DNA from: a virus
IMG/VR virus record: IMGVR_UViG_3300019850_000208
Span: 1-64,000 of that record
Length of the DNA stretch: 64,000 nucleotides
Strand: one strand, 5' to 3'
In this document: in pieces, positions 1-64,000 of the stretch
Position numbering within the stretch: position 1 is the stretch's first letter
Layout of the letters: every line of letters starts with the position of its first letter
Program-made: the position numbers and the translations under genes
The notes under the pieces: generated by a model
Seen by the model: the letters and a program-made list of their open reading frames with translations, nothing else
Told to the model about the DNA's origin: nothing
Database searches by the model: none

Positions 1-1
1 A

Positions 2-340
2 TTATATAATCATGCTTTCTACAAAAATGGTGAATTGAATGGCGAATATAAAGAATGGAATAGTAGGGGCCAATTGACTATTCATAGTTTTTATAAAAAT
101 GGCAAATTGAATGGCGAATACAAAATCTGGTATGAAAATGGTCGATTACGTGAACGTGGCTTTTATAAAAACGGTAAAAAAGAAGGCGAATATAAAATAT
201 GGTATGAAAATGACCAATTGGCTGTTCATTGTTTTTATAAAAACGGTGAATTGAATGGTGAATACAAAAGATGGCATGAAAATGGTCAATTATTTATTCA
301 TAGTTTTTATAAAAACGGTAAGCGAGCGGCTCAATATTAA
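2..340 (+). CDS. MORN-variant repeat protein (YwqK antitoxin-like), 5'-truncated by window edge
   Basis: Tandem 24-aa repeats (FYKNGELNGEYKxWxENGQL); frame is open from position 2. Confidence 0.85.
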   Translation, partial: LYNHAFYKNGELNGEYKEWNSRGQLTIHSFYKNGKLNGEYKIWYENGRLRERGFYKNGKKEGEYKIWYENDQLAVHCFYKNGELNGEYKRWHENGQLFIHSFYKNGKRAAQY

Positions 341-343
341 AAG

Positions 344-883
344 ATGAAAGTTCAAAAAAAAGACGCTTTATTTATTCATATTCCAAGAACAGGCGGGCAT
401 TCTATAAAAGAAGCTTTCGGTGACAGGGTTACATACCTTAACCATCATGAGCCTCTCAGGCGTGATTTGTATGTTAAATATGAAAAATATTTTAAATTTG
501 CGTTTGTACGAAACCCTTGGAGCAGAATTGCATCCGCTTATCATGGCTGGTATGAGAGATGCAAAACCAGCTCAGAGATATTTCCTTATAATAATTTTGA
601 TGAATATGTGGATATTATAGTTGCCGGAAAATCTATCATTGCCAAACCTCAATTGTGGTTTATTTTTGACAATAATATATTAGTGAACTTTATTGGCAGA
701 TACGAAAACTTTGAACAAGATTTTAAAAAGATAGTTGAGCTATTAAATGTAGAAGTACAACTTGGCCGGAGGCTTGGTTATTTTGGAGAATATAACTATA
801 GGAAGATGTATAATAGTAAGACCAAAAAATTGATCGGGGATTATTTTTTAGATGACATAACATTTTTTAAATATAATTTTTAA
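344..883 (+). CDS. Sulfotransferase family 2 protein
   Basis: PAPS-binding motifs FIHIPRTGG and FAFVRNPWSRIASAY, then FIGRYENFEQDF; paralog of 21531..22067. Confidence 0.85.
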   Translation: MKVQKKDALFIHIPRTGGHSIKEAFGDRVTYLNHHEPLRRDLYVKYEKYFKFAFVRNPWSRIASAYHGWYERCKTSSEIFPYNNFDEYVDIIVAGKSIIAKPQLWFIFDNNILVNFIGRYENFEQDFKKIVELLNVEVQLGRRLGYFGEYNYRKMYNSKTKKLIGDYFLDDITFFKYNF

Positions 884-902
884 GGATATTAGGGGTGTAA
901 TA

Positions 903-1208
903 ATGGCCATCAAAGAAAGAGATTTGCGCATTGGTGATGACTATTTAATATTCGGCCGTTACCCACCAAGTAATCCAGTGCATATATCATTGGAGCTCGC
1001 GGCATACGCTGGCAAAAGAAGACCCGGTTCACATCATCAGCTCCGTTATGGTTACTGGTTCAAGTCTAAAAAGGTGTTTTTGGAGGTACATAATGTTCCC
1101 AATTACCACAAGAAAACAGATGTTTTTCGACACCTTGGAATATTAAATAATATATATCCTCTCAACTACAAGGCAATTAAAAAGCGCTTTTTAAGAACAA
1201 TATTATGA
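903..1208 (+). CDS. Hypothetical protein
   Basis: ORF with GGGGTG RBS-like element; C-terminus KKRFLRTIL resembles the shared terminal helix. Confidence 0.6.
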   Translation: MAIKERDLRIGDDYLIFGRYPPSNPVHISLELAAYAGKRRPGSHHQLRYGYWFKSKKVFLEVHNVPNYHKKTDVFRHLGILNNIYPLNYKAIKKRFLRTIL

Positions 1209-1586
1209 TACTATCTTTTTGCCGAGGAGTGAATGCTTGGCGATGTCCCTTTTTGATGAATCGGTTTTAGCAAAATATATTTCACAATCATTTTTATTCT
1301 CCGTTTTAACATTATCCACAAAAAAAGAAATAACTTTAGCATTTAGCTCCTGGTTATAGTCCGAACTTAAAAATGTGCATCCATCACAATGATATATAAT
1401 ATTGTCTTCGGGATAAAATATCTCAAGTTTTTCATTGTAATTATAGGCATGAACAAAACTGTCCGCAACTGTATCATCTAATATCAATGTGAGTCCTGTA
1501 ATATTATATTCTTGCTTCAACGCACAGGAGCCGGCTCTAATAGTATATATGTCATTTTTATATTTTAGTGCTACCGGTCGAGTCAA
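1203..1586 (-). CDS. Hypothetical protein
   Basis: Last ORF of a tightly packed minus-strand run. Confidence 0.6.
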   Translation of the reverse strand: MTRPVALKYKNDIYTIRAGSCALKQEYNITGLTLILDDTVADSFVHAYNYNEKLEIFYPEDNIIYHCDGCTFLSSDYNQELNAKVISFFVDNVKTENKNDCEIYFAKTDSSKRDIAKHSLLGKKIVS

Positions 1587-2091
1587 TTACAGCTCCTCTC
1601 TTATATTTAATCTTTTCGATGTTTCCATTTTCATAGTACCAAATGGCATCTCCATCAAGTATGCCATCGATATACATTTCTTCAAACATTATCTGGCCAT
1701 TTGAATAATATCTAGTCGCCTTGCCTTCTTGTTCTCCTTGATTGAAACATGTTTCGTTCTTCAGATTACCATTTCTGTGCCATGTTCTAAATGGACCATT
1801 TAATATACCATTGAGTGTAAAACATTCTTTTTTAAGCCGGCCGTTTGAATAATATTCACACCATTGACCCTGAATTTTGTCATGTTTGAATGTGCCTTTT
1901 GCTTTAATAGTTTTGCCATCTTTATAATATGTCTTGAACGAACTGTTATAGGGGTCGCCGTCCCAGACTGTAACATTATCATCCAGCACTTCATCTTTTA
2001 GTATTGTTCTAGCAAATTCAAACTTCTTCATCGTTTTCATGATATTTTCCATTCTCGAGAATGAATGATTGGCGATTGCCCCATCTGTCAT
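1558..2091 (-). CDS. MORN-variant repeat protein (true start probably ~2040-2052)
   Basis: Repeats YYSNGRLKKE, WHRNGNLKNE, YYSNGQIMFE, YYENGNIE. Confidence 0.8.
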   Translation of the reverse strand: MTDGAIANHSFSRMENIMKTMKKFEFARTILKDEVLDDNVTVWDGDPYNSSFKTYYKDGKTIKAKGTFKHDKIQGQWCEYYSNGRLKKECFTLNGILNGPFRTWHRNGNLKNETCFNQGEQEGKATRYYSNGQIMFEEMYIDGILDGDAIWYYENGNIEKIKYKRGAVIDSTGSTKI

Positions 2092-2254
2092 AGTAGTTCA
2101 CTTTGCAGTTATAAACATCAATTGGCCAGTTTTTGAATTTTCTGATGAATTTTTGGGCTATTGTTGGAAGCTTTTTGACATTAGGTGAGATAAGATCTTC
2201 CGGTGATTTCCACACGTCCTTTGTTTTGAGAGCTTCCTCGAAGGTAACTGTCAT
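2018..2254 (-). CDS. Hypothetical protein
   Basis: Coupled to the upstream gene by an ATGA overlap. Confidence 0.6.
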   Translation of the reverse strand: MTVTFEEALKTKDVWKSPEDLISPNVKKLPTIAQKFIRKFKNWPIDVYNCKVNYYDRWGNRQSFILENGKYHENDEEV

Positions 2255-2595
2255 TTAGTTTTTCCATTTGACTCAAGAATAGCGAAAGTGTTATCTACTT
2301 CATCCAATTTATCTTTTACATCATTTAAGCTTTTGAGATTATCATAACTGATATATACATTATCCTTGCTGATATATATATCATAACCAAATTTGCTGTG
2401 CTTAATTGACCAGTAGCTACCACCGAGCCGATTTGCCTGCGCAATTATGTCATCACCATAAATAATCGGGCCATTGTTGGTCTCTTTTAGTATATGTTTT
2501 TTAAGGTTTTGAACCTGCGAGTATTCAACTGAAAACGCTAAAATGGCAATAACGGCGATAACTGTTACTATAGTGCTTATGCTTTTCCAACTCAT
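2251..2595 (-). CDS. Membrane-anchored/secreted hypothetical protein
   Basis: N-terminal hydrophobic segment IVTVIAVIAILAFSV; AGGAG RBS. Confidence 0.7.
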   Translation of the reverse strand: MSWKSISTIVTVIAVIAILAFSVEYSQVQNLKKHILKETNNGPIIYGDDIIAQANRLGGSYWSIKHSKFGYDIYISKDNVYISYDNLKSLNDVKDKLDEVDNTFAILESNGKTK

Positions 2596-2605
2596 TTTAT
2601 TCTCC

Positions 2606-2806
2606 TTACGGCGCTATGCCAATTTCCCATGAATAAGTGCTAGGCCCATCTTCGCCATTACAAAAATCTCTTATCCATTTGTCATATTCTTTCTTACTAC
2701 CCAAAAGAGCCCTGACCATTTGATCAATAACCCACATCTTATGATGGCCGCCATCAATTGAGCCATAATCAAAAGCCAGTTCTAATGCTTTCTTAATTTT
2801 ACTCAT
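2606..2806 (-). CDS. Small phage hypothetical protein
   Basis: YGSIDGGHHKMWVIDQMVRAL...YSWEIGIAP pattern familiar from phage hypotheticals; AGGAG RBS. Confidence 0.7.
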   Translation of the reverse strand: MSKIKKALELAFDYGSIDGGHHKMWVIDQMVRALLGSKKEYDKWIRDFCNGEDGPSTYSWEIGIAP

Positions 2807-2815
2807 TTTAGTCTC

Positions 2816-3697
2816 CTAAAAAATTAGAGAAGCCGCATCATCCCATTCGGAATATAATTTACAGTTTCTTCTTAATATAATATATTTTAGATTTTCTTTA
2901 TCCCCTTTGTTCATACAATTGTTATCAATTACGGTTGAAATGCCATGAATGCTATATTTGTTTGCTCCAAATGGAAGTCTATTCAAAATCCTTGAAAAAC
3001 GAATTATGTACTGTTCGAGTTTGTGCCACCATTCTTGCGTCATTGCTGTTTTTTTAATCCACTCATTTTCCGGAGCATCCTCATCTGTAGCATAGAGTTT
3101 CCTAAACGTAACTTGATCGGCTCCTAGTTCTTTACAATCTTGAAATAACTTCTCGAATGATTTATAATGTCCAAATCCTTGTTTGTTGATATTCAGGCTA
3201 AGGCGTAAATTAAAATTATTCCTTTTTATCAAATTTGCTACATGTGGCAGATCAATCTTCAAGTTTTCCGGTGTGCCATTTATTTCATTATTTATATCGG
3301 AATTCAGAGACGAGCAGGAGAGTGAAATTGTTTTCACACCTATTTTACGAAGAAAATTTAGTTTTTGCTGAGTGAGTTTCACGCCGGAGGTTTGAAGTTC
3401 TATATTTTTGAATCTACTTGATAGCGATTTGTTAATTCTGTCAAAAAGTTCCAGATATGTTTTATTAATGTGTGGCTCAGAATTTGTACCAGTGAGCACC
3501 AAAGTATTTATACCTAAATCCTTCATATATTCTAGCCTATCTTCAAATTCATACTCAAGTATGGAAGCATGTTCATAGTCACCCTTTTTAAACACATTGT
3601 TAAGCATATTATCTGATTTGCTAAGCTTTGATACACAAAATTTACATTTATTCGGACATCCACCCGGAACATCTAAGCTGGCACTTTGTATCTGCAT
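2816..3697 (-). CDS. Radical SAM protein
   Basis: CPNKCKFC (CX3CX2C) near the N-terminus; LTGTNSEP; AAGGA RBS. Confidence 0.85.
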   Translation of the reverse strand: MQIQSASLDVPGGCPNKCKFCVSKLSKSDNMLNNVFKKGDYEHASILEYEFEDRLEYMKDLGINTLVLTGTNSEPHINKTYLELFDRINKSLSSRFKNIELQTSGVKLTQQKLNFLRKIGVKTISLSCSSLNSDINNEINGTPENLKIDLPHVANLIKRNNFNLRLSLNINKQGFGHYKSFEKLFQDCKELGADQVTFRKLYATDEDAPENEWIKKTAMTQEWWHKLEQYIIRFSRILNRLPFGANKYSIHGISTVIDNNCMNKGDKENLKYIILRRNCKLYSEWDDAASLIF

Positions 3698-3717
3698 AAG
3701 TTATTCCTTTTTATTTT

Positions 3718-3746
3718 ATTATATCATAATCGGCATTGTGTGTAAA
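3718..3746 (-). promoter_or_regulatory. Sigma70-type (early) promoter
   Basis: Minus strand TTTACA-17 nt-TATAAT with extended TG, 20 nt upstream of the radical SAM gene. Confidence 0.8.
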
Positions 3747-3874
3747 GCTTATTTTGAATTTATTTTTAAGTTTATATCTTTTGAACTCCATTTTAGATGA
3801 AATATATTACCGTTTTTAATTTCCATGCTAACCCTAAGAGCTCCTTGTAATATATATGTTATTATATATAGATT

Positions 3875-3882
3875 AAAGATAA
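3875..3882 (+). promoter_or_regulatory. AAAGATAA putative late-promoter motif
   Basis: The same motif precedes many late/structural genes in the sense orientation (see findings). Confidence 0.5.
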
Positions 3883-3917
3883 TTATAGTTTATAAAAACA
3901 TATATAGGTGTATAAAA

Positions 3918-4757
3918 ATGAAGAGTATAGAAATACGCGTTAGACTTTTAAGATTTTCATTGATTGTGCTTTTCTCATGTTCAATTTTCGTTTTTTCAAC
4001 GATAAAATATGCGGAGTATATTGCACGCGAGAAGAGCATCGTTATTATTCAGAACGCCAAAGAACAAGTGAACTCTTTTAAAATAGAACTTAAGAAATAT
4101 AAAGAGGAATATGACAATGTTGTTAAAATCCGCGACAATTATAGAGCCTCAATTAAAGAAATAGTTGATTTACTTTACAGCAAGGATTCTCATCTTGGCA
4201 TAGGCACTATGGAATTCAATGAAGTTAAAAACAGCGATGAGGTTACTCTGCTGACTATACGAAATACAGTCGCTACTATGAAAGATGATCAAAGGATGTT
4301 GGCGGAAGTAAAAAATTATTTAGAGGCAAGGAAAGAATTCGTTGAGAGCTTTCCATTTATATGGCCTGTGGCTGTACAAGGAGCACTTAACATATCATCT
4401 GGATTCGGTTTCAGAACTAATGTGTTTGATAAAAATAAGATAGAGTTTCATGAAGGCATAGATATAGTCGGCAATCTGAATGATCCAATTGTAGCGACAG
4501 CAGATGGTAAAATCAAAGCCGCGGGCTGGGGCAGTTTAAGCGGGTGGTATGTTGTGATTAGCCACAAAAATGGTTTTGAGACACATTACGGCCACATGAA
4601 TAAAATAACAGCAAAAGTAGGCCAGAAAGTAAAGCGCGGAGATGTCATAGGCTATATGGGAGAAACAGGAAAGACTACTGGCGTTCATTTACACTATGCC
4701 ATAGTTCATAACCATATCAGCGTAGACCCAATGAACTTTCTAGCTTTAAATTATTAA
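3918..4757 (+). CDS. M23 family metallopeptidase with N-terminal TM segment and coiled coil
   Basis: HEGID (HxxxD) and HLH (HxH) zinc motifs, THYGHM, VKRGDVIGYMG; start moved to ATG 3918 after AGGTG RBS. Confidence 0.9.
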   Translation: MKSIEIRVRLLRFSLIVLFSCSIFVFSTIKYAEYIAREKSIVIIQNAKEQVNSFKIELKKYKEEYDNVVKIRDNYRASIKEIVDLLYSKDSHLGIGTMEFNEVKNSDEVTLLTIRNTVATMKDDQRMLAEVKNYLEARKEFVESFPFIWPVAVQGALNISSGFGFRTNVFDKNKIEFHEGIDIVGNLNDPIVATADGKIKAAGWGSLSGWYVVISHKNGFETHYGHMNKITAKVGQKVKRGDVIGYMGETGKTTGVHLHYAIVHNHISVDPMNFLALNY

Positions 4758-4766
4758 GGAGATAAA

Positions 4767-5624
4767 ATGTCAGAATCAGATTTTAATAAAAAACCTTCCA
4801 ATGCCACTATTAGAAATATAATCGCCCAGGTGACAGCTGAGATTGATGCCAGATTAAAAGCAACAAATCTATATTTAAGATTGGGCATAATAGCATCCGT
4901 AGTATTGGCTGTTGTAGTAATAGGTATCGGATTCTATTTTATGAGAAATACCATCAATGATATGTACCAAACTTATATCAAAAATACAGAAAAAATAATT
5001 ATAGCTAAATCAGATATAGAGATAGCCAATTCTTGGGAAAGACTTCCTGTTCAGCAGCGCAAAGAAAGATTGAGAGAGAGATATTTTGAGATAGTTAGGT
5101 ATTATACAAATGCTGTTCCGGAGGATCAACGAATGTCCACGGAACAAATCATGGATACATTCAATAAAATTTGGGCATGCATCCAAAGGATACCATCAAT
5201 CAATTTTTTCCTTCCAGTGGCTTATATAAAGGTCGCTTCTAATTTTAATCCTGTTTATAATTCTGAATATAAAAGAGGGATTGCTGCTATGTACCGAAAA
5301 ACAGCAGAATCGGCCGCAAATTTGCCAATAGTTAAACATGACCCTATATTCCAGATAGATTACAAGGGTCTTAAAAGCTTAAATAACCCAATTGAAAGCG
5401 TTACCCTTTTGATAGCAAGAATAAATGATTTAATGACTACTTTTAATAATAGAGAAGATTGGGTGCTACTGGCATTATTTACCAATGAATATAATGTGAT
5501 AAAGAAATATTGGGATGGCGGAAAAGGAACTATTCCAGATAAAATTTATGAACAGGGCCAATTGGCCGACGCCCTTAAATTTTACCAGAACTTCAAGAAT
5601 TGGCAAATACCAGCTATAGAATGA
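4767..5624 (+). CDS. Membrane-anchored SLT-fold protein, probably catalytically inactive
   Basis: TM helix; PVAYIKVASNFNP matches SLT motif I but with Ala instead of the catalytic Glu; degenerate motifs II/III. Confidence 0.6.
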   Translation: MSESDFNKKPSNATIRNIIAQVTAEIDARLKATNLYLRLGIIASVVLAVVVIGIGFYFMRNTINDMYQTYIKNTEKIIIAKSDIEIANSWERLPVQQRKERLRERYFEIVRYYTNAVPEDQRMSTEQIMDTFNKIWACIQRIPSINFFLPVAYIKVASNFNPVYNSEYKRGIAAMYRKTAESAANLPIVKHDPIFQIDYKGLKSLNNPIESVTLLIARINDLMTTFNNREDWVLLALFTNEYNVIKKYWDGGKGTIPDKIYEQGQLADALKFYQNFKNWQIPAIE

Positions 5625-6219
5625 TGTCTTTTCTTAGATGGCCCTTGTATACTGAGAATTGTATTTTATATCTTCTCAACCTATCAACAACTTCTTTAAA
5701 GTGGCTTGGCTCTATCACATAGACACTATATGATACCGTATTGTGTGGTGTATATATTACAGGCCATTCTGAAATATTCATTCCTGGTTTGATCCAATAT
5801 GCGGCAGGCCTTCTTTTTGGAATGCTTGATATTTTATCTACTAAAAATACATCACGTACGTACCATGATCTTGGAAATGGCTTAATGAACTGACACTTAA
5901 TGCCCATAAATATCAGCAAGTAGTATAATAATTCAGTATTGGTTTGCAATTCCTTTGTTTGAGGATTAATATAAGCAAAATCATATTTTTTAACTCTGCC
6001 GGAAGTTCTTATTTTATATAATATATAACCATTTTCTGACCATCCGCCGGTAGACAAAATATCTATCATCCTGGATGGATATTGCCCTGTTTTATAACCA
6101 CCTGACCCAAATATATCATAAGGAAGATTGAGCATCAGCGATGGCATACCGATTGACATAAGCCGCGCGCCATTCTCAAATAATATCTTGAGAAGAAGCT
6201 TTTTATGAATGCTTTTCAT
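5614..6219 (-). CDS. Hypothetical protein
   Basis: 201-aa ORF downstream of rtcB. Confidence 0.65.
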   Translation of the reverse strand: MKSIHKKLLLKILFENGARLMSIGMPSLMLNLPYDIFGSGGYKTGQYPSRMIDILSTGGWSENGYILYKIRTSGRVKKYDFAYINPQTKELQTNTELLYYLLIFMGIKCQFIKPFPRSWYVRDVFLVDKISSIPKRRPAAYWIKPGMNISEWPVIYTPHNTVSYSVYVIEPSHFKEVVDRLRRYKIQFSVYKGHLRKDIIL

Positions 6220-6232
6220 GATATTATCTTGA

Positions 6233-7504
6233 TTAAGATGCCTTAAAATTGTATAAAGGTTTTATAATAGTGATAACATCAATTGCTTCTCTCATATATT
6301 TTATTATCTCTTCTGGATTTTTATACGCTCCAGGAGCTTCATCTAATGTCGATTTAGAAACACATGAAGACCAAATCCCTTTCATATCGTTCTGAAATTT
6401 TTCTAAAGTTATATTGTCTTTGGCGAATCGCCTACTCATCTTTCTGCCAGCGCCGTGGGCCGCAGAATAGTTCCAATCTTTATTGCCCTTCCCGGTAGCA
6501 ATTACATTTCCAAATTGCATGCTCATTGGTATTATTATTTTTTCTCCTTTATGCGCTCTTATTGCGCCTTTTCGGATTATATTATCATCGGGATCAATAT
6601 AGTTATGGGTAGACTCTATTACTTCTACTTCGTTAAAATTTAATTTGTAAAAATTTGATACTACTTCATATCCCATTACTCTTCTAGAAAGCTTAGCATA
6701 TAGGTGAGCGATTTTTGTATCTGCAATATAGTTTTCGGCATCATCATTTTCAAGATACTCAAGTCCAGTTGTCTTTCCGTGTTTTGAAAGGTGCCTATGG
6801 AGTTTGCTTATTGCCGCTTCTATTTCCTTCCCTTTTTTAGTTGCTTTAATCTCTTTAATCTTATTTTTATATTCTACTTCATCTATTCCAAGAATAGAAT
6901 TGGAAGCGATATTTTGATGCCATTTGGCAATTTTTAATCCAAAATTTCTAGACCCTGAATGTATAGTAAACCAAAGATTATCATCCGAGTCTTCTCCGAG
7001 TTCCAGATAATGATTGCCTCCACCAAGTGAGCCGATTGATCTCATAACTCTATCAAAATTCTGATTTTGTCTAATACATATTTCTCTAACAGCATCTTCA
7101 AATTTGGACAACGTATCAATCTCGTTCGTGGCGATTGTATCAAATAATTTCTTAAGCTCGCTGTGTGTGGTTGTTCTAACATTTTTCCCAGCTGGGATCT
7201 TGTTTCTAATAAATTTATCTAATTCATCAAATTTTAATTTAAATTCGTGGCGCTTTCCTAATTTCCAGCTTGTTACTCCGCAGGCAATGTCGACGCCGAT
7301 TAAATTTGGGACCACTTTATCGGTTAGCTTAGCTGTATATCCTATTACACAACCAGCTCCTGCATGTACATCGCTCATAATTCTTACGTGGGCATCCTTC
7401 GCCATTGGTTGGCTGAGAAGTTGGATTATCTGTCCAACAGCAGTTTCTTCAATAGCATCATTGAAGACCTTAGCCCTGCCGTATTGTCCTCTTAATTCTA
7501 TCAT
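6233..7504 (-). CDS. rtcB: RtcB family RNA ligase
   Basis: MSDVHAG, IGVDIACG, SLGGGNHYLE, IHSGSR, HNY, AHGAGR, DEAPGAYK all present; AGGAGG RBS. Confidence 0.95.
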   Translation of the reverse strand: MIELRGQYGRAKVFNDAIEETAVGQIIQLLSQPMAKDAHVRIMSDVHAGAGCVIGYTAKLTDKVVPNLIGVDIACGVTSWKLGKRHEFKLKFDELDKFIRNKIPAGKNVRTTTHSELKKLFDTIATNEIDTLSKFEDAVREICIRQNQNFDRVMRSIGSLGGGNHYLELGEDSDDNLWFTIHSGSRNFGLKIAKWHQNIASNSILGIDEVEYKNKIKEIKATKKGKEIEAAISKLHRHLSKHGKTTGLEYLENDDAENYIADTKIAHLYAKLSRRVMGYEVVSNFYKLNFNEVEVIESTHNYIDPDDNIIRKGAIRAHKGEKIIIPMSMQFGNVIATGKGNKDWNYSAAHGAGRKMSRRFAKDNITLEKFQNDMKGIWSSCVSKSTLDEAPGAYKNPEEIIKYMREAIDVITIIKPLYNFKAS

Positions 7505-7530
7505 AATATCCTCCTGTCATTAGTATTATA

Positions 7531-7794
7531 TTAGCGATGGTATTTGGTTTTTAAGATAGCTCTCACCACTTCATCATAATCTTTGGTGCCTCCAAGCGCG
7601 TTGAAGATTCGGCCGGATTTAGTCTTGATCTTAAAATTGCCTATTATCTCTCCTCTATCCATCTGTTTGATCGTCTTGAATCTTCCTAACTCACAAATAT
7701 CATTTTCGAGAATACCATATTTTTGAAGCGTATTAAATTCTGTAAGGATAATAGATCTTCCGAAACTATTAAGTTTAACCAAGTTATTCTCCAT
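7531..7794 (-). CDS. Hypothetical protein
   Basis: ORF directly downstream of a sigma70-like promoter. Confidence 0.6.
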   Translation of the reverse strand: MENNLVKLNSFGRSIILTEFNTLQKYGILENDICELGRFKTIKQMDRGEIIGNFKIKTKSGRIFNALGGTKDYDEVVRAILKTKYHR

Positions 7795-7815
7795 AATATG
7801 CCTGAACTTATAACT

Positions 7816-7844
7816 ATGTTATCATAATTTGGTGCTTTTGTAAA
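7816..7844 (-). promoter_or_regulatory. Sigma70-type (early) promoter
   Basis: Minus strand TTTACA-17 nt-TAACAT; shares ATTATGA before the -10 with the 3718..3746 promoter. Confidence 0.65.
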
Positions 7845-7848
7845 GGAA

Positions 7849-8265
7849 TTAAATTTCTTCACGCTTGCCGTTAGGATATATAAGATATATCAGTTTTTTA
7901 TTATTTTTAGCATATTCAACCGTGAACCAGGTTCCGTCACCAATTGCGATATTATGTTCCTTTGGGCATGCAATTAGGAGATCGCATGCATCAACAATAT
8001 CCTTATTGCTTTCCAAATATGGCTTTTTCTTGAATAATTTCTTGGCTTGTTTGCAGTATGCTCTCAATGAGTTATTATTCGGTGGGTGAATAAATATAGG
8101 AATATCAAATTTTGTGTTTATGATCACATGAGCATCGCAATCGGCTCCTATATAATCTCCATGGTGGAATTCTTCGATTGGCAATAATTCATCTATTGTT
8201 TTTGCGAACACTCTTTTCTGCTTAACAGTCATTCGGTTGCGTGTTCCTATAAATCCTAATATCAT
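7849..8265 (-). CDS. SLOG superfamily (DprA/YspA-like) protein
   Basis: GFIGTR, FHHGDYIGAD, NKDIVDACDLLIACP, GTWFTVEYA. Confidence 0.75.
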   Translation of the reverse strand: MILGFIGTRNRMTVKQKRVFAKTIDELLPIEEFHHGDYIGADCDAHVIINTKFDIPIFIHPPNNNSLRAYCKQAKKLFKKKPYLESNKDIVDACDLLIACPKEHNIAIGDGTWFTVEYAKNNKKLIYLIYPNGKREEI

Positions 8266-8315
8266 TTTGTTTATTTATCCCGCTTCAATAGATAGTGGTA
8301 TATATGCTTTGTCGC

Positions 8316-8344
8316 AAAAAAATCGGGTCATATATGACCCGATT
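8316..8344 (-). terminator. Perfect 24-bp palindrome with U-tract on the minus strand (intrinsic terminator-like)
   Basis: AATCGGGTCATATATGACCCGATT (8321-8344) preceded by an A-run. Confidence 0.6.
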
Positions 8345-8441
8345 GAAAAACTGGTTTTTAAGGAGGGTATTATAACCAGTTTATATGCTCGCCGCTAAAG
8401 ATAAATGTATATGAACATATATATGTCGCGAGTGAACTAAA

Positions 8442-8708
8442 ATGAGAACTCCAGTTTTTGGACAGTTCCTATTAGAGATGGCCAAGGTTGATAATGCTAC
8501 ACTTAATAGAGCCCTCACTATACAAAATAAAGAACGCAGTTTACGACTTAAAACAAGCTCCCGGTTTCTTGGCCAAATTCTATTGGAAGAATCAGATGTC
8601 TTTGAAAACAGAGTTGAATTGGAACAATGGCTTAAAAAATTCAACAAATATAAAGAACATATTGAGGGTATTCATGGAGATCTTAATATTATTAGCAAGC
8701 GTAAATAA
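8442..8708 (+). CDS. Hypothetical protein
   Basis: Preceded by AAAGATAA (8397-8404); internal repeat FGQFLLE / LGQILLE. Confidence 0.65.
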   Translation: MRTPVFGQFLLEMAKVDNATLNRALTIQNKERSLRLKTSSRFLGQILLEESDVFENRVELEQWLKKFNKYKEHIEGIHGDLNIISKRK

Positions 8709-8717
8709 GGATTAGAA

Positions 8718-9560
8718 ATGCAATTAAATAATTTTATCAATGACATACAGGAAAGTGTACTCGATCCAATTCATAAGGATCTTTCAAAAGACATTTGGAT
8801 TGGCAAGAAGCTAAAGGCCAGCGTTAAAAAACGCATTTTAGACCATCTATTGGAATGGTTATCCCTCTATACAGATAAAAGACCAAAAAAGGTATATTTA
8901 GCCGGGAGCATGACTGGTTTTCAATATACGAAATATTCAGATGTAGATGTTAATGTTATTATAGATTTGCCAGATAACAAAGTAAAAGATCTCTCAAAAT
9001 TCCTACCAAATGGAAAAAATATTCCTGGGACTCAACACCCCGTTAATTACTATATAGCTAATACTTTTAAATTGGCAAAGTCTGGTTCTGTTTATGATAT
9101 AATGAAAAATGATTGGGTTCGCAAACCCGAAAAAGATGAAACAAACATTCACTATAAAACAGTTTTAGAAATTGCCATCTCATGGATGAGAAAAGTGGAT
9201 TTGGATATTAGTGAGCTTAAAAGAGATGTTTTGGAGTATAAATTATATAAAGATTATTTAGGCCAGACAGATTTAGAGGCGGATATTGATGAGATCAAGG
9301 ATTATCTGAATGTGAAAACAGGAGAAATAAAAGCGGATGTGGATGCCATACATATCACATATCATATGATAAAACAATTTCGTAAAGAACCATTTGACAA
9401 CCCAAACTTCAAATCTAATTTTCTAACTCAGGTTAGTGATGTTAACGCCAATTATACTATTAACAATCTGATTTATAAAACCCTTGAAAGATTTGGATAC
9501 TTAGATAAACTGCATAAATATGCCGCTTTAGATTTTGATGAAGCCTTAAAAATAGATTAG
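8718..9560 (+). CDS. Pol-beta superfamily nucleotidyltransferase
   Basis: VYLAGSMTGFQYTKYSDVDVNVII (GS...DxD), HPVNYY, VYDIMKNDW. Confidence 0.75.
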   Translation: MQLNNFINDIQESVLDPIHKDLSKDIWIGKKLKASVKKRILDHLLEWLSLYTDKRPKKVYLAGSMTGFQYTKYSDVDVNVIIDLPDNKVKDLSKFLPNGKNIPGTQHPVNYYIANTFKLAKSGSVYDIMKNDWVRKPEKDETNIHYKTVLEIAISWMRKVDLDISELKRDVLEYKLYKDYLGQTDLEADIDEIKDYLNVKTGEIKADVDAIHITYHMIKQFRKEPFDNPNFKSNFLTQVSDVNANYTINNLIYKTLERFGYLDKLHKYAALDFDEALKID

Positions 9561-9574
9561 GAAAGGAACAAATT

Positions 9575-10048
9575 ATGCCAGAGTATATCGCTGTTATAGA
9601 TAGAGGCGGATTAGATACAGCTACAGAATGGCCCGGTGAAAAGGGTACAGCAAAGCAACTGCCAAATAAAACAGCGCTTAAAGGTGCGCTGATAATTAAT
9701 TCTTTTGAGACCGGCAAAGCTGCAGAAAAGGAAGACATCAATAATCCCCCGAGAAATGCAAAACGTGTCCAGGCAAGGCTCGTATCTGGAATAACTGCTG
9801 TGGGGGATAAAACCGCACAAGCTTTAAGAATGATGCAGTTAAGAGCAGGTATTCATTCTTCAAATGATTACATAATGATTAGAGCAAAAATGCCAGAAAG
9901 TGAATTTATAAAAACCAGAAAAAAAGATCCTTACAGCGGCGCTTTGGATATAATGATGAAGGCAACAACTATCCTTCATGGTAATAAAGAGGATTTTAAT
10001 AAATGGATGAGAAGAATGCAAAGCGAAAGGGAGTTGGCAAGAGAATGA
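9575..10048 (+). CDS. Hypothetical protein
   Basis: AAGGA RBS; lies in the late operon. Confidence 0.7.
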   Translation: MPEYIAVIDRGGLDTATEWPGEKGTAKQLPNKTALKGALIINSFETGKAAEKEDINNPPRNAKRVQARLVSGITAVGDKTAQALRMMQLRAGIHSSNDYIMIRAKMPESEFIKTRKKDPYSGALDIMMKATTILHGNKEDFNKWMRRMQSERELARE

Positions 10049-10272
10049 TATTCAGGAATGCATTAATTGAATACGCTTATCAAGTTCCACTTAAAACTTG
10101 GAATGCCAAGCAAAAAAATTTATGGTATGACTTAGTGAATAGAGGAGATTTTAAGCGAAATGATGCCTCAGCTTTCATGAAGTTTGCGAAGGCTTTCAAT
10201 AAACTTTATGAAAAAAATCACAAGTTTCCGTCAATGAAGGATATAATAAAAGCGATGGAGGAGACTAAATGA
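10045..10272 (+). CDS. Hypothetical protein, possible internal head protein
   Basis: ATGA overlap start at 10045; N-terminus MIFRNALIE. Confidence 0.65.
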   Translation: MIFRNALIEYAYQVPLKTWNAKQKNLWYDLVNRGDFKRNDASAFMKFAKAFNKLYEKNHKFPSMKDIIKAMEETK

Positions 10273-11126
10273 ATTTAGCACAACTCAGAGATTGGATTCG
10301 GAGACGTTTAGGAGCCCCTGTTGTTCGCGTGGAGCTCACTGATGGTCAGATTGATGACGCTTTTGGCACAGCAGTTGATAAATATTTATATTATCGTAGG
10401 CCACAGGAGGCCTACTATTATTTCAATACAACCGCAGGACAAAATGAATACGGCCCAGCTGATTTTACTACATATAGAGAATCTGTTATCAAATTCAGTG
10501 ATCTGCCGCTAACTGGAAATACAGATGGTGATATAAGACTTGTATATAATGAAGATAAAAATTATAAATGGAACCCAAACATATCTTCATGGGAAATGTA
10601 TAATCCCACTACTATACCTCTGGATGTCCTAACAAGCACAAGAGAGGTCGTATATCAGCCGGTTGAAAGTATCATCAACCAACTGGTCCAGTCACAATCT
10701 GATTTCTTCCTGGCATATTATTATCGTAGAAGTGGAGGAATGTTCATCGCAGATCTATGGATCGCTATGGCGGCCAAAGAAAGTTTTAATATGGTATTGG
10801 GACTTCAGCCAACATGGGAAATTGTAGGTAACAAATTATATCTGTTTCCAACCCCGCAGGGTTCTATTAGGGTTGGTATTCGCTATGCGGTAATGCCATC
10901 AGAGGAACAACTGGCAAGTCAGGAGTGGATCACAAAAGCGACTCTGGCCCTCAGTAAGCAAACCCTTGGAAGAGTTAGAAGTAAATATGGAAGTATACCA
11001 GGGCCAGCCGGCGTGGATATATCGTTAGACGGGCCCACTTTGCTCGAGGAGGGTAAGGCCGAATGGGAATGGCTGCTTAATGATGCAATGGTAAGGGGCG
11101 ACCCCTTGTCTTTTGATATAGGATAA
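10269..11126 (+). CDS. Neck/head-completion protein (T4 gp13-like) with an inserted repeat module
   Basis: LRDWIRRRLGAPVVRVELTDGQIDD ... LALSKQTLGRVRSKY ... ISLDGPTLLEEG typical of gp13-like neck proteins; GGAGGAG RBS. Confidence 0.85.
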   Translation: MNLAQLRDWIRRRLGAPVVRVELTDGQIDDAFGTAVDKYLYYRRPQEAYYYFNTTAGQNEYGPADFTTYRESVIKFSDLPLTGNTDGDIRLVYNEDKNYKWNPNISSWEMYNPTTIPLDVLTSTREVVYQPVESIINQLVQSQSDFFLAYYYRRSGGMFIADLWIAMAAKESFNMVLGLQPTWEIVGNKLYLFPTPQGSIRVGIRYAVMPSEEQLASQEWITKATLALSKQTLGRVRSKYGSIPGPAGVDISLDGPTLLEEGKAEWEWLLNDAMVRGDPLSFDIG

Positions 11127-11129
11127 AAA

Positions 11130-11375
11130 ATGAAAATATTTTATTTAATTAATCCCGGGCCTTTGAAAGCTTTCAGGGCGTATGCGTTTATATATTTAGG
11201 TTCAGGCTCTAATGAACAGGGAAGCTATGTCGATGGTGAATACGTTGGAATAACAGAGAAAGAGAGAACAAAACATTTTATAAAAGCAAAGATACCTCGT
11301 TCAGACTTTGAGCGCCATTTCAAAACTGGAACAAAAGAAATCTTTGTACAAAAGTTATTTGAGGCATATGCGTGA
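11130..11375 (+). CDS. Small hypothetical protein (terminal-helix family)
   Basis: N-terminus MKIFYLINPG; C-terminus KEIFVQKLFEAYA. Confidence 0.7.
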   Translation: MKIFYLINPGPLKAFRAYAFIYLGSGSNEQGSYVDGEYVGITEKERTKHFIKAKIPRSDFERHFKTGTKEIFVQKLFEAYA

Positions 11376-11728
11376 AATATTATATTATTACAAACGTAGG
11401 CAATTATTATCCGAGAATTCATATGGTAGAAGAGTTTATGGCGAGACTGAAACCGGAAAGTTGGCAACTTCTTAAAAGATATCCAATTGTGACGCGAGTA
11501 ATACCGGCCGGCTCAATCGCGGAAAAATCGAGTATTTTTAGGGTTTTAATTAAAAAAGACGAATTGATCCTTAAGAATGAAGGGACAGCATTCGGTAAAA
11601 TAATAGATAAACATATCTATCTCTTGTTTGATAAGATAAACAAAGAAAATATTTTTGTATCCACAGAGGGTTTAAAAAAAGTCAATAAACAGGAGCATAT
11701 CAAAAAGATATTTGAGGCATCACAATGA
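11372..11728 (+). CDS. Small hypothetical protein (terminal-helix family)
   Basis: N-terminus MKYYIITNVG; C-terminus KQEHIKKIFEASQ; GTGA overlap. Confidence 0.7.
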   Translation: MKYYIITNVGNYYPRIHMVEEFMARLKPESWQLLKRYPIVTRVIPAGSIAEKSSIFRVLIKKDELILKNEGTAFGKIIDKHIYLLFDKINKENIFVSTEGLKKVNKQEHIKKIFEASQ

Positions 11729-12060
11729 AAATATCCGTTATAACTAATCCTGGCAGTAATTTTCCGAATCTCCACACCATGCCATCTTTTTTAAAAGATT
11801 TGCCTCCTATCGCCAAAGAGAAGCTCCGGCACGTCTCAAATAATAAAGTAAAAAGTAAATACATCAATAATTGGTTCACACCTTTTCAAATTATAGACCA
11901 GCTGAAACATCCAGATCCGTACTATTCTGGCGGCGATATTCCCGTTTCCGTTCTGTATAATCCTACAGACGAACAGGTGTATATTATAGACAGACCAAGA
12001 GTATTTGATAGCAAACAAGAATATTTGTTGGCACTTTTTGCTCATCTAGCACAAAGATAA
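11725..12060 (+). CDS. Small hypothetical protein (terminal-helix family)
   Basis: N-terminus MKISVITNPG; C-terminus KQEYLLALFAHLAQR; ATGA overlap. Confidence 0.7.
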   Translation: MKISVITNPGSNFPNLHTMPSFLKDLPPIAKEKLRHVSNNKVKSKYINNWFTPFQIIDQLKHPDPYYSGGDIPVSVLYNPTDEQVYIIDRPRVFDSKQEYLLALFAHLAQR

Positions 12061-12097
12061 TAATAGGATAAATGATATATTAACGAGGTAGATATCG

Positions 12098-12358
12098 ATG
12101 GATCTTTATAGCTTTTTGGAAAAATTAGAAACAGAGCTTGGACTGAATGAGCAGGTCCCAAGCAAGCATCCCGGTCTAAAAAAGGTATCAAAGAAGAAAA
12201 GGACTGAATTAGTCAAGAGAGCCAAAAAGGGCGAAGATATTGGCAAACCGGGTAAGCGCTTCAAAGAAGTAGCTGCAAAAGGCGCAGCCAGATATGGTTC
12301 CGCAGAGGCTGGTAAAAGAGTTGCTGCAGCAGCAATGTGGAAGCAAGCCGGAAAATAA
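12098..12358 (+). CDS. Basic putative internal head protein
   Basis: Acidic leader ending LNE, then a Lys/Ala-rich region (GEDIGKPGKRF...YGSAEAGKRVAAAAMWK); GAGG RBS. Confidence 0.7.
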   Translation: MDLYSFLEKLETELGLNEQVPSKHPGLKKVSKKKRTELVKRAKKGEDIGKPGKRFKEVAAKGAARYGSAEAGKRVAAAAMWKQAGK

Positions 12359-12398
12359 ATAAACAACATCACATTATATATTTAACTATTTTGATGCT

Positions 12399-12423
12399 AC
12401 CCCTGCGTGCGCGGGGGTTTTTT
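12399..12423 (+). terminator. Rho-independent terminator
   Basis: ACCCCTGC-GTGC-GCGGGGGT hairpin followed by a T-run. Confidence 0.8.
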
Positions 12424-12449
12424 GCGCAAAGATAATATATGGAGGCAAA

Positions 12450-12863
12450 ATGGCACCTTTAACTTTTTTAAAAAAGATTTGGAAATACTTGGATACAATC
12501 GTAATAATAATTCTCGCAATGTTAGCAGCATTTGGCATAATCTCTCTAAAGAAAAAATTCAAACAAAAACAAGATGAAAATGATGCGGTTAAACCTGATG
12601 AAATAAAACCTGGATATGATACAGTAAAGCCTGATACTTTTAATCCAAAACCCCACAATCCTTTTGACAATGATTACGAAGTTGTAACTCCGGATGGTGA
12701 TAAAATAGATACCCCTATTCCCGATGATAAAATAGATGAGATAATACAGCCACATGTTCATGTAGTGGATGTTGAGCCAAAACACGATAAGAAGTCCAAT
12801 AATCTACTGGATAAAATAAGAAAATATAAAACTCAAATAACGAATGCAAGACATCCTGTATGA
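12450..12863 (+). CDS. Membrane-anchored protein with Pro/Asp-rich tail
   Basis: Single N-terminal TM helix; KPD repeats; AAAGATAA at 12428-12435 and GGAGG RBS. Confidence 0.75.
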   Translation: MAPLTFLKKIWKYLDTIVIIILAMLAAFGIISLKKKFKQKQDENDAVKPDEIKPGYDTVKPDTFNPKPHNPFDNDYEVVTPDGDKIDTPIPDDKIDEIIQPHVHVVDVEPKHDKKSNNLLDKIRKYKTQITNARHPV

Positions 12864-13099
12864 TATATCGTTTGAGTATGCACAGAGAAAACGGAGAATT
12901 AATAGGTTATGTTATAAGAGAGCTAGAGCGGAATATTGAAGATGCCGGCGCCAATAAGACCAGAATCAATTTTATAGAATTTGGTCCAGGTGAAGTATTG
13001 AGAATAAAAACCGAATTAACATCCCAACATTATTTAGATAACTTAAAGAAAACAAATAAAAAAGAAATAGTACAAATTTTATTTGATGCTTTTGGATGA
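12860..13099 (+). CDS. Small hypothetical protein (terminal-helix family)
   Basis: C-terminus KKEIVQILFDAFG. Confidence 0.65.
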   Translation: MIYRLSMHRENGELIGYVIRELERNIEDAGANKTRINFIEFGPGEVLRIKTELTSQHYLDNLKKTNKKEIVQILFDAFG

Positions 13100-13102
13100 T
13101 AA

Positions 13103-13381
13103 ATGAAAGAATTATATATATATAATAGTAGGCTTTATAATAGAGGGACATTACCGATGGTTTTATATTGCGTATATGACACTAAATGGGTTGGTAAAAA
13201 AGGCGGCTTCTTTGTCAATGAGGTTGGATATGCTCATGAATTTGTCATCGAGAATAACAAAATTGATTTTATAAGAGATGCTGAAATAAATTATGATGCT
13301 TTGCAAAATTCAGATGATTATGAACCAGTAAGTACAACTAAAGCTATACAACTTATTTTTGAATTCGAGGTCAAAAAATGA
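13103..13381 (+). CDS. Small hypothetical protein (terminal-helix family)
   Basis: C-terminus TKAIQLIFEFEVKK. Confidence 0.65.
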   Translation: MKELYIYNSRLYNRGTLPMVLYCVYDTKWVGKKGGFFVNEVGYAHEFVIENNKIDFIRDAEINYDALQNSDDYEPVSTTKAIQLIFEFEVKK

Positions 13382-14055
13382 AAAAAATATTATTGATGAT
13401 ATTATTGATAATAATATGTGCGGCTTCGGTGTATGCTCAGGATGTTATTATCGATAAGACCACAATAGAAAATACCAAAAAAGATTTCGAAACCGGCCTA
13501 AGAATGCTGACTGATGCAGAAGTGGCCAAGGCCACTAAAGAAGATCTTATAAAAGATTTTTCGGATAGTCTTGTGAAGCTGTGGATACTTGAAAACTCAA
13601 CTGTTAAAAATGGCATGTTTGTTTTATATATAAATTATTCTGATCTATTTATAGATAAAGAAGGAAATGTTTATGTAAAGCCAAATTCAAAGGCCTATAT
13701 AAAAATAGGCAATGATAACTACAATCTTGAGGCGGATATAAAAATTGTTACAACCTACAAGGCCCATGTCCCAGAGCCAAAGAACAAATCTATATTTCAA
13801 ATAGAACCGAAGTTAGGAGCTGTCATTTTTACAGATTTGAAGAATATCGATTTTGATGTAGTTTTTTTAATTCAAGTTTTAAAAATCAAGAAGATAAATG
13901 TGGATCTCGGCTTCGGTTTTAGAAGTAGTGGAATTAGATTGGCGCATGGAGTTACAGATAATTTCGATATAGGTCTTTATGGTGGAATTGGGTATCCAAG
14001 GGGCACACTTGAATGGCGCCCCGTATTCGGCGTGATTGCGGCTTTCAAATTTTAA
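13378..14055 (+). CDS. Secreted protein with probable outer-membrane beta-barrel C-terminus
   Basis: Signal peptide ending VYA-Q; alternating hydrophobic strands; ends VFGVIAAFKF with terminal Phe. Confidence 0.6.
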   Translation: MKKILLMILLIIICAASVYAQDVIIDKTTIENTKKDFETGLRMLTDAEVAKATKEDLIKDFSDSLVKLWILENSTVKNGMFVLYINYSDLFIDKEGNVYVKPNSKAYIKIGNDNYNLEADIKIVTTYKAHVPEPKNKSIFQIEPKLGAVIFTDLKNIDFDVVFLIQVLKIKKINVDLGFGFRSSGIRLAHGVTDNFDIGLYGGIGYPRGTLEWRPVFGVIAAFKF

Positions 14056-14068
14056 TAGGAGTTATGAC

Positions 14069-14458
14069 ATGGATGAAGAATTTAACAAATTTTTAGAACT
14101 GACCGAGACGTATGGTCCTTCAATGCTTCAACCCGGAATAGAACAGGATTTAGAGAATCCTGAATTAGAAAGTTTATGGAAGAAATTGGATACATTAAGC
14201 AGTAGTGTTGGTGATGTGCGTAATAGTATGAGAAAATTTGTGAGTGGTGAATCTGATGAAGATAAAAAATTATATAGCCATATCACACAGGAATATTCTG
14301 AACTGGTTGATAAATTGTGGGCAGGCATAAAAACCCAAATGCAAAGTTTGCTACCCGGCGGAGCGGAAGAAGAAGAGGGTGAAGAAGAAGAGGGTGAAGA
14401 AGAACCAGAGAAGAAAATTTCCAAGACATTTGTGATCAAACAGTATCCAGAAGATTAA
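14069..14458 (+). CDS. Acidic putative head-associated protein
   Basis: Start after AGGAG; MDEEFNKFLELTE; EEEEG repeat (GAAGAAGAAGAGGGT x2 at 14366-14395). Confidence 0.7.
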   Translation: MDEEFNKFLELTETYGPSMLQPGIEQDLENPELESLWKKLDTLSSSVGDVRNSMRKFVSGESDEDKKLYSHITQEYSELVDKLWAGIKTQMQSLLPGGAEEEEGEEEEGEEEPEKKISKTFVIKQYPED

Positions 14459-14470
14459 TCGGAGCTAAAT

Positions 14471-15751
14471 ATGTCAAATACTCGTATCAATATAGAAAAC
14501 CAGACCAATGCAACGGAATTCGATGCCCAGGTAGAGGATGCTATAGTTGGATCTAATTTTATTGACAATAAGTTTGATCCTATATCAGGTCACAATCACA
14601 ATGGTGTAAATTCAAAATATATAGACTGGACAGATATTAATAATAAACCTGGTTCATTCACGCCGAGCATTCATGCTCATGGAACAGTCAGTTCTCCTGG
14701 ACTTCATACTCCAATGGGCCCGGATGATCACCATAGTTCTGTTGAATCCGGCTTGAGTATTATTCCAGATAATGTAACCGTATCTGGCGGAGCCGGCAGC
14801 TATCTGGAGCTCCCGGATGGAACTTATATAAGGTTGGGCGATACCACGCAGGGTGTCAGGATTGAATATGATAGTGGATTAAACAAATTAACTGTTAAAA
14901 ATTGGGGAACTAGCCCATCTGGATTTCATATATTAAATACTATTAATGATTTCACGATTGAGTCTCCTAATATTAATATAGGTTCAACTTCTTCCAATAT
15001 CTATTTTCAAACAGCTATTCTTAATGCAACAAACTGGGGCATATTAGGAAGTGGCGCCGCTGCATTTCTATCATTAAATGGAGTAACTATTGGCACCTCT
15101 GGAATTGCGAATGTAAGCTATTTTAATGGTGTTGAGATTACAGCCGGTGGAACTCACAGCAAACTTCAAGTCGGCAACGATAGCTTTCAAATACATCATT
15201 CCACGCATCAGCAAAATACTGATACTGGTACCACTGACTCTACTTTTACTATAAAAAGTGGAGGTAATCATTTCATCCTTTCATCTAATGATTATCAGGC
15301 ACCTTCCAATTCTGAAAGCGCGCTATACAATGATATTAGTTCAGAAAAAGCATTAGTTATAGCTGGCAACTCATCCAGTGGGTTCAAAACAGTGAGAATA
15401 AAGGATAACCTGATTGTAGAAGGTCAAACTTTGACCCAAGGAAATAAATCTGTTGCTACTTACGGCACTACTGCAGGCCTAACAATACAAGACTTTGCGA
15501 CCGGTTCTCCAGGATATATAGTATTAGGACATGCTGTAATTCAATGGGGGACCAATACTGTCAGCGGTACTTCATGGAGCACTATATCATTTGCGAAATC
15601 CTATAATGTCGCACCTTCTATTTCAGCTTCCTGCGCAGATTCATCAGGCGTAACATGGAAAACACGTAATATAACAACGAGTCAATTCGAAATACAGGCA
15701 ATTGGCTCTTCAAGCGCAAGCCTGTCGTGGATAGCGGTGGGCCAAGGATAA
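14471..15751 (+). CDS. Virion fibre protein
   Basis: Shared N-terminal peptide, HxH motifs, G/S/T-rich shaft, gp53/H-lectin-like C-terminus (IQWG...ISFAKSY...WIAVG). Confidence 0.75.
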   Translation: MSNTRINIENQTNATEFDAQVEDAIVGSNFIDNKFDPISGHNHNGVNSKYIDWTDINNKPGSFTPSIHAHGTVSSPGLHTPMGPDDHHSSVESGLSIIPDNVTVSGGAGSYLELPDGTYIRLGDTTQGVRIEYDSGLNKLTVKNWGTSPSGFHILNTINDFTIESPNINIGSTSSNIYFQTAILNATNWGILGSGAAAFLSLNGVTIGTSGIANVSYFNGVEITAGGTHSKLQVGNDSFQIHHSTHQQNTDTGTTDSTFTIKSGGNHFILSSNDYQAPSNSESALYNDISSEKALVIAGNSSSGFKTVRIKDNLIVEGQTLTQGNKSVATYGTTAGLTIQDFATGSPGYIVLGHAVIQWGTNTVSGTSWSTISFAKSYNVAPSISASCADSSGVTWKTRNITTSQFEIQAIGSSSASLSWIAVGQG

Positions 15752-15763
15752 CAGGAGAATTCT

Positions 15764-16171
15764 ATGAAATTAAAAAAAGCTATAATTGAGCAATCCAAAC
15801 AAGAACTAAATGTGTATGCTACAAATATGAAAATGCCGGAACCAATGTATAATCCGACAGATCAGGTTGATAGCAATGCGGCAGAGACAACGATCAGATC
15901 CAAGCCAAGCGATCCGGATAATGAGCAATTGGTTGTTCAAATTGAAAGAGCATGCATGTTAGACAACTTTGAACAAGCAGAAAAATTATTGAGAGATAAT
16001 TATGACAAATTAACATTAGCAGATATTAATAGATTAGCTCAATTTTCTCAATTCATAAAGGGTGATGGCAGGACCATACGCTCCGTTGCGAATCAAAAAA
16101 GCAAACCAGTATATGAAAAGTTTGGGCCTCGTTTTATAAGGGCAATACAAAAAAAATTAGCACCGAGATAA
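15764..16171 (+). CDS. Hypothetical protein, possible internal head protein
   Basis: AGGAG RBS; MKLKKAIIE leader. Confidence 0.7.
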   Translation: MKLKKAIIEQSKQELNVYATNMKMPEPMYNPTDQVDSNAAETTIRSKPSDPDNEQLVVQIERACMLDNFEQAEKLLRDNYDKLTLADINRLAQFSQFIKGDGRTIRSVANQKSKPVYEKFGPRFIRAIQKKLAPR

Positions 16172-16250
16172 CCGATGCTAGATGCGCATTGTGCTTGTAT
16201 GAATCGGATAAAACTGGTTTCATTACATATTTAATTTGAAAAGAGATAAC

Positions 16251-16886
16251 ATGACATTTATAGTGTGCGCAACAGGTCCCTCTGTGGATAATTTAAATTG
16301 GGATCAATTAATAAAATATAAGACCATTGGCGTTAATCAATTTTTCAGAAAAAATATTCCTACCGATTATTATTACATATATGATAAGATGTGTATTATA
16401 CGCGAAGATCCCAACTTCACAACGGTAATAGATAAATGGCCCAACACTACATTTTATATTGATAAAAGAGTGCCGATGCCAGCCCATTTCAGAAAGAACG
16501 CAAATATTGTGAAAGTAACATCCAAATCAATTAGACGTGAAGAAATCAATAACATGAATTTGTGGGCCAATTCAATAGAAGATACTATTTATATGCACAA
16601 AAGCAGCGTGATTGGGGCGATTAATATAGCATATATATTAAAAGCCACTAAAATATACATAGCTGGAATGGATGGCTATGGCGGGTATTTTTATCCACAC
16701 TCAAAAAATAAATTTGAGAACAGATTACATGATTCATTAGTTCATTATCCACGGTATGGAAATGTCAGCTTGAGCCTGAAGGCAATTCAAAGCTTTCTAT
16801 CGGCGCAAAACGTGTTTTTGTATAATATGAATCCAGAAAGTTATTTCGTTAAAAATAATATTACAGAATTTGGGATGCCCGAGTGA
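16251..16886 (+). CDS. Maf/sialyltransferase-like (MAF_flag10-like) protein
   Basis: ATGPS, IGVN, SSVIGAINIAYILKATKIYIAGMDG; paralog of 23005..23703. Confidence 0.65.
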   Translation: MTFIVCATGPSVDNLNWDQLIKYKTIGVNQFFRKNIPTDYYYIYDKMCIIREDPNFTTVIDKWPNTTFYIDKRVPMPAHFRKNANIVKVTSKSIRREEINNMNLWANSIEDTIYMHKSSVIGAINIAYILKATKIYIAGMDGYGGYFYPHSKNKFENRLHDSLVHYPRYGNVSLSLKAIQSFLSAQNVFLYNMNPESYFVKNNITEFGMPE

Positions 16887-17887
16887 ATATAATACATATG
16901 TCCAGGACGGCTGTGGCTGGAGTGGCCTACCGTTATGCTCAGTTCTTTAATAAATACTCTGATATAAAAGCCAGAAGCGCTATGGCAATACCCACCAATA
17001 TAAAATTTCCTGAAGATATAAAGGTCCCATTTAAATACAATCCCAAATTCCCTGGAGCGGCCAATAGAGCCATAATATTAGATTCGGAAGAATTTATAGA
17101 AGAAATTAGAAAGGCCGATATTGTGCATATGCATAATTCGCCGCCTTTGAATACAAATAGTGTGGCCTGGGATATAATTAAAAACAAGACAGTGGTTTTG
17201 CAGCTGCATAGCCCACCGAACATTTCTAACTATGCCTATGAGCTTGTGAGCAAAAAAGTTTCTATAAATAAGTTGCTTGTGATTGCGCAATATCAATACG
17301 TAGAATTAAAACCGATATATCCGGATATAATTCCCATCAGAAACATAGTGGATATAAATAATGAGTTGTTTCTGCCGATTATAAAAGCCAATACACCTCC
17401 AATAATAACATACGCTCCAAGTAATAAAATAATGAACAATAAGAAAGCCGGCTGGGTATATAAAAGCTTCAAGGAAGTCGAACCATTGCTGAATAAGCTT
17501 AATAAAGAAAATGTTTGTAGATATGTATCCCAAGGTTATAGACCTTTTGAGGAAAACTTAAAGATAAGGCAACCGGCGAATATTCATATTGATGAAGTTA
17601 GTAGTGGTTCTTTTCATTTGAGTTCGCTTGAAGCTCTTTCTCAGGGAAAAGCTACAATCGCCAATATTGCATCATGGATGGAAAACGTAATAAAAGAAGT
17701 TACTGGTTGCGATGAAATCCCTTGGGTAGTTAGTGATGCATCCAATTTAAGAAAAACTATTATTGAATTATGCAAAGACCAAGATAATTTATTAAATATA
17801 CAGAAAAAGTCCAGGGAATGGATGGAAATATATTGGAATCCTGAAGCGATATTAGAAAACTACATGGAGGTATATAAATCATTATGA
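16883..17887 (+). CDS. GT-B fold (GT4-like) glycosyltransferase
   Basis: ADIVHMHN, ITYAPSN, HIDEVSSGSFHLSSLEALSQGK. Confidence 0.75.
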   Translation: MNIIHMSRTAVAGVAYRYAQFFNKYSDIKARSAMAIPTNIKFPEDIKVPFKYNPKFPGAANRAIILDSEEFIEEIRKADIVHMHNSPPLNTNSVAWDIIKNKTVVLQLHSPPNISNYAYELVSKKVSINKLLVIAQYQYVELKPIYPDIIPIRNIVDINNELFLPIIKANTPPIITYAPSNKIMNNKKAGWVYKSFKEVEPLLNKLNKENVCRYVSQGYRPFEENLKIRQPANIHIDEVSSGSFHLSSLEALSQGKATIANIASWMENVIKEVTGCDEIPWVVSDASNLRKTIIELCKDQDNLLNIQKKSREWMEIYWNPEAILENYMEVYKSL

Positions 17888-18672
17888 TATCGATTTGTAT
17901 AACTTTAAAAAATAGAGCAGAATTATTAAATAGAAAATTACTTAATATATATAATTCTAATTTTGATAATAAAAAAATAGAAATTTGTATTTCAGACGGT
18001 AATTCTACTGATAATTTAATTGAAATAATTAAGAAGTGGTATGAAAAATTTTATCAAATAAAATATGTAACTAGTGATAGATCAAAATTACCCTTTAAAA
18101 TAAAAACAAATAATCCAACTTGTGATTGGAATTCTCTAGTATCCAATTTACCTAGTTTTAATAAAATAATATTAAGTGATCCAGAAGTATTGTTTTCTGA
18201 TTCAGACCAATTAAAATGGATTTATAGTAAGCTTGATAATGATATTTGCATATGGCACTCCTCATTCTTAATGAAAAAAGGGTATGAGTATCAAGATTTT
18301 AGTGATGAATATAAAAATAAAAATAATATAGAACAATATGCTAGAGGTACATCTGGTAGATGTATGGCTTTTCTAAAACCTACTTTTATAGAAAATAGAG
18401 GATTTGAGGAAAAATTTGCCATTGGCTTTGCTGGAGAAGATAATTATTTTATAGAAAGATTTAAAACACAAAAAAAAGAATTAAGATCACCTTATGCTAC
18501 CATACATTTATGGCATACTACTTATGTAACAGAAGAAAATTTAAAAATAAGAAATGAATATACCATGCCTCTGTTAAGAAAATTAAGAAAAACATATCCT
18601 ATTCCAAATGAAAATAATCCTGATTGGAAAAGGCCGGAAATGCTAAGTAATTTCAAAATATATAAGGAATAA
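17884..18672 (+). CDS. GT-A (GT2/GT7-like) glycosyltransferase
   Basis: ISICITLKNR, EICISDGNSTD, GFEEKFAIGFAGED, HLWH. Confidence 0.8.
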   Translation: MISICITLKNRAELLNRKLLNIYNSNFDNKKIEICISDGNSTDNLIEIIKKWYEKFYQIKYVTSDRSKLPFKIKTNNPTCDWNSLVSNLPSFNKIILSDPEVLFSDSDQLKWIYSKLDNDICIWHSSFLMKKGYEYQDFSDEYKNKNNIEQYARGTSGRCMAFLKPTFIENRGFEEKFAIGFAGEDNYFIERFKTQKKELRSPYATIHLWHTTYVTEENLKIRNEYTMPLLRKLRKTYPIPNENNPDWKRPEMLSNFKIYKE

Positions 18673-18676
18673 AAAT

Positions 18677-18775
18677 GTGAAAACAAATTTAACTATTCAT
18701 TCAGTAATCAGAAATGGACCTTTTATTTATTATTCAATAAAGTCGGTTTATAATATTTTATCAAGAGGTTTTTAA
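18677..18775 (+). pseudogene. 32-codon fragment resembling a GT2 N-terminus
   Basis: GTG-start ORF MKTNLTIHSVIRNGPFIYYSIKSVYNILSRGF* after AAGGA RBS; stop abuts the next ATG. Confidence 0.5.
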
Positions 18776-19774
18776 ATGGATAATAAAATCAATATAGACA
18801 AATTATTAATAAATAGATCAGATCTCACTTTGTCACTAGGATTAGCGGGTTTACCTATTGCACAAATGACTACTCATGTACCTTATTTTGAAAATATAAA
18901 AAAGAAAATATATTCAAAAAATTATGCTTATTATACAATATTAAATAAATCGCAACCCGAAAAACTTACAACTAAAAATGAATATAATATTAGTTTATTT
19001 AATAAAATTAAAAATGAAGGTGTTGATATAATTAATCCCATAACTGGTTTTCCATTACATACAAAAACAGAAATATACGGCGGTCACCATAGAGCCGTTT
19101 GTGCTTATTTAAATAATATAAAAGAAATTCCTATTGAATATAAGAATTTAGAATTATTTAATAATACAAATGCACAATCAATACAAAAAGCATATTTTGA
19201 AGCAACTAAGACAGAGGCAATAAGAAAAGGATGCTCATATAATCCTGTACCTGGTTTGAAACCTATTAGAAAAGGTATTGATAGAATAAAAATGATATAT
19301 GAAGATATAGTAGATTGTAGAGGAAAAGAATTAATTGATTTAGGATGTAATGATGGTTATTTTGGAATTTTTTTTGGACAACATGCTTTTAATATAACAT
19401 TTGTTGAAAGAAGTCCTGCTTATTCAAATATAGTAAAAAAGAAATTAGAAACATTAAATATGGGAGCAAAATTATATACATGCTCAATATTTGATTATTT
19501 AAAAAAATATGATAAAAAATTTGATGTAATTATTTACTTAGATGTTTTTTATCATACTGTTGTAGAAAAAGGGCTAGATTATTCTCTTAAAGAATTGGAG
19601 AAAATTATTAATATAGGAAAAAAAATATTTATTGCGCCTGGTAGATGGGATAAACTACAACTTACTGAGAAAGATTTATTTGAATGGGTTTTAAATAAAA
19701 ATAAACGATTAAGATATATAGGAAGAGACGATGATGGAAAAAATTATGAAAGAGAAATCTATTGTATTGAATAA
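18776..19774 (+). CDS. ParB/Srx-like domain fused to class I SAM methyltransferase
   Basis: YGGHHRAVCAYLNNIKEIP, then LIDLGCNDGYF and FDVIIYLDVFYH. Confidence 0.75.
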   Translation: MDNKINIDKLLINRSDLTLSLGLAGLPIAQMTTHVPYFENIKKKIYSKNYAYYTILNKSQPEKLTTKNEYNISLFNKIKNEGVDIINPITGFPLHTKTEIYGGHHRAVCAYLNNIKEIPIEYKNLELFNNTNAQSIQKAYFEATKTEAIRKGCSYNPVPGLKPIRKGIDRIKMIYEDIVDCRGKELIDLGCNDGYFGIFFGQHAFNITFVERSPAYSNIVKKKLETLNMGAKLYTCSIFDYLKKYDKKFDVIIYLDVFYHTVVEKGLDYSLKELEKIINIGKKIFIAPGRWDKLQLTEKDLFEWVLNKNKRLRYIGRDDDGKNYEREIYCIE

Positions 19775-20318
19775 CAACGATAAGAAAAAAAAGATAAAAG
19801 AAATAATAGATAAATTATCAGAGTATAATTCTATTTTGGATATAGGGTGTGGTGAAGGCAATATACTAAATCAAATAAAGTCTCCTATGAAGATAGGAAT
19901 AGATATATTTAGACCAATACTAGAAAAAAATAAATATAAAAAAAATATTGTTTTTATTAACTATGATTTGAAAAAAAGGTTAGGAAAATTATTTTTATCA
20001 AATTTTTTTGACTGTACTTTTGGATTTGATATTATAGAGCACTTTGATAAGAAAGATGCTATAAATCTTATAAAGGATTGTGAAGAAATCACAAGTAAAT
20101 TTATCTTATTTTTTATACCGGTAGGTAATCATCCTCAAACTAAAGATGATAGAGGATATGGAAATGATTATTATCAAACACATAGAAGTACATGGTATCC
20201 AAAAGAAATGATTGATTTAGATTATGAAGTAGATTTTTATCCAAACTGGCATAATCAAAAAGGAAAAGATAGTGGTGCTATGTTTTGTTATAAGGAAATT
20301 AAAAATGAGGTAAAATAA
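19731..20318 (+). CDS. Class I SAM-dependent methyltransferase
   Basis: ILDIGCGEG, IGIDI, FDIIEHF, THRSTW. Confidence 0.85.
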   Translation: MMEKIMKEKSIVLNNNDKKKKIKEIIDKLSEYNSILDIGCGEGNILNQIKSPMKIGIDIFRPILEKNKYKKNIVFINYDLKKRLGKLFLSNFFDCTFGFDIIEHFDKKDAINLIKDCEEITSKFILFFIPVGNHPQTKDDRGYGNDYYQTHRSTWYPKEMIDLDYEVDFYPNWHNQKGKDSGAMFCYKEIKNEVK

Positions 20319-20384
20319 AAAATGAAAAGATAGTGGTGCTATGTTTTGTTATAAGGAAATTAAAAATGAGGTAAAATAAAAAAT
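20263..20384 (+). repeat. Exact 61-bp tandem duplication spanning a gene junction
   Basis: 20263-20323 is identical to 20324-20384 (GAAAAGATAGTGGTGC...GAGGTAAAATAAAAAAT). Confidence 0.95.
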
Positions 20385-21507
20385 GAATAATGATAATATT
20401 TGGTCTAATCCATATAATCCATTTCAAAAATTTAAGATACTTGCTTGGTATGATCGAATGAAAAGTATTCAAAAAGGGGAATATCAAGCACCTGTTAATA
20501 TTGCTCTTGATATTTGTCAAGGTACAAAAGATCATAAGTTATGTGGTGGATTTAATTGTAATTTTTGTATGAGTAATCTTGAGGATGTAGGTAAAATATC
20601 TTATATTCCAGAAAAGATTTTATTAGAAATTCCTAAATTTTATTCTGAATGGGGTGTAAAATCAATTTGTTTAGCCGGTAATAATTCAGATCCATTAATG
20701 TATAAACATTCTACTTTAATTAAATTTCTTGAATTATGTAAGAAATGGAATGTTGAAGTTGGATTTGTTTCTAATGGAGCATTTTACACACAGAAATTAC
20801 TTGAAGTGGTAGCAGAAACTTGTAAGTGGAGTGGGTGGAGTGTTAATGCTAGTACTGCAAAAACTCATTCAATATTGACAGGGATGCCAGAAAAAACTTT
20901 TCATAAAATTATTTCTAATATAGAAAAGATGCATGATTACATAGAAAAGAAAAATCTTAACCATGATATTGGGTATAAGTATTTAATAACAAATGAAAAT
21001 TATAATGAAATTTTTGTTGGAGTAAAATTGGCTAGTTCAATCGGAGTGAGGCATTTTCAGATAAGGCCATGCGAATTACCTGAGTGGCGTAGAAAAAAAA
21101 TAAATGTAAAAGTAGTAGAAAGACAAATTAAGAAAGCATTAAAACTTGAAAGGCCTGGTGAGTTTGAAGTATTTGGTATTAGAGAAAAATTTAAAGTTGA
21201 TTTTTCCAAGAAACCACCAAAGAGATGTATTGCAAGTCCACTAGGTTCAACTTGGAAAGCTGATGGTGATATTGTAATTTGTCCGGATAGGAGATGGTCG
21301 GCACATCAACCAGATATGACATTAGGTAATTTTATTAAAGATGGACTTCCAGCTATTATAAAAAAATGGAATGGTATTGAGCATAAAAAAATGATAGCCG
21401 CGGCGAATAAACATATTAATGAATGTATTAGGTGTACATCCTATAGTTGGCATGAAATTTATGAGGAATGTGTAGCTAAGGATTCACTTGATATTACATT
21501 AATATAG
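20383..21507 (+). CDS. Radical SAM/SPASM protein
   Basis: CGGFNCNFC (CX4CX2C variant), FVSNG, C-terminal CIASP...ADGDIVICPD...LGN...CIRC. Confidence 0.85.
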   Translation: MNNDNIWSNPYNPFQKFKILAWYDRMKSIQKGEYQAPVNIALDICQGTKDHKLCGGFNCNFCMSNLEDVGKISYIPEKILLEIPKFYSEWGVKSICLAGNNSDPLMYKHSTLIKFLELCKKWNVEVGFVSNGAFYTQKLLEVVAETCKWSGWSVNASTAKTHSILTGMPEKTFHKIISNIEKMHDYIEKKNLNHDIGYKYLITNENYNEIFVGVKLASSIGVRHFQIRPCELPEWRRKKINVKVVERQIKKALKLERPGEFEVFGIREKFKVDFSKKPPKRCIASPLGSTWKADGDIVICPDRRWSAHQPDMTLGNFIKDGLPAIIKKWNGIEHKKMIAAANKHINECIRCTSYSWHEIYEECVAKDSLDITLI

Positions 21508-21530
21508 GGAAGGAAATGGAGGCATGATAA

Positions 21531-22067
21531 ATGGCAAAAAAAATATTATTCACACATATCCCTAGAACCGGCGGGACAACAATTAAAAGATTGCTTAAAG
21601 GAAAGATAACTTTTCTTAAGGATCATACTGGCTTTGATGAAATACCGCTACAACAGTATAATAATTATTTCAAAGTGGCTTTTGTAAGAAACCCGTGGGA
21701 AAGATATCTGTCTATGTATATTGAGAATAGTATTGGCCACATTTTCAGAGCGGAACCATTTGAATGGATCTCTTTTGATAACTATATATATGATTTGTCT
21801 AATACTTTTATGAAAAAAAGGCAACTAGAATTTATATCTTTTGATGGCCAAATAGTGGCAGATTTCATTGGAAGATATGAGAACTATGAGAAAGATTTTT
21901 ATAAGCTATGTGAAATAGCAGGCATAAAAAACGTAGAGCTCAACTTGAAATTGCGTTATAATGGCGATTATAATTACAGGAAGTTCTACAATAATGACAC
22001 TAGGGAATTTGTAGCAAAATATGCTAAGCGAGATATAGAATATTTTAACTATAAATTTGGGGAATAG
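21531..22067 (+). CDS. Sulfotransferase family 2 protein
   Basis: FTHIPRTGGTTI, AFVRNPWERYLSMY, FIGRYENYEKDF. Confidence 0.85.
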   Translation: MAKKILFTHIPRTGGTTIKRLLKGKITFLKDHTGFDEIPLQQYNNYFKVAFVRNPWERYLSMYIENSIGHIFRAEPFEWISFDNYIYDLSNTFMKKRQLEFISFDGQIVADFIGRYENYEKDFYKLCEIAGIKNVELNLKLRYNGDYNYRKFYNNDTREFVAKYAKRDIEYFNYKFGE

Positions 22068-22068
22068 T

Positions 22069-22605
22069 ATGGCCCATGTTCTATGGTTTACCGGATTGTC
22101 AGGTTCAGGCAAAAGCACTCTTGCAAATAGAATAAAAAAACACTTTCCAAAATATGTACTGCTAGATGGTGATGTCTTGAGGAAAGGTTTGTGTAATGAT
22201 TTGGGTTTTTCCATAGAAGACCGTGAAGAAAATATGCGGCGTCTGATTGAATTGTGCAAAATATTTATTGCTAATGACATAAGTGTAATAACGGCTTTTA
22301 TTTCTCCATTTAATGATGCTAGGAAGCTTGCCAAAAAAGAAATAGAAAAACTTGGCGGAAAATGTTATATTATATGGTGTAAATGTCCTCTTGCCGCATG
22401 CCAGAAGAGAGATCCAAAAGGATTATATCTCAAGGTTGCAAAAGGAGAGATAGAGAACTTTACAGGCGTAACCAGCCCTTATGAACCGCCATCTGCTCCA
22501 TATATGAAAGCAGACATAACTATTAATACCGCAGAATTAGATATAGATGTTTCTACTAATGAAATAATTAGGTTTTTGATAGGAGAACAAGATGTACTTT
22601 ACTAA
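22069..22605 (+). CDS. cysC: Adenylyl-sulfate (APS) kinase
   Basis: WFTGLSGSGKSTLA, LDGDVLR..LCNDLGFSIEDREENMRR, FISPF, RDPKGLY, FTGVTSPYEPP. Confidence 0.95.
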   Translation: MAHVLWFTGLSGSGKSTLANRIKKHFPKYVLLDGDVLRKGLCNDLGFSIEDREENMRRLIELCKIFIANDISVITAFISPFNDARKLAKKEIEKLGGKCYIIWCKCPLAACQKRDPKGLYLKVAKGEIENFTGVTSPYEPPSAPYMKADITINTAELDIDVSTNEIIRFLIGEQDVLY

Positions 22606-23008
22606 TGCTGAGCCACAAGAACCACATGTGGCTTTTATAGGCCGATGGGCTCCACTGCACAAGGGACATACATATATAATGATGGAGATGATGAAAAAGA
22701 GGCATCTTCCTTTATTAATATTGGTTAGAAATACTACTTTTGATGAAATAAATGCCAATATCCGAGCCGAGTTGGTTAAGATGTGGATGATAGCTGAAGG
22801 TATAAAAGGAACAATAATGATAATCCCCGATATAGAGGGAATATATTATGGCCGCGGCGTAGGTTATAATATAGAGGAAATAAAGCCATCAGAAAATATA
22901 ACGGCCATCTCAGCAACAGAAATAAGAAAAAGAATGGCAAATAATGATAATTCATGGAAAGAGCTTGTTGCTAATGGAACAGCTGAATTTTTGGAATCAA
23001 CATTATGA
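22592..23008 (+). CDS. Small HxGH (cytidylyltransferase-like) nucleotidyltransferase
   Basis: FIGRWAPLHKGH, YGRGVGY, ISATEIRK; overlaps cysC. Confidence 0.75.
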   Translation: MYFTNAEPQEPHVAFIGRWAPLHKGHTYIMMEMMKKRHLPLLILVRNTTFDEINANIRAELVKMWMIAEGIKGTIMIIPDIEGIYYGRGVGYNIEEIKPSENITAISATEIRKRMANNDNSWKELVANGTAEFLESTL

Positions 23009-23703
23009 GTAGATTTTATATACTTGCGACCGGGCCGTCTATTAATAAGATAAAAGAAAAGGAATGGGAATTTCTTAAAAAGCAGAATACCATGGGAATT
23101 TCGTGGTTTGCCAAATACGGTTCTTTCCAGCCAAAATATTATTATTTTCACGAGAGCAATCAACGAAAAACAATGCACAAAATACTGGCTGATTTCAAAC
23201 AGACTTTTTTCATAACTACAAAAAATCATAAATTGCCGTCAGATGCCATACGGGAAAAGAGATATCAATATATTACTCACACTCCATTCAAGGAAGCATT
23301 TAAAGGCAAGATATGGTATAATGACGAACCTGAGCCTCCAGCATCTTTTGCAAAAGTGTGGGCAAAGGATTTCAGTCAACAACTTTTGGGTTTCAGAGGA
23401 ACTTTAATTGCCGCAATGAATGCTGCTTCAATTTTGGGTGCCGATGAGCTTTTTTTATGTGGCGTGGATTTAAGAGATAACAGGCATTTTTACCAAAATG
23501 AGGAAAGCAATTTATTTAATGATGGCCTTAAAAATAAAGGCATAAAATTAAAAACACATTCTTCAGCGGTATCCTTTGACAATATCAGAACAGTATTAGA
23601 CTGTTTGAGATGGTTAAGTAAGTATCTTACTATTTACGTGACCAATAAAAAAAGCTTACTGTACAAAAAGAAAATACTAAAATATAGGCCCATAATATGC
23701 TAG
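23005..23703 (+). CDS. Maf/sialyltransferase-like (MAF_flag10-like) protein
   Basis: ILATGPS, GTLIAAMNAASILGADELFLCGVD, HFY. Confidence 0.65.
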   Translation: MSRFYILATGPSINKIKEKEWEFLKKQNTMGISWFAKYGSFQPKYYYFHESNQRKTMHKILADFKQTFFITTKNHKLPSDAIREKRYQYITHTPFKEAFKGKIWYNDEPEPPASFAKVWAKDFSQQLLGFRGTLIAAMNAASILGADELFLCGVDLRDNRHFYQNEESNLFNDGLKNKGIKLKTHSSAVSFDNIRTVLDCLRWLSKYLTIYVTNKKSLLYKKKILKYRPIIC

Positions 23704-24587
23704 ATGTTTTACTGCTGACACATAACAATCTTAAAACATTAAATAAATGTCTTGATGCTCTGAGCGATCATACAGACGCTAAATATAGAATATTTATATT
23801 CGATAATGGCTCTACAGATAAAAAGTTTCTTGAATATCTAGATAGTATAACCGACCGGAAAATACATATATCAAAAAATGAAAGTAATATAGGAATAGGG
23901 CCCGGGAGAAGAATTTTATCCAATCTTGCGGATGGAAATTACTTGATGTTTTTAGATTCGGATATGATAGTGACATCTAAATGGGACTATTATATGAAAA
24001 GAGTAATGGATAAACAGGATGCTGATGCGGTTTCTGCGCGATTTAGGAAAGGAACAAGTGATTATATTCAGGCCAATGGCGGATATTATTACGTTAAAAA
24101 AAAGAAATATATTTATATAGAACATTATGATGAAGGCAAAGAAGCAGGATCTCCGGCAGTAATAAGAAAATGTACATGGCTCCCAGGCGGCGTTATGATG
24201 ATATCTAAAGAAGTCAATGATAAAGTTAAATACCTTTCTTTCGGGTATAAAATTGGTTTTGAGGATATAGATTTTTCATTCCAAATGCGAAACGCCGGGT
24301 TTAGACTCTATAGTTGTCCATTTACTGATTTTCGTCATTTGCATCTCGAGAAAGAATCCGGTTATGCTCAGGTGCGTAAAGACAAAGTCGAGTTGCTTTT
24401 GTCTATCGCTCTTTTTACGGAGCGCTGGCTATTAAATCCAATTCGTAGCTGGACAGTAGATAATTTTTTGTTCAAGAAAAGATTAACGGATGCCGAAATA
24501 GACAAATTAATTCGGTGGGTGATCCAGAATCGAGATAACCGAGAGCTTATAGAAACAAGAATAATGCGCATAAGAGGCGCTAGATGA
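23697..24587 (+). CDS. GT2 glycosyltransferase
   Basis: LTHN, FDNGSTD, MFLDSD, GFEDIDF. Confidence 0.85.
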   Translation: MLDVLLLTHNNLKTLNKCLDALSDHTDAKYRIFIFDNGSTDKKFLEYLDSITDRKIHISKNESNIGIGPGRRILSNLADGNYLMFLDSDMIVTSKWDYYMKRVMDKQDADAVSARFRKGTSDYIQANGGYYYVKKKKYIYIEHYDEGKEAGSPAVIRKCTWLPGGVMMISKEVNDKVKYLSFGYKIGFEDIDFSFQMRNAGFRLYSCPFTDFRHLHLEKESGYAQVRKDKVELLLSIALFTERWLLNPIRSWTVDNFLFKKRLTDAEIDKLIRWVIQNRDNRELIETRIMRIRGAR

Positions 24588-25264
24588 CCATTGATGAATA
24601 CTTTGACAGAATATTTGTTATTAATCTAGATCATCGGAAGGATAAATGGCAGTTGGTGACCAAGAATTTGGATAACATGAATATTACAAATTATGAAAGG
24701 TTTTCTGCCATCAAACCAGATTATAATGATATATCTCCCGAATACAAAGCATGGTTTAGCTCCAAAAATCATTCCGATGGTCCTGACGAAACTTATACAG
24801 TGGGTGCCATGGGATGCAAGATGAGTCATTTGAGGGTTATCAATATTGCGAAAAACCGAGGATATGATAAAGTTCTAATACTGGAGGATGATGTAGAATT
24901 TAGGCAGGATGCTCAAAAATTGTTTGATATGGCAGTGGCCCAATTAGAAGGCCTGCCACCCTGGGATATGTTGTATTTTACCGGAAATCATGGAAGACGC
25001 TATGATAAAGTTTCCAACAATATTATTAGAATCCACGGAAGTCATTCTACAGTTGGATATGCTGTGCACTCGCGTGTATTCAAAACGATTGTAGAGAATG
25101 GACCAAAATATTACAAACACATAGATGTGTTTTATAAGGATAAGATTCATCCATTCTATAATTGCTATTGCATAACTCCGCACATCGTATGGAACATGGA
25201 TGGATATAGCGATATTGAGCAAGGATTTCGTGAGTATAGGGTTTTGAAAAGAAGGTATATATAA
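24584..25264 (+). CDS. GT25 glycosyltransferase
   Basis: FVINLDHRKDK, RFSAI, GCKMSH, LILEDD, SDIE. Confidence 0.9.
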   Translation: MTIDEYFDRIFVINLDHRKDKWQLVTKNLDNMNITNYERFSAIKPDYNDISPEYKAWFSSKNHSDGPDETYTVGAMGCKMSHLRVINIAKNRGYDKVLILEDDVEFRQDAQKLFDMAVAQLEGLPPWDMLYFTGNHGRRYDKVSNNIIRIHGSHSTVGYAVHSRVFKTIVENGPKYYKHIDVFYKDKIHPFYNCYCITPHIVWNMDGYSDIEQGFREYRVLKRRYI

Positions 25265-26361
25265 TGAGAGTTGCTATAATTATATTGACACACAATCGTG
25301 CCGATAAATTGAAAAAACTGTTGCAGACAATCAGCAATAGTACAAAAGAAGCCCACTCTATCTATATCCTTGATAATGGCAGCACGTTGGAATATAATAC
25401 ATTTAATGAGATTGATGATAAATATGATTTAAATTTTTTTAGAAGTACGGATAATTGGTATCCAAGCAAAGCCAGAAATTATCTCTTTAGCAAACTTGAA
25501 AATGAAGAGTTTGTAGTCACATTGGATGACGATATGATGGTGACTGATGGATGGTTAACTGAATTATTGAAATTAGTTCAAACAAGTGATAAGTGCGCAG
25601 GTGTATCACCACGAATCCTTCAAGAGAATAAAAATAAGATACATAGCCAGGGTGGATTTTATACGATATCTGATAATTATTTTATAATATTTCAGGAGTA
25701 TTATAGAATGCAAACGCCTCAGAGAAATGAGAATTCAGTTCTCAAGTGCGATTGGCTTGCTTCCGGCTGCTCACTCTATCCCAGAAAAATAATTGACGAA
25801 TTTAGATATGATGAAAACATGCCATGCATGGAAGATCCTTTGCATTCATATGAAATTAAAAAGGCTGGTTATGATTTGTATAGCACATCCAAATCTGTAG
25901 TTATCCATTCGGCCGGCAAGACTGCCAATGTCGCAATGCGCTCTAATGATAATCTTATAAAAGGTATATGCTACTTTCATCAAAAGACCGGTCTCAATCC
26001 AATAAAAAGTTGGTCAATGCACACCAGGCTCATGCGCGGTAAAACTATAACACACGAAACAATAGATCTTTGGTTGCATTACAATAAGGTTAAATTATCC
26101 ATGGTCAATGGGAATTTACATGATATAAAGACCAAAATGAACAATGCGAATAGACACATCAAGCCTATAAATAGCACACCAGCCAATTTCAATAGGAAAG
26201 TTAAGTCAAAACCAGCCATAGAGGTTGATATGAAACATCTGCCACTATCTCAAAGAAGAAATCCAAAGGCGGCTTATAAGCCTGGTTCGAATTCTATAAA
26301 TGATAGACCCAGAAAAAAGCCATTTCCAGCAAGATATGAATATCTAAAGAGAAATCAATGA
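25264..26361 (+). CDS. GT2 glycosyltransferase with basic C-terminal extension
   Basis: LTHNR, LDNGS, TLDDD, MED; paralog of 23697 (LNPIxSW). Confidence 0.85.
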   Translation: MRVAIIILTHNRADKLKKLLQTISNSTKEAHSIYILDNGSTLEYNTFNEIDDKYDLNFFRSTDNWYPSKARNYLFSKLENEEFVVTLDDDMMVTDGWLTELLKLVQTSDKCAGVSPRILQENKNKIHSQGGFYTISDNYFIIFQEYYRMQTPQRNENSVLKCDWLASGCSLYPRKIIDEFRYDENMPCMEDPLHSYEIKKAGYDLYSTSKSVVIHSAGKTANVAMRSNDNLIKGICYFHQKTGLNPIKSWSMHTRLMRGKTITHETIDLWLHYNKVKLSMVNGNLHDIKTKMNNANRHIKPINSTPANFNRKVKSKPAIEVDMKHLPLSQRRNPKAAYKPGSNSINDRPRKKPFPARYEYLKRNQ

Positions 26362-27167
26362 AAATAAGTATTATTATACCATATCGCGATCGTAGGAGAT
26401 CTATATATTTTCTTATTAAGGAGTTCCAGAAGCAGCAAGGTTTTCTCCAGGGCAATATGGAAATTATTATTGTAAATCTCGGAAGCTCCAAGGTATTGGA
26501 CAAGCACAAGGCACCAAATTTGCACGAAATTAATATAGATTATGATGGCATTTTCTCACGTGGCTATTGCTGTAATGTTGGAGCGAAGAAGGCAAAATAT
26601 GATATTATATGGTTTGTTGATGCGGATTGCGTGCCTCATGTCAGATTGTTAGAATATATTAATTCCAATTTTGACATGAACAATCCTAATTTTGCTATTA
26701 ATGTGCCGGTCATGTTTCTAAATGAGCAGGCTACGGAAAGTATCATAAATAGTGATTACTCCTGGGAGGATTACATTAAATATAAAAATGATCCTCATCT
26801 CTGGCTCAAACCCCGTATAGATGGAACAAGTCAGGTGTGCATGTTTAAAAGAAACTTCATTGAATTGGGCGGCTATGACGAGACGTTTATAGGTCATGGT
26901 GCTGAGGACTTGTTAATACACGATCAAATTGCCAAATTGCTTCCTAATTATTGGGGTCAATGGCCAAAGACAATAGAGGTAAAATGGTCGATAGAAAGAG
27001 ATTTAATTCTTACACATCTATATCATGGAAAGAGAAATTATCATACTCCCTATATGTCCAATTACAGAAAGAACTGGAATATGTACAAAGCTAAAATTAG
27101 TAGCAATATTATGCGCAATAACAGTGGAAGAGAATGGGGATTAATCGAAAAACCACCAATTAAATAA
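26358..27167 (+). CDS. GT2/GT7-like glycosyltransferase
   Basis: ISIIIPYRDR, FVDADC, GGYDETFIGHGAED, HLYH. Confidence 0.85.
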   Translation: MKISIIIPYRDRRRSIYFLIKEFQKQQGFLQGNMEIIIVNLGSSKVLDKHKAPNLHEINIDYDGIFSRGYCCNVGAKKAKYDIIWFVDADCVPHVRLLEYINSNFDMNNPNFAINVPVMFLNEQATESIINSDYSWEDYIKYKNDPHLWLKPRIDGTSQVCMFKRNFIELGGYDETFIGHGAEDLLIHDQIAKLLPNYWGQWPKTIEVKWSIERDLILTHLYHGKRNYHTPYMSNYRKNWNMYKAKISSNIMRNNSGREWGLIEKPPIK

Positions 27168-27238
27168 TTTTTTTGTTATAAAAAACGCTACCAATATAAG
27201 CGCCCGCTTGTAGATATTAATATATGAGGGGTGCTAAT

Positions 27239-28072
27239 ATGGTAACAGAAATCATTGCTGAAATAGGATGTAATCATCAGGGCAACTTTGAGACTGCGAA
27301 AGAAATGATCAAGGCTGCCTATTTTTGTAAAGTCTCAATGGTCAAATCTCAAAAACGTACGGTTAAAGAATATTTAACTCCGGAACAATACGAAAGGCCT
27401 TATGATAATCCGCATTCATTCGGAGCGACATATGGCCAGCATCGCGAAGCACTCGAGTTTAGTGCGGATCAGCACAAGAAGTTAATGAGATATGCTAAAC
27501 ATATGGGCATAACTTATTTTGTGAGTGTATGGGATGTCACAGCTGCAAAAGAGATGAATGAAATAGGTATTCCGATAATAAAGATCCCGTCTGCCTGTCT
27601 CACAGATGATGATCTCCTGGAAGAAGTTAAAAGTTTTGGTAAGCCCATATATATGAGTACAGGCATGTCTACTATCAAAGAAATAGATCATGCTGTAGAA
27701 ATTCTTTATGGAACAGATCTTACATTATTCCATTGTACGAGTTGTTATCCATGTCGGTTCGAAGATGTATACTTAAAGAATATTACATTTCTTCGCGAAA
27801 GGTACTCCCTACCAGTGGGACTATCAGGTCATCACTTGGGAATCGCTATAGATTTAGCCGCGGCTATGATTGGCGCTACAAAAATAGAAAGGCATTTTAC
27901 ATTGGACCGCACAATGAAGGGAACAGATCATGCGGCAAGCCTGGAACCGCAAGGCCTGCAAAAACTGGTGAGAGATTTAAAAGCTGTGCAAATTTCATTG
28001 AAGTTTTGGTCTAGGGATAAGATAGTGCCGTGCGAAAAACCAAGTTGGGAAAAGTTGAGAATGGTAAAGTAA
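27239..28072 (+). CDS. neuB: N-acetylneuraminate/nonulosonate synthase (NeuB family, no SAF domain)
   Basis: IIAEIGCNHQG, KIPS, STGMS, HCTSCYP, GLSGH, ERHFTLDRTMKGTDH. Confidence 0.9.
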   Translation: MVTEIIAEIGCNHQGNFETAKEMIKAAYFCKVSMVKSQKRTVKEYLTPEQYERPYDNPHSFGATYGQHREALEFSADQHKKLMRYAKHMGITYFVSVWDVTAAKEMNEIGIPIIKIPSACLTDDDLLEEVKSFGKPIYMSTGMSTIKEIDHAVEILYGTDLTLFHCTSCYPCRFEDVYLKNITFLRERYSLPVGLSGHHLGIAIDLAAAMIGATKIERHFTLDRTMKGTDHAASLEPQGLQKLVRDLKAVQISLKFWSRDKIVPCEKPSWEKLRMVK

Positions 28073-28094
28073 AAAAGCCTGTTATTGCTGAGCA

Positions 28095-28430
28095 CTATAA
28101 CTTTTCTATCTTCTGACCGATAATCTTTTCAACTGCACGCTTACCAAATCTCGACCACAAATGATATACAAAAGTTGATGCGCCTGAATACTTTACTGCC
28201 TGCCAGAAAATGTTCCAAAAATTATGAGCTATTTGAGCATCTCTAAATACCACTGTTACACCGGCAAAAATACCAAGAATTAATGGAATAAACGGCATAA
28301 TGTGATAATCTATTTTATCATTTGAGAATTTTGTGCCATTATGCAGTCGTTCTTTAATGAACTGAGATATTAATATTATGCCTATTATAATACCTATATC
28401 AAATTGATTTCCAATAAATGAAAGATCCAT
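28095..28430 (-). CDS. Holin-like membrane protein
   Basis: 2-3 hydrophobic helices, basic C-terminus; in the endolysin operon; GGAGG RBS. Confidence 0.6.
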   Translation of the reverse strand: MDLSFIGNQFDIGIIIGIILISQFIKERLHNGTKFSNDKIDYHIMPFIPLILGIFAGVTVVFRDAQIAHNFWNIFWQAVKYSGASTFVYHLWSRFGKRAVEKIIGQKIEKL

Positions 28431-28439
28431 TTTACCTCC

Positions 28440-28601
28440 TCAATGCCGCTTCTTTTTAAATGTTGACTTCTTGACGTCTTGCAATTCCATAATCTGTATT
28501 ATGATATTTAAAGCCTCGACGACATCATCGAGGCTTTTTTTCATTTCATTCTGATTGCGTAAAAGCCTTGTTAAAGCTTTGGTTAAAGTGTCCTTGTTCA
28601 T
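28440..28601 (-). CDS. 53-aa coiled-coil protein (not in ORF track)
   Basis: MNKDTLTKALTRLLRNQNEMKKSLDDVVEALNIIIQIMELQDVKKSTFKKKRH* fills the gap between two holin-like genes. Confidence 0.6.
   Translation of the reverse strand: MNKDTLTKALTRLLRNQNEMKKSLDDVVEALNIIIQIMELQDVKKSTFKKKRH
28510..28541 (+). terminator. Terminator-like hairpin with plus-strand T-tract
   Basis: AAAGCCTCGA-CGACATCA-TCGAGGCTTT plus T-run; same stem as 36509..36541. Confidence 0.55.
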
Positions 28602-28606
28602 TTTAC

Positions 28607-28987
28607 TTACAGTTCTTTAATGTGTTTAGCTAGAATTGCAAGGATAATATCGCCAAATACTATACCAAGTTGATTAACTGTTGACTCAAATTTAGGCCCA
28701 ACGATCAACTTGACCTTTGTAATTATTGCTTCCAATGCATCATGTGCTTCTTCCATGGTAAGTTTACCATCGGCACATTTAGCTTTTAAATCAGCCACCA
28801 TATCATCGCTAAGTGTACTAACAACAGAGTCTACAGCATCATGCACAATTTGAAAAACGTGTTGAATCTGATCATTCTTAACTTTTTCTTTGAGCCACGA
28901 GAATAGTTTCGCCAGAGCCATAATAACTAAAGTTGAAATGCCTAAAACCACCGGCACAGCTATGACAGCCAAAATCGTACTTATCAT
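28607..28987 (-). CDS. Holin (LL-H-like)
   Basis: N-terminal TM helix, then AVDSVV...ADLK..CADGKLTMEEA; adjacent to the endolysin. Confidence 0.65.
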   Translation of the reverse strand: MISTILAVIAVPVVLGISTLVIMALAKLFSWLKEKVKNDQIQHVFQIVHDAVDSVVSTLSDDMVADLKAKCADGKLTMEEAHDALEAIITKVKLIVGPKFESTVNQLGIVFGDIILAILAKHIKEL

Positions 28988-28989
28988 AT

Positions 28990-29613
28990 TTATCTCCTTT
29001 GTTTAAAATTGTCACCCAATGTATCTTGGAATTCATCGAGTGTTACATAAGATTTCCCGATGAATTTTTTATTACTTTTTACGTATACCATTACCGGTCT
29101 TCTTGATGGTATAATTGATTTTGCAATAAATAATCTAGCTGGATTCGAGATGTGCATGTAGTTGCCTCTCCTATCACTATACTCAGAGGTATAAATAATA
29201 ACTTGATTGTAGTCGTGACTTGCTTTAAAATTATCCAAAATCCAATAGTATGTATCCCATACGTCTGCTTTTAACATAATAAAATCGGCCGCACCTTTAC
29301 CTCGCGGATTTGGTGATCCCACAGGGGCCAGCCAGCCGGCCTCGGTTTTGATCAAATTCGGAACAAGAAAGTGATCTGAGGTTTTAGAAGCAGGATACCC
29401 TGCCTTTATTAAAGCATGATATATTTCTCTATCTCTTATCCCAGAAGTGATTTTCATTGGACCAAATTTATCACGTATAGGCTGAAGTAAGTTTTTACAT
29501 AACAGCTTGAGCATTTCAATTTGAAAGTCTGTAGGTGTGATGCGTTTTTTTGTAGTCGCCGAATATGTAAATTCATCTAAGCTGAAATTTTTTGATAGTT
29601 GTTTATTTGACAT
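28990..29613 (-). CDS. Endolysin, peptidase M15 family
   Basis: LSKNFSLDEF, LQPIRDKFG, ITSGIR, SDH, AADF, HIS. Confidence 0.85.
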   Translation of the reverse strand: MSNKQLSKNFSLDEFTYSATTKKRITPTDFQIEMLKLLCKNLLQPIRDKFGPMKITSGIRDREIYHALIKAGYPASKTSDHFLVPNLIKTEAGWLAPVGSPNPRGKGAADFIMLKADVWDTYYWILDNFKASHDYNQVIIYTSEYSDRRGNYMHISNPARLFIAKSIIPSRRPVMVYVKSNKKFIGKSYVTLDEFQDTLGDNFKQRR

Positions 29614-29614
29614 A

Positions 29615-30094
29615 TTAACCCTCCAATTTTTTGCTGAGCTTCTTTCTTATCGCATTAAGCTTCTTGATATCTTTCTGATTTAAATAAGATCTAAATTCTT
29701 CGATGTGCCGAGTGATTTCTTGATCTGTAGTTTCAATAGCTGAATATGTGGTATCCACTAATGATACGATATCATCTATAATTTTTACCTTGTCAAGATA
29801 ACCATCAAATAGATGTTTAAATGATTCTGTTTCTTTTTCTTTTTGGGCTCGCTTCTGATTATCAATTTGAGTATAGAATTCCCTAACAGATTCACCAGTA
29901 ATTTTTGCGTTTTTTTGGCCAGATATTACTAAATAGTTATATACCACTAACTTAATTTTTTCTATGCCTGGCAATTGCGACCAACCTATTTTATTGCTTA
30001 TAAGTCTATCATATGTGGCCTTTATCTCCGTAATCAGAAAGTCCGTGTTTTCTATTTTAATAGTATAATCATTTATCAATTTAGCTTCAACCAT
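29615..30094 (-). CDS. Hypothetical helical protein
   Basis: Probable start at ATG 30094, just after the upstream stop. Confidence 0.65.
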   Translation of the reverse strand: MVEAKLINDYTIKIENTDFLITEIKATYDRLISNKIGWSQLPGIEKIKLVVYNYLVISGQKNAKITGESVREFYTQIDNQKRAQKEKETESFKHLFDGYLDKVKIIDDIVSLVDTTYSAIETTDQEITRHIEEFRSYLNQKDIKKLNAIRKKLSKKLEG

Positions 30095-30095
30095 A

Positions 30096-30668
30096 TTAGC
30101 CGCCCAATATTTTGCTGAGTATAAAGATGACAATTCCACCACTACTAAGCAGTCCCATGATTATAGCCACCCATATGCCAGCTCTGCTCTTGATTTTTTC
30201 CTGTTTTATTCCTTTATTGCCTTTAATAGATTCCAACTTCTCTTGTGAGTCAGTTTCTAATTGTTGTTGTATTAAATTAATTAGCCGTTGATTGCTCATA
30301 GCGGATTGTTCATTCATTTTTTGTACTAGGTTAGATTCCACACTGGATATTTTTTCCTTGATAATATTTTGGCTTTTATTGTGGAAATTCTCAACTATCA
30401 GCTTCATATTTTTTATCTCATGAAACATGCTATTATGTCTTTGTTGTTCTTCTCTGTACTCAGCTGAGATGCCCTCCAATCTATCTTCTATATCTTCAAG
30501 CCGCTTTAGCTTTTCTATAATTAATTTCTGGTGTGATAAAATATTGATGATGCCTGTTTTAAGGCTATTGATTAGTTTAATATTGCAGCTAAGACTTTTA
30601 TGTATAAGCTTGGTAATATAAGTCAGCAACTGTTTTAAATTGTTTTCAGCATTATTATCAAGAACCAT
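30096..30668 (-). CDS. Coiled-coil protein with C-terminal TM helix (lysis operon)
   Basis: Heptad-rich region, then IWVAIIMGLLSSGGIVIFIL; AGGAG RBS. Confidence 0.7.
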   Translation of the reverse strand: MVLDNNAENNLKQLLTYITKLIHKSLSCNIKLINSLKTGIINILSHQKLIIEKLKRLEDIEDRLEGISAEYREEQQRHNSMFHEIKNMKLIVENFHNKSQNIIKEKISSVESNLVQKMNEQSAMSNQRLINLIQQQLETDSQEKLESIKGNKGIKQEKIKSRAGIWVAIIMGLLSSGGIVIFILSKILGG

Positions 30669-30689
30669 TTCGCAACTCCTACATTTTCT

Positions 30690-30720
30690 TTATCTTTGTT
30701 GTAGCGTTATACAAAGATAA
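30690..30720. promoter_or_regulatory. Back-to-back divergent AAAGATAA motifs
   Basis: TTATCTTT (30690-30697) and AAAGATAA (30713-30720) between the divergent lysis and fibre genes. Confidence 0.65.
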
Positions 30721-30747
30721 TTATTAAGACATGAAAGAGGGATTATT

Positions 30748-32013
30748 ATGGGTACAAGAATTAACTTAGATTACCAGGTTGATAATTCACAATTTGATGA
30801 TAAAATTAAAAATAACATCAAGGCCCCGGGCGGCGGCACTTCAAGCTTGGAAGTTGTCAACGCCGATGGTGATACCATGACAGGAGAGCTAAAAGGGCCG
30901 CAGTTTACATTAAACAGTATTTATAGTGCAGATACGGCTACTATATATGGCAGCTATGCGGGCCCCGATTCTACAATGTATATTAGATTTGGGAATGATG
31001 TTAGTGATAAATTAGAAATAGAGTATTGGAATGGTTCCAGTGCAGATACCATCATCTCCATAAGAGGCGATAAAGACTTTACGCAAAATGCGAAGGACTA
31101 TACGCTTAATGCGTCGCATGATGTCACATTTGATGTTAATAATGATTTGTTACTGGATGTGGATACTTCTATTACATTAGATTCACCAACAATTGATTTT
31201 AATTCATCCGGAACGCTAACGGCCGATATAGATAGTAATATAATTTTAGATTCTCCTTCGATTGATATTAAGAATGGTAGTAATGTTATCCAACTGCACA
31301 CTGCTGATGCTGAGATAAATACCTCAGGCAGCATAACACTGGACACCAGTTCAATTAACTTGATTCAAGGAAATAATAGAATTAGAGTGATCGCCGGAAA
31401 ATGGCAATTCACCAATAACAACAGTGATTGGTTCGATTTTCAGACAACACTTCCAATCGGGACAGTTCTTATGTATAATGGCACCGGAATTGCTGATGCC
31501 GATATACGCACAGAGGATATAGGTGAGCGTGGTGGAGACACTATTGGAAAGATGCCCGGCTGGAGGGTTTGCAATGGCAATGCCAGCACTCCTAATCTTT
31601 TCAATAGGTTTATTCGGTCTGAAAATGCAAGTGGGAATATAGGTGGTTCGGATGATGCAATAGTGGTAAGTCATCACCATACAATAAATCATACACATTC
31701 TACCAGTTATGCAACAAGTAGCCATGTGCATGGCTCTTCAAATATGTATGCTGATGTACATTTTGATGCAGCAAATTATATTAGATGGATAGCCAGGGGT
31801 TCTTTTACTTCAACGAGTCATTATGCTTGTGATATTTGGCATGCAGGTGGAGATGCAACTGCTAGTGGTGTTGCTATTAGTGGTAATACCAATGGCCCTA
31901 ACAGTTATAGTCAACCAGCTTATGCTGGTGATTCTGGCGATATAGGAAGTAGTGGAACCGGAGCAAATAAGCCAGCATATTATAGTTTGATATTTATTGT
32001 TAGGATGAGTTAA
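30748..32013 (+). CDS. Virion fibre with collar-like C-terminal domain
   Basis: Shared N-terminal peptide; LPIGTVLMY...GWRVCNG...PNLFNRFIR...HxH...NKPAYYSLIFI. Confidence 0.8.
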   Translation: MGTRINLDYQVDNSQFDDKIKNNIKAPGGGTSSLEVVNADGDTMTGELKGPQFTLNSIYSADTATIYGSYAGPDSTMYIRFGNDVSDKLEIEYWNGSSADTIISIRGDKDFTQNAKDYTLNASHDVTFDVNNDLLLDVDTSITLDSPTIDFNSSGTLTADIDSNIILDSPSIDIKNGSNVIQLHTADAEINTSGSITLDTSSINLIQGNNRIRVIAGKWQFTNNNSDWFDFQTTLPIGTVLMYNGTGIADADIRTEDIGERGGDTIGKMPGWRVCNGNASTPNLFNRFIRSENASGNIGGSDDAIVVSHHHTINHTHSTSYATSSHVHGSSNMYADVHFDAANYIRWIARGSFTSTSHYACDIWHAGGDATASGVAISGNTNGPNSYSQPAYAGDSGDIGSSGTGANKPAYYSLIFIVRMS

Positions 32014-32275
32014 TTATATGTTTGCCGGCTATGTGATTAATTGTCCTTGCGGCAATTTGCAATGATTCCAGAATGAATTTTTTGTTATAAAAGTACCATC
32101 TTTCTAGATATGTGCGAAAATCCTCATAAGAATCTTTTAATATATCATTAAAATTTTCCCTAGATTTATACATATGTAGGCGCAAGAACACTTTTTCCAC
32201 CTGTTCATTAAAAGTAATGTAATCGCCTTTCTCATGGGCTTTAATCATCAATTTTACATGCTCATATTGAAGCAT
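32000..32275 (-). CDS. Hypothetical protein
   Basis: Preceded by the ACAAAGCATATATA motif (32291-32304). Confidence 0.55.
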   Translation of the reverse strand: MLQYEHVKLMIKAHEKGDYITFNEQVEKVFLRLHMYKSRENFNDILKDSYEDFRTYLERWYFYNKKFILESLQIAARTINHIAGKHIINSS

Positions 32276-32321
32276 TATCGGTCACCAGTATATATATGCT
32301 TTGTGAAATATATAATTTTGC

Positions 32322-32510
32322 TTAATCAGCTCCATTAATCGGATTTTTAATTCTCATTCTTTTATACAACTCTGCTTTCTCAGCTAAATATCTGAAACAT
32401 AACCTATCTATTTTTGAAATGTCACCATTTATCAATAAACCTCGTATATAATTCTCATCAAGATCATCGATAAGTTCTCTGAATTTATGGACAAAGTTTT
32501 CTTCAGTCAT
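32322..32510 (-). CDS. Hypothetical protein
   Basis: AAGG RBS; 62 aa. Confidence 0.5.
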   Translation of the reverse strand: MTEENFVHKFRELIDDLDENYIRGLLINGDISKIDRLCFRYLAEKAELYKRMRIKNPINGAD

Positions 32511-32571
32511 TACAACTTACCTTTAAATCCAAAATTCTTAAATGACTTAGTTTATTGCTTTGTTATATTTA

Positions 32572-32784
32572 TTAAGCCTCATACCAAATTGTTACCCAAC
32601 CACGATTATAAGAAGTTGAATCCAAATTCGTTGTATCAAAAGTTCCTGAAGATCTACGTCTACAATAAATTTTTGTAGGCGTAATTATGTAGCTGAAATA
32701 GCTCTGCCTATGGATATTTTCATGGTTTCGGCTCTGTAATCGTGTCATTGATTCATTATCAACGCGAAAGTTTTCACTACCCAT
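32572..32784 (-). pseudogene. Remnant of a fibre C-terminal tip
   Basis: Ends RRRSSGTFDTTNLDSTSYNRGWVTIWYEA, resembling phage fibre C-termini; no RBS and broken frames upstream. Confidence 0.45.
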
Positions 32785-32975
32785 GCAAACCCACTTTCAG
32801 GGACAATATATGCTGGTAAATCTGTGTATAATCTTTTAAATGTATAACAGGCGTTTTATATTGCATTGTTCAAAACCTCAATAACCCATAGTATACAAAT
32901 ACGCAACATGGCCGCTTGCTAATAATCCTATTATAAAGTGCAAATAAATTATTATCATTTTATTCTTCTATATGA

Positions 32976-34328
32976 TTATGATGTAGCTACTGCTGTCACT
33001 ATAACAGCAAAATTGTGTGATGAAGTATGATCATTAAACACTTGTACTGTAACAGAATTAGTACCTAATGTTATACTGTTAATATGAGGTGTATCGGCGG
33101 AACTTCCACCTCCTCCACCTCCGCCAATGCTGCATTGGAAATACCCAAAACCTGCATCTGTACAACATGCATAAGCAACTAATACGCCCGTCGGGTTAAA
33201 TGAAAATCCTGACACAACAACATCATAATATGAATCAGCTGCGATTGAAGCTGTATTTTGTTTTGTTTCTACTTGCATGGCTATCACCTCATTTCCATTT
33301 TTATCTAAAATCTTATCATTGAAAGTTTTATCACCATAAACGGTCTGTGTTGTTTTGTTTAATTTAACATAGCTCGTACCATCAGGCAAATCATCTAAAG
33401 TTTTACCACTGAAATATTTATTAGTTGAGCCTTCAGACAAGTCATCAGTCGTTTTTCCATTGAAATATTTATTAGTTGAGCCTTCAGACAAGTCATCAGT
33501 TGTTTTTCCATTGAAATATTTATTAGTTGAACCTTCAGACAAGTCATCAGTTGTTTTCCCACTGAAATATTTATTAGTTGATCCTTCAGGTATATCATCC
33601 GAATCTACTCCAGATAATGATCCGCCAATGTCGACATTGCCTATAAAATCTACACTTTGATCAGAATGCAACTTCATCACTTCTAATTTTGTATTTCCAT
33701 CGTAATAATCAAAAATAAAATCTCTGTAGGATCCAGTCCCTCTTTTCTGCATCCGTATTCCATATTGAGATTCAGTCGGATACCCATTGTTGTATAGGTC
33801 TATAAATTCTTGATTTGGCTCATTGCCTCTCACTAGTGATAATGTCGCTTCATAGGGATTGAACCAGGTTTCACTTGGAGCCCATATTTGCAATATGGTA
33901 TAATCGGCCGCATATCGTCTCATTATAAAGAATCCAGTTCCACCTTTATATAATGCTAGCTCTGAATCTCCGGAAATTGAATCATCAAACTGTATGCCGC
34001 CGGTTACTCTTATATCCGAATCCACCGCAAGCTTAAAATTGGTAACCCACTGATCATTAGTCTCATCCCACTTCAAAAAAGCATCGGTTGAGGATCCTCT
34101 TTCGGCGGTAATAAAAGCATCTGATGCCGGTGCACCTGTAGTGCTGCTGTTAAAAATAATTTGATTGCCATCTACCTCCAGTGTCGGCACTGTTAATGTA
34201 CCGCTCATTATATCACCGGTTTTTTGAACAAGATCATCCGATGAGGTGCCTGTGGTTACAGCGGTTTCAACTTTGGTCTCAAAAGAAACTGTATTTATCT
34301 GTTCTGCATTAAGTAATGTTCTTGCCAT
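32976..34328 (-). CDS. Virion fibre protein
   Basis: Start MARTLL after AGGAG; shared N-terminal peptide; ERGSSTDAFLKWDETNDQW module; TTDDLSEGSTNKYF repeats. Confidence 0.8.
   Translation of the reverse strand: MARTLLNAEQINTVSFETKVETAVTTGTSSDDLVQKTGDIMSGTLTVPTLEVDGNQIIFNSSTTGAPASDAFITAERGSSTDAFLKWDETNDQWVTNFKLAVDSDIRVTGGIQFDDSISGDSELALYKGGTGFFIMRRYAADYTILQIWAPSETWFNPYEATLSLVRGNEPNQEFIDLYNNGYPTESQYGIRMQKRGTGSYRDFIFDYYDGNTKLEVMKLHSDQSVDFIGNVDIGGSLSGVDSDDIPEGSTNKYFSGKTTDDLSEGSTNKYFNGKTTDDLSEGSTNKYFNGKTTDDLSEGSTNKYFSGKTLDDLPDGTSYVKLNKTTQTVYGDKTFNDKILDKNGNEVIAMQVETKQNTASIAADSYYDVVVSGFSFNPTGVLVAYACCTDAGFGYFQCSIGGGGGGGSSADTPHINSITLGTNSVTVQVFNDHTSSHNFAVIVTAVATS
33410..33600 (-). repeat. 51-bp (17-aa) tandem repeat, ~4 copies
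   Basis: Units start at 33410, 33461, 33512 and 33563; encode TTDDLSEGSTNKYF(S/N)GK. Confidence 0.95.
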
Positions 34329-34362
34329 TTTACACATCTCCTGAATAGTTTCATTAAATTCT

Positions 34363-34407
34363 TAGCAAGGAAGCACACAGGTTTTTAGCTTGTGAAAAGA
34401 ATTGCTA
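34363..34407. mobile_element. Possible IS200/IS605-type end remnant
   Basis: TAGCAA-GGAAGCACACAGG-TTTTTAG-CTTGTG-AAAAGAA-TTGCTA nested hairpin, resembling GAAGCCCAC..TTTAG..GTG ends; no transposase nearby. Confidence 0.35.
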
Positions 34408-34514
34408 TATTTCCATGAGCAATCACAAAAGCGTAATTTTTATAATTTCTGTATTTAGCTGCCTGGCTTATATATTATCTTTCAAGAAAAGAGATATAAA
34501 ACATATATAGAAGT

Positions 34515-36527
34515 ATGGTAAATTTAATTTTTGTAATAATTAAAAATGAAAATATAAAGGTGTCTTCCGCGGAAGAGATATGCTATTCTCGTAATAAAAA
34601 GGAATACAAGACTTTGCTAATAAACGACAACTATAAATTGACCTCTCGCGACAAAGTGGTATATATTTGTAATAAATGCAATAAAGAAACCACTGAAAAA
34701 TTTAGCAAAAAACATCTTGAAAAGAATTTAATTTGTGCTTCGTGTGCCAGACAAGCAACTAATTTGAATAAGTATGGCGGCAAGTATCCTATTGCCACTA
34801 AAGCAATCAGATACAAAATCGCAAAAACCAATCTGAAAAAGTACGGCGTTGAAAATCCATTTCAAGCAAAAGAAGTTAAAGACAAAATCAAAAAAACTAA
34901 TTTGAAAAAGTATGGAGTTCCATACTCCACTCAGAATCCAGAAGTGCAGCGCAAATCAACGCAAACTAATCTTAAGAAGTATGGAACAAAATACAGCTGT
35001 CAAGCTGAAAAGATCAAAAGAAAAATTAGAGCAACCAATTTAAAAAAATACGGCGCAGAATCTGTTTTATCTGTTGCCAAAATTAGACATAAAATAGAAG
35101 CCACCAATCTGAAAAAATACGGTGCGAAATACGCTCTTCAAGCCGAGAAAGTAAAACAAAAAGCAAAAGAAACTATTAAACAAAAATATGGCGTTGAATA
35201 TATATCTCAGGCCCCTGCAATTCAAGAAAAAATTAAACAAACTAACTTAAAGAAATACGGTGTAGAAAATCCGGCTGCTTCTCAGAAAATTCAAGAGAAA
35301 ATTAAACAAACTAACTTAAAGAAATATGGTGTAGATAATCCTTCAAAATCAGAAGCAGTAAAAGCAAAAAGATCGCTCACAATGCTACGTCGTTTTGGTA
35401 ATACCAATCCGTTCAAGGTCCAAAGTATTATAGACAAAATAACAACTACCAAAAAAAACAAATTTTTGGATGAAATATTCAGTGGTAACAGAGTTGTAGA
35501 AGCGACGCCTTTATTTACGCCCAAGGAATATACAGGCGTAACAACAATGCTTTCTTGGCGTTGTGATAAATGCAACACAGTTTTCAACGACAATTTGGAT
35601 TATGGAAGTGCTCCAAGATGCCCCGTTTGTTACCCTATTTTAAGTAACACCTCTTCCATTGAAAAAGAAGTTAGAGATTACCTTTCATCACTGAATATCA
35701 TTCATATTACGAACGATAGAAATTTAATTCACCCAAAAGAATTAGATATTTTCGTTCCTCAATATAGAATTGCTATTGAGATAGACGGCCTATATTGGCA
35801 TTCCGATCAATTTAAGCCCAAAAATTATCACTTGCAGAAAACACAATTGTGTGAAGCAAAAGGCATTCAGCTTATTCATATATTTGAAGATGAATGGATT
35901 TATAAGCAAAGTATTGTTAAATCGCGTCTCAAATATTTGTTTGGATTGTGTGATCAAACAATTGGCGCCAGATTGACTAATATCCAAAGTATAGAAACTG
36001 CTACCAAAAACATATTTTTAGATACTTATCATATGCAAGGAGCTGATAGATCCAGTATTAAAATAGGCGCTTTTTATAAAGACCGTTTAATGGGGATTAT
36101 GACATTTGTTAAGCCGCGACTATCATTGGGCCAGAAAAAAAGTTTTGCCAATAGGTATGAGCTTTCCAGATATGCTAGTATTGCCAATATATCGCTGCCC
36201 GGTCTGGCATCTAAAATGCTTAAATATTTCATAGTTAACTATAAGCCTCTTGAAATATACACTTATGCCGATCGGCGATGGAGTCAGGGAAAAATATACA
36301 AGCAATTGGGGTTCCAGTTTGTGGGTTTCACGCAGCCTAATTATTGGTACAGTCTTGGTCAAGAAAGAAAACACAGATTTAAGTATAGAAAAAGCGCGTT
36401 GAAAAATTTCAAGAATTATCACCCAAGCAAGACCGAATTTCAAATTATGGATGAGGCCGGCTATTATAGAATATATGATTGTGGCAACTCAAAGTTTGAT
36501 ATGCAATTAAAAAAGCCTCGAGTTTGA
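34515..36527 (+). CDS. Hef-like free-standing homing endonuclease
   Basis: Zn ribbons, ~10 TNLKKYGVxxP repeats, ELDIFVP..IAIEIDGLYWHS nuclease motif, YADRRWS..GKIY..LGF tail; antisense to its neighbours. Confidence 0.8.
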   Translation: MVNLIFVIIKNENIKVSSAEEICYSRNKKEYKTLLINDNYKLTSRDKVVYICNKCNKETTEKFSKKHLEKNLICASCARQATNLNKYGGKYPIATKAIRYKIAKTNLKKYGVENPFQAKEVKDKIKKTNLKKYGVPYSTQNPEVQRKSTQTNLKKYGTKYSCQAEKIKRKIRATNLKKYGAESVLSVAKIRHKIEATNLKKYGAKYALQAEKVKQKAKETIKQKYGVEYISQAPAIQEKIKQTNLKKYGVENPAASQKIQEKIKQTNLKKYGVDNPSKSEAVKAKRSLTMLRRFGNTNPFKVQSIIDKITTTKKNKFLDEIFSGNRVVEATPLFTPKEYTGVTTMLSWRCDKCNTVFNDNLDYGSAPRCPVCYPILSNTSSIEKEVRDYLSSLNIIHITNDRNLIHPKELDIFVPQYRIAIEIDGLYWHSDQFKPKNYHLQKTQLCEAKGIQLIHIFEDEWIYKQSIVKSRLKYLFGLCDQTIGARLTNIQSIETATKNIFLDTYHMQGADRSSIKIGAFYKDRLMGIMTFVKPRLSLGQKKSFANRYELSRYASIANISLPGLASKMLKYFIVNYKPLEIYTYADRRWSQGKIYKQLGFQFVGFTQPNYWYSLGQERKHRFKYRKSALKNFKNYHPSKTEFQIMDEAGYYRIYDCGNSKFDMQLKKPRV

Positions 36528-36541
36528 CCCCGAGGCTTTTT
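36509..36541. terminator. Bidirectional intrinsic terminator
   Basis: AAAAAAGCCTCG...CGAGGCTTTTT between convergent genes. Confidence 0.8.
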
Positions 36542-36545
36542 ATTA

Positions 36546-39500
36546 TTATGCAGAAGTTTTAACAAGTTCTACAATGACATCATCAGATGTGTCCAAATCT
36601 ACGGCAGAACTTCCTGTTCCATCAAACTCAATCCTTTTTTCAGTAGATACATAACCATAACTCCACTCAGTATCAAGTAATCTTAGGCCATTGAGATATA
36701 CGGCAACATATAGTTCAGATGTTCTAAGCTCAGTTGCTGTTTTGGAACTAGTTGGAAGCTGATTTGTTAATGAAGCATCCGTTAATGTAATATAATCACC
36801 CGAGGCTTCTGAAGCATCAGGAGTTTGTTCTTCGTATCCTATTTCAACCGCTGTCTGAAATGCTTCATTAATCGCGCCTATTATAGAAGTAGCTGTAAAT
36901 CCTGCAGTAAGTCCAGTTGTACCAGATTCAGAAATTGGAATTGCTGAGCTTAAGTATTGATCATCAAAAGTTATATCTCCACTTGAAGTGGTAAATGCAA
37001 TATCTCCTGCCGCATCTACATCAATACCACCTGAGGAGTTAATATCAATTGCATCAATACTAGATTGGCCACTTGCAAGTGTAAGTTTTCCTGCTGTGCC
37101 ACCTGCAGTTTGAATAGTTAAGTTACTATCACTTGTTTGCCATGTAGCGTCGCCGCCTATTGAATTAATGTTAACAGCGCCGTAGGGTGCCATATGGATA
37201 TAAGCTCCGCTATCTTCATCTATAGTTAAACCATTTGTAACATTCATGTCTATTGCATTACCGGAGCCGGAGACTTCAACCGATAGAATATCATTTCCAG
37301 CGGCATCTGCAAATGCATGTTGATAACCGGAAGTAATCTGCCACTCAACGGAGCCATTGTCCATTGTAACAATTCTATTGCCTGTTTCAGCATCATATAT
37401 TTCATCTAATGTTTCGGTGACGGCAGCCTGCCCATAAGCTTGATTTATAGCTCCTATAACTGATGTAGAAATTCCATCATCGAAGCTTGAATTTGACACG
37501 TCGCTAAACGCGATAGCAGATGTTCTACTATCATCAAATTTAAGTTCGCCCGAACCAGCTATTGTATCAGATTCTATGGTTTTTGTATTTGAATTTAAAT
37601 TATTAGCTTTATCGAATGAGCACTCTATTAAAGTTGTTGAGCCGCCATTAGAATTATCTAATGCGTAACTGCCGCTTGTGCTTAGTGATCTAAAACCTAT
37701 CAATGTGGTATTATCAGCGCCCGTGTCAATTTGCACGGCATTATCAGCCGAAGCGGTCGCATAACAACCATTAAGTGTTACTTGAGTTCCTGTAATTTTA
37801 TATGCATAGCCAGGATAGCTACCGCTTCTATTAACTGTACTCTCAGAACCACATCCATCAAGTGTTATGTTATTTGAGGTAACTATGTCATAGGAAATAC
37901 CACAAGCCTCAGATGCGCATCCGGATAAAGATGAATAAGTCATATTGGTTAGCGCAAAACCTGCTTGAGTGTTGGTGATACCATAACAATCTCTAAAGTT
38001 ACAAGAGGTGCCGCCCCAAACATTAAAACCATGACCTGCGCATTTCAAAGTTTTTACATTTATAAACGTGGATAAAATTGGTGTATTAATTGAAATACCG
38101 TCGCCAGCACACTCTTCAAGTAATATATTTTCCATATATATATGAGGAATGTTTGTGTTGCCAGCTCGTGTGAGGAAAATACCACCGCCACCCACCTGAC
38201 CTTGACCCGGACCTATAATTCTCAAATCAATGAACTTTATATTGCCTAGGTCTGTACCTTCAAAATGTCTATAAGTGGTGTTATCGCTTTTTATTCTGGT
38301 TGCTCTACCCTTAAATCCCTGAATTGTAATATTGCTGTAAAGTATAACAGCTGAACCGGCAGATGCTATTTCGGGTGTAAGATCAAAATTATCAACATCT
38401 ACATATAAAGTTCCACCACTATAATTACTATTTAGATAATCTAGTGCGCTCTGAAAAGTTGTAAATTGCGATAGAAAAGCCGTACCACTCATGTCCTTGA
38501 AAGCGGCTTCGCCTGTAACTGTAAGATTGCCTGTTACATCTACAGTATCGCCGGCACCGAGAGCTTTTATGCTTAGAATGTCTGAACCAAGAGAATCTGC
38601 AACATTGAATTCATAATTATCAGTCATCTGCCATTCAACGGAGCCATTGTCCATTGTAACAATTCTGTTGCCTGTTTCGGAATCATAGGCTTCATCTAAA
38701 GTGCTGGAAGCGGCGAGCACATCACTTTTAACTTCATTAAGCGCGGCTACAACAGAAGTGGCGGTAAATCCTGCAGTAAGTCCGGTTGTACCAGATTCAG
38801 AAATTGGAATTGCTGAACTTAGATATTGATCATCAAAGGTTACATCACCATTAGCGCTTGTTAAAGCAATATTATTATCTGCATCTATATCAACACCACC
38901 TGCGGCCGCGTTAATATCAACTGCATTGAGATTTGTGGCACCACCACTGATAGTAAGAATGCCAGGAGTACCACCACTTGTCTGAAATGTTGCTGGTTGA
39001 TCATCAGAGTTGATTTCAATAGCACCGCCGCTTGCTATATGAACATAGGCACCACTATCATCATCTAATGTGATACCATTACCAGCATCAATATCGATGC
39101 CACCACTGGTGGTTTCAATTCTAACAGCAGCCGCATTGGTTGAGTTACCGGCGACAAGTCTAACTGCGTTAGCTGTGTCGCCACCAATGTTACCAGACAT
39201 GTCGGCATAATCGCCTTGCATGCTCAATGAGGCTGAGCTAGCATTAATTGTCATAGATTGGCCAGAAGCTGAATAGAACTGGACAAGACCACTAGATTGA
39301 ATCCTTAGAAATGCTCCAGAATCATCATCTACCGTAAATCCATTTGTTGTATCAATATCGACAGATGCTGAATTTATGTCGAATAGATCGCCATTTGCCA
39401 CTATTTGATCACCTGCAACCAATGGTCTGATGCTGAATAAATCATTGCCGAGGGAATCTGCGAAATTGTGTTCATAGTTGTCTGTTATCTGCCATTCAAC

Positions 39501-42500
39501 GGAGCCTGTATCCATTGTAACAATTCTGTTGCCTGTTTCGGAATCATACGCACTATCTAAAGTTGTCGATGCTTCACTGGCTTTAAGTATGTCATATGTG
39601 CCTGTGAGATCCTGGAATCTCCACCGATCAGCGGACTCATCCCAGAATAGGGATACATTAGATTGAGAACCACGCTCAATTTCAATGCCTGAGTCTTCAG
39701 TAGGGGAACCACCTGTGTAATTGCTATTTAATACTATTAAGTTATCGGCGAGTTCTATAGTTTCTGTATTTACTATTGTTTGAGTTCCAGTAACTGTGAG
39801 GTCACCATCTATTAGGACTTGACCGGTTCCACTTGTATCTAATGTAATGTCATTATCTGATGCAGCTGTTAATGTTATACCGCCAGAACTAGATTGAACA
39901 ACAACTTCTTTGGCGACATCAATAGTTGCGCCACCTTGTTGAGCTCTGACCCAAATAGCATCATTGTTTGTGTTAGTTGTGTTATTTAGATATATTTGAC
40001 CCGATGTTGCAGAAATGGTTGCGGTACCAGAACCAGATGTTCCAAGAGTTAAAGCACTATTAGAAGCTGTGGTAAGACTTACTGCCCCAGTATTAGTTAT
40101 GGTGAAATTAGCACCGCTATTTTCATCAATTGTGATACCATTATTAGCATTGATATCTACTCGATCTGCATCTACTGTAAATATGCCGTATGTCGCCGCG
40201 GTCGCAAGTACTCTAACTCCACCAGAGGCAGATTGCAGCACTACAGAGTCAATTTGAGTGGCATTCGTGCTTTGTAGCCAAACTTTTTTAGTATCAGCTG
40301 TACTGGATAACTTGACACTGCCGCTAAAGCCCGTTATATCTATATTTTGGCCAATTCCACTTGTCATAGTAATATAGCCACTAGCATCAAAAAGCAACTT
40401 AGAACCACTATCATCATTAAATGTTATACCATCCGCGCTGTCTATATCGATACCACCAGTACTTGCTTCGATCTTGACCGCATCCGCAGCTGCCGATGTG
40501 GTATTTTTAATATAAGATCTGCCATTTACCGAAGAGATGGTTGCATCACCAGTGCCTTGAGTGGTCAACGTTACATTTTGATCTGTAGCACCCTGCAAAT
40601 CAATTTGGCCCGCTGCATTCATTGCCATAGATGCACCTGAATTCTCGGCAATATTAATACCAGAATCTACATCTATATCAATACCACCAGCCGTATCAAG
40701 TTTCCAGGAGTCGGTAGCTGTATTGCCAGTAAGTACGATGTCAACAGCATACGCATCCATATGGATTTCATCGCCAGTTACGAGAGCTTTAACCGAAAAG
40801 ACATCTGCTCCAAGTGAATCGGCTACATTAAATTCATAGTTATCAGTTAGTTGCCATTCGACTGAGCCACTGTCTACAGTGATTATTTTATTGCCTGTTT
40901 CACCATCATATGCTTCATCTAATGTTGAAGCAGCGCCGGCTGTCTTGAGCTCATTAATAGCACCAACAATAGAAGTAGAGGTAAAACCTAGAGCTAATCC
41001 AGTTGTACCAGATTCAGAAATTGGAATTGCTGAGCTCAAATATTGATCATCGAAAGTTATATCACCGTTAGCTGAAGTAATAGAAGTATCTGTATCAGAA
41101 TCTATATCAATACCACCACCTGTATTCGTGGCAGCTATAACAATAGCTGTTGCTGAGGTATTATTTGTGCTTAATTCGACTTTACCACCAGATACACTAA
41201 ATATTTTGGCGGTTCCAGTTGTGGTTTCAAGATTAACATTACCAGCGCCAGGAACCTGAACTTGAAAGTCTTGGCCAGAAGCAGGTTCAAAGAAGATTTT
41301 GCCAGATGTCTGTAGTTGAAAATTACCGCCGCTATTATCGTTTAATGTAAATCCAGCATCAACATCTAAGTCTATACCACCAAGAGTGTCTATTTTTACT
41401 GAGCTTGCGCTTAGATCATCAGTATAAAGATCGAAGATACCGACATCAATATCCATTGTATCATCAGCATTAACATCTATACCACCATTGACGGCATCTA
41501 ATAGTATAGCATCTGCATCAGGGCTTCTAGAATCAATATCAATATTGCCGCCAGCTGCAGTAGATAATCGCTGAATATCAACATTTAGCTGAGATTGCAG
41601 TAGTACATTAGAAGGTGAAACTGCATTGATGTTGCCACCAGAATGCATTTGGAAATATGAGCCGCTATCATCATCAATTCTGAAACCTGCGGTGGTGTTT
41701 ATATCAACTTCATTGTTAGAAACGTTGATATTAAGAACATCGACATTCATTTGGATTTCATCGCCGGAGGCCAGGGCCTTGACGCTTAATATATCATTGC
41801 CGAGGGAATCTGCAAAATTGTGTTCATAATTATCAGTCATCTGCCATTCAACGGAGCCATTGTCCATTGTGATTATCCTATTGCCTGTTTCGGAATCATA
41901 GGCTTCATCTAAAGTGCTGGAAGCGGCGAGTACATCGCTTTTAACTTCATTAAGCGCGGCTACAACAGAAGTGGCGGTAAATCCTAGAGCTAATCCAGTT
42001 GTACCAGATTCAGAAATTGGAATTGCTGAACTTAAATATTGATCATCAAAAGTGATATCTCCACCTGAAGTGGTGAATGCTATATTATTGGCCGCATCTA
42101 CATCAATTCCACCTGAGGAATTTATATCCATAGCATAATTGTCTGACGCAGCGGTTGCTCTTAATATTAGGTGACCTGGAGTTGTACCAGCTGTCTGAAT
42201 AGTTAGAGTGTTATTAGTAGAGCTTAAATCTATAGCACCTGTATTGCCTATATGTAGATAAGAACCACCATTTTCATCGAGTGTAATTCCTTGGCTAGCA
42301 TCAATATCGATACCACCAGTCGATGCATTTATTTTAATAGCATCCGTTGCAGTCGAATTATTGTTAATAATCCATACCCCACCATTGATAGCTTTAAGTT
42401 GAATTGTTCCGGAACCTGTTGATTCCAATGTGACTGTGTGGTCGTTTCCTCCAATTACCGCGACAGCGCCAGTGTTAGCGATAGCTATTTGTGCCCCACT

Positions 42501-45251
42501 ATCATCATTTACTGTGAATCCATTAGTGGTATCAATATCCACCGTACTGCCTGATGCCGATACTTCAACCGAGAGAATATCATTACCGACAGAATCAGCA
42601 AAAGCGTGTTGATAACCAGAAGTGATTTGCCATTCAACGGAGCCTGTATCCATTGTGATGATTCTATTGCCTGTTTCGGAATCATACGCACTATCTAAAG
42701 TTGTCGATGCTTCACTTGCTTTAAGTATGTCATATGTGCCTGTGAGGTCCTGGAATCTCCACCGATCAGTAGATTCATCCCAGAATAGGGATACATTAGA
42801 TTGAGAACCACGCTCAACTTCAATGCCCGAGTCTTCAGAAGGAGAACCGCCTGTGTAATTGCTGTTTAATACTATTATATTATCGGCAAGTTCTATAGTT
42901 TCTGTGTTTACTATTGTTTGAGTACCTGTTACTCTGAAGTCGCCATCTATTACAACTTCACCTGTGCCGCTGGTATCTAAGGTTATATCTTCGTCAGCCT
43001 GAGCGGTTAGAGTAATAGCACCTCCAGAACCAGCAGCCGTAATACCTATAGGACCGGCAGTTGTATCTATTCCAATGCCAGTAGTAGCATCAAGTTTTAT
43101 ACCGCCTTGTTGCGCATCAAGTGTTACTGCATTTGCAGTTGCATTACCTGTGCTTTGCAAATAAGCCGTACCGGTTGCAGATAATACCTTTACATTGCCA
43201 GTTCCCTGAGCAGAAAGTGTTACACTTTGATCTGTAGCACCTTGCAAATCCATCTGGCCTGATGTATTCATTGCTATAGATGCGCCAGAATTCTCAGCGA
43301 TATTTATGCCCGCATCTACATCTATATCAACACCGCCAAGTGTATCAATCTTAAATGAACTTGCACCTGTGTCTTGTGGCGAAAATGTAACAGTTCCACC
43401 CTGCACATTGAAATCATATGAATTACTATAATCTATATCAATACCGCCATTAACTGCGTTTAATCGTATGGCGTCTGATGCTGCAAGATCTGCTTGTATT
43501 ATAACATCATTATTTGAGTCTAGAAGAATTGTACTTGTTCCGAGAGTTTGTACATGGAAATCTTGGTTAGAGGTTGGCTCAAAGAAAATCGTTCCAGAAG
43601 ATTGCATCTGAAAACTGGCACCGGAATCATCATCTAAAGTGAAGCCACCATCAGTATCTATATCAATACCACCAAGGGTGTCTAACTTGAAAGAATCAGC
43701 TGCAACATTGCTAATTGTCCAAGTTGATTTATCGGCAACCACATTTACTTCATCGCCCGTTGCGACTGCTTTTACTTCCAGTATTGGGTTACCTGTTCCA
43801 GGTCCTGACACCATCCAGGTTCTGTTATCGCTTAAATCCCAATCAACATCCGTAGTATCAACTGTAATGGTTGAACCATTATTATATGCGGCATCTAATG
43901 AGCCACTGCCTAATGAACCGTTAATTGTATCAATGTCGCCCTGCAGTTCTTCAAAAGCCGCCTGGACATCAGTAGAAGATAAATTGCCGATTGCCTCAAC
44001 ACCGATTAGAGTAGCACCACTGCTACTGGTTGTGGTATCACTCAAATCGCTGACCATGCCCTCTACGGCACTTTGGACTGTGTTGCTCGTATTCCAGCCG
44101 GATGTGGCTAATGGTGTAAATCCTATTAAATCAGCACCAGAACTGGAGTCTGTAACTGAGCCAATTTGTGTTTTTGTATAGTATCTATCATCATGATTAT
44201 GAGTACCGGTTACACCAACAACATCAGTGAAACCATAACCTGTTGCGCTTGCTAGTAGTGGTTTAGAATATTCATTGAATACCTCTATAAATAAGAAGTC
44301 TATTGCTGTTGCTTGTGTAAAAGTATATGCATCACCGTCTTGTTGATGATAGTAAAGTTTATATTCTCTCTTCTGCGCGTTAACACCATTAAGAGCTTCA
44401 GTTGCTGCCGATGTGAGTTCCATAGATGTGTCTGTTCGACCAGTTGTATCAGCAATATAACCAACAGTATTTCCTGTTGCAGGATTAACAAGAGCATCGC
44501 CAGCTTCGAAATCAGTGTTTAAAATTGTGCCGGTACTGGATACGCTCGTACCACCCTGCGATACCGTTACAGTGCCTTTTGTCTTTGTTCTTGCAAAGTT
44601 TTTATCTGTTCCGCTATATGCTGCATTAGCGGTTAAAGTCAGGGAAGTATCATTAGTAATTGTTTGGACAGTACCTATAACTTCTTCAGTATCAACCCTA
44701 ACCAAAACACTGCCAGCCTCCAGTTGGGTTGTAAATAGAGTTCCACCGGTTCCCGATGAGCCGGTTACTGTCGCGCTTCCGGTATTAAACGTTATTGTGC
44801 CAGTAAGAGAAAAGAAATTTTCATGAGAGAAGTAAGCTGTTACTTGGCCATTCTCACCATCATCTATTGGGTCATATGATGAATGCAATCTCATAAGACA
44901 GGTGTAATTTTGGCTTCCAAGGCCCCATTCAGCACTACTGTCGCCACTTGTCAATATACCTTCAGATGAACCATCTCTCGTATGAGCTAATGTTGTAGCA
45001 GCAGATTCAACCTCGGTAGTGACATTATCGCTATTAACGCCGCTAGTAGTCGTGAAATTTTCTATTTTGTCGAAATAGCCATCGAGTTTTGATTCTAAAA
45101 CAGTTTGTTTCGCACCACTGGTCAAGTCGCCGCCTATGAGAGAATTAGTAAGGGCTAACTTGGAGTATGTTATACCAGCAGATGGCGACACCTTTGAGTT
45201 ATTAACTAAGCCATCGCGGACCTGCTCACGCTTTACTTGTGTTGCTGCCAT
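36546..45251 (-). CDS. Giant 2901-aa repeat-rich virion fibre with internal beta-helix domain
   Basis: GGIDID repeats, six TLDxxYD..TGN.I.T.D.GSVEWQ units, four DDQYLSSAIPISESGTTGL units, HNHDDRYY, pectin-lyase-like region; GGAGG RBS. Confidence 0.85.
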   Translation of the reverse strand: MAATQVKREQVRDGLVNNSKVSPSAGITYSKLALTNSLIGGDLTSGAKQTVLESKLDGYFDKIENFTTTSGVNSDNVTTEVESAATTLAHTRDGSSEGILTSGDSSAEWGLGSQNYTCLMRLHSSYDPIDDGENGQVTAYFSHENFFSLTGTITFNTGSATVTGSSGTGGTLFTTQLEAGSVLVRVDTEEVIGTVQTITNDTSLTLTANAAYSGTDKNFARTKTKGTVTVSQGGTSVSSTGTILNTDFEAGDALVNPATGNTVGYIADTTGRTDTSMELTSAATEALNGVNAQKREYKLYYHQQDGDAYTFTQATAIDFLFIEVFNEYSKPLLASATGYGFTDVVGVTGTHNHDDRYYTKTQIGSVTDSSSGADLIGFTPLATSGWNTSNTVQSAVEGMVSDLSDTTTSSSGATLIGVEAIGNLSSTDVQAAFEELQGDIDTINGSLGSGSLDAAYNNGSTITVDTTDVDWDLSDNRTWMVSGPGTGNPILEVKAVATGDEVNVVADKSTWTISNVAADSFKLDTLGGIDIDTDGGFTLDDDSGASFQMQSSGTIFFEPTSNQDFHVQTLGTSTILLDSNNDVIIQADLAASDAIRLNAVNGGIDIDYSNSYDFNVQGGTVTFSPQDTGASSFKIDTLGGVDIDVDAGINIAENSGASIAMNTSGQMDLQGATDQSVTLSAQGTGNVKVLSATGTAYLQSTGNATANAVTLDAQQGGIKLDATTGIGIDTTAGPIGITAAGSGGAITLTAQADEDITLDTSGTGEVVIDGDFRVTGTQTIVNTETIELADNIIVLNSNYTGGSPSEDSGIEVERGSQSNVSLFWDESTDRWRFQDLTGTYDILKASEASTTLDSAYDSETGNRIITMDTGSVEWQITSGYQHAFADSVGNDILSVEVSASGSTVDIDTTNGFTVNDDSGAQIAIANTGAVAVIGGNDHTVTLESTGSGTIQLKAINGGVWIINNNSTATDAIKINASTGGIDIDASQGITLDENGGSYLHIGNTGAIDLSSTNNTLTIQTAGTTPGHLILRATAASDNYAMDINSSGGIDVDAANNIAFTTSGGDITFDDQYLSSAIPISESGTTGLALGFTATSVVAALNEVKSDVLAASSTLDEAYDSETGNRIITMDNGSVEWQMTDNYEHNFADSLGNDILSVKALASGDEIQMNVDVLNINVSNNEVDINTTAGFRIDDDSGSYFQMHSGGNINAVSPSNVLLQSQLNVDIQRLSTAAGGNIDIDSRSPDADAILLDAVNGGIDVNADDTMDIDVGIFDLYTDDLSASSVKIDTLGGIDLDVDAGFTLNDNSGGNFQLQTSGKIFFEPASGQDFQVQVPGAGNVNLETTTGTAKIFSVSGGKVELSTNNTSATAIVIAATNTGGGIDIDSDTDTSITSANGDITFDDQYLSSAIPISESGTTGLALGFTSTSIVGAINELKTAGAASTLDEAYDGETGNKIITVDSGSVEWQLTDNYEFNVADSLGADVFSVKALVTGDEIHMDAYAVDIVLTGNTATDSWKLDTAGGIDIDVDSGINIAENSGASMAMNAAGQIDLQGATDQNVTLTTQGTGDATISSVNGRSYIKNTTSAAADAVKIEASTGGIDIDSADGITFNDDSGSKLLFDASGYITMTSGIGQNIDITGFSGSVKLSSTADTKKVWLQSTNATQIDSVVLQSASGGVRVLATAATYGIFTVDADRVDINANNGITIDENSGANFTITNTGAVSLTTASNSALTLGTSGSGTATISATSGQIYLNNTTNTNNDAIWVRAQQGGATIDVAKEVVVQSSSGGITLTAASDNDITLDTSGTGQVLIDGDLTVTGTQTIVNTETIELADNLIVLNSNYTGGSPTEDSGIEIERGSQSNVSLFWDESADRWRFQDLTGTYDILKASEASTTLDSAYDSETGNRIVTMDTGSVEWQITDNYEHNFADSLGNDLFSIRPLVAGDQIVANGDLFDINSASVDIDTTNGFTVDDDSGAFLRIQSSGLVQFYSASGQSMTINASSASLSMQGDYADMSGNIGGDTANAVRLVAGNSTNAAAVRIETTSGGIDIDAGNGITLDDDSGAYVHIASGGAIEINSDDQPATFQTSGGTPGILTISGGATNLNAVDINAAAGGVDIDADNNIALTSANGDVTFDDQYLSSAIPISESGTTGLTAGFTATSVVAALNEVKSDVLAASSTLDEAYDSETGNRIVTMDNGSVEWQMTDNYEFNVADSLGSDILSIKALGAGDTVDVTGNLTVTGEAAFKDMSGTAFLSQFTTFQSALDYLNSNYSGGTLYVDVDNFDLTPEIASAGSAVILYSNITIQGFKGRATRIKSDNTTYRHFEGTDLGNIKFIDLRIIGPGQGQVGGGGIFLTRAGNTNIPHIYMENILLEECAGDGISINTPILSTFINVKTLKCAGHGFNVWGGTSCNFRDCYGITNTQAGFALTNMTYSSLSGCASEACGISYDIVTSNNITLDGCGSESTVNRSGSYPGYAYKITGTQVTLNGCYATASADNAVQIDTGADNTTLIGFRSLSTSGSYALDNSNGGSTTLIECSFDKANNLNSNTKTIESDTIAGSGELKFDDSRTSAIAFSDVSNSSFDDGISTSVIGAINQAYGQAAVTETLDEIYDAETGNRIVTMDNGSVEWQITSGYQHAFADAAGNDILSVEVSGSGNAIDMNVTNGLTIDEDSGAYIHMAPYGAVNINSIGGDATWQTSDSNLTIQTAGGTAGKLTLASGQSSIDAIDINSSGGIDVDAAGDIAFTTSSGDITFDDQYLSSAIPISESGTTGLTAGFTATSIIGAINEAFQTAVEIGYEEQTPDASEASGDYITLTDASLTNQLPTSSKTATELRTSELYVAVYLNGLRLLDTEWSYGYVSTEKRIEFDGTGSSAVDLDTSDDVIVELVKTSA

Positions 45252-45333
45252 TGTTTTTCCTCCATGTCATTAAGAAAAAAAGTGGGATTAAATACTTTTA
45301 CATTATCTTTGCTTTCTTGATGTGTTAAGTTAC

Positions 45334-47208
45334 TTACAACTTAATTATTTTTATTTTTATTTTTTCATTTTCCTGCAAATCGTATCCCCCGAATCCTGTA
45401 CCGGAGAATTTTATTAACTTTTTTGTATTACCGGAATCATAAAAATAGCGCCATTCATCATCATATTTTTCAACGCCATCTATTACTATATCAACCAATA
45501 TATTGCTGCCTCGCAAAGTTGCCGGACTTATTAAAGTGTCAGCCTGTTCGGTCGGTAATATACTAGAATTGCTTTCTATTTCGTCATTTGTAGCCTCCGT
45601 GATATCTACTACATTTTCTTCATAAGAATGTTCTGGTTGATAGCTTCCAGTAGTAGGGTTGCCTATTACTGTGATATAATCGCCCAATTCACCAGCTTGG
45701 ACAAGAGTAATGGAAGTTGAAGAGGTTTCAGCATAATCTTCGGTTACTCTTTGCAGAAGACCATTATAGAACACCAATATTTCATCATTTCCAACTTCAT
45801 ATGAATTAGTTAGATTAATAACTGTTTGGCCATTTGTTAAATTAAAATTTTCCTGCCATTTAACATCTGTTACTGGCTGCCACTCGCTTACGCTTTCTTT
45901 CCATCTATAAAGAACATTTTCGCTTAACACCAATCTAATGTCGCCATTAGTATTAGATGATAATGGTAAATCTATGAAGTTGGGAACTGGTAATTCCCAT
46001 CTTTCAACACCGGCAGAAATTAGTAACCAAACAGATCCGGTTGATTTCCATCTAAATACGTCGCTGGTATTTAATACCAGCCTGACATCGCCATCGGAAT
46101 TGCCGGATGCAGGTAATGCGCTTTCGGTGGCAACTGGTGCTTTCCAATAAGCTTCTGTTAAATCCGGCAAGTCAGTGAGGTTATTATAACTAATTTTTGG
46201 GCCCTGACCATTTGTACCATCGTGAATATGCCCTAAATCTTTATCAAAGAAGACATTCACTTCTGCGCTTGTGTAATAGCGAACATCTAAAGTACCATTT
46301 AGTAATTCCGATTCGGTATAGTATCTATCATCGAGAACATTATTACCAACACTGGCAGATGGATCAAGTTGCGTCTTTGTATAATATCTATCATCATGAA
46401 AGTGTGTGCCAGGAGATACCATCACCCAGCTAGATGTCGAAGAATTCCATCTGTAAATTCTATTACCATATGTAGTATCGGCAATGTTCTTTACATATCT
46501 AACATCACCATCAAGATTTCCGCTGGCCGGCAAGTCCCCATATGTCGGAACAGGAGAGTGCCAGTATCCTATTCCGCCTCCCCCACCAGAAATAGCTTCC
46601 CACTGAGATAAACCAGAATTCCACCTATAAAGTGTATTATTATCTAATACTAGTCTGATATCGCCATTATTATTGCCGGTAGATGGCAGATCACCTATGG
46701 AATTAACTGGATCAAGCCAATTACTTGAATTCACCTCTGATAATTTGGAGCCAATATATTTATATCCAGTTACTTTAAATGGGATTGTGTATGAGTGTGA
46801 ATTCTGAATGAAAAGATAGCCTGGATTGTATTGCCAGAACCAATCCATAGAATCTGAACTGGAAATTTCTACATCATTATTATCATACAGCCTAACGGTA
46901 TATCCCTGTCCAAACTTTGGGGGGACCCATCCAGTTAGATTATCCGAGCTATAATAAGCATACCAGCCCTTGTGATTTGAAACTGCGAAATCTTCTGTTA
47001 ATGTTAGTAGGGTGTATTTTTGAACTATGCCATTAGTTTCGGCCACGCTTGGATTAGAATTAATTTCATCAACCCAAACATCATTGGCATAAACAGTGAA
47101 AGCTGATGAGCGTATTTCTTCGTATACTTGTTTTGAAATAGATGTCAATGTTTTATCATTCAAAAATTTGAATGAAAAATCTATTTTTGTATTATCAGAT
47201 AAAGCCAA
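45334..47208 (-). CDS. Virion structural protein with four WxxPV..DLP..GN..GD.R modules
   Basis: TTG start after GAGG; HFHDDRYY; VFYNGLLQ..DY domain; C-terminus homologous to that of the giant fibre. Confidence 0.8.
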   Translation of the reverse strand: MALSDNTKIDFSFKFLNDKTLTSISKQVYEEIRSSAFTVYANDVWVDEINSNPSVAETNGIVQKYTLLTLTEDFAVSNHKGWYAYYSSDNLTGWVPPKFGQGYTVRLYDNNDVEISSSDSMDWFWQYNPGYLFIQNSHSYTIPFKVTGYKYIGSKLSEVNSSNWLDPVNSIGDLPSTGNNNGDIRLVLDNNTLYRWNSGLSQWEAISGGGGGIGYWHSPVPTYGDLPASGNLDGDVRYVKNIADTTYGNRIYRWNSSTSSWVMVSPGTHFHDDRYYTKTQLDPSASVGNNVLDDRYYTESELLNGTLDVRYYTSAEVNVFFDKDLGHIHDGTNGQGPKISYNNLTDLPDLTEAYWKAPVATESALPASGNSDGDVRLVLNTSDVFRWKSTGSVWLLISAGVERWELPVPNFIDLPLSSNTNGDIRLVLSENVLYRWKESVSEWQPVTDVKWQENFNLTNGQTVINLTNSYEVGNDEILVFYNGLLQRVTEDYAETSSTSITLVQAGELGDYITVIGNPTTGSYQPEHSYEENVVDITEATNDEIESNSSILPTEQADTLISPATLRGSNILVDIVIDGVEKYDDEWRYFYDSGNTKKLIKFSGTGFGGYDLQENEKIKIKIIKL

Positions 47209-47226
47209 GTATAACGCCTCACTATT

Positions 47227-48258
47227 TTACCAATTAGCTACCGATAACGAGTTTAATTCACTCAGAGTAATATTGTTGGTATATGTTATTTTCATTATTA
47301 TCATATATCCAGAATTATTAGTTGAAAATCCACCGAATGTAAAATAAAAATCATTCCCAGAACTTTGCGATGCTACATGACATCCATCGCCATCCGAACC
47401 AGTAAAAGTGGCAGAGTTGTATGCCAAATCCCCTCTTAGCCATCCTGTTTGTGTTGGAAGTTTAAACTCAACTTTAATATTTGAATATGGCCAGGATGAA
47501 ACGTTCCACGGATCAAATGTAATTATTATATTTGTATGCGGGTTGCCTGCATCTCGTAAAGCTCTTAGATAATATTGTTCTCCGGTAAATCCACTTGAAT
47601 AGTCCGCAGATTGGGCCGGATTATAGCCACTTGTATAATTTGTATCAGGATAGATTAAAACATTTGGCCACACCTGCAATTTCCCATTTGTTAATGTGCT
47701 GTTCGAATTCCATTGACCTGTAATAGCTCCCGGAACACTGTCATAACTTGCGCTTGGCAGCCTATAATATTCATCTCTAAAATATTCATTAGTGTCATCC
47801 GCCTCATTGCCATAGGTGAGAACCATATTATTATCAGAAGAACTATAGGACGTTGTGCCGCTTCCAATAGGATCAGTTCCATATGCACTTAATCTCGCAT
47901 TAGGAGACCATACACCGCTGGTAACCACTGTAATAGTATCTGAATAAGAAAAAGGATCGGTCTGATCTGGAGGAGTTGGTACACCAGAAGCTTCATTATC
48001 GGAATGACTTAATGTTTTATTGACGGCTGCAAATTGACTTGCATTTATATGAATTAAATTGTTTATAAAAGTATTTCTGTATACATTATTTGCGGCAAGA
48101 CTTATGTTAAATACATCATTAATAGAATAGAATCTTATGCCACTTAAATATTTTGAGCTATTAAGCATATTTTCGGAAATAGCTAAGCCAGTGACACCAG
48201 GCCGAGTAGGACTATCATCATAGAATATGTCTAGTTTATTGGTGCTTGACGTAGCCAA
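47227..48258 (-). CDS. Putative virion structural protein
   Basis: S/T/N/Y-rich beta protein; YLSGIRFY, EYFRDEYYRL; structural gene context. Confidence 0.7.
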   Translation of the reverse strand: MATSSTNKLDIFYDDSPTRPGVTGLAISENMLNSSKYLSGIRFYSINDVFNISLAANNVYRNTFINNLIHINASQFAAVNKTLSHSDNEASGVPTPPDQTDPFSYSDTITVVTSGVWSPNARLSAYGTDPIGSGTTSYSSSDNNMVLTYGNEADDTNEYFRDEYYRLPSASYDSVPGAITGQWNSNSTLTNGKLQVWPNVLIYPDTNYTSGYNPAQSADYSSGFTGEQYYLRALRDAGNPHTNIIITFDPWNVSSWPYSNIKVEFKLPTQTGWLRGDLAYNSATFTGSDGDGCHVASQSSGNDFYFTFGGFSTNNSGYMIIMKITYTNNITLSELNSLSVANW

Positions 48259-48444
48259 TTATTCATCCCTTTTATATTCATTATTGTGATCTAAGATAAA
48301 TTCTTCATTACTACAAAAATCTACTGGTATCATTTTCGAGCCACAGTTAGGACAGTAAATTTCTTGTTTGCCGAACTCCTCTGGGGATACATACACTTGC
48401 ATTCTGTGTTCGCACACCAGACATTCAAATTCACAAGATGGCAT
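48259..48444 (-). CDS. FmdB-like zinc-ribbon protein
   Basis: MPxxEFECLVCEH ... CPNCGS. Confidence 0.75.
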   Translation of the reverse strand: MPSCEFECLVCEHRMQVYVSPEEFGKQEIYCPNCGSKMIPVDFCSNEEFILDHNNEYKRDE

Positions 48445-48511
48445 TTAATAGTTTCCTTAACTTATTTTATTAATAAAATCAAACTGTTGTTCTTGTTTAG
48501 CTTTTTATTTT

Positions 48512-48706
48512 TTATACACTTTGTAAATTCGCCTGTTCTGCTATTCTTCTTTGTAATATTTCTTCGTGTTCATTACCTATTTCTGTTTGTGTAGGTTTTT
48601 TATCATACAAAACAACTTCAGTTTCAATGTTTCCTAAATCGTCTACAATCTCAAAAGTATACTCATAAGTAGGTAATACTCTATCAATTACTGAACCTTT
48701 TGTCAT
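48512..48706 (-). CDS. Small fibre-associated hypothetical protein
   Basis: AGGAG RBS; follows a mini-fibre gene. Confidence 0.6.
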   Translation of the reverse strand: MTKGSVIDRVLPTYEYTFEIVDDLGNIETEVVLYDKKPTQTEIGNEHEEILQRRIAEQANLQSV

Positions 48707-48715
48707 AGTTATCTC

Positions 48716-49246
48716 CTATGCCATTTTCTTAATAAATATTAAACTATAATATGCTGGTTTGTTTTCGTGTGCTGAACCACCACCTGAATAGTTAGTTGGA
48801 CATTGATTAGTGCCGCTTCGTATATCATTTGTAATTCCACCACCTGTATAACCTTTATAAGCAACGGTCCCTCCAGTTTCTCCACCCGTTTTTATTTCAT
48901 GACTATGTATTGGCATTTCACTAATTGTCAATGTGTGGGTATCTTCACCACCTGTATTTCCACTTGCATTTTCAGACCGAATAAACCTATTGAGAAGGTT
49001 TGGAGCGCCATTGCCATTACAAACTTTCCATCCAGCAAGCGTTGCTGTATCGCCTGTTCTATCACCAATGTCTTCAGTTCTTGTAGCCACATCGGCTATA
49101 CCAGTTCCATCATACATTAAAATCACGCCCACCGGCAAAGCGGCCTGTACATCATTTGCTGCAGCGCCAGATGTTACGGCAGTTTCCACTTTAGTTTCAA
49201 AACTGCTTGTCTCTATATCAGTGCCTTTTATTTTTGTTACTGGCAT
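48716..49246 (-). CDS. Mini-fibre (N-terminal peptide plus collar-like tip)
   Basis: LPVGVILMY, GWKVCNG, GGEDTHTLTISEMPIHSH, HENKPAYYSLIFI; GGAGG RBS. Confidence 0.8.
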   Translation of the reverse strand: MPVTKIKGTDIETSSFETKVETAVTSGAAANDVQAALPVGVILMYDGTGIADVATRTEDIGDRTGDTATLAGWKVCNGNGAPNLLNRFIRSENASGNTGGEDTHTLTISEMPIHSHEIKTGGETGGTVAYKGYTGGGITNDIRSGTNQCPTNYSGGGSAHENKPAYYSLIFIKKMA

Positions 49247-49255
49247 TTATTCCTC

Positions 49256-49744
49256 CTATGAATAATTCCACACTACCGCTTCCACACCGGTTCTATCTGA
49301 AGCGGAATTTATCTCCGTTTCTAATTGATTTGAATAATCACGAATGTTCTGACGTTCCAACAACAATGCTTGGTATTCATTATCAGAAAGACTTGTGCTG
49401 GAGCCGGTGCTATCATCTGCTAATTGATCTCTGTGTCTTAACACTTTCCAATCAGTTGCTTTGAGTTCATAATATGCAGACTGTTTAATGTATGCAATTC
49501 TATCGTCTTTAAGTTCCGCTAAAGGATAATAATCTTCTATATTTATTTCAACAATTTCTCCATCTATGTATTTATATAGAAAATGATTATAAAAATCGGT
49601 TAGAATAAGATTATAATGCCGTTCAATTGTGCCTTCTGGGGTGATGCATATATCATTCTGTTGAGGTGTTTCGAAAGCATCTGAAAATGCATGGATTATG
49701 ATATTGTTGTCATCTAATCTTACATAATGTTTATAGTTATTCAT
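49256..49744 (-). CDS. Tail-fibre assembly chaperone-like protein
   Basis: LKATDWKVLRHRDQ...ERQNIRD...VVW pattern. Confidence 0.65.
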   Translation of the reverse strand: MNNYKHYVRLDDNNIIIHAFSDAFETPQQNDICITPEGTIERHYNLILTDFYNHFLYKYIDGEIVEINIEDYYPLAELKDDRIAYIKQSAYYELKATDWKVLRHRDQLADDSTGSSTSLSDNEYQALLLERQNIRDYSNQLETEINSASDRTGVEAVVWNYS

Positions 49745-50010
49745 TTTTTCCTCATTTCTTCTAATCTTTTGTTACGCTCTTTTGCTAATTCCAAAGGAAT
49801 ATCCTTAACAAGATTTTTCTTTTCTCCAAATGATATTTTTTGTGGATTCTTATCTGTTCTATCAAGTATTATTCTATCTCGTACCCGTCTCACTTTTTCT
49901 CTTGCAGCATTTTCTAACCAATCAATAAATGAATAGCAATCTGTTTCTATTACCCGTTGGTCTTCATCATCTATTTGAATTGTTTTTATTTCGTCTGATA
50001 TTGTTATCAT
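49741..50010 (-). CDS. Small fibre-associated hypothetical protein
   Basis: AGGAG RBS; DWLENAAREK. Confidence 0.65.
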   Translation of the reverse strand: MITISDEIKTIQIDDEDQRVIETDCYSFIDWLENAAREKVRRVRDRIILDRTDKNPQKISFGEKKNLVKDIPLELAKERNKRLEEMRKK

Positions 50011-50019
50011 TATAATCTC

Positions 50020-51162
50020 CTATGCAAACTTATGTATGTTGAAATAATCATAAACAACATGTGCATATGTATTGACTGCTCCACCCTGATTATGATAAGC
50101 CCTTATATCTACATAATCATTTTTTGCTAAATAAATATCAGTGGCTAATTTAGTATCTACATAAAATGTACCTGCTGCATAAACCATATTTCTGTAACCA
50201 AAAACTACCTCAACTTCATTCCTAAAAAGGGCTATACGCCAATATTCACCGGCATCCCATGCTACACTGTTAGAAAGTAAACCAGCATCTGCATGGTAAT
50301 ATCCGCCTTCTTTTGCCGTAAATCTGTAATTTGTAATATTATCATATTCATTATTAAGATCGTATTCTTTATCATCATATTTTACAATTGTCCATGTATC
50401 ATTAGGAATCGACTGTACATCATCTTTTGTAATTCTACATGCACTCTGCTTTGGGAAATCTATAATACCATTATCGTGTATTCTTTGTGCTTCGACACCG
50501 GCTACTTTTGCAACAATTTCATCTTTGTCTGAAGTTTCTTCAACTTCGATATAAGTATCACCATCTGCATCACCTAATTTTTTACCAACTCCTAATATAG
50601 TATCTGATAATGTCGTAGTTCCACTAACCTCTAAAGTACTCAAAAACCACGCATCCCCAATTTGAGTAGGAGTAGATTTAATTTTACAAATTGATATAAT
50701 AAGTTCATTAGCATACTCACTACTAAGACCACTATCATATAAACTACTATTATCATCATTTATAAGTGGTGCTACAGCAAAATCACTATCTGGGTCATTA
50801 AGAGTTTGACCATTTGCTTCTACCCAGCCTGAAGGTAATTCTGGTTCATCATAAACAGCATAACTTTCATTTCCATCTGGAAAAGCATTATAATCCAAAG
50901 TTAAATCATTTGCAGAAACATTTAGTACTACTGCAAATATTTTATCAGTAGAATTATAAACAATATCACCAACTGATATAGTAGAAAAAGCTTCCGAGGA
51001 ATCCTTTAAATGATTTTCAGTATATGAATCTGCTGTACTAGATATTAGAGCAGTCTGAGTAATTGCATATCTGCTTTTCATCCAATACATAATTGTTCCA
51101 ATAGGTGAATCATCAAAATAAAGTCTACCACCTATAGGCTGTGATAAATGTTTTGTACTCAA
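50020..51162 (-). CDS. Fibre protein with C-terminal C1q-like domain
   Basis: PIGTIMYW...LPSGWVEANG; DADGDTYIEVEE; QSIPNDTWTIVKYD...YRFTAKEGGYY...IYLAKNDYVDI; TTG start. Confidence 0.7.
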   Translation of the reverse strand: MSTKHLSQPIGGRLYFDDSPIGTIMYWMKSRYAITQTALISSTADSYTENHLKDSSEAFSTISVGDIVYNSTDKIFAVVLNVSANDLTLDYNAFPDGNESYAVYDEPELPSGWVEANGQTLNDPDSDFAVAPLINDDNSSLYDSGLSSEYANELIISICKIKSTPTQIGDAWFLSTLEVSGTTTLSDTILGVGKKLGDADGDTYIEVEETSDKDEIVAKVAGVEAQRIHDNGIIDFPKQSACRITKDDVQSIPNDTWTIVKYDDKEYDLNNEYDNITNYRFTAKEGGYYHADAGLLSNSVAWDAGEYWRIALFRNEVEVVFGYRNMVYAAGTFYVDTKLATDIYLAKNDYVDIRAYHNQGGAVNTYAHVVYDYFNIHKFA

Positions 51163-51177
51163 TTTAAATTCTCCTTA

Positions 51178-52260
51178 TTATAATTCTGCATCAAACGCTA
51201 TATAAGATGTAATATTATTGTCAGAAGTTAGTTGATAAAGTTGACCTGCAGTCAACGATGAAGAAGCTGTCACACTAAGATCAATACAATGAGAACTACT
51301 TTGATCAACTGACATATTAGTAACTGATGTATTAGCTGTTCCATCGAAAACTATTAAATTACCTGAATAACTAAGAGACGGAGCTGTACGCATTATCACA
51401 GGAAACTGTACATAAATATAAGCACCTCCATTACCATTCCCAACTCCTTGTCCATACCTTATATAAGCTGATTCAGCATTTTTTCTATGATAATATCTCA
51501 TACTCCTTACTAACTCACTTTCATAATCATTAGGTATAAATGGAGTAGCGATTTTTCCAAGTTCAAATTTAACTCCAGCTAGGAAAATATTATTATCTGT
51601 ACTATCACATGCATTGACTTGATTAAAAGTCGCTATATAATTTCCTGTTTGCCATGCATCAGGAGTAGTTTGATACGTTGAACCACTTGCAAATGTCCAG
51701 TTTATATATAAACCAGCTCCATTAGCATAGTCCCATGTACCATCTGAATAATCAAATGGAATTACTATAATTTTATATTCCCAAGTATCAGTAACATTAA
51801 CAGTATATTCAGCAACATAGCTTCTATCAGAAATAGAATTTCGAAAACCAACACAATAAGTTCCTATTTTAGTTGCTTTAACCCAAAAAGATAGAACGCC
51901 ATAATTTCCTACATACTTCTTAAAATTATAACCTTCTATTGCTTGGTATAATTGACAATAATTACCTGCATCAATATCTGAATCAGCAGTAGTACAATCT
52001 ATTTTAAGAGAATAACTAATATCACTATTTGGTATATCTGTGTCACGAGTAATGTCATGAACCATAGTACCATTTTTAGTATAGCGAAACCTATCAGCAT
52101 TATATGTAGCATGAGGTATTGAAGCAAAACTAGTTCCTCTTTGCCAAAATCTTAGACCCCCATTAATAATATCATTGTGACCTACTAAGTTTTTACTACG
52201 TAAATAATCTTTCACATAAAGTGAATGGTCAAATATTTTAATTCCTTTAAATAATTTCAT
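51178..52260 (-). CDS. Fibre protein with carbohydrate-binding-like domain
   Basis: NDIINGGLRFWQRGTSF...ADRF...LSFWVK...GVKFELGKIATPF...RYY...FPVIMRTAP...DAEL. Confidence 0.75.
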   Translation of the reverse strand: MKLFKGIKIFDHSLYVKDYLRSKNLVGHNDIINGGLRFWQRGTSFASIPHATYNADRFRYTKNGTMVHDITRDTDIPNSDISYSLKIDCTTADSDIDAGNYCQLYQAIEGYNFKKYVGNYGVLSFWVKATKIGTYCVGFRNSISDRSYVAEYTVNVTDTWEYKIIVIPFDYSDGTWDYANGAGLYINWTFASGSTYQTTPDAWQTGNYIATFNQVNACDSTDNNIFLAGVKFELGKIATPFIPNDYESELVRSMRYYHRKNAESAYIRYGQGVGNGNGGAYIYVQFPVIMRTAPSLSYSGNLIVFDGTANTSVTNMSVDQSSSHCIDLSVTASSSLTAGQLYQLTSDNNITSYIAFDAEL

Positions 52261-52279
52261 TTAATTTTCAATCCTTAAT

Positions 52280-52537
52280 TTATGTTATATTACCAGTTTT
52301 GAAATTAATGTTATGCGGTTGTACATAATCAAAATTGTATTTCTTTCCCATTTTCTCCCACCATATTTCGCTCAATCTGTTCATCTTTACATATTTATTT
52401 AATATTTCATATAGCAATTCTTTATTCTTAATTGGTACTGTTTTCATGAGCAATTTATCAAGTAACTCCTCAATTCCCATCTTTTTATCAATGATATTTT
52501 GAATTGTTTTTCTTTCTCTCTCGGTAACTGTTATCAT
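52280..52537 (-). CDS. Small hypothetical protein
   Basis: AGGAG RBS; WWEKMGKKY...INFKTG. Confidence 0.65.
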   Translation of the reverse strand: MITVTERERKTIQNIIDKKMGIEELLDKLLMKTVPIKNKELLYEILNKYVKMNRLSEIWWEKMGKKYNFDYVQPHNINFKTGNIT

Positions 52538-52547
52538 TTTAGACTCC

Positions 52548-53126
52548 TTAACTCATTTTTATTATCGGTATTAAACTATAAAATGCTGGTTTATTCGCTC
52601 CTGTTCCTGAACTTCCAGCATTATCTATTGTTACTGTGTGATTATGAGCTTGATTATTATTTCCTACCCTACTATTTATTGCTTCACATGTAGCTGCAGA
52701 TGCAGCAGCATAACCAAGTAATGAACCGTTGCCAGTCTCAAGGTTAACATTATGGTCATGATTTGCACTTTGATTTCCAACAGAATTTGTGTGAGTATGG
52801 CTTACCACTATTGCATCATCACTGCCACCAGTATTACCAGAGGCAGATTCCATCCTTAGAAATCTATTAAGCATATTTGGTGTACCTGCGTTGCCATTGC
52901 AAGCCTTCCAGCCCGGCAAAGATATCGTATCTCCGGTCCTGTCTCCAATGTCTTCAGTTCTTGAGGCGGCATCTGCAATGCCAGAGCCATTATACATTAG
53001 AATTACACCCACCGGCAAAGCGGGTTGTACATCATTCGCTGCAGCGCCAGATGTTACGGCAGTATCCACTTTAGTTTCAAAACTGCTTGTCTCTATATCG
53101 TGGCCTTTGACTTGTGTTGCTGACAT
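52548..53126 (-). CDS. Mini-fibre (N-terminal peptide plus collar-like tip)
   Basis: Paralog of 48716..49246 and of the C-terminus of 30748..32013. Confidence 0.8.
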   Translation of the reverse strand: MSATQVKGHDIETSSFETKVDTAVTSGAAANDVQPALPVGVILMYNGSGIADAASRTEDIGDRTGDTISLPGWKACNGNAGTPNMLNRFLRMESASGNTGGSDDAIVVSHTHTNSVGNQSANHDHNVNLETGNGSLLGYAAASAATCEAINSRVGNNNQAHNHTVTIDNAGSSGTGANKPAFYSLIPIIKMS

Positions 53127-53244
53127 ATAATAATCACCCCTTGTTTAAAAACATCTTTGAATATTGTCATCTTTCTTCTGCTGTTTTATATCCCCTTTTA
53201 TTTCAGCATTCATTATAGCTTCTATAAGTTCTATTATTTTATTC

Positions 53245-54942
53245 TTAATACTTTATAATAAAATTAACCCCTACATTATTAGGCCTTGTTTCATTTGACG
53301 TTCTCGGAGTTCCATTTGCTCCGTCGGTTATAATGTTCCTTGCTTCTATATGCTCAAATGTACCCGAAACCTCAGTATAACTATATGCATCTCCGTCCGT
53401 TGTACCAGGATCACCTATTATAAAGGTAGCTCTATCGCTTTTCAATTCATGCCAATGCCCCTGAAAACTATCATCTTCTGCGGTTCCTAATACTGTTGTA
53501 TGATTTTGTGTAAATTTCGTAGAAGTTCCAACGCCTCTTGGGAATGCCCCTCTCATATCGGGTACATTAAAAGTTGTTGAGCCGTCTCCTGTCCCATAAG
53601 TTGTTCCTATGACAGCAAACAAAGCAGCATAAGTTGTCCTGCTAACTGCTGCACCATTACAAAGAAGCCATCCTGTTGGAGCTGTTGCTGCCCCATACAT
53701 TGTGATTGCACCTATTATAATAAGGTCATATACAGCATCTGCACTGGGAGCATGAGTAGTATCACCATCAGTTATATTCTGTGTAATAAAACTACTATAA
53801 TCATTTTTAGTAGCTTCGCCAACATTGATATCAATTTCGGTGGTGGATTTGGCTACCCCAAGCCATACTCTATATTCATCAGAGGATATTAAATCCGTAT
53901 CCTGAATTATAGCTCCACTGTCGCCAAGAAATACTGGATCTCCAGCCGTCAATCCAGTAAAGCCATCCAAAAGGCCAGATCCCTGAACCGTAACATTATG
54001 TGATGAACTCGCCGCGGCAGTTGAAATTCCTATAACTTCTATTTTAGAACTATAGCGCTTATCGGCGGCTACAGCCTGATCTATGGTGCTGTTTTTGGCG
54101 CAAACTTTATAGGCGCCGATGCTTTCTCCAGCGGTATATGTTTTACTAGAAGTTCCTGATGAACCAGATGCTGTATAATCCCTGGCTTTGCGTATAACTA
54201 CAATGTCACCATTGACCAGGCCATTATTAAAAGCTATTTGGCCATCTGCAGTTTCCTGATAGTCATTACCTGATCCTTCCAGCATCAAAAGACCATTTTT
54301 GAATACATCCACTTCTTGATTGCCATGAGTAAATGAAAATGTAGTGTTGAACACAGTTTGACTGGCTGTTGCCGTAAAACTCTCTACCTCACCATAAAAA
54401 TTATTATTTGGATTGCCTATTATGAATGATACATCATCGCCTGCGACGACTGTGTATTCGAATGTTACTGTGTGCTCATCAGTTTCAGTATAATCATAGC
54501 CTGCGCCATTTTTCATCAAAAGACCATTTTTATACACGCGTAGGTTATCCGTGCCGGGCACATAATCATGACTCAAAGTAAAGGTGGTTTGTCCAGGTCC
54601 TGAGGAAACAACATAATCTTCGCGAATTGTGTTTACAACATTTCCAGAAAATGATACAGCATTCCATTCAGATGCTGAAGAATCCCACTGGTAAAACTCT
54701 TCTCGATTATTGACAAATCTTATATCATTATCAGAATTCCCGGTTGCAGGCAAATCACTATAAGCATCAACACTGCCCTTAAGACTGCCCAATGAATCGC
54801 TAATCCAACCGGTAACGCTATTGATTTTAGATTGAGCTATATCTGCGCCGGAATTTACATCAGCATTCTTTATAGTTCCGTCTTTTATGTCTACAGATTC
54901 AACTGAATCATCTCTAATTTGAGAACCTTTGATTCCAGGCAT
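53245..54942 (-). CDS. Multidomain fibre with phage tail-collar domain
   Basis: N-terminal peptide, DLP module, two VxKNGLLM..DY domains, cement-like AGESI domain, APTGWLLCNGAAVSRTTYAALF...GDGSTTFNVPDMRG. Confidence 0.85.
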   Translation of the reverse strand: MPGIKGSQIRDDSVESVDIKDGTIKNADVNSGADIAQSKINSVTGWISDSLGSLKGSVDAYSDLPATGNSDNDIRFVNNREEFYQWDSSASEWNAVSFSGNVVNTIREDYVVSSGPGQTTFTLSHDYVPGTDNLRVYKNGLLMKNGAGYDYTETDEHTVTFEYTVVAGDDVSFIIGNPNNNFYGEVESFTATASQTVFNTTFSFTHGNQEVDVFKNGLLMLEGSGNDYQETADGQIAFNNGLVNGDIVVIRKARDYTASGSSGTSSKTYTAGESIGAYKVCAKNSTIDQAVAADKRYSSKIEVIGISTAAASSSHNVTVQGSGLLDGFTGLTAGDPVFLGDSGAIIQDTDLISSDEYRVWLGVAKSTTEIDINVGEATKNDYSSFITQNITDGDTTHAPSADAVYDLIIIGAITMYGAATAPTGWLLCNGAAVSRTTYAALFAVIGTTYGTGDGSTTFNVPDMRGAFPRGVGTSTKFTQNHTTVLGTAEDDSFQGHWHELKSDRATFIIGDPGTTDGDAYSYTEVSGTFEHIEARNIITDGANGTPRTSNETRPNNVGVNFIIKY

Positions 54943-54943
54943 A

Positions 54944-55210
54944 TTATTTTCCTATTATTGCTTTAATAACTGGTTCAAGATGCATTTCATATTCAAAACA
55001 CAGCTTTACGAAAAGCCGTCTGTTTTTATCTGGTGTATGCAATATCTTAAAAGACCTCAGGTTTCTTGTGATTGGGTTATCTGTTTTGATTATACCAGAT
55101 ACCATAGCTAGGTCATTTTTAAAAAATACATAACCTATAATATTTACCACATCATTAGAGTGTAACTTTTGCAAATGTTCTACTTTCATTTCAATGTTTT
55201 TAGTATTCAC
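54944..55210 (-). CDS. Small hypothetical protein
   Basis: GAGG RBS, GTG start; RRLFVKLCFE near the C-terminus. Confidence 0.6.
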   Translation of the reverse strand: MNTKNIEMKVEHLQKLHSNDVVNIIGYVFFKNDLAMVSGIIKTDNPITRNLRSFKILHTPDKNRRLFVKLCFEYEMHLEPVIKAIIGK

Positions 55211-55220
55211 TCTTTGTTCC

Positions 55221-56255
55221 TCAGTATTGATGTCTAACTTCTATATTGGGATTGTCACCAGGTACAATCCAGCCACTATTAAACACTATATGAAATGTAC
55301 CATATTGATTGAATGGCACATTATTATACATGCCTATAAATGTGGCTATTATATATCCATTACCACTGGTCCATGGAACGCCAGACTGATTCCCGGCTCT
55401 TTCGCCTTCATTAAAATTGCTAATAAGATCCAAAGTATCTATTAAAATATTATTCTTATATAAGTATAATGCCCCTTTATCTGCTGGCCCAAAATCTATA
55501 TTCCCAGAATTGACTGGTAATGAGTTTATAATGCCATTATGAGCGTCTCCTGGACTATAATCTACGAAATATGTTCCAGAACCACTATAGTCGGACAAGA
55601 ATCCGTTATAGACAGGCGATATTGGAATATCTCCAGATAGTGGATCATGTCCTGGTGGCAGCAATTTAGCGGCTAAGCTGGCGTGTATATCAATCCAGTC
55701 ACTTTGACTTTGATCCCATCTAAAGACGTCATTTGTATCTTTTGTCAGTCTAACGTGTCCATCTATATTGCCAGTTAATGGCAAATCTCCTTCAGAGCTT
55801 ACAGGCGCCAACCACCATGAACCACCGCCCCCGCCGCCAGATATTGTTTGCCATACCGAATATTCACCATTCCAACGGTATATGGTATTAAGTTCTAATA
55901 CAAGTCTTGCTTCTCCATTCAGATTGCCAGTTAATGGCAGATCGCCATATGCCTCTACCGGCTCCCCCCAGTAATTTCCTATAACTGGAAGCCAATCGCC
56001 AATAAATACTGGGTTGCCAAATTGATCGAATCCAGCTTCCTCAACCCAAATCCATACTTTTTTATTGTCTAATGTCAGTCGTGCATCGCCATGCTTATTT
56101 CCTGATAAAGGCAGCTCGTCAAATGCGGATACTGGTTGTAGCCAATATGTTTGATCTTTGCGGTAGTAGCGATCATCGTGCACTTTCGGCGGATGAACAT
56201 TGCTAACGGCTGTAAATCGTCCATATTCGTCGACTATTACATAACGTACTGACAT
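55221..56255 (-). CDS. Virion structural protein with three DLP modules
   Basis: HDDRYY; WxxPV..DLPLTGN..G..RL x3. Confidence 0.75.
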   Translation of the reverse strand: MSVRYVIVDEYGRFTAVSNVHPPKVHDDRYYRKDQTYWLQPVSAFDELPLSGNKHGDARLTLDNKKVWIWVEEAGFDQFGNPVFIGDWLPVIGNYWGEPVEAYGDLPLTGNLNGEARLVLELNTIYRWNGEYSVWQTISGGGGGGSWWLAPVSSEGDLPLTGNIDGHVRLTKDTNDVFRWDQSQSDWIDIHASLAAKLLPPGHDPLSGDIPISPVYNGFLSDYSGSGTYFVDYSPGDAHNGIINSLPVNSGNIDFGPADKGALYLYKNNILIDTLDLISNFNEGERAGNQSGVPWTSGNGYIIATFIGMYNNVPFNQYGTFHIVFNSGWIVPGDNPNIEVRHQY

Positions 56256-56265
56256 TTATTCCTTC

Positions 56266-56541
56266 TTAATGTATTATATCAAAAGCATGTTTAATAACAA
56301 ATTTTTTGTTTTTACCAGTTTTGAGATGGTTTGCGTGAATCTCAAACTCCTGATCCTGGCCTGCGACAGTCGGGCGGTTAATGTCGCTAATTGTTTTAAC
56401 AATCCATGAATTCCACCATTTATTGGCGGAAGATGATGACAATAGCTTTAGTAGTTTAACAACAGAAATATTATACCTATCATAGCCCCACTGAACAGCA
56501 GCTACTCTCACATCACCTACTCGTGGTTTGTTAAGTTTCAT
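56266..56541 (-). CDS. Small hypothetical protein (terminal-helix family)
   Basis: C-terminus KKFVIKHAFDIIH. Confidence 0.65.
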   Translation of the reverse strand: MKLNKPRVGDVRVAAVQWGYDRYNISVVKLLKLLSSSSANKWWNSWIVKTISDINRPTVAGQDQEFEIHANHLKTGKNKKFVIKHAFDIIH

Positions 56542-56888
56542 AGCTGCATATCTCCGAATAATTTCATTATAAATTGCTGCTTCTTTATAAGTTCAAGTGC
56601 CAATTCTACCCATAAGCCTGCCAACTTGCTGCTGCCGCCTATATGCCAATCTCTTATGTTCTCTGTTTCCAAACCCTCATCTCCAAGGTAGTTTTTGCCG
56701 GTTTTATAATTATAGATAGTGGCCACCATATCGCCGGGAAATTTTAGATCCCATTCGGCATCTGTCTTAAAACCGTCGCTGAAGTGTGGCTCTCCAAATG
56801 TGCCTACCAGCTTTTTATAACTTATGTCTATTTCATCTTTAAGACCTGTCCTAGCAATATTAGTAGTTTTGCCCCAAAATTTTTTCAT
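56538..56888 (-). CDS. Small phage protein (terminal-helix family)
   Basis: SYKKLVGTFGEP..KTDAEW..ATIYNYK..WHIGG core plus C-terminus KQQFIMKLFGDMQL. Confidence 0.7.
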   Translation of the reverse strand: MKKFWGKTTNIARTGLKDEIDISYKKLVGTFGEPHFSDGFKTDAEWDLKFPGDMVATIYNYKTGKNYLGDEGLETENIRDWHIGGSSKLAGLWVELALELIKKQQFIMKLFGDMQL

Positions 56889-57451
56889 TCTGGATGTCTT
56901 CCTCTTTTTAGTTTCGTGCGCCGCATGCCAAGATATGCGCCAATAAATCTTAATACTTTTGATCTTCCAATATCGGCCGGACTCTCTTGGCCTTCAGTTT
57001 TATTTGGTATTAAATCGATTCCAACCTTTTTATATGCTCTACTCACTAGCTCACTGCAGATTTTAGCCTCTTTTTCAACAAAAGGATTTCTCCATTTATC
57101 CGGCAATAACGCCATAAGTGGAAACAAAAATAACATTATATAATTATAAGATTCTCCTACATGATTCATAACTTCCGAGCATATTTTTTCGGCCTTATCA
57201 TCGGATAAATTTGGATATCTAAGAATATCAATTCTATAAAACCTTTGAGCTGTTTGTTTTAATGTTCTCACTCTAACACCCTTGCCGAATTTATTAGTAG
57301 CATCCACAATGCCTCCGCCGCCGATATAGACTGCGGCATGAGAATAAATGCTTTTTGTGAATTTTTCAATCAGTTTTCCCAAAATCGTATTATTGCACGT
57401 GACTAAGATATCCGCGCGTTTAAGATCTCTAACTAAATCGTATCTGTTCAT
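56885..57451 (-). CDS. Permuted papain-like (YiiX/YebB, NlpC/P60) enzyme
   Basis: ADIL...YSHAAVYIG...VGESYN...ICSELVSRAY...SPADI (His before Cys). Confidence 0.85.
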   Translation of the reverse strand: MNRYDLVRDLKRADILVTCNNTILGKLIEKFTKSIYSHAAVYIGGGGIVDATNKFGKGVRVRTLKQTAQRFYRIDILRYPNLSDDKAEKICSEVMNHVGESYNYIMLFLFPLMALLPDKWRNPFVEKEAKICSELVSRAYKKVGIDLIPNKTEGQESPADIGRSKVLRFIGAYLGMRRTKLKRGRHPE

Positions 57452-57485
57452 GATTTTGTTCTCCCCCTTTATTGATACTATTACA

Positions 57486-59816
57486 TCAGTCTGTAGAGTG
57501 TCCTCCTTCGCACCATCTCGTATAGTAAGGAGTTAAATTGATTACTGAGATGTTGCCTCCATTTGAGTCCAGAGAGCCATCTCTTTCAATTCCTATCCAA
57601 AGCATGTCGCCAGTGCCGCCACTTCTTCTGGAAATCATGTCGCGTATATTAATTTGGATATTTACTGTAACTTGGGTCTCTGATAATGGGACATCGACTA
57701 TTTTTGTGATAGAAACTTCTGATGGAGCCGTTGCCGGGGCGGCAGAAGTGCTAGTATACACACCATCTCCGTCAGCTGTTTTTGCTATCTTGGCCACCCA
57801 TCTTACAGTTCCGCCCGCAGACGATGATATAAATCGTAAGCTTAAATTAATAGGACAGCTTGTATCTAAATCAAATGGCAGATTGGTTACAAATCCGACT
57901 TTGTCTAGTGCACCTTTAGAGAATGAATTTTCAATTCGTCCTACGCTCAAGTCATCAGACACATAAAGTTCTTGATTATCTGGACTGTTTTGACCAGCCG
58001 CCTCTGTGAGACCCCAATCCCAGGCTAATCTACCTACAGGCCTGGCATTTCCAAAATACTCTATCCAACCATCCCCATTTACTTTTGCTCTATTTGTATG
58101 TATTTTAATATATTGAATTGTGGCGCCGGTAGTAATAGCAGATACAACTCTGAATCTTAACCAGTATGTGCTGTTTCCAGTGCCAAGAGGGTTGTTTTTT
58201 TGCCAATTGTGATTTGATTCATAATTACTGAATCTTATATTCGATAGACCAGTAGTTTCAAAACTATGACCATCGGAAGGAAAATATGCCGGCTCTGCCT
58301 GAGTGACCATTTCATTGATGTTTGCCCAACTGCTTCCATTCCAGTATTCCCATATAGCGTATCCACCTCCATTGACTAAAGCGCTGGACACATCAGTATA
58401 AATTCCAAAAAATTTGGAGTAATCGGATGTTGTTGAATTGATTAAATCCCATGTAATATAGATTGCGTCATCAACATCGGTTCCCATTGTAAATGTTGAA
58501 CCGCTCGGGCTGGCAGCTATAATAGTCATATCAGTGAATGCGGCATTGTCGTAATTATATATCCTCATGCCTCTGACTGTCGGGAATCCTTCCCCTAGAC
58601 ATGTATCATATCCCTTTTCAGCTATCCCTACATTTAATGTCTTCGCAAAGTGATGTCCTGGATTGTCCTCTTGAAGACTAACAAAATCGACAGTTATGTT
58701 GCTCCAGTCGACTACACTAATTTTTCTCACATCAAGAGTGCTGCTTGTTAATGCGACAATTCCAGTACTGTCTTCTTGAAAGATATCATAAGTTGAAATA
58801 TTACCAGAAAATACATTGTCACCTTTAATTTCTCCATTTGTTCTCGCTCTAATTGTGTAAGTGGCAGTTTTCACACCAATATCGGCGCATGAAATGCTAC
58901 CTCCATTTTCAGCAAATAATCCGTTAGTTGTATTACTCATTATAATGGATTGACCAGATTGAATTACCACATTGGCTCCATCTGCGTGAAAAACAGATGT
59001 AATATTAGAAGTCATTGATGCTACAACATGCACAGTGGCCATAGCACCAGCTGTAACATATACCAAATTGGAAATTACATTTGCACCGGTGGTTGAACCC
59101 TCCAGTTCTGAACAGTTTACAGCCGCATATGCGTTGCTGACTATTATACCATTCTGGCAATTCTTAATTTTAATATCAACTATGTTAGCATATCCAGGAG
59201 TATTCATCAGAAACCCGGCCGCACCTGTTGCTCCTTCTAATGTAAAGTATCTCAAAGAAGAAGCATTAATTCCATTAATAAGATCTTGATTCGTATTAAG
59301 AGCTTTTATTGTATTGGCTATTGTTCCTCCAGAGCCTCTTAAACTAACATATGATTTTAAATTTACAGGATTGTCCTCTGTATATATTCCAGGGGATACT
59401 ATGATAGTATATGGATTTATAGAACTCGCATCGGTAATGGTTGATAAAGCATGTTTAATTGTGGCGTAAGGCCTGCTTACTGTGCCATTGCCGGTAATAT
59501 CGCTGCCCTCTATGGTAACATATACTATTTTTGGGAGGCTCGCTGCTAATGTTATATTGACCCATGTGGCGCCATCCCACACATACATATTACTCTCATT
59601 AGTATTCCAAAATATTTGGCCTTCTTGTGGCCCGGTTGGAGGCAATAAGTCTTTGGGCAGAATTATTTGACTGTTTGAGAAATCCATAGTGCCTGAAAAA
59701 TCAAATTCTGCATTTTCTAAATATTCAAGGGATATACCGTCGGTAGGATTTTCTGGTGGGGGCATATTGATGATACGACTTGCCCCCTGCAAATCTATAT
59801 TTCCTCGCCATTTCAT
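57486..59816 (-). CDS. Tailspike-like protein with beta-helix domain
   Basis: GQIFWNT..MYVWDGATW; YVTIEGSDITGNGTVSRPYATIKHAL..VSPGIYTE; WEYWNGSSW; YWLRFRV. Confidence 0.75.
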   Translation of the reverse strand: MKWRGNIDLQGASRIINMPPPENPTDGISLEYLENAEFDFSGTMDFSNSQIILPKDLLPPTGPQEGQIFWNTNESNMYVWDGATWVNITLAASLPKIVYVTIEGSDITGNGTVSRPYATIKHALSTITDASSINPYTIIVSPGIYTEDNPVNLKSYVSLRGSGGTIANTIKALNTNQDLINGINASSLRYFTLEGATGAAGFLMNTPGYANIVDIKIKNCQNGIIVSNAYAAVNCSELEGSTTGANVISNLVYVTAGAMATVHVVASMTSNITSVFHADGANVVIQSGQSIIMSNTTNGLFAENGGSISCADIGVKTATYTIRARTNGEIKGDNVFSGNISTYDIFQEDSTGIVALTSSTLDVRKISVVDWSNITVDFVSLQEDNPGHHFAKTLNVGIAEKGYDTCLGEGFPTVRGMRIYNYDNAAFTDMTIIAASPSGSTFTMGTDVDDAIYITWDLINSTTSDYSKFFGIYTDVSSALVNGGGYAIWEYWNGSSWANINEMVTQAEPAYFPSDGHSFETTGLSNIRFSNYESNHNWQKNNPLGTGNSTYWLRFRVVSAITTGATIQYIKIHTNRAKVNGDGWIEYFGNARPVGRLAWDWGLTEAAGQNSPDNQELYVSDDLSVGRIENSFSKGALDKVGFVTNLPFDLDTSCPINLSLRFISSSAGGTVRWVAKIAKTADGDGVYTSTSAAPATAPSEVSITKIVDVPLSETQVTVNIQINIRDMISRRSGGTGDMLWIGIERDGSLDSNGGNISVINLTPYYTRWCEGGHSTD

Positions 59817-59824
59817 AGGGCTTT

Positions 59825-59888
59825 CTCCTGATCGTTAGTAGGAAGGCATTATTCGATCATATATTACGGCCGAAAGCCGCATTGCCTT
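59825..59888 (-). promoter_or_regulatory. Candidate structured 5' leader (pseudoknot / anti-SD switch)
   Basis: AAGGCA/UGCCUU stem, GCGGC/GCCGU hairpin, UGAUCG/CGAUCA pseudoknot abutting AGGAG. Confidence 0.45.
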
Positions 59889-59966
59889 GAAAATATCTTG
59901 TCGTTAAATATTAAAAAGATATTGTTTTTTGCCAAGATAAAGTTAGTATATAGAAGGAGCGAATGA

Positions 59967-60470
59967 GTGTCGACTTCAGGAGCTTTTGGATTTCGAGAGA
60001 ATGGAAAAGAATATTTCAACTATGTGAATTTTGATGCTAATCCAGGCGCATTCATTCCAAACATTAAGTTTTTGGTTTATGCTTTTGGATGGCCAAAGTT
60101 CAAACAAGAGATGCAAAAGGTTAAGTGCTATAGGTCGATTTGTTTTGTCGGTGCCATTATTGACTATATAGGTCAAGGTTCCGATCGAAAATTAAAACTG
60201 CATCTGCCTGAATTTTGGCGTCAATTAAGGCTTATAAAGCAGCGCAAACTCGGAGAATATTCGCCGCAATCAGACTATTGTAAATCATTGCCTGGGTCCT
60301 TGAAGAAAATGAAGCGTGAAATGGATTTGCAATATATCTATGCAATAAACAAGAATTCAATACGTTATAATGACGTTGTTTATGCTAGACAGGACAAGAC
60401 AGTCCCACTTGCTCCCGATGAAGAAATGAAAAAAACATGGATATTGGGAAGATTACTGGAGTTGGGTTAA
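59967..60470 (+). CDS. Hypothetical protein
   Basis: CAAGATAA (59933-59940) and AAGGAG RBS; MSTSGAFGF..Y..FDANP N-terminus; C-terminus KTWILGRLLELG. Confidence 0.7.
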   Translation: MSTSGAFGFRENGKEYFNYVNFDANPGAFIPNIKFLVYAFGWPKFKQEMQKVKCYRSICFVGAIIDYIGQGSDRKLKLHLPEFWRQLRLIKQRKLGEYSPQSDYCKSLPGSLKKMKREMDLQYIYAINKNSIRYNDVVYARQDKTVPLAPDEEMKKTWILGRLLELG

Positions 60471-60498
60471 ATATCCGGCCAGCATTTGGTTACGAAAG

Positions 60499-60675
60499 TT
60501 ATTTTTTCTTGAATATTTTTTTTACAAAAGCAAATGCCTTTTTTATTCCTGCGATAATCTTATTGCCGAGTGTTACAAATTGCTGTGGATTAAGTTTTCC
60601 TGTTGCGAACAATACAGAAATAACACCGACAACAATGGCAATACCTATAATTTTCCAAATTAACCATGCAATCAT
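60499..60675 (-). CDS. 58-aa membrane peptide with cationic amphipathic tail (not in ORF track)
   Basis: MIAWLIWKIIGIAIVVGVISVLFATGKLNPQQFVTLGNKIIAGIKKAFAFVKKIFKKK*; AAGGAGAG RBS. Confidence 0.7.
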   Translation of the reverse strand: MIAWLIWKIIGIAIVVGVISVLFATGKLNPQQFVTLGNKIIAGIKKAFAFVKKIFKKK

Positions 60676-60688
60676 AGTTTCTCTCCTT

Positions 60689-61003
60689 TTAAGCTACTAC
60701 AACAATTTTTCCATCAAACATTGAGCCACCAACTTGTCTAGCCCACACTCTTGCTGTTGCTCTGTCTAAATTACCGGAGTCAAAGAACACTCTTATTCTT
60801 TCAGGAAATATTTCATCAAAATCATTTGCGGCGTTTTCTTCATATAATCCAACCAAGGCATTAGTTGTGTGTAATACCAAGCTAACCTCATACACGAAAT
60901 CAATGTAGTAGAGACTGCCATTATCATGGATCCAATCGGAAGCTGTGAATGATAGTGTAGCTTTATTACCGCCTGTTAGTCTTTTTGTAAATGCTATATT
61001 CAT
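60689..61003 (-). CDS. Putative structural protein
   Basis: FTASDW...FDGKIVVVA; ATGA coupling. Confidence 0.65.
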   Translation of the reverse strand: MNIAFTKRLTGGNKATLSFTASDWIHDNGSLYYIDFVYEVSLVLHTTNALVGLYEENAANDFDEIFPERIRVFFDSGNLDRATARVWARQVGGSMFDGKIVVVA

Positions 61004-61401
61004 GGCGTCGCATACTCATTTTTCGAAGTTAGTGTTATTTTAACTGTAATATCTTCTGAACTCATATTTTTAATATATATTTTCCTAAATTTGAAATTAC
61101 TTAGCGCTAAATTAATTTCATTAGGAAATAATGGTATCTTATCATATTTATTCGGATTATGGAACTGTACATAAATTGGTTCCAGCCGATCAACAGATGA
61201 ATCTGTTCTTATATTGACATTTTCCCACATTATATTAGTATCAGCATACAAATTAGTAAATACATCATATAAAGATTGCGGGTGCACCGTGAATTCGTAG
61301 CTGTGATATACATTCCCAAATTCCACGCCCCTGACAACTGCGAATGGAACCTCTTTTTTGATAAATAAAACACCAGCATTATCATCAACCCATAAAATCA
61401 T
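61000..61401 (-). CDS. Hypothetical protein
   Basis: TAATG coupling; FRKIYIKN. Confidence 0.65.
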   Translation of the reverse strand: MILWVDDNAGVLFIKKEVPFAVVRGVEFGNVYHSYEFTVHPQSLYDVFTNLYADTNIMWENVNIRTDSSVDRLEPIYVQFHNPNKYDKIPLFPNEINLALSNFKFRKIYIKNMSSEDITVKITLTSKNEYATP

Positions 61402-62180
61402 TATACAATCCTTCTGCCTCCGTTAGCAAGATCATATTGTCTCCATAGTGTTGTTTTATCCTCTTTATATATATTAATTATATTTCCATCTTTTGTTACA
61501 TCATTTGCCAATAGTCTTTCTATTATCTGTACCCACTCCCCCATTGTACCTATCTGTAGGTGTCCAGACTTAAGAGCATTCCAAACAGAGTTTGCTACCT
61601 CATCATAATCAATAGCAGAATCTACTATTTGCTGGAATAAAGCGCCAAAGGAGCCGGAGTTATCATGTTCATCAACTTGTTCGTCATAGACCTGATCGGC
61701 AATTTCCTCTTTGCTGGCGGTTTTATTCTGTAAATAGCCCATAGTGCCAGGCGCATTATGGGTTGGCCCGGCCGCATCCCATACCTGTGTGCCCACAGAC
61801 GTAATGGCAATAGCGATGGCATCAATAGATCTTTGGATAATAACATTAACTGTATAATCTCCCAATGTCGGAACAGCTAAAGGCTCTGGCGGGTCTTCAT
61901 TAGAATATAAATTTCCTTGCAGCAGAAGCTCATGATCGGCTTCATAGGGACGAATTCTCCATCCACTTTTAAGAAAGTATTTAGAGCCGGAATATTTTCC
62001 TTCACCAATAGCATCGCCGCCAGTAGTTCGCCACGGAAATTCATATTTACGTAATTCCGAATCTGCCAGCCAGTCTTCTTTCATATCAGAGTAAAGATCT
62101 ACTTTGACATCTAAAGACGTGATCCCACTCTTTACTATAATAAGTTTATTCACCGGATCTATTGTTATTTTCGCTGCCAT
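61401..62180 (-). CDS. Putative virion structural protein
   Basis: ITIDPVNKLI..DLYSDMKEDW..TGGD..YFLKSGWRIRP N-domain plus V[WY]D..H..GT[MF]G repeats. Confidence 0.7.
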   Translation of the reverse strand: MAAKITIDPVNKLIIVKSGITSLDVKVDLYSDMKEDWLADSELRKYEFPWRTTGGDAIGEGKYSGSKYFLKSGWRIRPYEADHELLLQGNLYSNEDPPEPLAVPTLGDYTVNVIIQRSIDAIAIAITSVGTQVWDAAGPTHNAPGTMGYLQNKTASKEEIADQVYDEQVDEHDNSGSFGALFQQIVDSAIDYDEVANSVWNALKSGHLQIGTMGEWVQIIERLLANDVTKDGNIINIYKEDKTTLWRQYDLANGGRRIV

Positions 62181-62463
62181 TATTCTTCAGCTCCGTTGCT
62201 GGTAATGGTGATACATTTCTTTTCAGTTTTGCTTCCCATTGTTCCCATACACTAAAGTATCGTTCAACCACTACTAATGGTTGAGTAAGAGATACATCCC
62301 ATGATTTCGCGAATTCGCGCCAACCTCGGAACTCCTCCTGGTGTTCCATACACCTCTTGAGACCTCTGGGAGCACCTTTAGAACTAGTGCCATCATTAAT
62401 CTCGGTCTGAAATCTAAAACACCAATAGCGTACATCTCTCCTGGAAAGATCTGATAACACCAT
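62146..62463 (-). CDS. Hypothetical protein
   Basis: AAGGAG RBS; FRGWREFAKSWDV. Confidence 0.6.
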   Translation of the reverse strand: MVLSDLSRRDVRYWCFRFQTEINDGTSSKGAPRGLKRCMEHQEEFRGWREFAKSWDVSLTQPLVVVERYFSVWEQWEAKLKRNVSPLPATELKNNGSENNNRSGE

Positions 62464-62478
62464 ATTATTATCTCCTTA

Positions 62479-63999
62479 TTATGCTGGGTTAGCATAGTTA
62501 CGTTCATCAGGCGCATTAACCGGGAATGTTAACCCAGTTGCTCTTGTGATCGTAAATTCTGCCTCAACCCACTCAGAACTACCTAAACCCATTGCGATGA
62601 CTACAACATCGGCATCGGTACCAGACGATCTGCCACCCTGCACATTTGTATCATAATCAAAGCTGAATGTAATGTTTTGCTGTGATACCTGGCCAGTAAT
62701 GTCAAGACTATCACCATCATCTACAATAATGGCATTAGTTGTATCATACTGATTACCATTAGCATTTTTAAAGAACATTGTGTAAACTGTATTAGCATTA
62801 GTTTCATTAACAAGATTAGATGAGAATACTAGAGTGCCAGCAGAAACAAATGGAAATGTTCTTTTTGTGCTTGTTGCAGGTACAGATTCAGTATCTAAGC
62901 CACCACCATCAGCTGTGATGTCAAAAAACTCAATTCTGTTCTGGTCGTTGACGTTAAAATCATCAACATAGACGCCAGGTTGAGTTTGTAGTGTGTCACC
63001 TAAGAAGCCTAATAATAATACAGCAACATTGCCATTGACAGTACCAAAGTTATCGCCATTGTCATTAGAGTTTATATTTGAATTTTTTCTGAGCTGCCTC
63101 TCAGCCCATTCGTAAATCTGTTCAGCTGTGGGGTTGGTGCCTGTACCGGTATTCGCATCAATTATTCTATTGAATGCATACCAATTAGTACCAATCTGTC
63201 GCTCGCCAGGATATCTCTCCCAATTAGCTGTTGGAGTTGTTGGCTCTTCACTGTTAGAATCTGTAAGAGATCTCCACCATCTACCGCCGTTTGTGACTAC
63301 ATCATCTGTGTCATAGGAACCAGCCGCCCAGCTTGTAAAACCGGAGCCATTAAGGAAATCAAGCGACATAGTCGTATAAGGTGTTGTAGTATCAATATCG
63401 TTGTCGGTATGAGTTACCTTAATGTCTGTAGCATTGGCAAGAGGCAATCTATACACAGCATAATCAAGAGCTGATAAATCCTGATCAACAAGAAGATTAG
63501 TTTCTGAATATAACTTAGCCTCTTCGCGAAGATATACTTTTAGGAAACCAGTGTAATCATTTGTGCCATCATAGATTCGAATTGCCTCATTGAGCTCGCC
63601 TGTTTTATCAAAATTAACAACGGATTGATCGAAACCAGTGATTTGCTGATAGTATGCTTGATCACTATTCGGATCATTCATATCACCCAATGATATAATG
63701 CCAGCATATTCGTCATCATTCAAGATCTCATGCCAGCCACCATCACGGATTAAATTTCTAGTTTGCTGATCGGCCCAGTCCCAGTTATTGATAACATCCA
63801 TTTTTGCCTCAGTAATTGCCTTGAGCGGAAACTTAAATTTGTTATAACTCGGATTAGATTGCCAGACTTCTTTCAAGAATGAATATATCGCTTGAAGGGT
63901 AACGCCTGAGGTTTTACCCGGGCTATTATCATCTAAGTTACCTGCTCCAAGTAGCTGAATTGTTTTTGCATTAGCATCAACAACAATCTCTGTAGCTAA
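62479..63999 (-). CDS. Putative virion structural protein, 5'-truncated by window edge
   Basis: Frame is open to the window end (LATEIVVDANAKTIQL...GVTLQAIYSFLKEVW); N-domain paralogous to 61401..62180; CBM5/12-like W..GSY...DVV..GGRWW insert. Confidence 0.75.
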   Translation of the reverse strand, partial: LATEIVVDANAKTIQLLGAGNLDDNSPGKTSGVTLQAIYSFLKEVWQSNPSYNKFKFPLKAITEAKMDVINNWDWADQQTRNLIRDGGWHEILNDDEYAGIISLGDMNDPNSDQAYYQQITGFDQSVVNFDKTGELNEAIRIYDGTNDYTGFLKVYLREEAKLYSETNLLVDQDLSALDYAVYRLPLANATDIKVTHTDNDIDTTTPYTTMSLDFLNGSGFTSWAAGSYDTDDVVTNGGRWWRSLTDSNSEEPTTPTANWERYPGERQIGTNWYAFNRIIDANTGTGTNPTAEQIYEWAERQLRKNSNINSNDNGDNFGTVNGNVAVLLLGFLGDTLQTQPGVYVDDFNVNDQNRIEFFDITADGGGLDTESVPATSTKRTFPFVSAGTLVFSSNLVNETNANTVYTMFFKNANGNQYDTTNAIIVDDGDSLDITGQVSQQNITFSFDYDTNVQGGRSSGTDADVVVIAMGLGSSEWVEAEFTITRATGLTFPVNAPDERNYANPA

Positions 64000-64000
64000 A

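What the first reader, a model, noticed from the sequence alone, without database searches (positions are those of the whole stretch)
903..60470. About ten small proteins share a terminal K-x-x-h-h-x-x-h-F-[ED] helix (possible targeting tag)
Seen: aligned C-termini KEIFVQKLFE (11130), KQEHIKKIFE (11372), KQEYLLALFA (11725), KKEIVQILFD (12860), TTKAIQLIFE (13103), KKFVIKHAFD (56266), KQQFIMKLFG (56538), KTWILGRLLE (59967) and KKRFLRTIL* (903). It is near-terminal in 54944 (RRLFVKLCFE) and N-terminal in 5614 (KKLLLKILFE). The bodies are mostly unrelated, and most genes sit among late structural genes. In 56538 the tag looks appended to a recognisable phage domain. Inference: a portable amphipathic docking helix that routes diverse cargo to one partner (capsid interior, ejection apparatus or a host/phage hub). 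I know no described system like this. Caveat: in 11130, 11372 and 56538 the FE/FG codons double as the next gene's GAGG/GGAG RBS, but not in 12860, 56266 or 59967.
Basis: partly seen in the sequence, partly recalled or inferred. Interest (0 to 1): 0.8.

Follow-up and report, generated by a model that had tools for sequence, protein, structure and literature searches.

The report
Shared C-terminal helix tag, phage proteins
Eight or nine otherwise unrelated small proteins encoded among the neck, tail and baseplate genes of an uncultured large phage end in the same short helical peptide, which behaves like a portable address tag, but what reads the tag is still unknown.

Summary
Five proteins end in one exact register, h-h-x-x-h-F-[E/D]-x-x-x-stop, after [N/T]-K. 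These are 11130, 11372, 12860 and 56266 in the window, and 90821-91102(-) beyond it. Looser members are 11725, 13103 and 56538, plus a new one, 14036. Weak cases are 59967, 54944, 5614 and 903.

The strict motif hits 4 C-termini against 0.03 expected from shuffles. It hits 0 of 1435 non-coding frames of the same genome and 2 of 3499 ORFs in 954 kb of other phages. It survives removal of the RBS-overlap cases.

The tag is portable. The 56538 body belongs to a family of more than 360 proteins. Most of the 36 members I aligned end 12-15 residues earlier, and only its three closest relatives carry the extension. A 40%-identical homologue of 11725 keeps its tag. 11130, 11372 and 11725 are paralogues; no other bodies are detectably related.

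The record is about half of a ~210-kb myovirus. No partner was identified. My best reading is a shared docking helix, comparable in logic to the T4 capsid targeting sequence or T4 clamp-binding tails. A MinD-like membrane anchor is the main rival.

This scan has noted similar genome-specific C-terminal tags in other uncultured phages.

The parts
11130..11375 (+). Core member, 81 aa; tag TKEIFVQKLFEAYA at 11331-11372. Its GAG-G codons also form the next gene's SD.
   Evidence: A 91%-identical variant, P0124, has an identical tag.
11372..11728 (+). Core member, 118 aa; tag NKQEHIKKIFEASQ at 11684-11725 (H at the first hydrophobic position). Paralogue of 11130 and 11725.
11725..12060 (+). Looser member, 111 aa; tag SKQEYLLALFAHLAQR at 12010-12057 (A in place of E/D, 5-residue tail). 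Paralogue of 11372.
   Evidence: The 40%-identical homologue P0125 ends KNKKEYLVEIFQAFFS. AF2 predicts a helix at 97-109, at low confidence.
12860..13099 (+). Core member, 79 aa ORFan; tag NKKEIVQILFDAFG at 13055-13096; no RBS overlap.
13103..13381 (+). Looser member, 92 aa; tag TTKAIQLIFEFEVKK at 13334-13378. The 5-residue tail carries the SD of the next gene.
14036..14458 (+). New probable variant, 140 aa, acidic; poly-Glu linker followed by SKTFVIKQYPED at 14420-14455.
   Evidence: Highest-scoring non-training hit in 3 of 5 leave-one-out scans.
56266..56541 (-). Core member, 91 aa ORFan; tag NKKFVIKHAFDIIH at 56269-56310; no RBS overlap. The gene is absent at the same position in a related contig.
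   Evidence: In L004 the 56538 homologue is followed directly by the 55221 homologue.
56538..56888 (-). Looser member, 116 aa. The body belongs to a large uncharacterised phage family. The tag KKQQFIMKLFGDMQL at 56541-56585 is an added extension of the last helix.
   Evidence: 369 homologues. In the alignment of 36, only the query and its 3 closest relatives carry the extension. AF2 pLDDT 86.5 with one helix at 88-112.
59967..60470 (+). Doubtful member, 167 aa; KKTWILGRLLELG at 60429-60467 (L in place of F, 2-residue tail). Marginal coding score but a strong SD.
54944..55210 (-). Doubtful member, 88 aa; RRLFVKLCFE at 54992-55021, 15 residues from the C-terminus. Marginal coding score.
5614..6219 (-). 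Possible N-terminal copy, KKLLLKILFE at 6175-6204 (residues 6-15 of 201). This is the only strict match that is not C-terminal. It is translated only if the first ATG, which has no SD, is used.
903..1208 (+). Not a member. The tail IKKRFLRTIL does not fit the pattern, and the ORF did not pass my coding filter.
56885..57451 (-). Context: Peptidase_C92 / NlpC-P60-like amidase, probably a tail-associated lysin, directly upstream of 56538.
   Evidence: Pfam PF05708, E = 6.8e-10. The same gene order is seen in L004.

Best explanation
The feature is a roughly 14-residue helix at the extreme C-terminus. It starts with a likely capping residue and reads [N/T/S]-K-[K/Q]-x-h-h-x-x-h-F-[E/D, sometimes G/A/Q]-x-x-x(-x-x)-COOH. 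At least eight small soluble proteins (79-140 aa) carry it. Their genes are co-transcribed with neck, fibre, tail-lysin and baseplate genes of an uncultured myovirus of about 210 kb.

Shown:
- The peptide is non-random and specific to this genome.
- It is conserved at the protein level, not the DNA level.
- It is predicted to be helical.
- It is transferable: it has been added to a widespread domain, most of whose aligned members lack it.
- Homologues in other phages retain it.

Inferred:
- It is a short linear docking element that brings different small late proteins to one common protein target.
- The most likely target is a component of the virion or of its assembly machinery. The logic would match the T4 capsid targeting sequence, but at the C-terminus.
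- Less likely, the target is a hub such as a sliding clamp encoded in the unseen half of the genome.
- On a helical wheel, positions 4, 5, 8, 9 and 12 form one hydrophobic face. The conserved acid at position 10 lies opposite that face, one turn after the K/R/Q at position 6.
For: Statistics:
- 4 strict C-terminal hits against 0.027 expected.
- 0 of 1435 non-coding frames of the same genome, Fisher P = 2e-5.
- 2 of 3499 ORFs in other phages, and 0 of 6246 by PSSM.
- Leave-one-out ranks of 1 in 4 of 5 cases.
- One core member, 90821, lies outside the window from which the pattern was defined.
- Every strict hit in the proteome is terminal.

Selection at the protein level: codons differ at synonymous sites among the tags.

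Portability:
- 56538 belongs to a family with 369 hits. In the alignment of 36, only the query and its three closest relatives (54-66% identity) have the extra turns, and they conserve K, I and F within them.
- AF2 predicts one continuous helix at 88-112, with pLDDT 91 over residues 101-110.

Retention in homologues: P0125 is 40% identical to 11725 and ends KNKKEYLVEIFQAFFS.

Bodies unrelated apart from the paralogous trio:
- blastp.
- hhalign between the two families aligns only the tags.
- No Pfam or PHROG family for any tagged protein.

Accessory character: 56266 is missing between conserved neighbours in the related contig L004.

Late structural context.

Precedents for transferable terminal peptides on diverse phage proteins: PMC3012670 and PMC9026906 (capsid targeting sequence), PMC2988020 (clamp-binding tails).
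Against: - No partner was identified and no binding or localisation test was possible.
- The hydrophobic moment of the tags (0.15-0.35) is not above that of other C-termini (mean 0.29).
- Only 8-9 proteins are involved, and 3 are tandem paralogues, so there may be only about 6 independent acquisitions.
- Native C-terminal helices in the wider 56538 family also end in h-h-x-x-h-F-G-like patterns. Part of the pattern may therefore be ordinary terminal-helix grammar.
- Most tagged proteins are ORFans, so 'tag added to an older body' is shown for one protein only.
- Only about 51% of the genome is available.
Confidence: 0.4

Rival explanations
1. Membrane anchor. The tag is a MinD-type C-terminal membrane targeting helix that holds the small proteins reversibly at the inner face of the cytoplasmic membrane, for example where tails or baseplates assemble or where host envelope functions are targeted.
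For: - The core h-h-x-x-h-F aligns without gaps with the E. coli MinD tag KGFLKRLFGG (sequence from PMC5471200).
- That peptide scores 6.8 bits on the tag PSSM, a level reached by only 13 of 33,533 non-member positions.
- MinD tags are extreme C-terminal, transferable and about the same length (PMC13537761).
- B. subtilis MinD ends F-F-G-V-R-S, which is F-G plus 3 residues.
- The tagged proteins are otherwise soluble, with negative GRAVY.
Against: - The most conserved polar position is an acid (E/D in 6 of 9), and the net charge of the tags is only 0 to +2. That is unfavourable for binding anionic lipid.
- The B. subtilis MinD tag does not fit the PSSM in register.
- I compared only four peptides (E. 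coli MinD, three registers of B. subtilis MinD and one HCV helix), and one hit at 4e-4 is a lead, not a test.
- Nothing explains why membrane anchors would cluster in tail operons.
Confidence: 0.2
2. No common target. The helix is an ordinary structural or self-association element, packing on each protein's own body or forming homo-oligomers. The small proteins inherited it through old duplications or 3'-end recombination, and it persists because it stabilises each fold.
For: - Three members are tandem paralogues with shared N- and C-termini.
- Five of the members lie in one 2.3-kb array (11130-13381).
- Many untagged members of the 56538 family naturally end in a similar h-h-x-x-h-F-G helix.
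- Small phage ORFans diverge beyond recognition quickly.
- The K/R/Q(6)-E/D(10) pair is a standard i, i+4 helix-stabilising pair (read directly from the sequences).
Against: - In 56538 the tag is added beyond the family's native last helix, so it is not needed for that fold.
- 56266, 56538 and 90821 are 34-80 kb away from the array, and their bodies show no similarity to it.
- The register relative to the stop is identical (tail of 3) in five proteins.
- The pattern is 18-fold or more rarer in other phages.
Confidence: 0.2
3. Clamp-binding (PIP-like) tail. The tag tethers the small proteins to a phage or host sliding clamp, as the C-termini of T4 gp43, gp33 and gp55 do.
For: - The location is extreme C-terminal.
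- The tags read x-x-h-h-x-x-h-F.
- Three tags begin K-Q-x-x-h-x-x-h-F, which is Q-x-x-h-x-x-h-F like a PIP box.
- 90821 has the aromatic pair Y-F.
- T4 tails are 'hydrophobic and acidic', interchangeable, and tethered by divergent linkers (PMC2988020).
Against: - Q is present in only 3 of 9 tags, and the double aromatic in only 1 of 9.
- The tags are net basic.
- No clamp gene (PF09116, PF00712) is found in the available half of the genome.
- The genes sit in tail operons, not replication or transcription modules.
Confidence: 0.08
4. Degron or processing signal. The tail marks transiently needed assembly factors for a protease, or h-F-E is a T4-like L/I-x-E prohead-protease site.
For: - h-F-[E/D] resembles the T4 gp21 cleavage context.
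- T4 Alt is processed at its C-terminus as well (PMC9026906).
- Exposed hydrophobic C-termini are common degrons (general knowledge).
Against: - Cleavage after E/D would remove only three residues and leave the conserved part attached.
- D at that position blocks T4 processing (PMC9026906), yet D is used in 2 of 5 core tags.
- No head or prohead-protease genes are in this half of the genome. The neighbour 56885 is a C92 amidase, not a ClpP-like protease.
Confidence: 0.06
5. Nucleic-acid or translation artefact. AU-rich, SD-containing 3' ends selected for coupling to the next gene happen to encode similar peptides, or the similarity is chance in an AT-rich genome.
For: - In 11130, 11372, 13103 and 56538 the E or G codons form the next gene's GAGG/GGAG.
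- K, I, F and L are AT-rich codons.
Against: - Shuffling the last 30 residues keeps local composition yet gives 0.028 hits against 4.
- Non-coding frames give 0 of 1435.
- 12860, 56266 and 90821 have their downstream SD after the stop or outside the F-[E/D] codons.
- Synonymous sites vary.
Confidence: 0.03

Closest known systems
T4 capsid targeting sequence (CTS) of internal proteins IPI, IPII and IPIII (PMC3012670, PMC9026906)
   Same: A roughly 10-residue terminal peptide is the only thing shared by a diverse, fast-evolving set of small phage proteins. It is transferable to foreign proteins. Lys, aromatic and hydrophobic residues matter, and it ends in h-x-E.
   Different: - The CTS is N-terminal and is removed by the prohead protease. 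This tag is C-terminal, and cleavage at h-F-E would not remove it.
- CTS cargo goes to the head scaffolding core, whereas these genes lie in neck, tail and baseplate operons.
- No head genes are visible in this half of the genome.
- Packaging is untested.
C-terminal sliding-clamp-binding epitopes of T4 gp43, gp33 and gp55, and PIP boxes (PMC2988020)
   Same: These are short hydrophobic peptides at the extreme C-terminus. They are interchangeable between unrelated proteins, follow variable linkers, and are read by one hub.
   Different: - T4 tails are hydrophobic and acidic, whereas this tag is basic at its start with a single acid.
- The canonical Q and double aromatic are mostly missing.
- No clamp gene is found in the available half.
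- The carriers are tail-module ORFans, not replication or transcription proteins.
MinD membrane targeting sequence (E. coli KGFLKRLFGG, PMC5471200; B. subtilis KGMMAKIKSFFGVRS, PMC13537761)
   Same: It is an extreme C-terminal transferable helix of the same length. The K-x-h-h-x-x-h-F-G core matches the tag in register, closest to 56538 (FIMKLFG).
   Different: - The MinD tag has net charge about +3 and no acid. This tag conserves E/D after F and has net charge 0 to +2.
- The MinD target is lipid, not protein.
- The resemblance is modest (6.8 bits).
Encapsulin cargo-loading peptides and microcompartment encapsulation peptides (from my own knowledge)
   Same: Short terminal helices or peptides, often after a linker, load unrelated cargo into one protein shell. 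14036 has such a linker (poly-Glu) before its tail.
   Different: The consensus sequences differ. No shell genes of those kinds are seen here. These systems are not phage tail-module proteins.

Membership tests
T4-type capsid targeting sequence | Located at the N-terminus of the precursor | tested here: not met
   Eight or nine copies are C-terminal. The one N-terminal copy (5614) depends on an unsupported start codon.
T4-type capsid targeting sequence | Removed by the prohead protease at L/I-x-E at the end of the peptide | tested here: inconclusive
   h-F-[E/D] is present, but cleavage there would leave the tag on the protein. D is used in 2 of 5 core tags. No protease gene is found in this half.
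T4-type capsid targeting sequence | Directs cargo into the prohead core or virion | not testable with these tools
   Needs virion proteomics or reporter packaging.
Clamp-binding tail / PIP box | Extreme C-terminal hydrophobic peptide | tested here: met
   The tail after F-[E/D] is 3-5 residues long.
Clamp-binding tail / PIP box | Consensus Q-x-x-[ILM]-x-x-[FY]-[FY] (from my knowledge), or the hydrophobic and acidic composition of T4 tails (PMC2988020) | tested here: not met
   Q is in 3 of 9 tags and the aromatic pair in 1 of 9. Net charge is 0 to +2.
Clamp-binding tail / PIP box | A clamp encoded by the phage or host that binds it | tested here: inconclusive
   PF09116 and PF00712 are absent from the 108.6-kb record, but CheckV completeness is 51%.
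MinD-type membrane targeting sequence | Short amphipathic helix at the extreme C-terminus with an h-h-x-x-h-F core | tested here: met
   Register match to KGFLKRLFG, 6.8 bits, top 0.04% of positions. Helix predicted by AF2.
MinD-type membrane targeting sequence | Cationic polar face without conserved acids | tested here: not met
   E/D follows F in 6 of 9 tags. Net charge is 0 to +2. The hydrophobic moment is not above background.
MinD-type membrane targeting sequence | Binds membrane | not testable with these tools
   Needs localisation or liposome assays.
Single paralogous protein family (common fold) | Detectable homology across the bodies | tested here: not met
   Only 11130, 11372 and 11725 are related. 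The N-terminal PSSM does not pick up 13103 or 12860. hhalign between the 56538 clade and the trio family aligns only the tags, E = 0.034, probability 1.5%.

The most novel reading that the evidence does not exclude
The peptide is a C-terminal address tag, a counterpart of the T4 capsid targeting sequence placed at the other end of the protein. Through it, a large uncultured myovirus would load a changeable set of small accessory proteins onto one socket of its tail, baseplate or virion, or onto one hub, for delivery or assembly. It would be one instance of a wider, undescribed habit of large phages: giving their accessory proteins a genome-specific C-terminal tag. This scan has noted similar tags in several other uncultured phages.
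Probability: 0.2. Interest if true: 0.8.

Novelty: new variant of a known kind. Interest (0 to 1): 0.5.

Why it matters
If one partner reads the tag, it would give a handle on a set of otherwise unapproachable phage ORFans. A 14-residue tag that recruits proteins to a phage structure, a hub or the membrane could also be used for loading cargo. It would extend the T4 capsid-targeting idea to a C-terminal signal used by tail-module genes. If the tag is only a structural helix, the finding is a modest note on how phage small genes evolve.

Tried and rejected
- Pfam and PHROGs on all tagged proteins: nothing significant. PHROGs on 36 members of the 56538 family: none.
- PDB by sequence: nothing. 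Foldseek and VIA-align on the 56538 model: only one unrelated mitoribosomal chain at Z 8.2.
- ESM Atlas for 56266: low-confidence model and no usable hit.
- Homologue searches for 90821 and 12860: only the query itself.
- Attempts to fetch related phage genomes, to look for more tagged genes, all failed:
  - The search for related loci with the neighbours 10269 and 55221, with P0125 and with alignment A5 in viral contigs found no relatives.
  - The metagenome scan gave only a 1.3-kb contig.
  - The genome-contig scan found nothing for P0125 and only distant homologues for P0005. The one that covers the tag region ends without a tag, and no tagged ORFs were seen nearby.
  - tblastn against cultured phages gave only distant baseplate J hits, or one environmental phage.
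- A ClpP-like protease next to 56538, suggested by PHROGs, was rejected. Pfam identifies a C92/NlpC-P60 amidase.
- N-terminal similarity of 13103 and 12860 to the trio is not significant.
- DNA-level repeat or promoter explanation: synonymous sites vary.
- A ribosome-arrest peptide with fixed spacing to the stop was considered and set aside. The looser members and the homologues have tails of 3-5 residues after the residue that follows F, and the stall site would cover the downstream start codon.
- Literature searches found no description of such a tag in tail-module proteins.
Full report
**Context.** The window is the first 64 kb of a 108,574-bp linear IMG/VR virus record. CheckV rates the record 51% complete, so the phage is probably about 210 kb. 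No close relative exists among cultured phages. I built a gene model of 104 genes, 95% coding, with SD-like motifs upstream of 78 genes.

Recognisable genes show that most of the record is a myovirus tail, baseplate and fibre region:
- a tape measure protein at 98962-102195;
- a hub-like protein, a gp25-like wedge protein at 90452-90811, and baseplate J at 88206-90452;
- a 565-aa tail fibre at 53245-54942 and a tail protein at 57486-59816, with more fibres noted by other readers;
- a C92/NlpC-P60 amidase at 56885-57451;
- a protein at 10269-11126 that matches part of a head-tail adaptor profile;

No head, replication or clamp genes were found in this half.

**The observation.** All eleven peptides are present in the named ORFs. 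Five proteins share one exact register, [N/T]-K-x-x-h-h-x-x-h-F-[E/D]-x-x-x-stop. Four are in the window (11130, 11372, 12860, 56266). The fifth, 90821-91102(-), lies outside it and ends KGIVIRQYFERYS. A further similarity often precedes the tag (h-K-[K/T]-[G/T/V]), suggesting a turn and a capping residue before the helix.

Looser copies:
- 11725 has A instead of the acid and a 5-residue tail.
- 13103 has a 5-residue tail.
- 56538 has G and a 4-residue tail.

The other four cases are weak:
- 59967 has L for F and a low coding score.
- In 54944 the motif lies 15 residues from the end.
- In 5614 the copy is N-terminal and behind an ATG without an SD-like motif.
- 903 does not fit, and its ORF is not in my gene model.

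**Is it more than chance?** Yes.
Four lie exactly 3 residues from the stop and one at residues 6-15 of 5614.
- Shuffles that keep the composition of each small protein, or of only its last 30 residues, give 0.027-0.028 C-terminal matches. None of 3000 shuffles reaches 4.
- Open frames of at least 30 codons outside the gene model, in the same genome, give 0 of 1435 (Fisher P = 2e-5). This answers the AT-rich-background objection.
- In 954 kb from 69 unrelated phage loci there are 2 strict matches in 3499 ORFs. No C-terminal PSSM hit of 8 or more occurs among 6246 ORFs.
- In leave-one-out scoring, the omitted member is the best non-training position of 33,277 in four of five cases.
- 90821 is an out-of-sample hit for a pattern defined on the window alone.
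- After removing the RBS-overlap genes, three strict matches remain against about 0.03 expected.
- Codons at synonymous sites differ among the tags, so selection acts on the peptide and not on a DNA or RNA element.

**Are the bodies unrelated, and is the tag portable?**
- 11130, 11372 and 11725 are tandem paralogues with a shared N-terminus (MK-x-x-x-I-x-N-x-G) as well as the tag. An hmmsearch with their profile recovers all three.
- No other pair of bodies is related by blastp, by an N-terminal PSSM or by hhalign, whose best alignment between the 56538 clade and the trio family covers only the tags.
- None has a Pfam or PHROG family.

The key test came from 56538. Its body belongs to a large uncharacterised family, with 369 hits at E of 0.01 or less. 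In an alignment of 36 members, most end 12-15 residues earlier. Only the query and its three closest relatives (54-66% identity) carry the extension, in which K, I and F are invariant. AlphaFold2 with that alignment (pLDDT 86.5) predicts one continuous helix at 88-112. The tag is therefore a three-turn prolongation of the family's last helix.

A second family gives the same answer. P0125, 40% identical to 11725, ends KNKKEYLVEIFQAFFS. P0124, a 91% variant of 11130, has an identical tag.

A related 1.3-kb metagenome contig has the order amidase, tagged 56538 homologue, 55221 homologue, with no 56266 gene between them. At least one tagged gene is therefore an accessory insertion or deletion.

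**What it is not.**
- It is not an RBS or composition by-product (see the controls above).
- It is not demonstrably more amphipathic than other C-termini by Eisenberg moment: 0.15-0.35 against a background of 0.29 ± 0.15. On a helical wheel, positions 4, 5, 8, 9 and 12 do fall on one face and the acid at position 10 on the opposite face.
- The tagged proteins are soluble, with pI from 4.4 to 10.1.
- One caution: several untagged members of the 56538 family end their native helix in h-h-x-x-h-F-G-x-x-x. Part of the pattern may be ordinary terminal-helix grammar.

**Mechanism.** I rank a shared protein-docking helix first, at about 0.4. The argument is by exclusion and analogy. The peptide is selected, terminal, transferable and specific to this genome, and it sits on proteins that share nothing else. 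That is how known docking peptides look.

[quoted passage not shown] Ten residues suffice and work on foreign proteins (PMC9026906).
- The late structural context favours a virion or assembly target. A clamp-type hub cannot be excluded, because half the genome is missing.

The main rival, at about 0.2, is a MinD-like membrane anchor. KGFLKRLFGG (PMC5471200) aligns in register with the tag and scores in the top 0.04% of positions on the tag PSSM. The conserved acid and the low net charge argue against it.

A purely structural or self-association helix inherited by descent or 3'-end recombination also gets about 0.2. Degron or processing, clamp binding specifically, and artefact take the remainder.

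**Comparison and novelty.** The tag fails the defining features of the T4 capsid targeting sequence (wrong terminus). It fails the canonical PIP or clamp consensus. It also fails the cationic character of MinD tags. It works like those systems at most by analogy. I found no paper describing a shared C-terminal tag on tail-module small proteins.

Notes of this scan report comparable genome-specific C-terminal tags in several other uncultured phages. Another first-stage reader flagged the same tails on an overlapping window of this genome. Those are unchecked leads, not evidence.

I class this as a new variant of a known kind, namely transferable terminal docking peptides. Interest is moderate.

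**Limits.**
- The second model, for 11725, is of low confidence (pLDDT 61) and supports only the helical state of the tag.

Noticed in passing
window 56538-56888 (-), alignment A1: The body of this protein defines a large phage protein family with no Pfam, PHROG or PDB relative. It has 369 hits, mostly from aquatic or environmental metagenomes. Near-invariant motifs are FGEP, DGYKTDAEW, ATIYNYK-GKNY and DWHIGG. The AF2 model is confident (pLDDT 86.5) and its only structural neighbour is a Tetrahymena mitoribosomal protein (Z 8.2).
   Followed up: partly
window 14036-14458 (+): A 140-aa, very acidic (pI 4.4), helix-rich protein with a run of Glu/Gly-Glu just before a tag-like tail. It looks like a scaffold or chaperone with a tethered docking peptide.
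   Followed up: partly
window 56266-56541 (-) versus L004:469-1348: The 91-aa tagged gene is absent from a related metagenome contig, where the 56538 homologue is followed directly by the 55221 homologue. This is an accessory-gene indel inside a conserved tail operon.
   Followed up: partly
window 55221-56255 (-): A 344-aa protein with three repeats of about 50 aa (W-x-x-P-V-x-x-x-x-D-L-P-L-T-G-N-x-x-G-x-x-R-L) and a Gly run. It has no PHROG family. The relative in L004 has one repeat fewer.
   Followed up: no
window 60499-60675 (-): A 58-aa protein with a hydrophobic N-terminus and a Lys-rich tail, KKAFAFVKKIFKKK. The tail contains the same h-h-x-x-h-F core but is followed by Lys instead of an acid. 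It may be a small membrane protein.
   Followed up: no
window 14471-54942, several genes: Several proteins here, which other readers' notes call fibres (only 53245-54942 has a PHROGs tail-fibre match), start with similar N-terminal peptides, such as M-x-A-T-Q-V-K and M-x-x-T-R-I-N. Other readers of this genome also noted this. A link between these N-terminal peptides and the C-terminal tags was not tested.
   Followed up: no
whole record (G000): The record is linear and CheckV rates it 51% complete. No capsid, terminase, portal, sheath, tube or replication genes were recognised among the proteins I scanned. The phage is probably a jumbo myovirus of which only the tail and accessory half is present.
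   Followed up: partly
window 344-883, 1558-2091, 2816-3697, 3825-4757, 6233-7504: The left end encodes a sulfotransferase-family protein, a MORN-repeat protein, a radical SAM protein, an M23 peptidase and an RtcB RNA ligase.
   Followed up: no
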